64,000 nucleotides of DNA from Stegostoma tigrinum (taxonomy: Eukaryota), in assembly GCF_030684315.1 (NCBI RefSeq), contig NC_081364.1, forward strand, positions 44,602,152 to 44,666,151. Direction: 5' to 3'. The notes under the pieces were generated by a model. The model was not told the DNA's origin. It searched no databases and saw only the letters and a program-made list of their open reading frames with translations. The translations under genes and the position numbers were made by a program. The stretch's first letter is position 1, and every line of letters starts with the position of its first letter. Below, in pieces: positions 1 to 64,000 of the stretch.

Positions 1-145
1 TATTACATCTGAAACCCAGAACATTGAGTTTCCAGTGTCGTCCACTCCTCAGCCAAGTTTTTGTAACAGCTATAATGTCTCCAATCCCATGTTTCCAAAC
101 ATGCCGTGAGTTCATTAGCCTTTTCTGTAAAATCCCTTGCATAAT
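1..145 (-). mobile_element. Decayed CR1 LINE ORF2 fragment (start of AP endonuclease)
   Basis: Reverse complement reads approximately ARDF.EKANELTACLETW..DIIAVTKTWL..NVLGFRC with frameshifts, matching the endonuclease start of the CR1 at 16555-16700 (NARSIRNK...DVVAISETW...VLGFRC). Confidence 0.7.
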
Positions 146-365
146 TCTTCAAACTTACTTTGTTCTCTGACTTGCCTTTGTCTGTCTTTTCTAATTAGCT
201 TGTTCCTTTCCAATTCAAAACAATCCACTCTATCTTTCAATTAAGGATTACTTAGGATGCCTCCACTCCCCCTTCTCTAATAGTTATAGTATCCCTTAAC
301 AAAATTAGCATATCTTTCCACTACTTTATTGGTCCCTTCCCAGGATAGGTGAAACCCACCCTTTT

Positions 366-560
366 TGAACTCAGCAGGTCTGACAGGATCTGTGGAGAGG
401 AAACAGCATTAACCTTTTGAACGCAATGACTCTTCTTCAGAATGGTACTCAAAACGTTAACTCTGCTTTCCCTGTTAAAATGCTGTCAGATCTGTTGAAT
501 GTCACTAGCAATTTGTGCTTTGATTCAGATCTTCAGCATCCATAGTTCTTTCTTTTATTT
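366..560. mobile_element. Old Penelope-like pLTR-derived fold-back element
   Basis: Imperfect inverted arms (tcagcaggtctgacaggatctg...ttaac / gttaac...atgctgtcagatctgttga), a ttcttcag motif (reverse complement CTGAAGAA) near the centre, and a cagcatc..agttc tail like the younger Penelope ends. Confidence 0.65.
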
Positions 561-844
561 GACCATCTTGGAGTCTTGTTTGTAGTCACAGAAATGTCAA
601 TAATTTCTCCTTACAATAGAATCTCTAATGTTTTCATAGTATTCATAGTTTAGAACAAGGCTGGTAGCATAGTTTGACAAGAATTTGGGCAGTGAAACAG
701 ACTGGGAATATCACAAGAAGTAAGAAATCCTGCAACTGAGAGGACTCCAATATGTGGTAACCAGCAGAGTTTTTTGTTTGACTAGTTTTGCCTGACACTG
801 TGAAACTTCATTGGCATATTAATGTACAAGATGGTTTGTTATGT

Positions 845-990
845 CATCATTGGAATTTTAATCTAGATTAAAAGAAAATAAATTCCACCATTTGTCATGG
901 TAGGATTTGATCTCAAGCCCTCACCTATCTTTGGATTACTATCAGTGGATTACTTTGGATTGCTACAGTGCCAATACTGCTATGTCATTT
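845..990 (-). mobile_element. Fragment of tRNA-derived head, same family as 8385-10161
   Basis: Reverse complement contains gagatcaaatcctaccatgacaaatggtggaattt, similar to gagttcaaatcccatgaaagcagatggtggaattt at 8457-8491. Confidence 0.5.
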
Positions 991-2059
991 TGGTACAAGA
1001 AAGAACTGGAGGATGGAGAGATTTGGGTATAGTTGAGGGGAGGTACATCACAGACAGGAGTCGAGTCAATGTTATGCTAGCTGGAAGGGCGGGAGACAAA
1101 GGTTAATGTTAAGTTTGTTAGTAGGGCTGGAGGAACAGTGTTAATTCTCTTGATTCATAAGCAGTGCTGGGCAAGATGTCTTGATCTAGCTGCTTCTGTT
1201 TCCCTTTAGCAGCAGGTTTCCAGGACCCATTGAAATTCAGTTGGTGAGTATAAAATTTAACTACACTGTGGAAGCTTAATTCATGAGCTGCCCTACATCT
1301 CGAGAATAAGACATAGTCTCCTCAGGACTTGTCACCTTTTACAGCGACAGGAAGAGAGACCTTTCATCACACTTGAAGTTTTAACTAACCCACAACCCTT
1401 TCATCCTTCAAAGTAGAAGGGAAGCCGGGGGTTAAATTTCCTCCTTTGTGTCGGTGGGTTAAGCTGAGGGAAGACTAAAATCTCTAGCTAATTAGTCAGG
1501 AAAGAAGACCTGTGTGAGTAGTTTGAACAGCACTATGTAATATTAAATGGTGTTGGGTTGGTGCGTCTGGAGCACTACTTCAAGGTAAGACCTGACAGAT
1601 GAAAGAAAAATTTACAATTGATGTAAGAAAGAATTCCTTCATATCAAGATGAACCAACACATGAAATAGACTTCCATGTAAGGTACAGGAGAAAAAAAAC
1701 CCTTGAGGCAGTCAAGAACCTGCTGTTTTTTTTGTGATGGAAGAATTGTTTTTTTCTTTTTGGATAAATTACTTAAGATGATCCAGGCTTCCTGTTTTGG
1801 ATTTATCTTGTGACTTTAATGAGCTAAACAGTAAGTGAGCAATTTTATTGAGCCGTTATTCGTAATCAATATAAAAATACTGCACCTCAATAAATCATTA
1901 CCCTTCTCTACAATATTAAATACTTGGATGGTTGGATTGTCATGTACTTGCATATTATGATAGCTTTCAATATTTTTAAATACACCTTTCACAAGAGTCA
2001 CAGGCTGTTCAAGAGCAATAATTTCATTAGGATTCAAAATGGGATTATGTTATTTAATT

Positions 2060-2338
2060 TGCTGCAACAAGGGAAGAAATTTATGTTCTCAGGCAAGACA
2101 TACAACGGGGTTTGGGGAAAGATCTTTTATTTATGTGGCAAGTGGATCTAGAACTTATTGCCTAAGAAAAGATGGAAATGGAACCAATGAATGAAATCAA
2201 GAGGAAGGTGGATGGGCATTTGAGGGAATAAATTTAAACTAATAATTAAACTAATTGAATTGTTTTACGCATCACTGCCATGGATGCAATGGGCCAAGTG
2301 TTATTTTCTCTGCTGTAATAACTTTATGGCTCCATGAA
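2060..2338 (+). mobile_element. Highly decayed CR1 LINE 3' end
   Basis: tggatctagaacttattgcct...tcaagaggaaggtggatgggcatttg...atgggccaagtg...tctctgctgtaa follows the CR1 3' layout (WN.LP...FK..LD, then 3' UTR). Confidence 0.5.
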
Positions 2339-2449
2339 ATGAATTTTTCCATTTTGTGGGCAATGTGTTTCTTTGAGTGAGATTCAGAGTGCCCAATACA
2401 CCATGGCACATGTCAACTTTTCTCATGCACACTTCAGCTCATTGTGTAG

Positions 2450-2680
2450 CTGGCTGGCTCAAAAAGGGAATTTAGTTCCCAGCTTTGTGGACAGGGATCT
2501 CGAGGTGATTGTGGACAAGGTCATGGAGAGAAGGGCCATCCTTTCTCCGGGTGACTAGCAATAGAGGCAGCATCACTAGCCGTAGCCAGACTGGACATAA
2601 TGTGATGTCTTGGGCTAAAGGAAATGCCCCAGTAGTGCAGGAAAAAGATAAGTGATCTGTGGTTTGCAAGGTTAAGTGCC
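2450..2680 (+). pseudogene. PIF/Harbinger Myb/SANT-like DNA-binding gene relic
   Basis: VPSFVDRDLEVIVDKVMERRAILSPGD, then after stops ...DW...CRKKISDL, fits the Harbinger ORF1 Myb/SANT pattern (PRFS..DLE.L..V..RR..L.P...W...QCRKK.NDL). It is followed by a GT donor-like site (caag|gttaag) and pyrimidine-rich sequence. Confidence 0.65.
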
Positions 2681-3189
2681 AATGTTTTCTTTCTGCGACT
2701 CTATACTCAACTCTCTCTTCAACTCACACTCCTCTTACCAAGGCTCACGGTTACAAGTCTCGTTATTGCATCCCTCATGTTCACACAGTGGCTCACATAC
2801 CTCATTCTCCGAAACCACTAACCCTTCCCACCCTGTTCATTTCCTACTCACTTAGTGGGGACACATTGCCACTTCTCCTGCCTCAGTGCTGCCACTCAAG
2901 ACTTTTGTATTTTCTTCCATTATGCATTGTACATTTTGTTTTAAAAAGTGACATGGAGACAGCCAAACCATGCTACTTCCCCTTGGCAATTCCCTGAATA
3001 GTCAGGGCCTACATGCTTGGTCTAAAAGTTATGATTAATGGTTAACTATTCTTGTTACACCTCCATGGCAATTAAGACCCAACAAATCAGAAATGTCTTC
3101 TCATTCTGTATAAAATGTTGTCTCTTTCCAAGCTTGTTTCTTGTGTGCCAGTTCTGACGAGTACAGACAAAAAGCAACAACTTCTAGCC

Positions 3190-4840
3190 CCCACTGATAA
3201 TTTCTTTTTACTCGTTCAGCTTCAAGAATGCTTGACAAGCTTGGTTGAGCAGCCGCGCTAGATTTTGGTCATGGTCAGCAAAGACTTCCATTGTGTGCCC
3301 ACCCTCATAAGCTAGCAGATCTCCCATCATAGCTTCCATTGCTATTATGGTTACTAACTACCTCACATAGACTGCAATGATATTCTTCTGGAGCAGTGGA
3401 AATGCCAAACAACATGCATCGCTATTTGTATCTCCCAAGAGGCATCCAGAAGGTATTTGGAAAGCTATTGCTTCCAAGTTACTTCACTTGCCAGCAACCA
3501 TCTTTCAAATCTAGTGTGATGGAGATTTTTGCCATTGTAAACTGTGGCAAAACTCAGTCAATGGTTGACATGGGATAGTGAGCTCGTTTCAGAGTTTCAT
3601 TCGTACCTTTTGGGTGGCTGCATACTTTCCAGGCTGTTTCACTGCTACCATGTCGCTAATCTATTCTGTGTAAGTTATCACTTTCTTGATTGCTCCTTTG
3701 TTTCCTAGCTCTTCTATTTTGTCTTTCAAACTGACCTTGAGGGAAGCTGGGACTTTCCTCAGGAAATGCTGAACTGGACTTACATTTCAAGATGTTATTC
3801 TGCTGGGACAGGTCCTAACCCTGTGAATGTATTTTTGTATTCACCTAGGATCTTATTCAGTCAGTGGTTTAGATACTACATTACGTTACCAATCTCTTAA
3901 TATGTGAGGTTCTCTATCTCTGGTTTCTCATCCTCCATGGTACAAAGCTCTATCTTGAAAGCCGCTCTATTCCACTATGGTCCTGGTGGAAGCATGGTCA
4001 GCGTGTATCTTCATTCTCCATCAATTTGAGGGCTTCATAAAGGTACCAATGGACATGTTTGGAGGGGTTATCTCTGGCTTCCTAGCAGCCATCCATGTAT
4101 GGCCTGAGAATGTAGGATGGAGGCAAATCTTGGCATCTCTAAGGATGCCTGATACAGATTTCCAAATTCTGGCTTTGAAGGTCACAGCTAGGCTGGACAC
4201 TGATGGAGTGGAAACCTCTTCTGCTGATAAACTTCGTAGGTTAGTGATAGGGTGCTCTCAAAGCAAACAACAAGGCTGCAGTCTATTATAGAGGAGAACA
4301 TGCCCAGAGGGCATGCTGGGAATTTTTTGTGAAAACAGATTTTCCATAGCTCTGGAGAAGGAAAAAGTGAAATGCTGCTGCAAGGTTTCTGCTCCGACAT
4401 TCACATCTGGAATTCATGCCGTATGTTTCTCAGGAAAAAGAAATGTGAACCGGGAACTGCAAATTTAGTTAATAAATGAAACAAGCAAATTACTTGACAG
4501 GCAGATTAACTATTCTTTTATCTGTAGGGCATTAGTTCTGGACTGTCCCCATTGACCAATGATGTAGCAATTTGTGTCTATCATCAGAATCTTTCTTGAA
4601 TGTGGAGAGTCTATTGGATTTGTTCAGTTGATATCCTGGACCTTGTTGCAGGATCTTTGTTCCTATGTATTCACTAGCTCTGGTTAATTTCTAGTCATCT
4701 CTTCCTCCTTAGGATGCTCTGAGACTTGCTTTCTCACCGGAGCACTTTTTGGAGTTCTGTCTTCTCCTAGACTGTTCTCGTGATTCCTTCTTCTACTGTT
4801 CATTTTCTTCTGACTGGGTTGCTGCTATGCAACGAAGGGT
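3190..4840 (-). mobile_element. Decayed Ty3/Gypsy LTR retrotransposon pol (reverse transcriptase region)
   Basis: Manual minus-strand translation: PVQHFLRKVPASLK..KIEELGNKGAIKKV...ISDMVAVKQPGK...LKRAHYPMSTID...TLDLKDGCWQVK...TFWMPLGRY...FGISTAPEEY (3380-3409)...MGDLLAY...DHDQNLARLL...LKLN, the Gypsy RT motifs in order, with stops and frameshifts. Extent above about 3900 is less certain. Confidence 0.85.
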
Positions 4841-6915
4841 AACATAGAACATAGAACATAGAACATAGAAAAGTACAGCACAGTACAGGCCCTTCGGCCC
4901 ACCATGTTGTGCTGTGGATTAATCCTAATCCAAAATAAAATAACCTAACCTACATTCCCCTCAATTCACTGCTGCCCATGTGCATGTCCAGCAGTCACTT
5001 AAATGTCACTAATGACTCTGCTTCCATGACTACCACTGGCAAAGTATTCCATGCGCTCACAACTCTCTGGGTGAAGAACCTCCCTCTGACGTCTCCTCTA
5101 TACCTTCCTCCTAACACCTTAAAACTATGACCCCTCATGGCAGTCAATCCTGCCCTGGGGAAAAGTCTCTGGCAATCAACTCTATCCATGCCTCTCATTA
5201 CCTTGTACACCTTGATCAGGTCACCTCTCTTCCTCCTTCTCTCCAGAGAGAAAAGTCTGAGCTCAGTCAACCTCTCCTCGTAAGACAAGCCCTCCCAGTC
5301 CAGGCAGTATCCTGTTAAACCTCCTTTGCACCCTCTCCAAAGCCTCCACATCTTTCCTATAATAGGGCGACCAGAACTGGACACAATATTCCAAGTGTGG
5401 TCTCACCAGGGTTTTGTAGAGCTGCAGCATAACCTTGCGGCTCTTAAACTCGATTCCCCCTGTTAATGAAAGCCAAAACACCATGTGCTTTCTTAACAAC
5501 CTTATCCACTTGGGTGGCAACATCGAGGGAGCTATGCACTTGAACACCAAGATCCCACTGTTGCTCCACACTGCCAAGAATCCTGCCTTTAATCCTATAT
5601 TCAGCATTTAAGTTCGACCTTCCAAAATGCATCACTTGGCATTTATCCAGGTTGAACTCCATCTGCCATTTCTCAGCCCAGCTCTGCATTCTGTCAATGT
5701 CTCGCTGAAGCCCGCAATAGCCCTTGATACTATCAACGGCACCTCCAACCTGTGTCATCAGCAAACATACTAACCCACTCCTCAACCTCCTCATCCAAGT
5801 CATTTATAAAAACTACAAAGAGCAGAGGCCCAAGAACAGACCCCTGCGGGACACCACTCAGCACTGACCTCCAGGCAGAATACTTACCATCTACAACCAC
5901 TCTCTGCTTCCTGTCAGCCAACCAATTCTAAATCCAGACAGCCAAATCACCCTGTATCCCATACCACCTGACTTTATGAATGAGTCTGCCTTGCTGAAGT
6001 CCATGTACACCACATCCACTGCTCGACCCTCATCTACCTGTCTCATGACCTCCTCAAAGAACTCTAAGATTTGTGAGGCATGACCTGACCCTCTCTAAGC
6101 CATGCTGACTCCCTTTAATTGCGCTATGCTTTTCCAAATAGTCATAAATCCTATCCCTCAGAATTCTTTCCAAAACCTTGTTGACCACAGACGTAAGACT
6201 GACTTGTCTGTAATTTCCAGGGATTTCCCTATTCCCTTTCTTGAAAAGAGGAACAACATTTGCCTCCCTCCAATCTTCTGATACGACTCCCATGGAAAGT
6301 GAGGAAGCAAAGATCTTCGCCAGCGGCTTAGCAACCTCCTTTCTCGCTTCCCGGAGCAACCTAGGATAAATCTGGTCTGGCCCTGGGGACTTATCAATCT
6401 TAATGTTTGCCAAAATTTCCACATCTACTTCCTCAATCTCGATCTGTTCAAGCCTGTTTCCCTGCTCCTCAACCTTCTCATTCACAACAAGGTCCCTTTC
6501 CTTTGTGAAAACTGAAGCAAAAAAACTCATTTAGGGTTTCCCCTATCTGCTCAGACTTCACGCACAAGTTCCCTATGCTATCCCTGATTGGCCCTGCCAT
6601 CTCCCTGATCATTTTCTTATTCCTCATGTATGAGTAAAATGCCTTCGGGTTCTCCCTAATCCTTCCTGCCAAGCCTTTCTCGTGCCCCCTCCTGGCCCTC
6701 CTCAGTCCACTTTTGAGCTCCTTCCGAGCAAGCCTGTAATCCTCTAAAGCTGTGCTAGACCCTTGCTTCCTCCACCTTACGTAAGCTGCCCTTTTCTTTT
6801 TGACGAGAATCACCTCTGTTCCCGTCATCCAAGGCTCCTTAATCTTACCCCTTCTTACCTGTCTCAGAGGAACAAATTTATGCATCACTCACAACAACTG
6901 CTCCTTAAACATTCT
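4841..6915 (-). mobile_element. CR1 LINE, 5'-truncated, frameshifted ORF2 (RT)
   Basis: ORF pieces [72 protein letters not shown]; 3' tail (TTCTATG)n appears as aacatagaacatagaa at 4841-4870. Confidence 0.95.
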
Positions 6916-8384
6916 CCAGTTTCCTACGACTCCACTGGCCTACACATTCCAGCACCCAGGATGCTCAGCTACAGTCTTCCCCATTATATCCCACACTTAC
7001 TCTGCCTTGTGTTCTGCCACTTCTCTGTATTTGCCAAGGGGTTTTCCACTTATTCATCAAAATTTCTATAATGTAGTGAATGTGGATTTTCAAATTGTTT
7101 TTGACTTCCACTTGCATTCCAGTTTGAAATCCCAGGTTATGTGTAGCAAGTTAATTTCTCTTACCCGACAACACAAATCTACAACAAGGAACATTAACCC
7201 TATCCCTCAACCTGAACAACTGCAGATTATTTTAGCAACTTTGGTCAAAAAGGATGTCTTCATATGAGTTTGCAAACAGTGAAACTGTTTCTGTTCCATA
7301 TACAGCACACTATTATAATTCATTTCATTGAGTCAATTTGTTGTTTGTTTCTGATTAATTCATTTAACCAATACAGCTGTTCTGACTCACGAGCTTCTTA
7401 TTTGTATCACCCTCAATTCCTCAAGAATATTTGTGAATTTTGCTCTCAAGTAAATGAGTTGCGACAAAGAAATGGATTTGCATTGAAAAGAAAACAGGTA
7501 CAGAAATAGAGGCAGTCCACACGAGAGCTGGGTCTCAACAGAAAACAGCTGTGAATGTAAAGCTACATTAAAGCCATGCAAAGTAGTGGAGAAATGTAAT
7601 TTGGCCATTAAGATGTGGTTTCTGTCCAGGATATATAGCACTGCAGTGGAGTAATGCTGGGAAGCCAGCAGTAGAGTGAAGTGTCATCCTAAAACTCAGC
7701 AGCAGACGAGGTGTTGGCACTGCAGATTAGAACATATTACCTGAAACTTGAAGAGACTCAGTGTTAGAGCAAAACCAAAATGTCAGGACATACAGTACAG
7801 TTCTGTTTGGGCAGTAAAGGAAGCCATGTATCAAAACTAGGCAGAACTCCAGTGCGTAAAAAACCACAGAGAAAACAAGGTTCATGTAGATCAATAAATT
7901 CTGTACGGACACCGTTAAATTGTGGTTTGAACTTGTGGACTGATCTGCAATGGACTTGCTGTTGGGGGCAGAGGGGAGAAGCAATTGGAAGGGGAAAGTA
8001 CCAAGATTACAAATGTATGACCATGGATAAATAATGTAAAGGATGGGAGCATAAGCAGTTACCATCCTCTAGGCTATGGATAAATTACAATATAAATCTC
8101 TAAGCCAGAACTTCAGCATCAATCATCACAGATAACTTTCACTCACTATCAATGCACATATACACGTGAGAGTACTACTCACTTGAAAAACTCATGTGCT
8201 TGAAAGATGTAATAAATGTGTTCCTATATTCTAGGTTTTAGACGAGCTACACAATATCCACATCGCATTACTGCCCTTATTGTTTATTTGCTCACTTTAC
8301 ACTATCCTCCAACAGGTGTTAGTCAGATGTACAGCCAACAAATTCAATAGCAGCTTGCAAACTTTATTCCTTTTTCTAAAAGTT

Positions 8385-10161
8385 AGGGAACAATGATATA
8401 GTACTATTGTCACAGGACTAGTAATCAAAAGACTCGGGTAATATTATTGGGGCCCTGAGTTCAAATCCCATGAAAGCAGATGGTGGAATTTGAATTCAAT
8501 TCAAATAGGGAATTAAAAGTCTAATAGTGACTTGGAAGCCATGGGTTGTCATTAAACTTGCTACAGTTCAATAATATCTTGTAAAGAAGGAAAACTGCAG
8601 TCCTTACCTTACCTGTATGTGACTGCAACCCCACAACAATGTGGGTGACTGTTAACTGCCCTCTGAAATAGCCAGCAAGCCAATCAGTTGTATCAATCGC
8701 TGCAAAGTTTCAAAGGGAAAGGAAACTGATTGACCACCTGGCTTTGGTCTAGGCATTGGAAAAGACAACAGTACAAACAGCCCTGTCGACATTGTAAAGT
8801 CCTCCTCACTAACATCTGGGGGTTAGTGTCGAAATCCAGAGATTCACAGAACTTAAGTGATAGTCTGACATAGTCATGCTCACATAGTCATCTATTACAG
8901 ATGATGTCCTAGATCACCATCAATATCCCTGGATATATGCTGTCCCGCCAGCAGATCAGACCCAGAAAAGGTGACAGCACAGTGCTATTTAGTCAGAAGG
9001 GAGTTACCCTGGCAGTCCTCAACATTGATTCCATACCAGCAAGAGGGGAAAAAACATATTCAATCTCATCCTTACCAATCTGCCAGCTCCAGATGAATCT
9101 GTCTATGATAGTATTGGTAAGTGTGACTACTGCAGAGTCCTTGTGAAGATGAAACCCTGCCTTCACATTGAGCATACCCTTCATCATGTTGTGTGGCACC
9201 ATCACTGTGCTAAACTTCAAACAGATCTAGCAACTCAAGACTGGGCATTCATGCGGTGCTGTGGGCTATCTTCAGCAGAATTTACAACATCATGGCTCCG
9301 CATGTCACCCACTCGGCCACTACCATCAAGCTAAGGGGTTAACTGTGGTTCAACGGACAGTGCAGGAGGGCATCCCAGGAGCAGCACCAGGCATACATAA
9401 CAATTAGGTGTCAACCTGGTGAAGCTACCAAACAGGGTGACTTGCACACCATACTGCTTAAGCAGACAGAGCTAAGTGATCCCACAACCAATGGATCAGA
9501 TCTAAGTTCTGCAGTCCTGCCACATCCAGTTGTGAATTGTGGTGGACAATTAAACAACTCACTGGAGGAGGAGGGTCCACAAATAGCCCCATTCCCAATG
9601 ATGGAAGAACCCAACAAATCAGTGCAAAAGGTGTGGCTGAAGTATTTGTAGCAATCTTCACCAGGAATACTGAGTAGATGATCTATCTCAACCTCCTCCT
9701 GTGGTCCCCAGTCTTCAGCCAATTCGATTCACTCCATGTGATACAAACAGTTGAAGACATTGGTTACTGCAAAGGCTTTGGGCATGGACAAAATTCCAGC
9801 AATAGTACTGAAGACTAATGTTCCAGAACTGGCTGCTCCCATCCAAGTTCTTACAGTACAGTTACAACACTGGCATCTACCCAGCCACGTGGAAAATTGC
9901 CCGAGTATTCCCTGTGCATAAAAAGCAGGGCAAATGGGAACATTTTTACCTGCAAGTTTCCCTCTGAGCCACTCATCATCTTGACTTGAAAATATGTCGC
10001 CATTCCTTCACAGTTGCTGGCTCAATATCCTAGAATTCTCCCCCTAAGGAGGTCAGCCCACAGCAAGTGACAGCAAGGCATTTTCTGAAGGGCAACTAGG
10101 GTCGGTTAAAGATGCTGGTCCAACCAGCAATGCCCATATCTTAGGAGTGAATAAAAATAAA
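8385..10161 (+). mobile_element. LINE (CR1/L2 group) with tRNA-like 5' head and internal RT deletion
   Basis: B-box-like gagttcaaatccc at 8457-8469; endonuclease remnants (LLTNIWGLVSK, DIVMLT, TINIPGY.LSRQ); TAKALGMDKIPAIVLKTNVPELAAP...YSYNTGIYPATWKIARVFPVHKK at 9765-9925; jump to ORF2 C-terminus/3' UTR ending gtgaataaaaataaa. Confidence 0.8.
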
Positions 10162-12762
10162 GTCTGCTTCACCTCGAGCCCTAATTTAAGTTAGAAACTT
10201 CAGAGGGTTCTAATGATATTGAGTAAAACAGCTACTCAGGAAAAGTTAGACTGACAAGTGCATAACCTAACTCTTGAATAGCTTTTAAACTTATATTATA
10301 CTGACCGCACTCACCCACAACATTTCCTTCCCAGGCTGCTTAAATGCACCTGGAGTCTGGACCAATACTCTACCCAGGATCCAAACCCCTTTATCTCCAC
10401 TCTCCACTGTCGTTCACCCTGGGACATACTCCTGCTCCCCCACAACTTGCCAGACTTGACATAACCCATAATCCCACCTAGGCCTCAAAACCAAATCCAC
10501 CACCCCCCCCCCCCCTCCCCACACCATCAATACCATCCCCACTCATGGATCTGACATGAAAACTGTGCCACTAGACTCAACACCATGCCCTTCCTCCACT
10601 GGATTTGACAGCCCATAGTCTCATCTCTTCCCTCCAGTTGATTTTGATCTGACTTTACCCTGCCTCCTGCTGCTGAACCAACCTAACCCTCCCTCTTCCA
10701 CTGGACTCAGCCTAGCGCCACTTCTTCTCATTAGATTCCATGCTGAAATTGCACCCCGACCCAACCCACACCCATCCCTACTGCCTGGAGGTAACCCTGC
10801 CACCTCCAACTAGGCTTGACATCTATCCTTCCTCACCAAACACCCAACCTAGGAAGACCTAATTTCTTCCAACCTATCCTAAACATATATCACTTTCCTG
10901 GGATCCTACTCCCTTTATACTTGACATCCTACCCAGCAGGCATCATACCCAACTGACACCCTACTCAAATTATTTCCTGCAAGCCGTGCTCACAACCCAT
11001 TGACATAATAGCCCTCCAGCACCCTAACATCACGTTTAGGTTAAGCTTTTACAGTCTGGCAGCAGCCGGCAAACTGGCTGTCTGATATTCTGGATCTGTA
11101 CATTCCAGAATACAGCAGCTGATTGTTGTGAAAAGGGGCATGATTTGCTTACCCCTGACAGCTCTATGCAACAGAAGAACTGTTAGAATGGAGCCCCCTT
11201 CTTTCATAAGAAAACGAAGTCTGGAGTAATAATCTGCATGAGATTCTAGTTTGAATATCTGCTCCCTGAGCACTACAGACTAGGATGGCAGGAATAGCAA
11301 TGCCACATGGAGTGATGGGCGAAGCAGCTGGTTTTTGGAGGTGGTGGTGAAAGGGTGCGAGGTAATGTGGTGAAGGTGTGGGTTAATTTGAAGAGTAGAA
11401 AGAGGTTCTTATTCCTCACACCTCTACTCCTGCTAGTATTTGCCTCAGTTGGACAGAGTGCCCAGCCAGAAAGAATTCAGACCAAAGTATTGATGAGGCC
11501 TCTAAGTAGCTATTGAAGGGCCTGAATTGGTCTGTAGTTGGGAAGGCTATTCCTTACCACCCTGGACCTAACTGGAGGACAATAGGAAAGCAGTCAGACC
11601 CTACCTAACAATCCTCAGACAACACTTTGAAATCTGCCTCTGAAGTGCAAAGATCAATGCATTTCAAATATGATTTAAAATATTACATGTCTAGGACGCT
11701 TGATTTCTAAGAAAGAGGAATAAATTTTAAACACAACTTTAGAATCCATATCAAAGAAATGCGTAGTGAAATAATATATAGTTTGTTGTTATTTTCCTTT
11801 TAGAAGGAGAGAGTAGTGTTATGTATTCGTATGCTAATGCAAATGGAAAAGTTGTCAGAGCCTGAACAGTTAGTAATCACTCAGTAAGTTCACATCTGAA
11901 CTGGCGATGCTTTGTCTCTGTCTTCCTTGTTTTTGCTATCCAATATGTAATGACCGCTACTATAAACTTTACTTTTGCAAATTGCCACCTACATCTTGCA
12001 TCTAGTCCCATGTGCTTTTGTGATTTCACACAAAGGCTAACAGAAGTGTTTTTTTCCATACTCTTTTTTTTCACCCATTCTGTTGACTTTCTGAAAACCT
12101 TCATTTCAAGATCATTGGCTTAATAGACAACAATAGAATATTTTCAACAAACTCAGAGTGAATTAAAAAAATTCTGTACAATCGTCTCTTCTGAAAAAAA
12201 GGACAAAGTACACCTCTTAAAGCACTGGGATAAGCACCGCTAGCAGAGGTGAAAGCATTGTTAGCACTTACAAATGCATCCTGCACCAGCTCAGATGTAA
12301 TCATCTCAATGGGATTATGTGGGTTAATAAATATGTTACTCGTTTGCAAAAAGAAGAGAAGCAATGAAATAGACATTGTAGGACAGCCCTCAGAAAGTAG
12401 TGGATAAACACCAACCTAGTTGTGTTACATGCAGATAGGTAGTTTTGCTGAGGGCAGCCAAGGATAAGCAAGGAGGGCCTACAACAGCAAATATATGTTA
12501 GAGGCTTGTGAGATATTGTGGGCTGTTGGTGAGAATGAAGGTGTTAGTTCAGCTCATTTGTGCCATCTGGGTTTTCAGCACATGAGTGCAGAGTGGGTAG
12601 TTTCCTGGGGAGTCATTTGCTGTAGCATTTGTGTACAATAGAAGCTGCTTACATTCTCAAAATGCATTTCACACATTGCAGTAAGGACTGGTAGCTAGCA
12701 GTGATGGCATAGATATGTTTGGATTTGTACCCCAAATGGCAGACCCCTCCGGCCATCCACAG

Positions 12763-13073
12763 TGTTGCATGGTGGCTCAGTAATCAACACAGTGCCAGCA
12801 ACCCGGGTTCAATTGCACCCTCAGGTGACTGTCTGTGTGGAGTTTGCATATTGTCCCCATGTCTGCGTGGGTTTCCTCTGGGTGCTCCAGTTTCCTCCCA
12901 CAGTCCAAAGATGTGCAGTTTAGGTAAATTGGCCATGCTAAATTGTCCATTGCATTCAGCATGTGTAGATTAGGTGGGTTACAAGGGAATGGGTCTGGGT
13001 GGGGTGCTGTGAGGTTTGGTGTGGACTTGTTGGGCCAAAGGGCCTGTTTCCACATTATAGCGACTCTATGAAG
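12763..13073 (+). mobile_element. tRNA-derived V-SINE (HE1-like)
   Basis: A box ggtggctcagt, B box gggttcaattg, V-domain gtgtggagtttgcat...gcgtgggtttcctctgggtgctccagtttcctcccacagtccaaaga, CR1-like tail tgggccaaagggcctgtttcc...ctatg; possible TSD tccacag (12756-12762 / 13074-13080). Confidence 0.9.
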
Positions 13074-16000
13074 TCCACAGAATTTTCATCAACAAAAATA
13101 TCATAAATATACGAAAAGCATGTATTAAAACTACAGAGTGATGGAAAGGTACTCCAGCGTGTTACAAGGGATGCAATCCAAACCTTTTTGGAAAATTTAT
13201 CATATAAGAACATTATTTTCACTCAATTAAAATCTATTTGGTAAGTAAGGGTGGAATCATGATACAGAAACATTAGATCAGATAAGCATTTAAATATTTT
13301 TGTTTACATTTTGAGGTCAACTGTCATGTGAAGTGCGTGCATCTCATTCTAATGTCAAATTTGTGTCAAAACATTCAGTACAGATGACCCAGTGCTTCTG
13401 TGACCAGAGGAGGAGGTGTCTCCCACTGATTCCTCCAAATCTTATTTTTACTGTCTTAATACTGGTATTTTTGCTTTTCAGTGTCACCATCCCTGAGTTC
13501 AATTTCTCTTACCCTCATAGGGCCCAGAGATTCCATTTTTTGGAACTTGTTTGCATTTTCAGCAGGACAGATTGCATGGAAGATTGGCAGCAGGAGATCT
13601 TCAGATTTGTAACATAACTGAAAGCCTGTGTGCTGCAGAATAAATTAGATACTTTGTTGGATTTGGCACCCGAGCAACGCAATTAATCATTCTGATCAAT
13701 TGCATTGACATCTGGGGCATTAAAATTATCATTGATGCCTAATTCTTGACATTCACTATTGCAATAGTACAAGTGAAGGAATACATAGTGTGTGACACAT
13801 TTGTGTATTATTACAATATGTTCACTGAGATATAGAGTAGATATTGAATGGTCGCATATACTTCAAGTGGAAATTGGTAATCTCTGGCCATCACAGTTCC
13901 CCTGAAACATCAAAAGTGCGAGGCTGCAAGATTCTAGTCTCAGTATTAGTTTGTATTTCTTCATGACACTGATGGGTTCTGTCAGGTCAATTGAATATTC
14001 TGTTGAACACTTTCGCCTGAAACATGTAGCAGTTGGGAGCACTTCTTTTGGCACTTGATGTGGATTTGTGAGCATTAAGACAATGGAGTTCAGCAGAGTG
14101 TAGATCTGCTTGAAAAATGCGAACAAATGGAGCAACCCCTTAAAATACTAACAGTCAAAGTTAAACATTCATGGTTGACATCTGTGCATCAACAAATTCA
14201 TGAATATTTTAGCCTCTAACCCAGGTACTGTGGCGATAACAAGGCTGGAATTATGTAAAGAGTGTGGAAAGCAGTGGTTACGTTTCAGGAACTATTATCT
14301 CTTTCATTAAATGCAACCTAATAAGCACCTTTTAATACTTTTCTCAAATAATGTAAAAGGTTTCTAAGGATTACATAGATTAATGTCATGGCTTTGTGAT
14401 CGATAGGGACACAAGTGTAGCTCTTTAATAGTGAGAGCTGTGTTTGTCCTGGGAGGCCAAATCCATCAGACTCTTACCAGCTTTGCAGCCGAGTTCCTCA
14501 AGATAATGACCTTTCTGTATAAGGTAGAGATACATACATAAAAAATAGCATGATCTGTAAAAAGAAAACTCTGCTGCTGCCACTAGTTGCCCATAGAGAC
14601 CTAAATAATGATGGAAGAAAGACAGGATGAATTCATTTCAGACATAGCTATCATAGTCCTCAACTTGAACATCTTCAAACTATTCTGCTGCAAACAAATG
14701 TTAAAGATGACTTAAAGGGTTAGTAGAAGCATGAATGCTCAGCTAGTATGGCCAACATCAATAACCATCATTTTAATGTTCAGCAAACTCATGCCAAACT
14801 GATAATAGACTATTACAGAATTAACAGATTTAGAAACTAAGTCAGAAGATCTAAACCAATCAATTTAAATTTAAATAACATTGGAGATATTGCACATTTG
14901 TAATGAAGTATGACCAGTGTTAAAATATACATGAAAAAAAAATTACATACAATGATAATGTGCTACTCTCTCAGGTCCTTCTTTCAGTCTCTTGGAATGA
15001 AGTAGTTACTTTGATATGTAAAAAAAAATTGCTACATCCCTCTGGTAGAAAAATATCTAAACCAAATGGACTACAGCACATTTGTCTGAAGATTGTTCAG
15101 CTATACAATAAGGAACTAAAGGATCACAAGGCAGGTTTTGAAAAAAAGAGGAATACTTTGATGTAAAACAAAATATAAGAATTTTACTTTCATAAGGAGA
15201 ATTAGAGTAACATTCTGCAACATCAAAACTCAACCCATGTGGCTTTTAATCATTAGTTGGCAGTGCACTGCTAAATAAGAAAACAGCTGGAAATGGCACT
15301 GATTGAAAAATGGCATAACTTTCAGAGACTCGGCGCTGCCAGCAGAGACTTGTGAGATAGCTGAAATTTTTATCGGAAGATCAGAGATGTCGATGGCTTT
15401 CCAACTATTACTTTCAGTGAGTGGAAATCTGCATTCAAATGTTTCCTAGTTTGTTGAAAGTTGCTCTTTTGAGTAGAGGGAGACCTCCAGAAGAAACACC
15501 CACTTGTTGCAGAAGATAATGGTTCTGAAAGAGACAGTGTTGAAATTGCATTAGCTTTATGCTGCCTGATAATATCACGCAGTTTTTGGGTGGAAAATAC
15601 AATTAATTTTGCACAAGGTTCTGACGGAAACTGTTCTGACATATTTGACTCCTATTAGTTGTGAATCAAGCAATAATCTACAAATTATTATGTAAGAAAA
15701 GTGCCTGTTGTGACTCTCATTAGTGGTCTATTCTTACTGACGGGAGTATCTTATGATCTCCCATGGGGACCTCACCTGGCTAGTTACCTATGTGGAAGTT
15801 TTTATTTGTTTTTGCCAGTAACATTGTTGATCCTGCCTCCAGGCTAGCCATGCCAGCCCAGCAGCAACATTTTTTGTTGGCTGGCCAAACTGGCCGAGAG
15901 AAAAACAAACAGAAACAACCATTGATCAGTGTGGATCAAGATACCTGGCAGCGGTGAGCGTCATCCCAGAGAAAATTTCATGGAGTCAATGTGGGAAGTG

Positions 16001-16187
16001 CCCGAGAGAGGAAAAGTTTCCACGGTTTTGTTTGTGGCCATGATCTGCAAAAAGTGTCAATGCCACTTAGGAGCCTCCAAGACCACCTTGACTGGCAGTA
16101 CATAGGCTGAGGAGGCAGAACCAAGACCCCAGAATTTGTATTACATTCGATTCAGATACTGATCTGGGCGTTAGGAGCAGAGGACCA

Positions 16188-19100
16188 TGTTTGTTGCCCG
16201 TGCCACGTGCTAGTGAGGCAAGGAATAGGGAGAGAGAGAGGAGTTGAACACGTGGCTACAGGGATGGTGCAGGAGGGAGGGTTTTGAATTCTTCGATAAT
16301 TGGGGATCTTTCTGGGGTAGGTGGACCTCTACAAGCAGGATAGTCTTCACCTGAACCAGAGGGGTACCGATATCCTGGGGGGGGGCGAAATTTGCTAAGG
16401 CTATTCGGGTGGGCTTAAACTAATTCAGCAGAGGGATGGGAACCAAAATTGTAGTTCGAGTATAGAAAAGGTTGAGAGTAGGGTGGTCCAAAATAAAGTT
16501 TCAGGGACGCAAAATGGCACTGGCAAGCAAGAAGCTGGTTTGAAGCGTGTCTACTTCAATGCCAGGAGTATCCGGAATAAGGTGGGTGATCTTGCAGCAT
16601 AGGTTAGTACCTGGGACTTCGATGTTGTGGCCATTTCGGAGACATGGATAGAGCAGGGACAGGAATGGTTGTTGCAGGTTCTGGGATTTAGATGTTTCAG
16701 TAAGAACAGAGAAGATGGTAAAAGGTGGGGAGGTGTGGCATTGTTAGTCAAGGACAATATTACAGTTGCAGAAAGGATGTTTGGGGACTCGTCAACTGAG
16801 GTAGTATGGGCTGAGGTTAGAAACAGGAAAGGAGAGGCCACCCTGTTGGGAGTTTTCTATAGGCCTCCGAATAGTTCCAGATATGTAGAGGAAAGGATAG
16901 CAAAGATGATTCTCGATAGGAGTGAGAGAGACAGGGTAGTTGTCATGAGGGATTTCAACTTTCCAAATATTGACTGGGAACACTATAGTTCGAGTACTGT
17001 AGATGGGTCAGTTTTTGTCCAGTGTGTGCAGGAGAGCTTCCTGACACAGTACGTAGATAGGCCAACAAGGGGCAAAGCCACGTTAGATTTGCTACTGGGT
17101 AATGAGCCCGGACAGGTGTTAGATTTGGAAATAGGTGAGCACTTTGGTGATAGCGATCACAATTCTGTTATGTTTACGTTAGTGATGGAAAGGGATAAGT
17201 GTATACCACTGGACAAGGGTTATAGCTGGGGGAAAGGCAATTACGATGAGATTAGGCAAGATTTAGGGAGCATAGGATAGGGAAGGAAACTGCAGGAGAT
17301 GGGCACATTAGAAATGTGGAGCTTATTCAAGGAAAAGCTCCTGTGTGTCCTAGATAAGTATGTATCTGTCAGGCAGGGAGGAAGCTGTAGAGTGCAGGAG
17401 CCGTGGTTTATGAAGGAGGTGGAATCTCTGGTCAAGAGGAAGAAGAAGGCTTATGTTAGGATGAGATGTGAAGGCTCATTTAGGGCACTGGAGGGCTATG
17501 AGGTAGCCGGGAAAGACCTAAAGAGAGAGCTCAGAAGAGCCAGGAGGAGAAATGAGAAGTTGTTGGTGGATAGGATCAGGGTAAACCCTGAGGCTTTCTA
17601 CAGGTATTTAAAGAATGACGAAAGTAAGATTAGGGCCAATCAAGAATAGTAGTGGGAAGTTGTATGTGGAGTCAGAGGAGATAGGGGAAGTGCTAAATGA
17701 ATATTTTTCAACAGTATTCACTCTAGAAAACGACAATGTTGTCAAGGAGAATACTGAGATACAGGCTACTAGACTAGGTGGGATTGAGGCCCACAAGGAA
17801 GAGGTATTAGAAATACTACAGAGTGTGAAGATAGATAAGCCCCCTGGGACGGCTGGAATTTATCCTAGGATTCTCTGGGAAGCCAGGGAGGAGATTGCCG
17901 AGCCCTTGGCATTGATCTTTAACTCATCATTGTCTACAGGAATAGTGCCAGATGACTGGAGGATAGCAAATGTGGTTCCCCTGTTCAAGAAGGGGAGTAG
18001 AGACAACCCTGGTAATTATAGACCAGTGAGCCTTACCTCAGTTGTTGGTAAAGTGTTGGAAAAGGTTATAAGGGATAGGATTTATAATCATCTAGAAAAG
18101 AATAAATTGATTAGGGATAGTCAGCACGGTTTTGTGAAGGGTAGGTCATGCCTCACAAACCTTATTGAGTTCTTTGAGAAGGTGACCAAACAGGTGGATG
18201 AGAGTAAACCGGTTGATGTGGTGTATATGGATTTCAGCAAGGCATTCGATAAGGTTCCCCACAATAGGCTATTGTACAAAATGCGGAGGAATGGAATTGT
18301 GGGAGATATAGCAGTTTGGATCGGAAATTGGCTTGCTGAAAGAAGACAGAGGGTGATAGTTGATGGGAAATGTTCATCCTGGAGACCTGTTACTAGTGGT
18401 GTGCCACAAGGGTCGCTGTTGGGTCCACTGCTGTTCGTCATTTTTATAAATGACCTGGACAAGGGCGTAGAAGATAATAAAATGTGAGGCTGGATGAACA
18501 CAGCAGGCCAAGCAGCATCTCAACGTCAGCTTTTGTGCTCCTGAGATGCTGCTTGGCCTGCTGTGTTCATCCAGCCTCACATTTTATTATCTTGGATTCT
18601 CCAGCATCTGCAGTTCCCACTATCTCTGAGGGCGTAGAAGGATGGGTTAGTAAATTTGCAGACGACACTAAGGTCGGTGGAGTTGTGGATAGTGATGAAG
18701 GATGCTGTAGGTTGCAGAGAGACATAGATAAGCTGCAGAGCTGGGCTGAGAGGTGGCAAATGGAGTTTAATGCAGACAAGTGGGAGGTGATGCACTTTGG
18801 TAGGAGTAACCAGAAGGCAAAGTACTGGGCTAATGGTAAGATTCTTAGCAGTGTAGATGAGCGGAGAGATCTCGGTGTCCATGTACACAGATCCTTAAGT
18901 TGCCACCCAGGTTGCCAGGGTGTTAAGAAACACATACAGTGTTTTAGCTTTTATTAATAGAGGAATCGAGTTCCGGAACCAAGAGATTATGCTGAAGCTG
19001 TACAAAACTCTGGTGCGGCCGCACTTGGAGTATTGTGTACAGTTCTGGTCACCACATTATAATAAGGATGTGGAAGCTTTGGAAAGGGTGCAGAGGAGAT

Positions 19101-19552
19101 TAACTAGGATGTTGCCTGGTATGGGGGGGGAAGGTCTTACGAGGAAAGGCTGAGGGACTTGAGGCTGTTTTCATTAGAGAGAAGAAGGTTGAGAGGTGAC
19201 TTAATTGAAACATAAAATAATCAGAGGGCTGGATAGGGTGGATAGGGAGAGCCTTTTTCCTAGGATGGTGACGGCGAGCATGAGGGGGCATAGCTTTAAA
19301 TTGATGGGTGAAAGATATAGGACAGATGTCAGAGGTGGTTTCTTTACTCAGAGAGTAGTAAGGGAATGGAACGCTTTGCCTGCAACGGTAGTAGATTCGC
19401 CAACTTTAGGTACATTTAAATCGTCATTGGATAAGCATATGGACGTACATGGAATAGTATAGGTTAGATGGGCTTGAGATCAGTATGACAGGTCGGCAAA
19501 ATATCGAGGACTGAAGGGACTGTACTGTGCTGTAATGTTCTATGTTCTATGT
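16188..19552 (+). mobile_element. CR1 LINE: ORF1 esterase C-terminus plus nearly complete, disrupted ORF2 (APE + RT)
   Basis: LLPVPRASEARNRE...LNTWLQGWCRREGF...LHLNQRGT (SGNH-type ORF1); NARSIRNK, AISETW, FYRPP, DFNFPNIDW, SDHN; [27 protein letters not shown]; (TTCTATG)n tail. Contains stops, frameshifts and a Penelope insertion at 18474. Confidence 0.95.
18474..18628. mobile_element. Miniature Penelope-derived fold-back insertion within the CR1 RT
   Basis: 51-bp perfect inverted repeat (18472-18522 / 18542-18592), a tailed right end, and TSD agggcgtagaag (18462-18473 / 18629-18640). Confidence 0.92.
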
Positions 19553-20964
19553 AAGTGTTCCACTTGATACAGGCTTACTTGTTATGAAGGGGAATGTTGG
19601 AGGAGCCCATTCTATCAAATAGAGTGTGATGCCATCATAAAAGCACGGGCCTTCTTTAACAGTAACTATATAAATGTGGGTGAAATGAATACAGGTATTG
19701 GTGTAGAAACAGCAGATGCAACAGTGTATACAGAACCAATGGTTATAGTACTGATTTATAATTGCACAGATGTGAGAGAGATTTTGATTTGCTCTTCCGT
19801 ACCTTATGCAAATCCCTCTTCCCACAACTGGCACTCTTGATGATTTGGGTTAGAAAATGCACCAAGTTAAGAACAGAAGAACTAGATGCCTTGGGTGTGA
19901 ATATCACTCAATAGCTGAATGTAATGATGGAGGCCTAGTTAAACAGTCTGGACCCTACACGTGCTCCACGTACGAATTAACATTTGCATCAAAAATTGGC
20001 CGAGGCTCGTATGATTGACATAGATATGCCTTGTTACACGATCGAAAGTGCTTAAAATCAATGAAAACTGAATCAAAATCAGGAAGAAGCAGTTATAGGT
20101 GCATAAAGGAGGAAACCCATCTACTACTTCTGTTAGAACAACAATTTGTCAGATGCAAATTTATTAATAAAATTATCTCAAGTGTCCTTACCTCAAAAAC
20201 ACCTAAGGAAATTTCAGATAAACACAGGGTGTTTCAAAACATCTGTATGGTAGCCCAGCAACCACCAGCTGATGAAACTGGTGAAGACAATTTGGAGACA
20301 GTGTCTCTTGAGGATACTAAGACTCAGGAGGTATAGATCTGAGTCAGAAAATGACTATTGAGCCATCAGCTTATATCTCTAAAGACCGCAACATTGATGA
20401 TCAACTCTGTCAGGCTGAAGACCTGTTAAAAAACACAGGTGATTCCGAGGTCAGAGCACTGGGGCTCGGGCTCACGGAGTGTATCACAAACCTTACAATA
20501 GCTGGAGATGACTTGAACACAGTGAATCTCAGGCTAAAAGAGCAGGATTTAAGGAAGCTTTAAGGACCTGATGGGAAGAAGGATAAGTGTGCAAAAAGGA
20601 TGTTGTGCAGATAGACAAATGCCAATTAGCCTCACAAATCATGAGGGTTTGTGCCATATCATTACACCACTTCTCAAAAGAGGAAATTCAAGTTAATTTC
20701 ACAGTTAAACAGATTTGCAAAATAGTCAGGACAGAGAAGTTCATAACTACATCTAGATCCCAAGAGCGCGTAAAGGCCAAATGGAATTAAATTAGATGAC
20801 ATTCTAGATATCCATTCTGAAGATGCCACATGTCTATCTTGACTTTACATGTAACTTGACTTCCCTGTCTATGTTCAAAACCTTGCACAATCCCAGATTG
20901 TCTCAAAGATTCAAACTGTATTAATGCTCAAAACTGAAGATCAGGAATGCCTCAGAAATATAGA

Positions 20965-21445
20965 CAACTAGAGGCTAATTATTCCTGAACGGCAAGACAG
21001 ATGTATGAAGAGAGATTGGATCACTTAGGACTACATTCATTGGAAATAAGAATGAAGAGGAATCTCATAGAAACCTATAAAATTCTAACAACAGGGCGAG
21101 ACATGGGAAACACAAGAAGGATGTTCTTGATGACCAGGGAATTAAGAATCAGAAGATACAGTCTAAGGGTATAGGGTGGGCCATTTAGGACTGAGATGAG
21201 AAGAAATTTCTTCACTCAGAGAGTGATGAACCTGTGGAACTCACAGAAAGTGATTGAAACCAAAACATTAAATGTTTCCAAAGAGTTAGGTAAAGATCCA
21301 AGGACCATGGGGATTAAAGGGAATGAGGGAAAGCAGGAACAGGATGCTGAGTTAGATAATCAACAATATTTCTATAGATGGTGCAAAAGGTTCGAAGAAC
21401 TGAATAACCTAGTCCCGCTCCTATTTTCCATGTTTACATGGTTTC
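20965..21445 (+). mobile_element. CR1 LINE 3' fragment
   Basis: YEERLDHLGLHSLE...LIETYKIL...MRRNFFTQRVMNLWNS followed by a 3' UTR ending ttccatgtttacatg. Confidence 0.8.
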
Positions 21446-21471
21446 GGTTTACTAACCCTGAGCACACCTAA

Positions 21472-21778
21472 ACAGCGGCACAGTGTCTCTTTGATAGCAC
21501 TGCTTCCTCACAGTGCCAGGAACCCCAGTTTAGTTCGACCCACGGGCAACTGTTTGCATAGAATTTGCACATTCTCCCCTGTGTCTGCGTGGGTTTCCTC
21601 CCACAGTCCAATGATGCGCCAGTTAGTCGGATCAGCACGATTTGCCTAATATGTGTAGGTTAGGTGTTTTACCCGTGGTATGTGGAGGGTAACAGGGATA
21701 GGGGATAGGTCACTTTCTGGAGGGTTGTGTGGACTCAATAGGCCAAATTGCTTATCGCCACACTGTAGGGATTCTTAA
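21472..21778 (+). mobile_element. V-SINE (HE1-like), decayed
   Basis: gcggcacagtg...agcactgcttcctcacagtgccagg; V-domain tttgcacattctcccctgtgtctgcgtgggtttcctcccacagtcc; tail cacactgtagggattct. Confidence 0.8.
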
Positions 21779-21949
21779 ACATCACCTCATAGCCCTTCAT
21801 ACTCCTACATCACCAATCAACCCATAACATTTAAAAAGAAATATCCCAACCTAGCCCTGAGCATTTAGTTCCTTAAAAAATATAAAATTCAATAAGTGGT
21901 TGGAGCTGTCCTTCAAAATACTCACATCATAGGCATCCTTTTGTGAGCC

Positions 21950-22040
21950 TGGGTGCAATGCTTTTTGGAGAGTCACTGTTGACTCAATGGGCCGAATAGC
22001 CTCCACACTGTAGCTTCCACACTGTCGGGATTCTATGAAC
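21950..22040 (+). mobile_element. CR1/SINE-type 3' tail fragment
   Basis: gactcaatgggccgaatagcctccacactgtag...ggattctatga. Confidence 0.55.
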
Positions 22041-22323
22041 ATTATCATGGTCAAATTCACTTTCTCAAGATCACAGTATATTTCAAAATTCTCAATCCAA
22101 GTTCTAAAGCAATATATGCAATCCCCTTGGAAAATCTGTTGGAAGGCATAAATTATATATTCTGCGTTCAAAAAATAGCTTAAGATAAAAAAAAATTAAG
22201 CTTTGATGACAAGTAAAATAAATCTAAATTCCATTCTCCCCTCCTACACACAAACTTAAAGAAATAAGTTAATACAAAATATAAACACTAAATATCGAAG
22301 TTAAAGAAATTTAATTATCTTAC

Positions 22324-22374
22324 CTGACCCTTTGTATGCCCTGTGGCCTATAATTCCACACAAGTTTCTGAAAA
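22324..22374 (-). other. Candidate 51-nt spliced exon, gene unknown
   Basis: Minus strand reads ttgttttgcag|TTTTCAGAAAC...AAAGGGTCAG|gtaagat, with consensus acceptor and donor in AT-rich unique sequence. Open in two frames (FRNLCGIIGHRAYKGS or FQKLVWNYRPQGIQRV). Confidence 0.3.
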
Positions 22375-22721
22375 CTGCAAAACAATAGTCCCTATGGTAA
22401 AGTAATTAACCATAGTTCACAAAGGCCCTTAGAAATCTCTCTCTGTTAGGGAAAGGCAAGTGACTATATAAAGTGAGGATAATTCTTTATTATGCATGGG
22501 GCACAGCAAGGATGCAGGCCTCAATGAACGACACCCTAACCCAGATCAATTCTGGTAAATTTCCCCTGGAGACTCTAGGTGAACTGAACATCAATGTCCT
22601 GACTTCTATCCATGGAGTGGGACCAGATGCTGGGCTCCATCCCTCCAAACATTCCACCATGACTTAGGGGACACCTACTAGCCAAAATCATCAACCAGGC
22701 AAGGAAAATGGGCATGCAGAC

Positions 22722-22808
22722 AAACAGAAAGCTGGAAGAACAAAATAGGCCAGTCAGCATCTGGAGGAAAGGAAAAGTCAATGTTTTAGCTATTATCCTT
22801 CTTCAGGA
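22722..22808 (-). mobile_element. Old Penelope pLTR fragment
   Basis: aaacagaaagctggaagaacaaaataggccagtcagcatctgg...aatgtttt...ccttcttcag, same layout as the other pLTR ends. Confidence 0.5.
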
Positions 22809-25073
22809 CTAGGATCCACCTCAAGAAAGAAGGGGTAGAATCTGGCAAGCTGGGGGTGGGACCTGAGCTAAAAGTGTGGGCTAAAGAAGGATCTGAAGCA
22901 GGAGCATTGTGAAGACTATGAGAGAGAAGGGCAGAAGCCAGGAGCTGGAACAGGAGTTCAAGACTGGTGGGTCGCAGTATAAAGGTGCCATGACATTAGG
23001 AGACAGAGGTCACTGATGGTGGCCAGAGAGAAGAGAAGTGGCCATGAAATAGTCACACACCTGTGGGAAACATGAGTGTACAGACTGGATAGTACTCCTG
23101 TGTTCAACTGGTCATGAAGAGAAGAAGATCCTCCTCGAATTTGCAAGGGAGCTGGCAATTAGAGCTCCATCAGTTGAACTCCAGTGCCCAGTTGATGAGA
23201 GAACAGGAGTTATGCTCACCTGGTGGTTCTGCTGCATCGGCTGTGAATGTTCATTGATTCAAAACAGGAAGAAATGATTGACAATGTGATATCTGTGTGC
23301 ATGAATCACACATTGGGAAAAATGTGGGAGTTTTTTATTACAAAGTCTGTTGACTGGAACTGAACGCAATAAAGTTGTGACCTCACCAAAGTTTAAAAGT
23401 ATAAAGTTTTAACACAATGTCACTGTTATTGTACTGAATGCCTCTGTTTGACACTCAAGGTGGCATATGCTTTGTTAATTACTCTCTCAATATGTCTTGC
23501 AACCCTCAAAGCTCTGTCCGTATGAACTGAGGCCCATTTGCCCTACCAAAGCACTCGAGCATATGTTGCATCTCCCTATCCCTTATGAATGCAATACCAC
23601 ACTGTCTTAAATTTCATCTGTCACATGTTTGCCCGTTGTGCTAATTTATTGTTCCCAGTAGAAGTTAATATGACTGTTATGTTTTGAGACTGTTTCTTTG
23701 ATGTAAGATAAAATAAAGGGGATCATATGACTTGCTTTGATTTCTGCCTGACAACAAGCCCATGTGGCTCCAATGCTTTGATAACAAGAGGGACCCAACA
23801 CTAGAAATCCATCAAGATGGCACGCTTGGAAATAATGGCAACTGCAGTTTTAGCTAACTATGAATCGATGTAACGGCTAGATTTTACCAAATGAGCCGGT
23901 CATTCGGAATCACCCTGATATAATGCACCTTAATAAGTGTGGTTTTCATTCTGGAGGTGGACATGGATGCAGGAAAGAGAAAGGCTGGTAACCATGGAAA
24001 CAAAGAGTATAGAATCGCAGTTAGGTTTGTGTTGAGGTGTGATAGTGATAACGTGCACCAATTTTCCCAGGGACTTCAGCCCAGATGGTTTAGAAGTTGT
24101 TAGGTGCTCTAACCTCTCACCCTTTACTCTTCCTCATCTTCTACTTATTTGGTCCCCTATTCCCTCAGTGCCACATTAATGCCAATATGCCTCCGCTCAT
24201 TCCCCAATGCCTCCTCACAGCATCCATCACCTCCAAAGCCACTCATTTTGTGTGCACCATGGGCAGATGTCAGAATTCATGTGGAGACAAAAAAAAATAA
24301 ACTTCTAACAATCCAAAACAGCACTCACTTTTCATACTTGCTAGTGAGTAAAGAACCCTATTCATAACACCCTTTCAACGCTTTCGAATCTGCTCAAGTA
24401 GTCAATCTCTTGTAAAAGCAAAAAAATTTCTCATCAGACCCTGTATCAAAGAAAGCAAATTCCTTAATAAATTTGTTAACCTGTCAAACTGTGAGCTCAG
24501 AAGTCCTGTGAGATCATTTTAGTTTTTGAAACTCAGTCAAAAACTCTTAATAACAATAATGGTATCCTTTCAGGCAATGCTGAAAAAGACCTCTATTAAT
24601 CCCATATCAGAAATGATTATGTTTTCTTTTTCACTTATTACTCAAAACTGTTCAACAGAGGGGACATTTGTAAACTCTCACAGACAGCTTTTACCATTTT
24701 TCTAAGTTGAAAGAGTGAGATTTATTCAAAACTCCAGGTTATGACAGTTATAAAGACCACATCTGCTCTTCAAGAATGTTTGTATCTACCCCATCAATTC
24801 ATGCCTCCCACATTGGCTCCTTTAAAGCTGGAATTGATTCTGTTTGTACTCCGCATTGGGTCTAAATAGTCCTGGTGAATTTGGATTTTCCTCTTGTGTT
24901 AATCACACTCAGTCTTCCTTTCTTATAGTAAAATTGTACTTGTTAGGAATGTAGAACAGACCTCTGCATTCAGGTCCTGCTAATAATTTTAAAGGTCTAT
25001 GGAGCTTTCCTGGCTTCATGAAAATTCAGGCCTTAGTTTCCATGTGTCACAAGGAGGTGTTTGGAGTTTTGAG

Positions 25074-25171
25074 ATAACAAGATGTAGAGCTGGATGAACA
25101 CAGCAGGGCAAGCAGCATCAGAGGAGCAGGAACGTTGACATTTCGGGCCGAGACTCCTCTTCATAAATTCA
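25074..25171 (-). mobile_element. Single-arm Penelope pLTR fragment
   Basis: ataacaagatgtagagctggatgaacacagcagg...tttcgggccgagactcctcttca; flanked by ggagttttgag (25063-25073) and ggaattttgag (25172-25182). Confidence 0.8.
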
Positions 25172-27089
25172 GGAATTTTGAGTTTTTTTTAACCTGGTTA
25201 TAAAGCACATGTGATTTATGCTGATGTGGAAATGGAATTTGAAAGGATAAAACCCAGAGGAATCCATTGTAGTATCAGGTTACAGTATTTCTAAGATATC
25301 ACTGAGCCACATTGCTGCAATTCACCTGCAACCATCTGAGAGGCAGACGACGGAACTACTTGGTTAGATATGGTGCTCCATCATTCTGCACATGAAGCAG
25401 AGAAAATGCTAACACTATTGTTCACAGAACAGAAAATCGGTGCAGCCCATGGTCAGTTTGAAGACTTTGAATTAGTGATGAATTTAAGGAAATTGGAATA
25501 TTTTCCCAGTTTATACAAGAGGGAAAATATCTCTAAAGAATCATTCATCAAATCAGTCTTGGGATTAAAAGTTACCTACTGCTGGGAAAGCAAAATAGAA
25601 GGTGGCGAGTGAGAACAGCAAATAGGTTCTGAATGGTTCAGAGAAAATTAAGCTTCTACTTAGGAGGTAGTGGATATTGTAACCATGGTGTGAGATGATC
25701 AGTCATTTTTATAGTTAAATTGTAACTTTTTGTGCAGTCGTAGTCTAATTGCCTACAAAAAGCAGTGCTTAATTAATGTTATTTCTGGTTAAATTTTGTC
25801 GTACCATCCTTTCAGTCAATTTTGTAACGTTATAAATATCCCGTTGCAGTTGATTAGTATCATTCTTACTGTTTGTCACTCCAAATTTTGAATAATCTGC
25901 AGGGATTGCTTTATTATATTGTGTATTCCAATGTTCAAATCATTTACAGTGAAATCATAATGAATCAAATTCAGATAACACAAAATTCTGTAGCAAAGTT
26001 GATAGCCATTTCTGTCTGCAGAGTATGAAATAACATCGAAGAATGCCTATGACAAATTGAAATTCTGGACTGATAAGTCTGGATGGACCAAACCATGCAG
26101 ACTTTTGAAATGACCATGCAACCATTCAAGAAGTGGCTAGTTCATGTTAAAGTACAAAGACACAGGCAAGCCCGCAGTAGTGGGCCGCTAAACGGTTTCA
26201 CTTATGTCCCGATATCACGTATGCACCGAGAGATATTTTAAACACGGATGATTCAGGACTCTTTTTTTTTACTGCCTTTTCCCAGAATATTCTTTAATGT
26301 TTAAAGATGAAATGTGAAACAGTTGAAAGTGAAGCAAGGAACAGGCACTGACCATAGCCTGCATCAACTTTGGTTGGTACCATACTATTCTAGCTTCTTG
26401 TAGTACGGATATCCAAGAAGGCAGATTGCTGTGTGAATATTACAACGCTCTCCACGCATTCTGAGACAAACATAACTGTTCCTAACATTTTTGAGACTTC
26501 AGTCAGGAAAGTGGACAAAATGTTTGAGGTTGAAAGAAATACCCTGATGAAATACCCTGAAGAGTCGGCTGATTGCCTGCCCATACACCTCTCTGTTTCC
26601 CTTGCAGAAGCTGCAAAGACTGTTAAGATGCTGTGGGGTTTCACATTGCTGTGTGGCCACATGAAAACACCATCAACTGTCTCAACAAAATTGTGGACCT
26701 GCCTGAAGTCAGTATGTTAAGCAGACAAAGATTACTGAGTTCCAGAACTAACTCCCAGTGTTTTCTGCACCTTTTACTGTACAAGATCAGGCTATTGTGA
26801 GGTATGAGCAAATTGAAAAATAAGAACATTTTTCACCAATTTACAAAATTATGCATTTTCATTTTTTTTGGCATAGAGTATGTTTGTAGCCAGATTGGGT
26901 AACATCAGAGCTCCCTTGACTATCTAAAAGACCCCCTTAACAGATGGGTAGGTCCATGCAATTTAACTCACTGCAAGTTTGCCATCAATATATATTAAAA
27001 CACTAATGGTGCTGAGGTTGACTGTTGGGAAACACTGTTGACTACCATTCTTCTATTTGAAACATAACCACCTACTGTAACTCACTGCT

Positions 27090-27540
27090 TTCTCTTCTTA
27101 GGCCATTTTTTCTTCCTAGTCAACACTAACCCTTCTGTTTCATGAACAACAATTTAATTAAACAATGGTTTTTACGGAACCATGTTAAACACTTTCCGTA
27201 TGGACAATACCTATTGCATCCTATCATCAACCTTCTCTCTTACTTGATCAAAATGTTCAATTAGATCAATCAAGCAAAGTTGGCCTTTTGAAACTCAGTG
27301 TTGGCTATTTTTAATTGCCTTAAAACCTCTCCAAGTACTTGTTGATGTTTAGTTTCCCTGAGGTTACTTGTCAAACCTTACCCAATATTAATGCTAAACT
27401 GAGCAGTGATTGGCAGGACTGTCCTGGTACATTTTCACGATTAAGGATGTCACATTTGCCACTCTCCAATTCTCTGGCATCTCCCCATTTTACAAGGAAG
27501 AATGGATGATTCTGCCAAGATTTTCCACCATCTCTACGTG
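27090..27540 (-). mobile_element. Decayed CR1 RT fragment
   Basis: acatttgccactctccaattctctggc (reverse complement PENWRVANV) plus neighbouring CR1-like segments. Confidence 0.55.
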
Positions 27541-28639
27541 GAGAAAGAAAGATTAAAATAATCTGAAAAATGTATTTTCACGGCTGGTCTGGAAGCAAAA
27601 TCTGTGTTTGGATTTTGTTTTCAGTTAAAATGTTTTAAGAATCAAAATAATTCTTTATGGTATTTCAGTTTCAAACCTATTACCAGCATTTAGTACTATA
27701 ACATTATTGCCACCTGTTTAGCACTTCAAGGTGTGCCTTTGAAAGGTCTATCACCTGATTGAGATAAGGTTTTACGCAAAAAAGTCTCAAGTGCGCCAAA
27801 TATTTTGTCAATCTTTCTATCCAAATACTTGAATAATACTGTGCTCAGCTATGACAAAATATAGCTCTCTTTAAATCTAATGAGTATAAAGCTGTCTTTT
27901 TCACAGTGGTACTATCTACATGAATGTGTGCTATTTATGTTTGAAAGTACATTCCAATTACTTGTGCTATTGTCCTGGTTAGTTCAATTCCAATCTATTG
28001 AGTACATTTTGATTAACTTGCCGTTCAAATGACATTAAGCAGTAACACCATTGAAAGCAAAATCACTTGTATTCTTGATTCAGCATCCTATTCTCAATTC
28101 TTCATATTGCAAAAATCAGTTTTTGTTATTGAATCTGATCTTTTGTATGATTGAAGCCAGCCTATTTTTGTGTCAAAATTCTTTCCATTTCATTCAATTG
28201 ACCTGTAATACCTGATATACTTTAGTCTGTCACATCAATTTAACTTGAGTTTTCAAAATGATGAGCAATTTTCACTCAATGAGATTTAGAAAGATTCAAT
28301 GAAAACAGTCAAAGGTGTTATATGAGCAAGGTTAGGAGGAAATTTTTGTTGAATCATTTTCTGTAGGCCTAGGGCTTGGGGGTTAAAGTGAGAAGATGAA
28401 GGGTTAAATAAAAGAGTTGGCTGGGAAATTGATCAGGCTCAAAGTTGATGGGATTGAAAGGGAGTGAAAGGCAGAAAGGAACATGGAAGCTTTGGAGGGA
28501 ATTTCTGAGGTTGACAGGCTGAGGCTGCAAGTCCCTCTTTGAAGGGCTAACCGTGACATCTTCCAACATCAAAATCACAGTGAGCAATGGAAATGGAAAC
28601 TGGTGACCCCTACAACTGAAGTGGAGAGAGTAAATTTTT

Positions 28640-29940
28640 GTATCAGTGATAATAGGAACTGCAGATGCTGGAGAATCCAAGACAATCAAGTGTGAAGCTG
28701 GATGAACACAGCAGGCCAAACAGCATCTCAGGAGCACAAAAGCTGACGTTTCGGGCCTAGACCCTTCATCAGAGAGGGGGATGGGGAGAGGGAACTGGAA
28801 TAAATAGGGAGAGGGGGGAGGCGGACCGAAGATGGAGAGAAAAGAAGATAGGTGGAGAGGAGAGTATAGGTGGTGAGGTAGAGAGGTGATAGGTTAGTCC
28901 AGGGAAGTTGGACAGGTCAAGGAGGTGGGATGAGGTTGGTAGGTAGGTAGGAAATGGAGGTGCGGCTTGGGGTGGGAGGAAGGGATGGGTGAGAGGAAGA
29001 ACAGGTTAGGGAGGCAGAGACAGGCTGGACTGGTTTTGGGATACAGTAGGGGGAGGGGACGAGCTGGGCTGGTTTTGGGATGTGGTGGGGGAAGGGGAGA
29101 TTTTGAAGCTGGTGAAGTCCACATTGATACCATTGGGCTGCAGGTTTCCCAAGCAGAATGAGTTGCTGTTCCTGCAACCTTCGGGTGGCATCATTGTGGC
29201 ACTGCAGGAGGCCCATGATGGACATGTCATCTAAAGAATGGGAAGGGGAGTTGAAATGGTTTACGACTGGGAGGCGCAGTTGTTTACTGCGAACCGAGCG
29301 GAGGTGTTCCGCAAAGCGGTCCCCAAGTCTCCGCTTGGTTTTCCCAATGTAGAGGAAGCCACACCGGGTACAATGGATACAGTATACCACATTGGCAGAT
29401 GTGCAGGTGAACCTCTGCTTAATATGGAAAGTCATCTTGCGGCTTGGGATAGGGGTGAGGGAGGAGGTGTGGGGGCAAGGTAGCATTTCCTGCGGTTGCA
29501 GGGGAAGGTGCCGGGTGTGGTGGGTTTGGAGGGCAGTGTGGAGCGAACCAGGGAGTCACGGAGTGAGTAGTCTCTCCGGAAAGCAGACAAGGGTGGGGAT
29601 GGCCTGTCTCTGCCTCCCTAACCTGTTCTTCCTCTCACCCATCCTTTCCTCCCACCTCAAGCCGCACCTCCATCACCTACCTACTAACCTCATCCCACCT
29701 CCTTGACCTGTCCGTCTTCCCTGGACTGACCTATCCCCTCCCTACCACCCCACCCATACTCTCCTCTCCACCTATCTTCTTTTCTCTCCATCTTCGGTCC
29801 GCCTCCCCCTCTCTCCCTATTTATTCCAGAACCCTCACCCCATCCCCCTCTGAAGGGTCTAGGCCTGAAACGTCAGCTTTTGTGCTCCTGAGATGCTGCT
29901 TGGCCTGCTGTGTTCATCTAGCTTCACACTTTATTATCTT
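28640..29940. mobile_element. Penelope-like (Neptune-type) fold-back insertion: minus arm about 28640-29601 encoding GIY-YIG, plus arm 29602-29940
   Basis: FTCTSANVVYCIHCTRCGFLYIGKTKRRLGDRFAEH...NHF...RRLQEQQLI; inverted copy of the 3' end; TSD agagtaaattttt (28627-28639 / 29941-29953). Confidence 0.92.
28745..28772 (-). ncRNA. Minimal type I hammerhead ribozyme-like motif in Penelope pLTR
   Basis: Reverse complement is CTGATGA A GGGT CTAG GCCC GAAA CGTC: core boxes, 4-bp stem II, palindromic ACGT and a GUC site. Stem I is only about 2 bp. Confidence 0.6.
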
Positions 29941-30292
29941 AGAGTAAATTTTTATTTTGTCGCTAACAGAGCAGGCTTTATTTGTGAGCAATGTAAGGCC
30001 CTTCAAGGGGGATTGCATGAAGCAGACGCTAACACAAGAGAGGTTAAAGACAGCCATAATCACAAACGTGAGGTTGCCATGTTTGTTCAGGTATGGAGGT
30101 TTGTTGCCATACTGTATAGACAGAGCATATACTTAACCCTTGCATGCTTTGCTATGGACAACTAGAGGATGCAGTGTGTGTATGTGACGGGCAATTAGGA
30201 TCTGTGAGGGACACAGCCTTGTGCATTGTAGGAAAATGAAGATGTTCATCAGCAGGAACACCACCTTCAGCTACAGCATCTAAATGCTGAAT

Positions 30293-30367
30293 CAGTTGGT
30301 GCAGGCTTGGAGGGCCGAAGGGCCTATTCCTGTGCTGTAATTTTCTTTATTCTTTGTTCTTTGTTCT
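30293..30367 (+). mobile_element. CR1 extreme 3' tail
   Basis: ggcttggagggccgaagggcctattcctgtgctgtaa followed by (TTCTTTG)n. Confidence 0.75.
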
Positions 30368-32020
30368 TAGTTCAGTCACTCTCACCCATATCCCGTAAAG
30401 GAATAAATAAAAACTATTGTCAAACACAGCAATCAAGGAAGTGCTTGTTTGGCAACCACTTTAAATGGAACTGTGTTTCATGAAGCCACCTTTCACTGGA
30501 CTGTAATGTGTTGATACTGTAGGGGTCGATATCCCCTGTTTCATTGTAATTGCAAACGTAGCTTACTGGTTTGTTGTCTTTCCAAACTCCCCATTGTTTA
30601 ATAAAGGTTAAGGTTACAAACTGACAGAAGCGTTCATAATACCTCTTGGTCCTGTATTTAAATGTGACAACGTTTCATGCTACTGTGCAGCTGCATTGAT
30701 AGTTGATCACACATCTGATGATGAAAAATAAATGGTGGCGGTGAACCCAGAAGAACGTGTCAGCAGCAAATGCTTCCGCTATTTGTGAACATGACATCAG
30801 CACTCTGGAGAAGTGGTACGTAGATAATGAGGTAAGCAGCGAAAAATTGCATGAGGTAATTGGCTAGAGCTCACAAGAGAAACCCTCCATGAAACTCCCT
30901 CCCAAATTCACACTGCCAAATTTTGGCAAATCTGCCCAGACATAAACTTAACAGTGCAAGCTGTTCTTGTACTTTGTTGGTAACACAACAAACTGTACAT
31001 AGCCCAAAGAAATTATACATCGACATTGTCTGACACATTGCTAATTACTTTGGGAATTTAGGCAACTTTCGGTATTTAGTGGAAACTACATTCTGTAATA
31101 ACTCTGCTTCAGAAATGTATTTTGCACTCAAAATCTATCTACTTTTTGCAACACTGAAAGAACATTTTCTGATGTGTAATAAAACACATGTTGAATTCCT
31201 TGAAAGAAAGTCAGTGGAAATAATATTTATCTTGTTAGGTGGCAAAGGCAATCATCACATCTTCTGTGGTAAGATATTTTCTCTTGAATTTTAATTTGCC
31301 TTTAAACTCAAATTTCTTTATCAGTTGTTCTTGTAAAATCAAATAAATGCCATAATCCTCTATCAAAGCTATCTTCTTTAATCCTTTTCCTATGTGGAAA
31401 CAGAGACGTTAGTAGAACAAACATTGGAAAGCCATTAAGTTGATCTTGAAGTACTTGAATAAATTTCTCATCCTGTCATTGCTATCTATGGAATTTCTAT
31501 TTGGGAGATAAATGTTTTGTCAGGCCCAGAAGACATGAGAAGGGTAATAATATGTATATATATTAAAGCTCTTGTCTCTTGTTTAGTTTTTTTTAAGAAT
31601 GGATGCTTGTTGAGTTTAAGATGGCTACTAACCACAGAAACATCCAGTGGACAACAGTTAACTAATCATCCTCCTGGAATGTTAAATCCTATGCATTATA
31701 CAGGGATTCTAGCCAAACCCACCCAAAGAATCCTCAGGTCTTGCATCTCACCAGCCAGTTTTGGCTTGAAAGAAAGCCACTGAAACTCATTATGGTTGAG
31801 ATTACTTTAATGGCCTCCACAGTTATCTCCTACAACGTGCAACGGCCTTCACCAAATATTCAAAGCTATCTCATGAGCTAATGCTACTGAAGCATGAAAC
31901 CTAATCATAGTTGTTTGTTAGCTTTAAGTATACAGCTCTTTCCATTGTCTGTTTCCAAGACCAAAAGCAACTCTAGGCTTAATTTAAAGTCTGCTTCTAC
32001 TCACAACTGTCTCAAAACCC

Positions 32021-32215
32021 AGCAGGCCAAGCAGCATCTTAGGAGCACAAAAGCTGATATTTCGGGCCTAGACCCTTCATCACCTTTTCTGATGAAGGGC
32101 CTAGGCCTGAAACGTCAGCTTTTGTGCTCCTAAGATTCTGCTTGGCCTGCTGTGTTCATCCAGATCCACACTTCGTTATCTCAGATTCTCCAGCATCTGC
32201 AGTTCCCGTTGTTAC
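32021..32215. mobile_element. Miniature Penelope fold-back element centred on two opposed hammerhead-like cores
   Basis: ...gacccttcatca-cctttt-ctgatgaagggcctaggcctgaaacgtc...; about 60-bp inverted arms; TSD tctcaaaaccc (32010-32020 / 32216-32226). Confidence 0.9.
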
Positions 32216-32291
32216 TCTCAAAACCCTAATTTTCAGGAAGAATCTGCAAAGTGAAAATTCACTGTCTGCAGGAATTGTAGATATTTTCTAA

Positions 32292-32398
32292 GCAACCTGT
32301 TCAGATGTGTTTTTTCACACCTCCAGACCAGGTAGGACTTGGACCTTGGACTCCTAACCCAGAGGTAAGGGTACTACCACTGTGCCACAAGAGACCTC
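32292..32398 (-). mobile_element. tRNA-derived SINE head (second family)
   Basis: Reverse complement ggtctcttgtggcacagtggtagt...ggtccaagtcctacc, with A-box- and B-box-like motifs at pol III spacing. Confidence 0.6.
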
Positions 32399-33207
32399 AA
32401 ATGTAACTATTTTTTAAGTTCTGAGAAATAAACGGAATTCTGCCAGTTCACTGCAAAAACCCTTTAGGCATCGACTTTACTGGATTCTAATTCATGTAAT
32501 TTAATGCTATTATTTTGATTTTTATGTAGCTCATAATTGTAACTTCCTTGTGTTCCTTATTTTTCTTCATTGTATGCTTGTGACATGATGGATATCCCTG
32601 CTATCCCCCCACCACTCCCAATGAGTTTTTAAATGCATTACTTACTTTGCCTTAATACAAAATAATTTGCTTTTCAATTGAAATTCACAAAAGGATTTGG
32701 GGAAACACATCACTGCCCTTACTTCAGAAGAAAAGACAAATAAAAATTAGAAGGAAATTTAAAATCACTCCGGGTACAGACAGAAGAGGAAGACCATAAA
32801 ATAATTCAATTCCCCTATGTGACAGTTCCTACAAAGTTATGATTCAGTAATGACTGACTCATGATTTGGAAATCGTAGATAGAAATTTCTATATATCAGC
32901 TAAACAGTATTTGCAATAAAAACTATAACTACATGACATTAAATGGTCTGCACTACAGAACAGGATGAGAACATCTGGCATCTGGGCAAATGGCAACATT
33001 GCTGATTTGCACAGATTTCCCAATGAATGGGCTAATTTCCAGTCCCTACTAAAAGTGAAGCTGGTCTAAAGCAGTTAATTTTACAATTTTTTGAAACCTG
33101 CTTCATTTTAGGATTCTCCTGTTCCCTTTGTACTCCTTCAGACAAATATGTGTACAGTTTGCAGTACAGACTTCCCCAGGGCTGGAGTCAATCACTCTAA
33201 CAGTGAG

Positions 33208-33505
33208 CATGGAATCATAGGATCCCTGCAGTATGGACACAGGCTATTCAGCCCAGCAGGTTCACACTGACCCTCTAAAGAGCATCCCACTTAGACCTAC
33301 CCCATCACTGCATTTCCTATGGCTGACCCACCTAGACTGCACATCATTGGGTGCTATAGGCAATTTAGCACATCCAGTCTACCTACACTACACATCTTTA
33401 GACAGAAACTAGAGCTCCCACAGGAAACTAATACAGGCACCCAAGGGTGGGATTGAACCCAGGGCCCCAGGACTGTGAAGTAGCAGTGCTCACCACTAAG
33501 TCGTA
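33208..33505 (-). mobile_element. V-SINE (HE1-like), decayed
   Basis: Reverse complement ttagtggtgagcactgctacttcacag...gggttcaatccc; tail cctatgattccatg. Confidence 0.8.
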
Positions 33506-34639
33506 ATGACTGTCGCTATAAGATGACGCTATCATCAGCAGATTGGCTGAAAAATGGAAATCAGAGAATGCAGAGTTTGACTGAGAGTTGAAACTGGGCC
33601 TGCAAACTTGGGTCCTCTGATTGTTCTCATTTCATGGCTAAAGGTTCATGGCTTATGGATGAACATAGTGAGACAAATTGAGGAAAAATAAACCATAGTT
33701 ATTTATAGAACACTTGAAAAAACAAACAATTAATTTCTATTATGTTGCTGCTTTACTAATCCTGAAAAAGATTTGTCAGCCTGAATAACTGAATAAATAT
33801 TATTTCTTCAGGCCTGCACAGACCTGCTATTGTTGCTCGAGTAATTGAAATCTATTCAGTACTCATCAGCTTTGGTAGTCACTAACTTGTGATGTCTACA
33901 CATTTCAGTAAATAAGGAGGAAAATCACAACAATCTGGTTGAAGCAAAATTAGAAAGTCTCAGCTGTGATTAAACTATTCTGTTTAAAAATGAAAATATA
34001 TTGGGTGTCTGTATTAATTTAGTGTAAACGAGATGGTTAATCTGCAAGTCAGCATGCTGGTATTAAGAATAATACATGAAAATAGTTTTTCTTTTAATAA
34101 ACATCATGATAAAATGGCTTGTCTGGAATTTTAGTGTTCTTGCACAGAATGTTCTATTTTTTTTTCAATTCCAATGGTTCCTTGATTACAATAATTCAGA
34201 ACTAACCCTTGCCTTCAAATCACATACTTTTCAATTGTTTGTTTCCTCAAGCGAGTTTCTTACCTCTCTTCCTCACAGTACATTTCATTTCCAAACTAAA
34301 AAAAGGTGTGGGTAACCTGCTAATTATCCGAGACTGTGCAAAAAAGACCCGGGGACAGGTGGGTATGGTTTGATTGTTGTGAAAAATCAGAGTGTCTTGC
34401 CAATGCCAAGATGACCAACAAAGATTGTAGCCAGCTGCTTGTTCAGATGGCAACAATGATGTCACATTGTCGAACAAAACTTTCTGCACATTGGCTATTG
34501 GCCACTCCCCTCACAACAGAGCCTTCCGGTTGTTTCCATGCCCATTGAATATCACCCCACTGGCCCTTGCTGCTGGCTGCTTCTTTTGTTGCAAGGCGAT
34601 GCCCTGATGTAGGAAAGGATGTTATTCAACCGGAAATGA

Positions 34640-35112
34640 CGCAAAAATGATTTACAGGGATGTTGTCTGGACTGGAGGTTTTGAGTTGAAAGGAGAGGCT
34701 GTTTACCTGAGGCTTTATTCCCTGGAACACAGGAGACTGAGGGGTGACCTCACAGGGATTAATAAAATCATGAGGGGCAGAAATAAAATGAATAGGCAAG
34801 GTCTTTTCCACAGGATAGGGAGGTCCAAAACTAGAACGGCAAAGGTTTAAAGTGAGGGGGAAAGATTTAAAAGGGGCCTGAGGGGCAATGTTTTCAAACA
34901 GAGGGTGGTTAGTATATAGAACAAGTTATCAGAGGAAATGGAAGAGGCAGTTACAACAGTTAAAAGATATTTGGACAGATGCATAGATAGGATAGGTTTA
35001 GAGAGATATGGGCTAAACACAGGTAAATGAAATCTGGTTTAGTTGAGAAAACGTGCTTGGCATGGCCAAGTTGGATCAAATGGCCTGTTTCCATCCTGTA
35101 TGATTCTATTAC
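34640..35112 (+). mobile_element. CR1 LINE 3' fragment
   Basis: LRLYSLEHRRLRGDL..INKIMRG; 3' UTR ggcctgtttccatcctgtatgattctat. Confidence 0.8.
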
Positions 35113-35680
35113 TCACTATTTCACTCAGGAAATGGCAGAACAGATGAAGTGGTGGGTGAAGCACTGACAGCTCTTTTTGTGCAAAGCATTGGGTGAACAG
35201 TTTTTAACAATTCATTTCAGCGGTGTTTCATGAATGTTCGAGCAATGCAATTCTACAAGTTTATCAAAGCCGCGCATTGACAGGACAATTCTTCTATATG
35301 ATAATATCCATTGATTTCCATGAGCTCAGGAGTTAGACTGTAAAGTAGCTTTGCTGTTTTGCCACCTAGCAGTGGCAAGGGCAATAAACACAGCTGCGAA
35401 GAAAAGGCAAGATGTATGTTTCACATACAATGTGCTGAGTCCAGTAATTTGCTAGGAATATTTGGCTCTAAGCAGTATGAGCTGTAACATCGTTTGACAT
35501 TGTAGTTGGTAGAGAGGATTGCAGATAAAGGAGGAAAAATTGCTCCTGCTCAGGAAACGGTGAAATGTTGCAAAACCGTACGGGGAATAACAGAGATATG
35601 AAATGTAGACTAACTTTTGCATCACTGATAACCCTGCTAAGTTTCTAAAATGCAGAGTAACTAGGTCCTCAGAACAGTAG

Positions 35681-37649
35681 ATAACAAAGTGTGGAGCTGG
35701 ATGAACACGGCAGGCTAAACAGCATCTCAGGAGCACAAAAGCTGACGTTTCGGGCCTAGACCCTTCATCAGAGAGGGGGTTGGGGAGAGGGAACTTGAAT
35801 AAATAGGGAGAGAGGGGGAGGTGGACTGAAGATACACAGAGGAGAAGATAGGTGGAGAGGAGAGTATGGGTGGGGAGGTAGGGAGGGGATAGGTCAGTCC
35901 AGGGAAGATGGACAGGTCAAGGAGGTGGGATGAGGTTAGTAGGTAGGAAATGGAGGTGATGCTTGAGGGGGGAGGAAGGGATGGGTGAGAGGAAGAACAG
36001 GTGAGGGAAGCGGAGACAGGCTGGGTTGGTTTTGGGATGCAGTGGGGGGAGGGGACGAACTGGGCTGGTTTTGGGATGCAGTGGGGGAAGGGGAGATTTT
36101 GAAGCTTGTGAAGCCCACATTGATACTATTGAGCTGCAGGGTTCCCAAGCGGAATATGAGTTGCTGTTCTTGCAACCTTCGCGTGGCATCATTGTGGCAC
36201 TGCAGGATGCCCATGATGGACATGTCGTCAACGGAATGGGAGGGGGAGTTAAAATGGTTCGCAACTGGGAGGTGCAGTTGTTTGTTGCGAACGTGTTCTG
36301 CAAAGTGGTCCCCAAGCTTCCGCTTGGCGTCCCCAATGTAGAGAAAGCCACACCGGGTACAATGGATACAATATACCACATTGGCAGATGTGCAGGTGAA
36401 CATCTGCTTGATATGGAAGGTCATCTTGGGGCCTGGGATAGGGGTGAGGGAGAAGGTGTGGGGGCAAGTGTAGCACTTCCTGCGGTTGCAGGGGAAGGTG
36501 CCGGGTGTGGTGGGGTTGGAGGGGAGTTTGGAGCGGACAAGGGAGTCGCGGAGAGAATGGTCTCTTCGGAAGGCAGAGAAGGGTGGGGATGCAAAAATAG
36601 CTTGGGTGGTGGGGTTGGATTGAAGATGGTGGAAGTGTTGGAGGATGATACGTTGTATACGGACGTTGGTGGGGGCGGGGTGTGAGGGATGTGTTGCGGG
36701 AGACGCGGTCAAGGGCGTTCTTGACCATTGCGGGGGGAAAGTTGCGGTCCTTGAAGAATGTGGACATCTGGAATGTGCGGGAGTGGAATGTTTCATCCTG
36801 GGAACAGGTGCGGCGGAAGCGGAGGAATTGGGAATAGGGGATGGAACTTTTGCAGGAGGGTGGGTGGAAAGAGGTGTATTCTAGGTAGCTGTGGGAGTCA
36901 GTGGGCTTAAAATGGACATCAGTTTCTAGCTGGTTACCTGAGATGGAGACTGAGAGGTCCCCAAAGCTGAGAGACTTTGCAGAACACCTCCGCTCAGTTT
37001 GCGATAAACGACTGCACCTCCCAGTCGCGAACCATTTTAACTCGTCCTCCCATTCCTCAGACGACATGTCCATCATGGGCCTCCTGCAGTGGCACAATGA
37101 TGCCACCCATAGGTTGCAGGAACAGCAACTCATATTCCGCTTGGGAACCCTGCAGTCCAATGGTATCAATGTGGACTTCACAAGCTTCAAAATCTCCCCT
37201 TCCCCCACTGCATCACAAAACCAGCCCAGCTCAACCCCTCCCCCCACTGCATCCCAAAACCAACCCAGCCTGTCTCCGCTTCCCTAACCTGTTCTTCCTC
37301 TCACCCATCCCTTCCTCCCACCTCAAGCTGCACCTTCATTTCCTACCTACCACCTCATCCCACCTCCTTGACCTGTCCGTCTTCCCTGGACTGACCTATC
37401 CCCTCCCTACCTCCCCACCTATACTCTACTCTACTCTCCACCTATCTTCTTTTCTCTCCATCTTTGGTCTGCATTCCCCCTCTTTCCCTATTTATTCCAG
37501 TTCTCCCTCCCCATCCCCCTCTCTGATGAAGTTTCTAGGCCCGAAACATCAGCTTTTGTGCTCCCGACATGCTGTTTGGCCTGCTGTGTTCATCCAGCTC
37601 CACACTTTGTTATCTTGGATTCTCCAGCATCTGCAGCTCCTATTATCAC
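35681..37649. mobile_element. Penelope-like fold-back insertion: minus arm 35681 to about 36960 (RT C-terminus, Cys linker, GIY-YIG), plus arm about 36971-37649
   Basis: DLSVSISGNQLETDVHFKPTDSHSYLEYTSFHPPSCKSSIPYSQFLRFRRTCS; GTFPCNRRKCYTCPH; NVVYCIHCTRCGFLYIG; TSD tcctcagaacagtag (35666-35680) / tcctcaaaacagtag (37650-37664). Confidence 0.93.
35744..35771 (-). ncRNA. Hammerhead-like motif, intact copy
   Basis: Reverse complement CTGATGAAGGGTCTAGGCCCGAAACGTC. Confidence 0.6.
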
Positions 37650-37915
37650 TCCTCAAAACAGTAGTTGACCTTGACTGGTTCAGTCTTCTCTTTCCACTGG
37701 TACCAGATAATTCTAATAAAGTAAGAATTCTAATTAGCTAATGCTACATAGAAACATTGAAGGAGAGAAGATGTCTTCCTTTTCCTTAGACATTTCATGA
37801 AGGCTTTCAAGGCATTATCTGATCATTGGAGTACTTTGGTTATCCACATTCTGGGCGGAGCTTCAATTGTGCACCCTGCACCCTGCAAATAAAAACTCTA
37901 TCTCTCATTTAAGAG

Positions 37916-38119
37916 ACAACATAGCGCAGAGCTGGAGGAACACGGCAGGCCAGGCAGTGTCAGAGGAGCAGAAAAGTTGATGTTTCGCGTCAAGACTCTT
38001 CTTCAGAAAAAGGAGCGTCTTGACCCTGCTCCTCTGACGTTGCCTAGCTTGCTGTGTTTGTTCAGCTCCACACTGTACAGTTTCTGACTCCAGCATCTGC
38101 AGTTCTTGCTATTTCTCCT
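37916..38119. mobile_element. Older miniature Penelope fold-back element
   Basis: Inverted arms (gagctggaggaacacggcaggccaggcagtgtcagagg / cctctgacgttgcctagcttgctgtgtttgttcagctc), tail ccagcatctgcagttc, direct repeat tttaagag (37908-37915 / 38120-38127). Confidence 0.8.
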
Positions 38120-40470
38120 TTTAAGAGTTGCAAGTTCGGCAAGCCAGCATTAAGCAGCGGCAAGTGAATTGGATATCTGCCAATCCTTCCATCCCTTCAA
38201 AATATAATGTGAATCGCACCAAAAGCCTTCCTAAGGTACCGAAGTGAGGCCCAATCACAAAAATTGATCAGGCTTCCTGAACGAGTAGAACAGAAATCAG
38301 AACCAATGTCTACTCATAGCCAACATGCCATAAATGAAAATTAGCACTGCCCCTTCTCACCATTGAGCAAGAACACAAAAGTATGGGGAACTGACTAGCT
38401 GAAAATTGTACCAAGTTCAATCTATTGTTTACAGTACTATATATCTTCCTGGTCACAAGGTGCAGGCTTCTTCTGAAGATATTAACCTGATTTTTTTTCT
38501 ATGTTGAACTAGTCATGAACTGGTTTTCATATTCCAGAAACCTTACGATCCTCTTTTAGATATTTCTTCTGAACAAGATTTTGCATTTGTTTGTGAAAAT
38601 AGCATTCAGTGCCGAATAGCTAACTCACTCTGTATCTTACTCTCAATTGGTACCATGGAAATTGAGAACGAAGGGCAGAGATAGGCTCTGACAGCTTTAA
38701 TTTTAAAATCAATATCTCGCTAGACAAGACAATCGAGAAGATAAAGATGAAGATAAGCTGACAAAAGAAAAGCGCTACGACATTTTCAGATAATTTATTT
38801 TAAAAATAGTGCCATATTTTTGAGTTCAATAACTTTGCCTCTGTGAAACCAGCAAAGCCAATGTCACAAACAGAAGGCTTCATACTTACATTTTCCTGTT
38901 TGGAGAAACTGATCTATTCCAAGCAAAGATATGAAAATAATAAGCCCCATCAGGCAGACCAAACTGTTAAACTATATAGCATATAGCAAATAAACGAGAA
39001 TGTATTGTTGTTCCATGAGAAATGATTACATCAATCAGCTACACAAAACTGCTGCTTGGCAAACACAAAAAATAGAAACCTCACACTATAAGATTTTCTT
39101 TCTTTCATTTAGTGGTACTATGAGGCGTTCCTTTGTAACACTAGCTTTCAGTGGTTTTGTTGCTACATAATGAAACACTGGGCATGTTCAAGAAAAATCA
39201 CCAGGTGAAAAGAGAAGCAGGAATCAAAAGCATGTTGATAATCAGCGTTATTGTCTAAGATGGGAAAGAATAAAGCATGCTTTTATAAAACACTATTCAC
39301 TACCTCAGCACGTCCAAAAACCCTCTGCATTCTTTTGAGAGTGTGACCACCGTTGTTTTGTTGGCACTGATAAGAACATTCATTATCAGAGTTTCCAATA
39401 ATGAAAAGAACCATCAGGGTAATCAAAGATTGACTATATTTTTGCATTAAGAGAACAATCCAATTGATTGACTGGAAAAATCATAATGACTACTAACAAC
39501 GTAAGTGATTGGTTATTGCTCAGATTTGCTGAGAAGGGGCAACATTAACTGCTTCCAGGGTTTTCAATTCAAGACAGAGGTGCTCAGAAATCAAAAGGCA
39601 GTAAGCATAGAAATTAGTGGGGATGTGTTTCAATAGGGAAACATATGTCTTTCTCATGGCTATTTGTTTCTTCCTTTCAAGTTTTCAGATCTTTATGGTT
39701 AAAGTATAATTTACTATCTACAAATATGAGGCACAATTAACATGTTCTGGAGCATAAGCCTGCACCAGTTTGCAAATCTGGTCCATAAGCTGTTCTTTGA
39801 GGTTTGGCTGAAACAAAAAGAAGCAGAATTTATCAGTATGAACATAGAAATATAAATTGTTTCCAATACTACCATTCAATCCTACTTTACAGAGGAAATT
39901 AATGAGGCTAATCTTCTGTGTAAGAAAGACGCACTATCACAGGCATTCTCAACCTTATTATTTCTGAAGTCCAACATCATGTTACAAAACTTTCATGGGT
40001 CCCCATAACACAATTAAAGTCTGTTTCTGTTTAAAAATTAATATGGAATAAAGCATATGTATTACTTGTGTTTAAATTATTGTGGAATTTGTTGTTTGCT
40101 GAACGATTCTGTTTTTGGAGGTACCTTCCATATGCATGCCATGCTCAATGTTTAATGTAGCTCAATGCTTTGTTTTTATTGATGACCTTGTTGAAGCTTC
40201 AGCTTTGCATAACAGACCAACCTTTCCAGTGCTGCAGAAGAATCAGTGCTGTATTCATTGGAAAATTCACACCAAAATATCCCCTGTGACATTTCTCCGA
40301 ACTTAGTACTGAGAAAACTATCTAATAAAAATATCAACGAGCTCATTTGAAAGGTCTTATCACATGGAAGGTGGCAATTTAACTTCAAAATTTCCACTAA
40401 AGGGGTTTGTAGCCCACCACACTGTATATAGTAGATTGTTCCATTGAGAGTTCAGTGTAGTAAATATTAC

Positions 40471-41222
40471 TGCGTAGGGGCCTTTTACCCTCAGTTTGGG
40501 GAAGACGAGTGGGCCTAATGATATACTGCATGGGACTTTACTGCTTCTAAATTCATGTTGGCAGGCAGGCAATGTGAAATTGGGTGCCATGCTATGGGCA
40601 CCATACCCAACATCTAACCGCTGCCCTTGCCATGCCACAATTTTACCAACAGCAGGGGAGGCATAGCGAGGCCACCCAAACGTGGATCAATTGAAGCCCT
40701 TAAGTGCTCAATTAATGGCTGCTTAAGAATCCCTTCTTGCCACAGCTGGGATTCAACCCATTGTAGGAGTGTTCTACAGGAACTGTACAATGCAGCAGTT
40801 TCCATTGCTTGGTCTAGTGTGAGGGAATTATCTCCTTTATGTTGCATCACACTCAACATACATCTCTCGCAAGGTCTTCCTTCCTCCAGATTACCCCTTC
40901 AATGTCACGTTATCAACAGCAACCCTGCCATAGTCTTTTTTCCAGCCAGACCACCCCTCATAACTTCACATTCAGCTTCATCGCCGATTACTGCTGCAGA
41001 GTGGATGTAATCCCAGCAGTGGCCATCATTCCCAGTGATGTTACCACATCTAGAGAGCTGCCAATTGTTTGATTGGACTGCCTTCCCACAATCAGGCAGT
41101 AGAGCTGCCTCAAGCCAAATAATGGCTACAATGTCCATAAGTGACTCTGAAGTGAGCCAACAAAATGGGGACAGTCTTGTCCCACGGTAAAGATCATGTA
41201 TCCACCATAAAATCCCAGGCAC
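40471..41222. repeat. Possible non-autonomous DNA-transposon-like repeat
   Basis: Imperfect terminal inverted match (tgcgtaggggccttttac / ataaaatcccaggca) and an internal dyad cttaagtg..caattaat..cttaag; no coding signal. Confidence 0.35.
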
Positions 41223-41274
41223 TATGACTAGAGCCTATTAAATGGTTCATTTTTTTAACATTGTTCTCCTCAAG

Positions 41275-41965
41275 GTGTAAAGTGATTTAGGGAGATCTAG
41301 TCAATAGAAGCCCTTGTGTAGTATAAAATGTGCAGGGGAGAACTTAAGAAAGCAATTAGAAGAACAAAGAGAAAACATGGAGCAACATGGTAAACAAGAA
41401 TAGGGAATCAATTCTGGTCACTGCACTTAAAAAGGATGTGATTGTACTGGAAGAGGTGCAGAGGAGACTCACCAGAATGTTGTATGAGGTGGAATACTCT
41501 AGCTATAGACAGTAGCCAAATAAAATTGTTTGTTTTATTTGGAGCAGAGAATGTTAAGGGGAAAATTGGTAGAAGTGTAGATGATTCTGGGGACCTTGAA
41601 CAGGGTGTACATGAACCAGTTAAAGGGTCAATAACAGAGGGGACACACTTTCTGGAGTTGAGGAAAATGATCTTTTTCGCAAGAGGGTGTTAGGGCTCTA
41701 GAATACACTGCCTGGGAGGGTATTTGAGGTGGGTGGCCTCAAAACCTTAAAAAGTACTTGGATGAGCACTTGAAGTGTCATAACATTCAAGGCTATGGGC
41801 CAGGTGCTTCAGAAGGGTCCTGACCCAAAACATTAACTTTCCTACCCCTCTGATGTTGCTTGGCCTGCTGTGTTCCTCTAGCTCCACACTGTGTTATTTC
41901 TAATGTGAATCTAGCATGGTTTTGGTGGGCTGAAAGGCCCATTCTGTACTGTATGTTCCTGTTAT
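41275..41965 (+). mobile_element. Decayed CR1 fragments with a nested Penelope pLTR piece (41808-41900)
   Basis: caattctggtcactgcac...ctggaagaggtgcagaggaga (QFWS...LEEVQRR); insert ttcagaagggtcctgacccaaaac...cttggcctgctgtgttcctctagctccacact; tail gggctgaaaggcccattctgtactgtatg. Confidence 0.7.
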
Positions 41966-42423
41966 TCATGTGTAAGATTTCACCAAGATATCTACATTTT
42001 TTAAAAAACGAAAAAAATAGTTTAACAGTAGTTATGAAATACCTGATTAGACTGGCTACTTTAATTTAATGTCACAACATTAGATCTAGTCATGATTAAT
42101 GTGCAGAATCAACATGCCAATCCACAGATGCGGACTGCATTGTTAGACCCACACGTGACAGTGGTGGGTGGCAAATCAGACTCATTTGTCACCCATCTAA
42201 GGCTAGTGGAGGATGAGAATAGTGTTCGTGAGAACAACAAGATAAATGAACTGCCACCAGGTGTGACATTCAGGTCCACTTTATCATTAATTTCATACAA
42301 ATTTGTCCAACCTTAGACCTTGCAGAGTTTAGGCCTAATCTGTAAACAAGTTACCAAACCCAACCCAAAGAAAGCTGCTTGCTGATTTCGGTTAGTGAAA
42401 ATGATGAAATTTTCTCAGCCGAC

Positions 42424-42530
42424 CATTGCAGATGCTGGAAATCTGAAATAAAGACCAAAAATGTCGTGAATGCTCAGCTGGTCTTGCAATATCCGTGCGG
42501 AAAAGCAGCATCAATGTTTCAGCTGACAGT
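42424..42530 (-). mobile_element. Old Penelope pLTR end fragment
   Basis: tgcagatgctggaaatctgaaataaa...gctcagctggtcttgcaatatc...aatgtttc. Confidence 0.5.
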
Positions 42531-42804
42531 TTTCTGTAATTATTGCATTCAAGCAAATCTCCATATCAAACAAGTCTTTAAGGAGCTTCTAATGCAGGAA
42601 TTTGACTGAGTGTTACTGCTATTTCTGTATCCCACTCTCAAATGATCACCTGTCCTTTCTCTCTGCTTGCCTCCAAGACTCTGGTTCACCCATAGATTAG
42701 ACATGCTACACTCCCATCAAGAATATGTCAGCCTTCTCAATTTTTTCACTGATGCTGTCCTGTGGAATCTCAAACTTCCATTATTGGTTTCAAATGATAA
42801 TTAC

Positions 42805-43551
42805 TCCCACAATGTCAGCAAAACAAAGGAGCTGATCACCGACTTCAGGAAGCAAGGAGGGGGGGCATGCTTCTATCTACATCAATGGAGCTGAGATGAA
42901 GATGGTCGACAGCATCATGTTCCTGGGAATGATGATCACAAACAATCTGTCCTGATCTACCCACATTGATACAATGGTCAAGAAGGCTGAACAATGCCTC
43001 CTCTTCCTCAGGAAGCTAAGGAAATTCAGCATGTCCATAAGGACTTTCACCAACTTTTATAGATACATCCAGGTAGAATGCTTCCTGTGGTGTATCATGG
43101 CTTGGTAGGGCAACTGCTCTTCCCAGGACTATAAGACACTGCAGAGAGTTGTGAACATAGCCCAGACCATCATACAAGCCAATCTCCCATCTATTGACTC
43201 CATCTATACTTCTCGCTGCCTCGCAATGGCATCATCAAAGACCCCTCCCACCTGATTATAATCTCTCCCAACCTTTTTCATCAGGCAGAAGATATAAAAG
43301 CTTAAGCACATATACAAACAGGTTCAAGAACAGCTTTTTCCCAGTTGTTTTTAGACTTCTGAATGGTCCTATCAAATTTCAAATCTAATGTTGATCTTGC
43401 TTTTTGTGCACCTTCTTTGCAGCCATAATTTTGTATTCCTCACTCTACTCAGTCATGAGCTGGTATGATCTGCCTGTACTGCACACAAAACAAAACTTTT
43501 CTTGGTACTTAGGTGCATGTGACAATAATAAAGCAAACAAATCAAATCAAA
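42805..43551 (+). mobile_element. Rex1/Babar-type LINE 3' portion
   Basis: NVSKTKELITDFRK...IYINGAEMKMVDSIMFLGMMITNNLS.STHIDTMVKKAEQCLLFLRKLRKF...SGRRYKSLSTYTNRFKNSFFP; tail aataataaa...(aaatc)n. Confidence 0.85.
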
Positions 43552-43788
43552 GCATTGTAAGTGAATGTGCTCTGAACTGTAATTGCTCAAACCCACCTAC
43601 ACCAGATAGTATATAACTCAGTGCTTGATTATGGTGAACTCCTTGAAACATTCTTTTGGATCCAAAGGAGGATCCAGTTGAAAGTCCCTGCGCTATCAGA
43701 AATAGCTTGAGGAGCTATTGAGATGTGAAAATGTAAGACTCAGAAGTAAAAGTAGCAGAGGCAACAAAATAATAGATCGAGAAAGTCC

Positions 43789-44000
43789 CTTAATCCAAAG
43801 AAGTGCAGGTTCGGTGGATTGGCCATGTTAATTTGCCCGCAGCGTCCAGCAATGTGTAAGTTAGGTGGATTAACCATGGGAAATGCAGGGTTACAGGGTA
43901 GGGAAATGAGTCTGGTTGGAATGCTCTTCGGAGGGGTGGTGTGGGTTTGTCAGACTGACTGGCCTGTTTCCACACTGCAGTGATTCTATGATTCTATGAA
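43789..44000 (+). mobile_element. V-SINE 3' half
   Basis: tccaaagaagtgcaggttcggtggattggccatg...ggcctgtttccacactgcagtgattctatgattctatg. Confidence 0.8.
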
Positions 44001-44389
44001 AGTAAAGCTGAAACAGTACTCTTACATGTGCCAAAACAATAAAAAATGAGGCTCCAGTTGTAGGGTTAATCAAAGGACAAGCTTAGTCTGCAAACCATGA
44101 AGGGTTTCTTTGGGCAGGGGGCGATGAGCAGCTGGAAGAAACTTCCAACAACAACCTGAAGCAGGACTCTCCAGTGACTTTCCAGACCTAATAGTTAAAG
44201 CCACAACAAAAGACTAAACCATGATGAAAAAATTTGGTACATGGTTCATGAGCCTTCTTGATCATTAAGCATGATCTGTCCTTAAACTCATTTTGAGCAT
44301 TCTCTAGATCTTCACTTAAATATTTCAACCAGCTAACTCAGATTTTACACCATCTGTTCAATCTGTGCCCTCTGAACTGTTTAAAGTAG

Positions 44390-45215
44390 ATTAGAATCGC
44401 AGAAGGCCAATCAGTCCCTTGAATCAGTTCTACCATTCAATGAAATCATGCCTGGTCTGTATTCTAATTCCATTTTCCTACCTCAGCTCCATATAGATTA
44501 ATCCCTTCGCTAACAAGGGACTTTTGATATCAGAATTGGAGTTGTATTTTTCTTTGTGTAGGAAACAGTTCCAAACTTCTGTCACCCTTGTATGAAGGCG
44601 TGTTTTCTAACTTCTTGCCTGAATGATATCTTTCTGCTTTTTCCATTATATCTCCTTACCCACTGCAGCAAAAAAAGTGTTTCTCCCTCCTGACCCTAAC
44701 AATTCCTTTTAAAATACTAAATAACTTAAGCAATTCACCCCTAAACCTTGTATATTCCAGGGAGCGCGACATGCATCTAAATAAACTCTCTGCATAATTT
44801 AGCTTTTGAAGAACTGGTAAATTTCTGCTGAATCTGCATTCTACTGCTTCCAAGGCTACATTATCTTTTTCAAAAGGTGCATTGCCCAGGGCATTACACT
44901 GTGCTCCAGGGCTATGGTCTAAAGAGAGCTTTGTATAGCTCCAGCAAAACGTCCTACCCTTTATATTTTCACCCTTTATATGTAAAATTGTCATTGCGTT
45001 CAATTCTTTGATTATTGTCTTTATACATGGTGGCTACATTTTCATGACCTGGACTTCTAAGTCTCTTTAGACCCCATAGTTCCTTGCATTTCAGCATTTA
45101 CACTAGTCAGGATCACTCTTTAATAACCCTATTTGAATAACATTGTGCTTATCTGCATTGCAATTCATCTGCCTGGTTTCATCCACTCAGTTACTATGTC
45201 AATGTCTCTTTGTAA
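44390..45215 (-). mobile_element. Decayed CR1 3' region
   Basis: ORF remnant YTKLSLDH...ALEAVECRFSRNLPVLQKLNYAESL...SLEYTRFRGELLKLFSILKG. Confidence 0.7.
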
Positions 45216-45546
45216 ATCCTTGCCTGCCCCCTCCCAACAACCCCACGCCCCCTCCCCAAATCTCTCAACTTCCTTTGGTGGTGTAATAATCAAATATTGT
45301 CCAAAACCACGTACAAGGAAATCAGAAGCCAAATTTTAGAAACTGAGAAATGAGAGCTGCAAGTGGACTGGACATCACAACTTGAAGGAAAATCAGTGTC
45401 CAATTAGTGAGAGGTATTCAAAAGAAAGATGCTATGGGCACATTGTAGATAAGCCCCCACAAAGAAAAAGGGTGATTATGTAAAATATAGATCCTTCCAG
45501 TTATCCAGAATCATGGAGAGCAAGATAAAACAGTGAAAGGAAGCTA

Positions 45547-46151
45547 AGATAACAAAATGTGAGGCTGGATGAACACAGCAGGCCAAGCAGCATCTCAGGA
45601 GCACAAAAGCTGACGTTTCGGGCCTAGACCCTTCATCAGAGAGGGGGATGGGGAAAGGGTTCTGAAATAAATATTCCACTTGGAACCTTGCACCCAATGG
45701 CATCAATGTGGACTTCACAAGCTTCAAAATCTTCCCCTCCCCCACTGCATCACAAAAACCAGCCCAGCTTGTCCCCGCCTTCCTAACCTGTTCTTCCCCT
45801 CACCTATCCCCTCCTCCCACCTCAAGCCGCACCTCCATTTCCCACCTACTAACCTCATCCCGCCTCCTTAACCTGTCCGTCCTCCCCATACTGAACTACC
45901 CCCTCCCTACCTCCCCACCTATACTCTCCTCTCCACCTATCTTTTCCTCTATCTATCTTCGGTCCACCTCCCCCTCTCTCCCTATTTATTCCAGTTCCCT
46001 CTCCCCATCCCCCTCTCTGATGAAGGGTCTAGGCCCGAAACGTCAGCTTTTGTGCTCCTGAGATGCTGCTTGGCCTGCTGTGTTCATCCAGCTCCACACT
46101 TTGTTATCTCAGATTCTCCAGCATCTGCAGTTCCCATTATTTCTGATCACA
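45547..46151. mobile_element. Penelope-like fold-back insertion (short minus arm to about 45673, tailed plus arm)
   Basis: About 125-bp inverted arms; intact hammerhead-like motifs on both strands (45612-45639 minus, 46017-46044 plus); TSD aaaggaagcta (45536-45546 / 46152-46162). Confidence 0.92.
46017..46044 (+). ncRNA. Hammerhead-like motif, intact copy
   Basis: CTGATGA A GGGT CTAG GCCC GAAA CGTC read directly on the plus strand. Confidence 0.6.
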
Positions 46152-46339
46152 AAAGGAAGCTATGATATTCGCAAAAAAAACTGTAGAAAATCTAGAGACG
46201 TATCGGAAGTACAGGGTAAAGAAAGGAAATTAGGAAAGCAAGGAAAGGTTCTGAAAAAATATTATCAGCTATAATCAAAGAAAACCAAAATATTGAGCTA
46301 AAGAGGAGGAGTGTGAAATATTAGGAAGAATAAGCAAAA

Positions 46340-47282
46340 GGCAAGTGTACGCACTGAAGGAGCTGACAATCTTGAAGGTGGCTAAATCAGATTGATTGTG
46401 CCCCAGGCTGAGAGAGGAAGCCACGGAGAAAGTAACAGATGCTTGGAGAATAATTTTCCAATCCTCGGTCTAGACAATGGTGAGCTAGTAGAGGAGTAGA
46501 GGTTTGAAACCATTGCACCATTGTTTAAAATGGTAGGAATAGGCCAAATAATTTTAGGGCAGACATCCTGACTTAAACAAATTATCAGAATCAATTCTGA
46601 GAGACATAGTAAACTCACATTTAGAAAAGCAGAGATTTTTCAGAGATAGTCTACATGTTTTTATTAAAGCAAGGTCATGTCTTGCTAAATTCATCTGTTT
46701 GTTTTGATGATGTAACAAAGAGGATTGATGAACACAGTGGAGTTGATGTTCTCTGCGTGGATTTTGGTTAGGCATCTGACTATGTACACAAGACAAACTT
46801 GTTACAAAAGTAGAAGCCCGTGGGATACAGACAGGGCAATGTGATGAGTTGAATTCAGAATTGGCTCAGCCACAGAAAACAAAGCGTAATGATTGATGCG
46901 AGTTTTTGAGAATAGAAAGCAGTTTCCAGTGGTGCTCCACGCAGCTCAGCATTGGGTCCCTTGCTGTTTGATGTATATATATGTAATTTGGACTGAAATG
47001 TGAGAGACATGAATGAGAAATTTGCACAAGAACTGACTGTGATTAGACAGCAAAGGGGATGGCTATCAATACCAAATGATATCAATAGTCTAGTTGAGTG
47101 ATGGAAAAGTGACAAATGTAATTCAGTCTGGAGCAGTGTGATATAAAGCATTCAGAGAGAGGAAACAAGCCCAGATAATATTTAATAAATGGGAGGATTT
47201 TGAGAGGGGTTGAGTAAATGAGAGACCTTGAAGTGCATATCCTCAGGTCCTTGAGTGTGGCAAAACAGGTAGATAGGATGCG
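46340..47282 (+). mobile_element. Decayed CR1 RT region
   Basis: caccattgtttaaaa, aaggtcatgtcttgctaaat (RSCL.N), agtggtgctccacgcagctcagcattgggtccc (SG.P..S.LGP), aaatttgcacaaga. Confidence 0.7.
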
Positions 47283-47780
47283 AGAGATAATGGGAACTGC
47301 AGATGCTGGTGAATCCGAGATAACAAAGTGTGAAGCTGGATGAACACAGCAGGCCAAGCAGCATCTCAGGAGCACAAAAGCTGACGTTTCGGGCCTAGAC
47401 CCTTCATCAGAGAGGGGGAGGGGGAGGGGGCTCTGAAATAAATAGGGAGAGGGGGGGAGGTGGATCGAAGATGGGTCGAGGAGAAGATAGGTGGAGAGGC
47501 GACAGACAAGTTAAAGGGGCGGGGTTGGCGTGTGTGGAGGTGAGTGTAGGTGGGGTGGTAGAGAGGGGATAGGTCAGTCCGGGGAGGATGGACAGGTCAA
47601 GTGGGCGGGATGAGGTTAGTAGGTAGGAGTGGAGATGCGGCTTGAGGCGGGAGGAGGGGATAGGTGAGAGGAAGAGCAGGCTAGGGAGGCTGGGAAGAGC
47701 TGGACTGGTTTTGGGATGCAATGGGGAGAGAGGGGATTTTGAAGCTTGTGAAATCCACATTGATACCATTGGGCTGCAGG
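47283..47780 (-). mobile_element. Penelope-like 3' fragment (single tailed arm)
   Basis: Tail gataatgggaactgcagatgc, intact hammerhead-like motif at 47383-47410, and the end of the GIY-YIG ORF (LQPNGINVDFTSFKI). Confidence 0.9.
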
Positions 47781-48229
47781 CTTGCTGTCTACTTCTTGTT
47801 CTTAACAAATCCTTTATGTGTGCAAAAATGTTAACCCATGTACCCCCGTGTACTGTTTTCTCACTTGGTGACTTTGATGTGGCAACTTATCAATTGCATT
47901 TTGGAAAAATTGCAGCCCACCATTTCTACATATTTCTGTCTATCCACTTTGCTTGTTATTACCTCAGAAATAAGTACTCAAATTGGTAGTTAAACAATTT
48001 TTCTTTCACATTGCCATTTTTGTTTTAGTATTTGTTCATCTATTTAGATAAATTCAGGTCAGATTTAAGATATTTATTCAAACAGTAATTGTTCACACTG
48101 TATACATGGGGATCTCACAAAAAGAAATCTGTACTCTGGAGTTAGTTTGGTTACAACTCTCCAGCAGAAGACAATATCACATGACTACTGAAGTCACAGG
48201 TACATCACAGAATAACAGCAAATTGCATC

Positions 48230-49545
48230 CGAGAGATTTTGTTTAAACACATATGTAGAAAACCCGACAAAGGAGGGGGCAGTCCTGGACTTAACATTTG
48301 GAAATAAGCTCTGGCAGTTGGAAGACATACAAGCATTTTGGAGATGGGGACAATAACTCAAGTTGGATTTAGGGTAGTTATTGGAAAAAGATAAGGAAAG
48401 GCTAATTTCAATAAATATATAATTTGGACCAAGTTGACTGAAAGCCAATCCTTGCTGCATTCAAGGAGGAAGTAGAGAAATTGTAAGACACATATGTTCC
48501 TGTAAAGACAATGGGTCGGACCAAGGTCAAAGAACCCTGGATATGCAAGAAACTAAGGTTGAGATTAGGAAATAAAAGACAACCTTAGGACAGACATTGA
48601 GGGCTCAATGTGGCGGTATCCCTAAAGGATAAACAGTGCCAGAGGGATCTCATCAATTAAATTAGAAAAATAAAGAGAGTGCATGAAAATCTTGAGTGGA
48701 TAGAATAATGGAAATCCCAAAGATCTTCTTTAAATATATAAAGAGCAAGTGAATAACTTGTGAAGGAGTAAGGCCTAATAGGGACCATAGGGTTATTCTG
48801 AGTGTGGACCAGAAGACATTGGAACAATTGTGACTGGAAAAGAGTAATTCAGGTGTAAACATCAGGGTGAAGGACCATAAAATATTACAAGAAATCAAGA
48901 AAGAGAGAGTCAGAGAGAGAGTGTAGGTGCTGGCAGGTTTGGAAGTCTTAAAATTGGAGATATCTGCACGCCTCCATGAGATTTTTCCCAAGCTATTGAG
49001 GAAGGCAAGGATGAAGATATAAAGGGCCATGGTAGTAATTTTCAAATCCTCTCTCACTTTCGGTGAGGTGCCAGAGAACTAGAGGATAGCTAACGTGATC
49101 GCATTGTTTTCAAAAAATTAATTAATAGATCAGGAAATGATAGACTAATCAGTCTAACCTCAGTGGTGGGGAATGCAATTAGAAAGAATTCTAAGGTACA
49201 GAATAAAACTGCATTTGGAGAGATATGGATTAATCTGGGTTAATCAGTACAGATTTATTAAGGGAAGATCATGTTGAACAAAATTGATTTTTTTTGTGCT
49301 GGTGATGAGGAGTTTTAATGAAGGCAAATGCACTTGATGCTGCCTGCATAGACTTTAACAAGGTTTTTGGTAAAGTTCTTCAAGGCACTAGTAAAGATTC
49401 CATGGGATCTAAGGCAAAACAGCATGTTGGATCAAAAATTAGCCAAAAGGCAGAAAGCAGAAAGGTCTTAGCAGAGCCATATTTCTGTGAAAAGAAGACT
49501 GTTTCCAGTAGGGTTCCACAGGGCTCATTGCTGGGATCCTTTACT
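48230..49545 (+). mobile_element. Decayed CR1 ORF2 region
   Basis: PTKEGAVLDL, aggatagctaacgtg (RIANV), agtctaacctcagtggtggg (SLTSVVG), [19 protein letters not shown]. Confidence 0.75.
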
Positions 49546-50049
49546 CTTTGCAAAATGAAAGTATTTAGGGTTCAAATGCTTGTCAAATGTGATTTTCACC
49601 ATGCGATTGGTGCCTGAAAAATTGAACTTTGGCACTCATGGACAGTGAGGCTAACAGCAATAATGTAAGAAAAGGCCAATGTTTGCCAGTGTGGGTCTAG
49701 GGTGGGAAGAGTTCAGCAGGCAGTCTCTTTTTGATATGATGTGTAGGTTATGTAGCTGCTGCCTCACCTTCACCAATTTAGTGCACGCACAAAGGCTAAA
49801 GGTGAATGATGGAGTCATGGCCTTCGTTGACAGGATGCAGTATGTAGCACTGTCTGGAGGAGTGTGTACAGACATTTTCTGCAGGATAGATCAACAATGA
49901 CTCTTCTAACACATAAGAACCTCTTTCACTTCGTGTATTCCCAATTTTTCTCACTTCTGACAAGAACCACACACCCAGGTGCTGGTGAGATGCTGTCTGC
50001 TGTAGCTGCCTTTCAATGAAGGTGACAGTGGATGCAGGAGGGCCAGAGC

Positions 50050-51130
50050 TGATAGCAAGCCCACGAGCAGCAACAGGCTTCCATGGAGGAGGAGAAGTAC
50101 CTAGTTCTGACACAGTTTCCCACAGGATGTATGGGGTCTACCCGAGGCCCAGAGATTTTGCCTCAGCTCCATTTTCTGACTGAAGGAGATGTAATGTTGG
50201 TAGACTCTCCATACGTCCAGGGACACTGTGACAGGGCTGTGCCAGATATCAGAGTGGGACCAGAGGGCAGTAGGAGTGAGAGACCATTCCCTCCTAGTGA
50301 CTGTGAAAGTGAGAGCTTCTTTGAACTTCTCTGTAACTGGCTTTTTTCAGGGAACAACAGGAGACCTGTGTGGGATCTCATATACCCGCATATACGTCAG
50401 GTTAGAGACCGACGCCATCTGTGAAAGAGCATACTGGTTCATGTTGCTCCCCAATAACGAGGCCAGTGTAGCAGCCAAACAGTAGAATTTGAAATTCTAC
50501 AGTAGAACTTGGCTTCCCCCAGATACAGGGAGCCATGACTGCACACATATGGCACTGAACGGACTGTATCACAACACAGTGGAATTCAGAACAGGAAGGA
50601 GTTCCATTTCATTAATGATCAGGTGATCTGTGATTACTGTCACCACTGCATGGAGATGTGTGCCCGCTATCCTGGCAGCTGCCATAACTCCTACATCCTA
50701 GAGTGCTCTCCTGTACCTGTTGTGTTTGAGGTCCAGGTGCCTGTCAAGGCTAGATACTGGGGGCCAAGGGATACCCACTGAGACCCACTGGTCAGCTCCC
50801 TGACTGATACAGAACCCAGGTTAAATGCTGCACGTGCTTCGAACAGTGTCTGGTGGAACAGACAATAGAGTTGCTCAAGATATGGTTCCACTGCTTGAAC
50901 TGGTCGTGGGGAAGGCTTCTGGTATCATCCTCACTGGGTGTGCTGCATCATCCCAGCCTGTTATACGCTGTACAACTGAAGCAGACAATGAAGCAATATT
51001 CTGGGTGCTGAGGAACTGGGGTAGCAGGAACTATCTTCTGAGAAGGAAGTTGAGGACATTGGGGTGGAGGAAGCTGTCATTATCCATGACAGAACTCAGC
51101 TACAAGCCAGACAGGACCTAATTAACACTA
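50050..51130 (+). pseudogene. PIF/Harbinger DDE transposase relic (HARBI1-like family)
   Basis: HSLLVTVKVRASLNFSVTGFFQGTTGDLCGIS; GFPQIQGA/DCTHMAL (from about 50511); NRKEFHFINDQVICD...CARYPGSCHNSYIL; G*ILGAKGYPL; LVEQTIELLKIWFHCLNWS. These are the Harbinger motifs in order, with frameshifts and stops. Confidence 0.88.
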
Positions 51131-51984
51131 GCTTCCAATAAATGACAGGTAGTTACAGCAGATGATTGTGAAATGTTTCAAATTGAGTGAAGGTTAATTG
51201 CATTACTTTGATACTGCATTGGAAAGCTTCTTTCATCATAAGCAAGATGCCATTAAGGTTCTTGCACTTAGTGGCCCTTAGGTAAGACCAAATATTTAGC
51301 TGGACAGAGCTCTCAAAGAATAATCTGACATACTTTAAGTATCTGGGTCAGAACAAGGTTGTGGTTCATCAATATTAAATAGCATCATCCCTTATTATTT
51401 TCTATGGAATAATATTTCCCTGCTATAATTTTAGAAGATGACGCTCAAGGAGCAGAACAAAAAATGTGGAACAGTCAAGACTTGCTTCATCAGTAAGCTC
51501 TGTTCCATTTATCAAGTTTTAACCCAGATATGCTTTTTTTCATTCGAGTACAAACGTATCGAATCAGGTAAAAACGAAAAATCCCGAAACGTCTCACAGA
51601 TCAAAATAAATGGATATCCGAGGCTGGTAGCTTCTAATATGCTGATATTGATGTTTTAGATTTTAGTGACCTTCTCAACCATTTTGGATAACTTTGATTC
51701 AGTTTTATGAGTTTAACTAATGATCAGATTTGCAATCAGGCTATCTGTGTCAGAAAAAAGATAGTGATGTATAAATATTAAACAGAATCCATTCTGATTA
51801 TTATCTGAGGAATTATATTTCCTAATATAGTTATTTCTTATGAAATTTAGTGAACATCTATAATGTTTTTCTACTTTCATAAATATTTTAAACAAATATG
51901 TTTCTTGTCCCAAAATACATTAATATAAGATTAACATGAAAACCTAATGGTCCAATTGGTTCAAAGTGCTTTTCACAGCTTTAA

Positions 51985-52322
51985 TTTTTATACTCAGATG
52001 GGACATGAGACGTGGGCATCACTGGCCGGCCAGCATTTATTGCCCGACTCTAGTTGCCCGTGAGAAGGTGATGGTGAGCTTCCTTCTAGAACTGCTGCTA
52101 TCCATGTGCTATAGATAAATTCACAATGCCATTAGGGAGGGAGTTCCAGGATAGTTGAAAGAACAGAGCTTTATTTTGAAGTCAGGGTGGTGAGTGCCTT
52201 GGAGGGTGTTTGCAGGTGGTGGTGTTTCCACGTACCTGTAGCCTTTGTCCTTTTGGATGCAAGTGGTCAAGGATTTGGAAGGTGTTGTCTGAAGATTTTT
52301 GGCAATTTTCTGTAGTGCACCT
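51985..52322 (-). mobile_element. 3' fragment of the LINE family at 8385-10161
   Basis: gtgggcatcactggccggccagcatttattgcccgactctagttgccc is the reverse complement of the 10090-10140 tail (gggcaactagggtcgg...atgctgg...gccca). Confidence 0.8.
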
Positions 52323-54267
52323 TTATTCTATTAACTAATTGCTGTCACCATGCAGTTTTTGCAAAAGAAGTGAAGAAACAAGATTTAAAAGATGCTTAAA
52401 CTAATATTACTCCCTCCTATAGCTGAATTGCTCGGGAAATAAATTTAAATTGTGTTGATTTATTTTTCTGAATTTAATACAAAGCAGAACTTTAACAATG
52501 TATCACAACTAATAGTGGTTAAAAATCTAGCAATATGAAATTAAAACAATAAAACCTTTTACAGTCAAGATTTTTGGAATAAAGCTTGCAACACTCTAGT
52601 TGAATTTATGGTGGAAACAACAAATCCTGATTGAACATTTTGAAATATACCCACAATATACTCTCCCTAGGGCATTTGGGAACCTGCAAGCCCTGCCAAA
52701 AAGTTCATTGAACAGTGAAACCATAAAAAAACACATCACAGGCTGTTCAATGCATTCTAGTGAGTTATTTGAGCTGCACTGCTTCATATTATTATGTTTC
52801 ACTATTGACAGTGTAAAAGTTGAGCTTTTGGCACCGAAGAGTCTGAAATGTTTGGTCACAGTCTTTTGAAATCAATTCAGCTTCTGTCTGACAGGCACGG
52901 CTTCAGAATGTGTTCGCACAATCAATGCTGCTCCATGCTAGTTTGAACAATACAATCAGGCCTGAATATAAAGGATTTAAAGCTAGGCTGGAAGTCTTGG
53001 ACCCAAATACAATGTGACATACCAAGGCAACACACAATTTATAGGCCGATGATATAATAATGGCTTCTTTCTAGAATTTATAAAATTCAGTATGTAAACA
53101 ATATCAAATGGACTTGTTATACTGAACCGTCTCTCTCTCTCTACAATATCTAAGTGGTGAAATTCTGTGTGAGTGCACAGTTGCAATGTTGCTTCACCTC
53201 TTATTTTGATAACTAAAAAATGAGATACAGAGTTGATTACTGCAGACAATTAGGCCAGTCTTTGCTTCCAAATAATGGTAAGTTTACTGTATTTGCCATG
53301 ATTAATATATAAATTGTCCAGTGATGTCTAACAAAGAAATGATACCTCCTAATTATAAAGCGCCACAAGTGCTGAGCAACTTGACAATCCTCTGTTAGAT
53401 CTGAAAATGGTAGCTGTTTTTCACTGTGAAAGTATAAGGGTCTGAAAGAGTTAATGCTGAGGAGTTCTTTAGGCACTACCCAATGTGAAGATATCACATG
53501 AGCTTAGCTGGCAGAACAGCTTTGGACGTCAAGAGGATAAGTCATGAGGACACCTTCATAGTTTGACTAGCTATATCTATCATACCAGTTGTATCTAATT
53601 GCTTTCATGTAATAAACTGTTTAAGATATGTGCTTCTTTTCATTAGTTTATTATGTTATTAATTTACCGCAGTGGAATAACCAAGCTTTACAGATCCCTA
53701 TCAGGAAAAATGATGGTGGCAGTGAATCAATCAGATGTATCTTCTTTCAAAATGTAGTGGGGATCCATTGTACAATATGATGCCACGTGGGGCTTCCTCA
53801 CCTTGCAATTAAATAGCAAGCGGTTAAACATGAAAAAACTGGCGATACACAGCTTCTAGCAATGCTGAGCATTCAACAACTTCGTAGAACGGATCTTTGA
53901 GGCAAAATGTTAGGAGGCAGAGTCTACAGTCTTCATAAAAAGTATTTCAGACCTGGTAAAAGATATGCTGCAGTGGGACAATTTGGAATTGACTAGACCT
54001 CTGGTAGTAGTCATTCCAAAGTAGATGCAGGCTGCATCATGAGGCGATGGTCACTGGGAGTTGATCCAAGTTGGAGTTTAACTGGTGAATGACTAGATGC
54101 CACAAGTTCCATCTGTAAGGTTTAAAATCCCCGGCTGGTAAGGAATAAACTCTAAAATCGCACAGTGTCTTAGGCTGGAAAAGTGAGGAGTTAGAAAAGT
54201 ACTAACAGCCCAGATCTTGTACTGCTCTTACAGTGTGTGGACACCAGAAGGCAACCTGATCAATGGT

Positions 54268-54347
54268 TTCATTCATTCATGGGATGTGAGTGATGTTGAC
54301 CAGGGCACATGTATTACCCATTCTTAATTGTCCAGAAGGCGGTTAAG
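54268..54347 (-). mobile_element. Short 3'-tail fragment of the same LINE/SINE family
   Basis: attcattcatgggatgtgag...tattacccattcttaattg. Confidence 0.5.
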
Positions 54348-54949
54348 CCTCCAGTTAAGGGAAATCAAAAGACACAAGAGAAGTTTAAAACTAGAATTAG
54401 TGCAATAAAGAGGAATTTGAGAAGCTTAAGCACACAAGTCTAAAAGAAAAAGGAAGTTCGGAAATTATTGGGGCCACAGAAAATGTGGGATATCCATTAC
54501 ATAATGCCTGCAGTCAAGGCAGGAAAAATTTATTAAACTGCAGAATCGGTACCCATCTGGGAAAAGCAATAAAGCAATGGGAATTATTAGTAGCAATGTG
54601 GACAGTGTGAAGAATCTAGGGAAATCCATCAAAGGAACAGGATTCAAGTTATTAGAACTGCAGGAAGCAAAAGTCATTGAGTGCAGCTGTTAGGAGAATG
54701 AAATAATTTATTAAAGCCATAGGCAGTGGGATTCATTTAGGAAAACCATGGAGTAAATTGGAATAATTTACTACGGCCGTGATTGAGGAGCCAACGAAAA
54801 AGCAGGAATCATCAATTTTAGCTGCAAAACTGGAAAACCCTCTAAGCTAGAATTATATAGTAGGACCATTGTTAAACTTCAGAATTAAAAGCCTTTAAAT
54901 AAAGAAAAATAAGTGATCACATTTGAAAGATATGACAGGAGAAATAATT

Positions 54950-56750
54950 TCGCTGAAAAGATTTAATTTCAGAGATGGGCTGAATAAAACATAGAATTGG
55001 ACATCATGGAGAAAACAATCCTTAACAAATAAAATTACATTAAAACTTGATACTAAATCAGAAACTAAACAAGCATATATACTTTTATATTAAATTGTGT
55101 TATAACTGATGCAGCTAGAGATTACCAAGGTATAAAAAAAGCAACCTATTTCTTTAATGAAGCTCTGCAAGGTTTTGACAACTATTTTAATCTCAAAACT
55201 AATAAAATTCTTTGACAACCAGGATTTTAACAGAACAGTTCAGCATGTAGGAGAAACCATAGATAATTTCAGAAATGATCTCCAGATTAGAGGCAAATAT
55301 GATTATAGAGTTTTAAACTCAAAATTCACAAGAGAGAAAAATGTTGTTGCCGAGAGAAGTGATTAAGATCAGAGTAAGATTGACTTCAGAGCAAGCAATT
55401 TTTATGATGAGTGAAGCAAAAGTCTGATGTAACACAATCAATGCTAAGAGGAAAACATCAACCTCATCACAGGAAATCAGCAGAAGTCATTCAATCCTTA
55501 AGGAACAAAATCCTTAAAGATACACATGAGAAACAGCTACGGATGGCAGATAATAAAAGCCAATTCCAGTGCTGCAGAGCAAGGGAACCTATTGGTCTCA
55601 AAGACATTCAGAAAGGAACTGGGTTACCCAGACCTAACCTTTTGTCATATAGTGTACCATGTGTGAAGAAACATATCTAACAGCTTACAACCGTGAAACA
55701 ACATGGTCTAGAAGGTATACCAGTAAAGATTAAATGTGTACAAAATCAACTCTGCAACACATTGAGTATCAAATCACAGAGAACTTAAACTTACTTGGCA
55801 ACCAAAAATACTCACATTTGAGCATGTAATGTGCTTTAACCTCAATCTTTTTTAATATTATGGAGGGAATTAAACGAGTTAATTTCAAGATAGAGCTGAT
55901 AAAGGAACCACAACATGTCATGCCACAACTGTTCAAGAAACATTCAACAAATCAGAGAAAATTCTGTAGAAAGGCAATCGGCGAATGATTTTATAGGGCT
56001 TCCCAGTCGTGATATTCTGGCCAATTGAGAATAAAAGCCTGTTCACATAATTTGAGCAGGTGATGCATACAGCTCTGAGGAAGCCATTTTGAAATGGGGT
56101 GAAAACTGTCCATAGGCTCAGGACTTGCATCAAAAAAAATGTTAGGCTCAGAGATCCTGGGTACTGTCAAGAAGCAATTGACTAAGTGAGAAATCCAGGA
56201 TATTGCTAAAAAGAAAAAGCAAATATTAGGTTCAGAAATCCAGGATAGTACAAAAAAAAGGTGTGTTTAAACATGTCAGTGTCCTCCATGAAGGAAAATA
56301 ATACGACTGAATGTTCTCCAGAGATTGGAATGAAGCAATTGTCTGCAAAAGAGATCCAAGAGATTAAAGATTGTCCAGGTTAAGGTACTCACAAGACTCC
56401 ATCAAGAACATTATCAAAGTCAACAATCTTCAACACTGAGCCCGACCAAATTTCCAAATCCAAAGAGTGTGCATCTTGGAGGATTGGTAAAACCTCTAAT
56501 CTGTCTGATGTTGTGCAGTCGGTGATGTGGGGGTGGGAGGGGGGGTGTGGGGGAGATGTCCATTATCGTGAAAAGCCCTATATAAATACCAGTCTTTACC
56601 ACTTCAACTGTGGGTGAAGTCTTTAGCTATGGTCCGAAATGTTCCATTTGGGTTTTGAATGAAAGAGGACTCACAAAGTGTCATGCAGCTCCAGCAAATT
56701 TTAACCTAGTTTTTTATTCAGTTTCCACCAGCAAAACAAATTTACTACGT
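54950..56750 (+). mobile_element. Highly decayed, internally deleted Gypsy element (gag relic, pol end, PPT and 3' LTR start)
   Basis: FNRTVQHVGETIDNFRNDL...YRVLNSKFTREKNVV resembles Gypsy Gag (F..R.Q..GE.VD.F..DL...IRD.IV); VNFKI at about 55878 is protease-like; GLVKPL..L.L at 56481 resembles a pol C-terminus; purine tract gggggaga is followed by TG at 56557 and tataaa at about 56581. Confidence 0.55.
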
Positions 56751-58273
56751 CACATGAGTTCATGACATAATTTTAATGATAATGTCTGCTTTACAACTCA
56801 TGATTAAATTTTTATTGCTTTAACTGTTTAAATCTATTTCCCTCTAAGAATTTAAATATTGTTTGAACAAGGGTGGTTCTTGAAGCCAGGAAATATATTC
56901 CAAACAACCTTAGTGAATCAAAAAAAAATTGTAACCGATTATTTTTCACCCAAAAATCATTCAATTTGTATGCACTAATTTGCATAACTTATTACACCAA
57001 GCATTCTCATAGATGTAAAGTGATCAAATATTGGCCATTTGTTTAAAAAAGCCAATAACCTACAATAAATTAGTGATTTATGGAATATCCTATTGATAAT
57101 ATTTCTTTACACAAGTAGCTTAGGGAAGATTTACACTTGCTTTAACAATCTGGGATTTTGTTTGACTCTTTTGCTGGAGCAGCTTTTACTGTAAATCAAC
57201 AATTTCTAACGATTCACTTGAACAATAATGATTCCGGATACATATAGGTCCAAAATCTAAACTGCCATTCACTGCCACTCATCAAGAAAACTGCTGATAA
57301 CTTTCACCTTAATACAGTGGAATGTGCAGAAATTGAAAGATTTTCAGACAACATTGTAGCTGTCAGCAGAGCGCTTAGCCTCTTTATGGGAATTTGTTCA
57401 GAGTCTATAGTATTCACGATTAAATATCTAAGTAATTCATTATAGGAAAGTGGTACACTATTGATCAGAAATTAAATAAGTGTTTTGGAAAAAAAGCACC
57501 AGAGGTTAGTTTAAAAAGAAATCTTGGATTCGATGGTAGACCGAGACGGTGGGAGACTTGGAAACCTAGCTGATAGATCTGGCCTGTTTTAAATGGGACT
57601 CATGGGAACTGAGATGAGCTGTTAGGACAATATAAGCGGGGACTCTAAGACTGACAATGGCATATTTGTAAGATTTTTATTAGATTGATACTAAATGAAG
57701 TTTTGAAGTTCCTTGGAATTGGGACAATGAACCAGTCTTAAAATGTTTGGACTGGCAGACCTGGCACACGCTAAGGGTGAGAATGAGTGTTGAAGAAAAT
57801 TAAGAGCACAGTTGGACACAGAGGAGATTTTGAAATTGATCAGAAGCATGGGAAATGAGAATCATTGCTGAAAAGACTGAGTGAAGATGTCACAGACATA
57901 ATTACACACTAGAATTAGACATTGCTAAAGCAATTTATACGTAAACCTATTTACAAATAATGTACAAGGAGAATGAAAATAATGTGTTTGGATCCTACAA
58001 CTTCGCCACAAATACCTCAGCTGAAAATGTGATATGTTATTGTTATTCTCCAAAATAGGAATAAATCACAAACGGAGTGTTCACCCTTTTGAGAAATTTC
58101 CTGATTTCTATTTCAATTAAATCAATGGAATGTATATGAAGTGTGCTGTATAAAGGGTGAGATTTTCCACCCACCCTCACCTAAAACAGCTAACTATCCA
58201 GGCACCAGGTAAAAATGAATATGTAGCTGGCTGGACTGCCTCACTAAAACTGTCCAAAGTATTTCTAAAGGTA

Positions 58274-58525
58274 GACAATGTGGTGGATCAGTTTTTAAGC
58301 ACGGCTGCCTTACAGCACAAGGGTCCTGGTTTCAATTCCAGCCTTGCTTCACTGTCTGTGTGGGTTTCCTTTGGGTGTTCTGGTTTCCACCTACAGTCCA
58401 AAGAGGTGTAGGTTTGGTGGATTGGCCATGGGAAATGCAGGGTTCCAGGGATAGGGAGTGGGGTGTGGTGAGTCAGTGTAGACTTATTTGGCTGAATGCC
58501 TAGTTTCCACTCTGCAGGGATTTTA
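58274..58525 (+). mobile_element. V-SINE (HE1-like), internally deleted
   Basis: ggtggatcagt...ggtttcaattcc...gtgtgggtttcctttgggtgttctggtttccacctacagtccaaaga...ggattggccatg. Confidence 0.8.
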
Positions 58526-59662
58526 AATTTAAAAAATCTGATGCAAAATTGTCTGAAGACTCATTTGTCAATGAAAATTATTTGGTAATTGGTTAAAAGG
58601 GCTAATTTTTAAATAATTATATTGTTATTGTTATTTTAATTCTAATCCCCAAAATAGAGAATGTAGATCTGGATTTTTTTAACAGGGTATAGAGCAAAAT
58701 TTGCACCACCCAAAATTAAAATGCCCTGCTCTAATTTTCATGGCTAGCCATCGTAGAGTTACTTGAGCAAATATAGAACATGGGAATAATTTTGATTGGT
58801 GCTGTCTCATTGAGTGGAGGAAATGAAGAAATAATGGAGTACGGATTTGTTTTGATTGGTTGTGCCCAAGGCACAATGTCATGTCAGCCATCTTTTCTAC
58901 CTGCGTAAAATTCAATCTCATCCACTTCAGTGGGACTGGATCAGGTTGGGTCAATGCAATGTCACACAATTTGCGCTGTCACCGAAGGTAACCCCTCCCA
59001 CATCTTGATTTTTCAAAATTTTAAAGGGTAACAGTTATCTCAAGTGGAATGGCAACATCTACTATTTGTGTTCAAAAAAGTGATGCAGAATGGCTGCTGA
59101 CTATCAAGGAGAGCTAAAGGTGCCTACGTGGGACAGCAGTGGGAATGCTTCTTCAGGAAGTAAGACAATAGTTTATCCTGAGGGGAGCATTACATCCCAT
59201 TTGCAAGAATTCATCAACCCCTGCTCAAACAACCAGTGAAAAAGATATCCTGAATTTACCTAGATAGACAATATGGAAAAAATCACCATCGCGATTGTAT
59301 TGATTTCTTATTCATCTTGATCAAGGAAGCTAGGCTTACGAAGTGCCAGACTTAAAAACACCTTCATTCTCTGAGACATTGGCACAGTTCTGGAAATGAG
59401 TGCAAAGTCTTCTTTCCCACCCCTCCCCTCCCTCCAAAGAAAAAGACCCTGTCAGCCAGTATTAATGAAGTACAGAACTCAAAATTTCAAACAGAACAAT
59501 GCAAAGTCTTTGAGAAGCTAATGAGTTCATCAAAGTAAATAACAATTGACACCCAATTTAAAATAACATAATCCAATTAACAGCTCATGCATCTGTTAAA
59601 ATAACTAAGTTCATATGCTGTCTGAGATGCCACCAAATCCTGATGAGCAGGATCCTTTAAAT

Positions 59663-59893
59663 GAGAAACAAAAGCAGACATTTCTGGAAAATCTCAGCAG
59701 GTCTAGCAGCATCTGTGAAGAGAAATCAGTGATAACTTTGCAAGCCTAGTGGCTGAATTCTGAGGAAGGATCACTGGACCTGATGCAGTAAGTCTGATTT
59801 CTCTTCATGGATACTGCAAGACCTGTTGCTCTTTTCCAACAACTTCTGTTTTTGCTTCTCATTTACAGCATCCACAGTTATTTTGGTTTTTAT
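59663..59893. mobile_element. Old Penelope pLTR fold-back element
   Basis: gagaaacaaaagcaga...cagcaggtct / agacctgttg...tctgtttttgcttctc inverted arms, central ctgaggaagg, tail cagcatccacagtt. Confidence 0.7.
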
Positions 59894-60250
59894 TCCATTA
59901 GAGTAGGGACCATTTGAGCATTCACAAAAAGGTTCTACTGAATTCTACAGCATAAATAACCAATGCCGAACGGAATCTATTTGTGATTTTTCAACACAGC
60001 GAAAACATTCATGATGAAATTCCATTGAACATCTGCATCAACAAAATGTCCTAAGCTGAATACAGCTGAAGTCAGTCAGAAGCTCAGTCATCTATCAAAG
60101 CTTTGAAAAAGAGGATATATGGTGAAGAATAACTCAGAAAATTTGAAAGCGAAAGGACAATGCAGACTATAAGTCTGAACTTCTGTACTGGGCAATGAAG
60201 AATGGTACTTTATCCAGTGAACAACATAAACTAAAGCATATGAAGACTTT

Positions 60251-61737
60251 GAGATAACAAGGTATAGAGCTGGATGAACACTGCAGGCCAAGCAGCATCA
60301 GAGGAGCAGGAAGTCTGATGTTTCGGGCCTAGACCCTCTTCAGAAAATCTTGGGATGATGGGAACTGCAGATGCTGGAGATTCCAAGATAATAAAATGTG
60401 AGGCTGGACGAACACAGCAGGCCAAGCAGCATCTCAGGAGCACAAAAGCTGACGTTTCGGGCCTAGACCCTTCATCAGAGAGGGGGATGGGGGGAGGGAA
60501 CTGGAATAAATAGGGAGAGAGGGGGAGGCGGACCGAAGATGGAGAGTAAAGAAGATAGGTGGGGAGGTAGGGAGGGGATAGGTCAGTCCAGGGAAGACGG
60601 ACAGGTCAAGGAGGTGGGATGAGGTTAGTAGGTAGCGGGGGGTGCGGCTTGGGGTGGGAGGAAGGGATGGGTGAGAGGAAGAACCGGTTAGGGAGGCAGA
60701 GACAGGTTGGACTGGTTTTGGGATGCAATGGGTGGGGGGGAAGAGCTGGGCTGGTTGTGTGGTGCAGTGGGGGGAGGGGACGAACTGGGCTGGTTGAGGG
60801 ATGCAGTCGGGGAAGGGGAGATTTTGAAGCTGGTGAAGTCCACATTGATACCATATGGCTGCAGGGTTCCCAGGCGGAATGAGTTGCTGTTCCTGCAACC
60901 TTCGGGTGGCATCATTGTGGCAGTGCAGGAGGCCCATGATGGACATGTCATCAAGAGAATGGGAGGGGGAGTGGAAATGGTTTGCGACTGGGAGGTGCAG
61001 TTGTTTTTTGCGAACTGAGCGGAGGCGTTCTGCAAAGCGGTCCCCAAGCCTCCGCTTGGTTTCCCCAATGTAGAGGAAGCCATACCGGGTACAGTGGATG
61101 CAGTATACCACATTGGCAGATGTGCAGGTGAACCTCTGCTTGATGTGGAATGTCATCTTGGGGCCTGGGATGGGGGTGAGGGAGGAGGTGTGGGGACAAG
61201 TGTAGCATTTCCTGCGGTTGCAGGGGAAGGTGCCGGGTGTGGTGGGGTTGGAGGGCAGTGTGGAGCGAACAAGGGAGTCACGGAGAGAGTGGTCTCTCCG
61301 GAAAGCAGACAGGGGAGGGGATGGAAAAATGTCTTGGGTGGTGGGGTCGGATTGTAAATGGCGGAAGTGTCGGAGGATAATGCGTTGTATCCGGAGGTTG
61401 GTAGGGTGGTGTGTGAGAACGAGGGGGATCCTCTTGGGGCGGTTGTGGCGGGGGCGGGGTGTGAGGGATGTGTCGCGGGAAATGCGGGAGACGCGGTCAA
61501 GGGCGTTCTCGATCACCGTGGGGGGAAAGTTGCGGTCCTTAAAGAACTTGGACATCTGGGATGTGCGGGAGTGGAATGTCTTGTCGTGGGAGCCGGAAAA
61601 TCTTGGCCTTTTTCTGAAGAAGGGTCTCAGCCTGAAACATCAGCCTTCCTGCTCCTCTGATGCTGCTTCGCCTGCAGTGTTCATCCAGCTCTAAGCCTTG
61701 TTATTTCAGATTCTCCAACATCTGCAGTTCCTACTAT
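60251..61737. mobile_element. Older miniature Penelope fold-back element (arms 60251 to about 60345 and 61607-61737), split by a younger insertion
   Basis: Arms are reverse-complementary; outer TSD catatgaagacttt (60237-60250 / 61738-61751). Confidence 0.9.
60354..61595 (-). mobile_element. Young 5'-truncated Penelope-like (Neptune-type) element: RT C-terminus, Cys linker, GIY-YIG, pLTR
   Basis: ORF 60434-61555: FFKDRNFP...IPLVLTHHP...GTFPCNRRKCYTCPH...NVVYCIHC...YIGETKRRL...RRLQEQQLI; hammerhead-like motif at 60451-60478; TSD gaaaatcttgg (60343-60353 / 61596-61606). Confidence 0.93.
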
Positions 61738-62272
61738 CATATGAAGACTTTCCTCTTTTATGCCATGGTAAATTGTAGCAACACTCAGAGAGCTGGTCAC
61801 TGGTGAAGAATGCTGAAGACTTCAAGGCCCAGGCTAGTTTAATGTTTTAATAATCACTGAGCATTGGTCAGAGGACAAATGTCTCTGGGGATGCAGGTGG
61901 CACTATGGGTTCTGCCCCTCTTCCTTCACCAACTTCTTTGGCACTTGGCATCTTCCCGGCTGGGCTGATGTTGGGACGATGCCTTCCATCTAATTGTAGC
62001 ATTGCAAGGTGTTGAAGACAATGTAAACTGGCTACTAATTGAAGCTTTAAATATGAAATTCGCATCACCACCATCTTGGGGCTGGCTGACTCTCAACAAC
62101 CAGTTCCGCCATCAGTAAAATTCTATACAGATAGTGAGACAGCATTGGGAATACAATCCAACCAAGCACACGATGCTTTTTTCAGGAAGTTGGGATCCAA
62201 TCAGATCTCCCAGAGTGAACAAAATCAAGGAGTACGTTTAAGGAAAGGTGCTTAAGGAAGCAGCTAAGAAGA

Positions 62273-62570
62273 TGAACATAGGAAGAGGAGCAGGCAATTC
62301 AGCCCCTCAAGCCCGCTTCTCCACTCATATGAACAAGGCTGATCTGTGGCCTAACTCCATTTACCTATCTTAAGCCTTATCCTTTGATACCCTTCCTTAA
62401 TAAAAATTTGTCTAGCTCAGATTTGAATTAATTGAATTAGCATTGGCCACCATTTGAGGAAGAGACTTCCAAACCTCCACTATTTTTTGTGCCTGGAAGA
62501 GCTTTGTAACATCTCTCCTGATTGGCCTAGACCTAATTCTTAGACCATGTCCCCAGTTCTAGATTCACCT
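62273..62570 (-). mobile_element. Decayed CR1 3' end
   Basis: gaacataggaagaggagcaggcaattcagcccctcaagcc...agacttccaaacctc is the reverse complement of a CR1 3' UTR and ORF2 end. Confidence 0.65.
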
Positions 62571-63684
62571 AGTCAAAGTGTCTTAGGATCAAACAACATG
62601 GGAAACAGTCCTTTTAGTCCAACTTGTAGTCTCACTTGCCCACTCTTGGCCCATGTCCTTCTGTACGTTCTTCAAAAGAAAAGGAAAATGAAGAAGGCAC
62701 ATGACCAACATGCAGGTGTGGAACTGCCTACCCTAGGAACCTGGCCACCACAGAAGTGTTCAGATTGTGAAGTGAGCTGAGACCATTTAAAGTCACAACA
62801 CCTAATGGGGCAATGCTGAGGAGAGGCACAATCTGAGTGAGGGAATTAAGCAATTGTACATCACCTAGTGTGCGAATTCTACGCAGAACACATCCAAAGA
62901 TAAACTCAAAGAGCAAGGTTATGGAAGATCACAATGAAAACAATCAGCCTTCTGACTGTATCCAGAACACTATCATACATACAACCTGAGTGACTTCACA
63001 GAAAGTTTACACCATTATGAGATCCAGCAAGAATATTAAATCATCTACCTGTTATACAGACTCTTATCCTCTTAAATTCTCAAGCATAGGCTTATTTCCC
63101 ATAAGTAGGTTTCACAACTACCCTACAGCAGAATATTTTCATTCTCAATGTGTGTGATGTTATCTTGGAAAGGTGTTCTTGTGATATCACTTTAAGAAAG
63201 AACATGCTAATGAACAAGAGATCATGATGCGCAGGACGTGACTGACAGCCATTGCACAGTCTAGCTTGCATCAGTTGAGTGAGGGCATACAGCTGTACCT
63301 TCCTGTAAAAATAGTTGCTCAACCCCTGAAATAGCTCTGAATGTTGAGCAACCCAGCAATACATCTTCAAATAAATAAACCCATATCCAGTTACCAGACC
63401 TGGTATGAGATTGGTGAACCTATGTAACAAAATATAGAACCATAATATTAAGTGCTGTGGATGCGCTCTATATTGTTAAAGACTGTAAAATGTTCTACAC
63501 CCAGAATTGTTTAATTCGCCCCTTATTACATTCCCATTTTTTGGGACATTGCTCATATAAGTTATTAATATTGCCAGTGTAAAGTCAGTCACTGAAAATC
63601 AAATACAATACATTGTGTGAGACAATTTGCTTTGCTTCAGTGATTGACTTCTCTCAGGATATCAGTTACAACTATCTCCAAGTT

Positions 63685-64000
63685 GACCCAAACATTGCGA
63701 ACCTACTGCTTGCAAAAATGTTCAATTCCTCTCTTGGCGCAGGAGAAGTGCTGAAGGATTGGAGGACAGCCAATGTGGTACTATTATTCAAGAAGGGAGC
63801 CAGGGATAAACCAGGAATCTGCAGGTGGTCAACCTAATATCAGTGGCAGGGGAACTACTGGAAGCAATTCCTGAAGGACAGAATTAATCTGTATTTGGAG
63901 AGGTAGGGATTAATTGAGAACAGTCAGCTTGGTCTTGTTAGGGGAGATCAAGGTCTGACCACCTCGATGAATTATTTAAGGAGGTGGCCGGGCATGTAGA
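63685..64000 (+). mobile_element. CR1 RT fragment running off the window
   Basis: KDWRTANVVLLFKKGARDKPG...LISVAGELLEAI...DRINLYLER. Confidence 0.8.

Follow-up and report, generated by a model that had tools for sequence, protein, structure and literature searches.

The window, by which we mean the whole stretch of 64,000 nt that was analysed, holds 18 arms of a Penelope-like element (PLE) which, judged by its domain features and not by an RT tree, is Neptune-like. Nine arms are short (tailless) and nine are tailed, and between them they carry sequence for a reverse transcriptase (RT) thumb, a Zn-linker, a GIY-YIG endonuclease and a minimal hammerhead. Seven head-to-head units were found, each with exactly one tail. 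Single arms come in both kinds, short (25072, 41812) and tailed (47283, 60354). No host gene was identified in the window with Pfam or Atlas. The features are listed below; target duplications were located by repeat search.

4856-6725, minus strand: CR1 paralogue serving as empty site for U18 (sequence comparison)
16603..19552, plus: host CR1-type LINE (APE endonuclease and RT), RT region split by U18 (Pfam)
18462..18473, plus: U18 target duplication, left copy, 12 bp
18471..18522, minus: U18 short arm, no tail, 51 nt identical to its partner (arm alignment)
18523..18628, plus: U18 tailed arm, starting inside the hammerhead (arm alignment)
18629..18640, plus: U18 target duplication, right copy
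25071..25165, minus: single short arm, old subfamily (arm alignment)
28627..28639, plus: U28 target duplication, left copy, 13 bp
28640..29601, minus: U28 tailed arm with Zn-linker and GIY-YIG, tail to +40 (ORF, Pfam)
29602..29940, plus: U28 short arm (arm alignment)
29941..29953, plus: U28 target duplication, right copy
32010..32226, unstranded: U32, whole unit (arm alignment, repeat search)
32010-32020 and 32216-32226: U32 target duplication, 11 bp
32020-32082, minus: U32 tailless arm, stopping about 28 nt inside the fixed end (arm alignment)
32083-32216, plus: U32 tailed arm (arm alignment)
35666..35680, plus: U35 target duplication, left copy, 15 bp, one mismatch
35679..36974, minus: U35 short arm, 1,296 nt, into the RT thumb (ORF, protein alignment)
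36975..37650, plus: U35 tailed arm (arm alignment)
37650..37664, plus: U35 target duplication, right copy
37908..38127, unstranded: U37, whole unit, old subfamily (arm alignment, repeat search)
37908-37915 and 38120-38127: U37 target duplication, 8 bp
about 37913-38012, minus: U37 short arm (arm alignment)
about 38010-38119, plus: U37 tailed arm (arm alignment)
41807..41900, plus: single short arm, old subfamily (arm alignment)
45536..45546, plus: U45 target duplication, left copy, 11 bp
45546..45673, minus: U45 short arm (arm comparison)
45671..46151, plus: U45 tailed arm, tail to +42 (arm alignment)
46017..46044, plus: minimal hammerhead-like motif, example with CUGAUGA core, 4-bp helix II, GAAAC and GUC (arm alignment, features of PMC4209133)
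46152..46162, plus: U45 target duplication, right copy
47283..47783, minus: single tailed arm S47, to which the contig test refers (tail end +35 at 47283, short end 0 at 47318)
60237..60250, plus: U60o outer target duplication, left copy, 14 bp
60251..60344, minus: U60o short arm, old subfamily (arm alignment)
60354..61593, minus: single tailed arm of 1,240 nt, younger than U60o and inserted in its middle; carries RT thumb end, Zn-linker and GIY-YIG
61607..61737, plus: U60o tailed arm, old subfamily (arm alignment)
61738..61751, plus: U60o target duplication, right copy

The identification as an endonuclease-bearing PLE, made in the sequence-only reading, was supported by a Pfam match and by homology to proteins with RT and GIY-YIG. 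PF01541 (GIY-YIG) was found above the cut-off in the tailed arm of U28 (about 29157-29390). The arms are colinear with residues 407-712 of an RT and GIY-YIG protein, and alignments with proteins of this type gave 43% over 251 aa (E 2e-58) and 35% over 198 aa. The ORF 28917-29555 contains VVYCIHCTRCGFLYIG followed by EHL and NHF, as in the PLE endonuclease definition in the accessible part of PMC8557442. The linker CNRRKCYTC, present in three arms, is of the CX2-5CxxC type, which the same source describes as common to Neptune, Nematis and Naiad; the Penelope/Poseidon clade, where this linker is absent, was therefore rejected. The RT part is thumb only, no arm extending to the RT core, and the DKG motif and RVT_1 were found in the closest full-length relatives. 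A full-length copy was detected neither in the 64-kb window nor in the three contig collections searched.

The pseudo-LTR carries a putative hammerhead, which in the arm alignment fits the type I minimal features of PMC4209133. Rfam gave no hammerhead match in the window; its five matches were all under the gathering score, four of them being miRNA models on the fold-backs. As these sub-threshold matches indicate, the two-armed units form hairpins that mimic microRNA precursors, and they are mistakable for MITEs. A MITE or other TIR DNA transposon was rejected because of the asymmetric ends, the duplications of 8-15 bp and the RT/GIY-YIG sequence in the arms. A non-LTR retrozyme, described in the available text of bioRxiv 10.64898/2026.07.22.740005 as head-to-tail tandem repeats with a hammerhead in each, was rejected as well, the arms being inverted pairs or singles.

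Six insertions with outward-facing inverted 3' ends, one of them tailed, had been named before, and five are as described. The sixth, at 60251, had been read as a single unit having one arm of 1.2 kb; in fact a younger single arm sits at the centre of an old two-armed unit, and this nested arm has a duplication of its own (60341-60353 and 61594-61606; 11 bp exact, 13 bp near-exact). A seventh unit, U32 (32020-32216, 11-bp duplication), had been missed. The duplication lengths given for the six, 11-15 bp and 8 bp at 37916, were recovered as 12, 13, 15 (one mismatch), 8, 11 and 14 bp. Inner ends had been said to reach up to 1.3 kb into the ORF, but the longest arm measures 1,296 nt overall with about 0.85 kb coding-homologous. 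The term fold-back is inappropriate: the arms are separate, overlapping copies, and in U45 at least they disagree at shared-variant sites.

The proposal of one integration event per unit was supported by the single enclosing duplication, the subfamily match of the arms and a single-copy empty site. Duplications of 8-15 bp enclose both arms in 7/7 two-armed units, above the null: with the same search on 1,500 random position pairs, exact repeats of at least 8 bp were found in 0.7% and of at least 11 bp in none. The arm subfamily (old or young) agrees in all seven units, for which chance pairing gives about 0.02; arms of different subfamilies, suggested earlier as a check, were thus not found in any unit. 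The empty-site check gave the same answer, the target segment of the insertion at 18474 occurring once, not twice, in the CR1 paralogue within the window. For the single arm S47 no clean empty site was obtained: matches of the flanks in the related species break off at 47280 and start again at 47788, with different letters further on. The arm is absent there, and the target sequence appears lost. Repeat search found no target duplication at S47 or at the single short arm 41807..41900; the one at 25071..25165 has an 11-bp duplication with one mismatch, seen by eye (25063-25073, 25172-25182).

It is highly improbable that each pair arose from two independent insertions, or from later rearrangement (gene conversion, inverted duplication), and stands head to head by chance. 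Differences of 5.5-8.8% between the arms of U28, U35 and U45 are near some between-unit distances, as this explanation would expect, and nesting does happen, at 60251 and in at least 27 contigs with a goes-back joint. It is nevertheless largely refuted by the enclosing duplications, and the subfamily match, the one tail in 7/7 units and the 0-6 extra bases between the abutting arms also speak against it. The arms of U45, which overlap by 3 nt at the centre, differ at 6 shared-variant sites in 127 nt, i.e. they are different haplotypes and cannot come from one copied strand. The arms of U18 (0/51 differences) and of U32 (a shared private change) look like copies of one template.

Ends were measured from the last T of TTATCT in the arm alignment (coordinate 0). 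In the window 8/9 short arms end between -2 and +1, those of U28 and U60o keeping base +1. The fixed short end claimed before was found in 6/7 units and is sharp in contigs; the tailless arm of U32 is the exception. Tail ends of the nine tailed arms are ragged, from +31 to +42 with a mode at +35. The short end and the tail end each follow directly on their own copy of a TTATCT-type motif, consistent with a single start rule applied twice. Five of seven short ends match the target by 1-3 nt (3, 3, 0, 2, 3, 1 and 0 nt); the sum is 12, where the null gives 2.5 on average (P 0.0005) and a lenient null 4.2 (P 0.005). Pairing of the target 3' end with the template would be expected to leave such matches. 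No microsatellite targeting was seen at the insertion sites in the window. An 8-bp stem between tail and pseudo-LTR is conserved in sequence over 11 arms of three families with one both-sides change; it was rejected as evidence because almost no compensatory change occurs and the region folds like shuffles (z 0.16).

We regard it as fairly probable that the units are two truncated 3' ends laid down when both nicked target strands primed RT at two likely internal starts. The endonuclease would place one nick in each target strand, 11-15 nt from the other, and RT would be primed by the two freed 3' ends, each at one of the starts flanking the tail of about 35 nt. The end point of both cDNAs would vary, often lying near the hammerhead, and end-joining with an overlap of 0-3 nt may link them head to head; gap filling would yield the target duplication. 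The two arms could derive from two different RNA molecules, and single arms would be events with RT extension at one end only. An asymmetric dimer might give each end one start site. For the anole element PAc, the available part of PMC11167929 reports cleavage and extension of both strands in vitro, two internal starts that bracket the tail and a predicted protein dimer. The claim of two defined start sites thus agrees with the sites mapped in vitro for that element.

The evidence base of the two-start model is seven units, with arm pairing from the window only. Exactly one tail in 7/7 has P 0.008 if the ends chose the tail independently at 50:50; independent priming alone leaves the absence of two-tailed and tailless units unexplained, and the asymmetric dimer is an added assumption, the start sites in PMC11167929 not having been seen to differ between strands. 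The early stop in U32 and the single-template look of the U18 and U32 arms also tell against the model. Two older third-family fold-backs (366-560, 59650-59895) lack the clean pattern, the second having no duplication above 6 bp; very diverged and without duplications, they were left out of the count of seven. The in vitro support comes from a Poseidon-clade element, another family than the one in the window.

Ends were further examined in contigs of a same-species run compared with S47 (47283-47783), counted among those listed. At least 4,965 contigs end at 47317, 47318 or 47319 (2243, 1676 and 1046), i.e. at the short end, and at least 1004 at 47283, the tail end. The same short end was found in a related species (at least 612 and 712 contigs). 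The organism A runs contain only 0.09-0.10 of the words, and the two compared are about 6% diverged. In a bisulfite raw-read run, which aligned poorly and was used as a side check only, 0.9 of the aligned reads run on unlike. Moreover, at least 241 contigs link tail-end positions 47282-47285 directly to short-end positions 47317-47325, tail-to-tail and without gap. These make up 7/8 of the opposite-strand joints among the 15 joints listed; their shorter side has 33-49 letters, and their depths add up to at least 10,070, equivalent to about 500 single copies at depth 19.9. In the related species only 1 and 0 such contigs were among those listed, about 34 being expected if joints were proportional to contig numbers. 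The 23-nt tail pattern gave no loci in metagenome, prokaryote or viral contigs, and protein searches for the sequence after the tail gave one uninformative match and 0/3 candidates passing. With two start sites, the joints need an added self-targeting of the tail end.

The joints hint at self-targeting or at a hairpin or circular intermediate. In the latter case the tail would be a hairpin loop or circular joint (X - tail - inverted X, in the template or a DNA intermediate), opened or used as a start at the loop foot, with unopened joints occasionally integrated, and asymmetry would be obligatory. We consider this unlikely, and it is equally doubtful that tailed and tailless ends are halves of one tail-to-tail joint that stays unopened at roughly 500 loci. 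The gapless joints are what it predicts, and past the modal tail end the plurality letters correspond to the beginning of the inverted short end, although agreement is only 0.39. The run-on beyond the tail matches the inverted short end at 8/10 positions in U45 and 5/10 in U28, but 6/8 tails tested have none (1-4 of 10). The short arms of U28 and U60o retain base +1, which is missing from the commonest joint, and the differing haplotypes of U45 are unlike one folded molecule. The near-absence of joints in the related species may fit nested insertion, which scales with copy number squared, better. As far as the accessible texts go, PMC8557442 suggests that the tail arises by endonuclease resolution of an intermediate, and PMC3846280 that self-priming on the sense template would yield tail-to-tail repeats, whereas both start sites were seen directly with RNA in PMC11167929. 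If true, PLE integration would proceed via a hairpin-capped or circular intermediate, or by self-priming, the tail folding back onto the short site; one tail per two-armed unit would be explained, and a 20-year-old question on PLE integration would become testable from one genome assembly.

The sequence-only reading had placed the tailed arm's start at the true RNA 3' end and the other arm's at an internal site, which we judge improbable. Ragged tails beside a sharp short end would suit it, and RNA-seq read ends lie at both start sites in the available part of PMC11167929. However, initiation there is internal to the RNA 3' end at both sites and sequence downstream of both is required, while PMC3846280, in its accessible part, describes the tail as the stretch that leads on into the ORF of the following tandem copy. 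Some tails pass the modal end, and both start sites are probably internal, by analogy with the anole element. In the window, none of the tails is followed by a poly(A) or a terminator.

In L1 twin priming, cDNA is primed from both target strands and an inversion results inside a single duplication, as in the present units, and non-overlapping parts of one RNA are copied. Here, in contrast, both arms hold the same 3' end and face outwards. Inverted pseudo-LTRs, a one-sided tail of 30-40 bp and duplications of 8-10 bp have already been published (PMC3846280, PMC8557442, available parts). An inverted 5'-truncated copy, such a tail and a short duplication were found in 7/7 units, so the layout is the published PLE signature and not the novelty that had been implied. 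Other variants were observed as well (PMC8557442 Fig. 2, as accessible). Compared with Pen2a_Av of Adineta vaga (PMC3846280; scheme in PMC8557442 Fig. 2), as far as described there, the duplications are mostly longer (11-15 bp), all arms are short truncations without full-length ORF and the copy number is very high.

PAc (Poseidon clade, Anolis carolinensis) shares the two starts bracketing the tail, the cleavage and extension of both strands and the pseudo-LTR hammerhead (PMC11167929, available part). Unlike PAc, the window family has a CX4CxxC linker, which Poseidon lacks. PAc favours AT-rich ATT sites, whereas the duplications are 62% AT against 58% for the window; non-homology of primer and template is stressed for PAc, whereas the short ends here match by 1-3 nt. 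With the Neptune/Nematis clade, as presented in the accessible part of PMC8557442, the family shares the C-terminal GIY-YIG with two internal cysteines, the upstream CX2-5CxxC and the minimal hammerhead; it differs in the missing microsatellite targeting, and Neptune and Nematis are not told apart here by a tree. The putative ribozyme resembles the metazoan PLE minimal hammerheads of PMC4209133 in its core, the extra base before helix II, the G10.1-C11.1 pair and the palindromic CG replacing helix III, but helix I has only about 2 bp. Pairs of hammerhead motifs on opposite strands, with a spacing of 100-700 bp, had been noted earlier (PMC4209133).

For the one-sided tail, the accessible texts propose endonuclease resolution (PMC8557442) or two RT starts (PMC11167929); those of PMC9977147, PMC8969392 and PMC12910113 hold nothing further on the PLE integration mechanism. 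A tail-to-tail arrangement was met only in the accessible part of PMC3846280, as a prediction. The core finding is thus ordinary, layout and two start sites being already in print. New are the 1-3 nt target-template matches at the short ends and the tail-to-short contig joints. The joint loci offer a ready test of self-targeting versus a hairpin or circular intermediate and could help to explain the one-sided tail. To the known systems the window family adds numbers, namely a strict one-tail pairing and a short end that is base-sharp in two species, together with primer-template matches, units whose arms come from different templates and a tail-to-short joint that recurs.

Eighteen arms, truncated copies of the 3' end of one Penelope-like element (PLE), were located in the 64-kb window by self-comparison, an inverted-repeat search and a profile made from the window's own arms. 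They belonged to two subfamilies; additional, weaker matches represented an older third family. Fourteen of the arms were paired in seven head-to-head units, four were single.

Arms and units in the window
18471-18628, two-armed unit (U18)
28640-29940, two-armed unit (U28)
32020-32216, two-armed unit (U32)
35679-37650, two-armed unit (U35)
37913-38119, two-armed unit (U37)
45546-46151, two-armed unit (U45)
60251-60344 and 61607-61737, two-armed unit, outer (U60o)
25071, single short (tailless) arm
41807, single short arm
47283-47783 (-), single tailed arm (S47)
60354, single tailed arm
32083-32095, 38000-38012, 60338-60346 and 61607-61616, shared start of short arms (cf. contig ends behind 47411)

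In all seven units the 3' ends of both arms pointed outward and exactly one tail was present (probability 0.008 under independent 50:50 tail choice per end). A third, more distant hammerhead-bearing family was observed as old fold-backs at 366-560 and 59650-59895 and as a single match at 22728-22806. The right arms of these fold-backs had a recognisable tail, the left arms did not stop at the fixed short-end site, and no duplication above 6 bp was found at 59650.

Translated arms were aligned with a protein containing reverse transcriptase and GIY-YIG domains (43% over 251 residues; 35% over 198 in another alignment). Fourteen longer relatives were found, and the three scanned all contained RVT_1 and a weak GIY-YIG domain; the Pfam GIY-YIG cut-off was passed by one arm. 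A CX4CxxC linker and cysteines within GIY-YIG were present in the translated arms. By the definitions in the accessible part of PMC8557442, both features are of the Neptune/Nematis type and rule out Penelope/Poseidon. A minimal hammerhead-like motif was present in the pseudo-LTR and agreed with the feature list of PMC4209133; no hammerhead was detected in the Rfam scan of the window. Helix I comprised about 2 bp in the arm alignment, and its second pair was C-G in the young subfamily and U-A in two old-subfamily arms, possibly a compensatory change. Furthermore, an 8-bp stem (46065-46127 and equivalents), in which the tail would pair with a pseudo-LTR segment some 45 nt upstream of the short end, was conserved in sequence in three families, with little covariation and a folding z of 0.16. 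Speculatively, a pseudoknot enclosing the short start site would result from this stem together with run-on pairing at the tail foot.

Direct repeats of 12, 13, 11, 15 (one mismatch), 8, 11 and 14 bp bounded U18, U28, U32, U35, U37, U45 and U60o, respectively. Among 1,500 random position pairs examined with identical search windows, 0.7% had an exact repeat of at least 8 bp and none one of at least 11 bp. U18 interrupts a CR1-type LINE within its reverse transcriptase region. In the CR1 paralogue at 4856-6725, about 11 bases occupy the place for which an empty U18 site predicts 12; hence, only one copy of the repeat is present there. The two decayed CR1-type LINEs of the window, 4856-6888 (-) and 16603-19552 (+), were about 70% alike. 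An 11-bp repeat with one mismatch was read by eye at the short single arm 25071, and no duplication was found at the single arms 41807 and 47283. S47 was absent from a related species, with different sequence beyond both flanks (47280-47788). Thus, this insertion probably deleted target DNA rather than duplicating it.

Some further features were observed. The short fold-backs 18498-18566, 32039-32135 and 37931-38066 gave sub-threshold Rfam matches to microRNA precursors and, if transcribed, would form long hairpins. Short dispersed repeats of another family occurred at 12788-12943, 21509-21600 and 58353-58436 (78-82% alike in self-comparison). The open frames 20019-20336 and 26394-26720 (+) resembled host exons by eye; neither had a Pfam match, and 26394-26720 had no Atlas match.

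The sequence-only reading had described two-armed units with one tail. This layout and its duplications were confirmed, but the insertion at 60251, counted there as one unit, is a nest. Its inner arm 60354 is of the younger type, with an own duplication of 11 bp (exact) or 13 bp (one mismatch), and lies inside outer arms; at four columns that are fully diagnostic, these have the bases of the old subfamily. Between the two outer arms 14 of 93 sites differed, and between them and the inner arm 22-23, while the inner arm differed from the young U45 arm at five of 93. Hence, the short arm of U35 (1,296 nt) is the sole arm near 1.3 kb within a true pair. About 0.85 kb of it is coding-homologous, against the reach of up to about 1.3 kb into the ORF given in the sequence-only reading. 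Both arms were of the same subfamily in all seven units; the arms of U18 were identical across 51 nt and those of U32 had a private change in common. That paired arms are independent insertions is highly improbable. A fold-back strand, suggested earlier, was not borne out either: in U45, six shared-variant sites within 127 nt distinguished the two arms, and the U28 and U35 arms were mosaic.

Arm ends were numbered from the last T of TTATCT (position 0). Eight of nine tailless arms ended between -2 and +1, the exception being U32, about 28 nt further inside. The nine tailed arms ended between +31 and +42 (mode +35). Each of the two ends, short and tail, follows a TTATCT-type motif, and the tail loosely repeats the 30 nt in front of it. 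At the seven short ends with duplication, 3, 3, 0, 2, 3, 1 and 0 nt matched between target and element terminal bases, in sum 12; the null mean was 2.5 (P 0.0005) and, with two registers permitted, 4.2 (P 0.005).

For a genome-wide view, contigs of public runs were placed on 46300-48800, a stretch with one tailed arm. The same-species run X11, whose kind is not on record, contributed 203,707 contigs; event counts are lower bounds. Among the loose ends listed, at least 2243, 1676 and 1046 contigs ended at 47317, 47318 and 47319 (short end), at least 1004 at the tail end 47283 and at least 818 at 47411, the hammerhead 5' edge. The 24 loose-end entries listed, beside which 2,812 others exist, establish that the main site is sharp but do not give the full distribution. 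Two runs of the related species, which is about 6% diverged, had the identical short end in at least 612 and 712 of about 27,700 contigs each. CpG decay likely explains part of the difference between ends at 47317 and those at 47318, judging from three variants in the arm alignment. Many short arms began at one point, with CCTTTT-like pyrimidines just before the hammerhead core replacing the CT-rich sequence of the young family. This start may reflect a non-autonomous derivative of about 130 nt or a hot spot of reverse-transcription stops. New arms were found repeatedly within older short units, either at their centre or at the edge of the hammerhead (60341-61606; joint 47411 to 47318, at least 27 contigs), which suggests that the element preferentially targets copies of itself.

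Eight of the 15 X11 joints listed (499 further) were strand switches, and seven of these connected the tail end (47282-47285) with the short end (47317-47325) without gap. They comprised at least 241 contigs with a summed depth of 10,070, about 500 single-copy equivalents, and 33-49 letters on the shorter side. In these joints, one tailed and one tailless end meet tail to tail. Among the joints listed for the two related-species runs, such joints occurred in one and in no contig. One reading that remains is self-targeting, in which the end of a tail already present would serve new insertions as nick and priming site; it is favoured by the scarcity of joints in the lower-copy related species. 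Earlier work cited in the accessible part of PMC11167929 found the tail to be required for endonuclease recognition. The run-on of the U45 tail matched the inverted short end at eight of ten positions, that of U28 at five and those of six other tested tails at one to four. Alternatively, the tail could represent the loop in an intermediate that is hairpin-shaped or circular. The strict one-tail asymmetry speaks for such an intermediate, but the scarcity of joints in the related species appears to speak against it, and we consider it rather unlikely. No description of these joints was found in the literature search, older primary papers lying outside it. They are a lead worth following, with a rather low probability of revealing a hairpin or circular intermediate.

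Geometry, ends and statistics are results of the present analysis. Our best reading, held with moderate confidence, is that two 3' ends at staggered nicks would prime cDNA at two sites bracketing the tail. Nicks 11-15 nt apart would free both 3' ends; cDNA would start from one of them at the site beyond the tail and from the other at the site in front of it, aided by 1-3 nt of pairing. The truncated cDNAs would then be joined head to head, and gap filling would give the target duplication. At unit centres, read by eye, the arms overlapped by about 0-3 nt or had up to 6 additional bases between them. We infer a coupling that yields one tail per unit. The two defined start sites proposed from the sequence are supported, but the RNA 3' end as one of them, together with an internal site, is quite unlikely.

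For the Poseidon-clade PLE of Anolis carolinensis, extension of both strands from two internal start sites was reported in vitro, and a protein dimer was predicted (PMC11167929). The accessible part of PMC3846280 describes pseudo-LTRs in inverted orientation, one of which bears a 31-bp tail, and duplications of 8-10 bp, an empty site included. In that of PMC8557442 the identical layout is drawn for all clades, with the tail often at one end only. Thus, as far as these parts extend, the two-armed, one-tailed units are a known type of PLE insertion.
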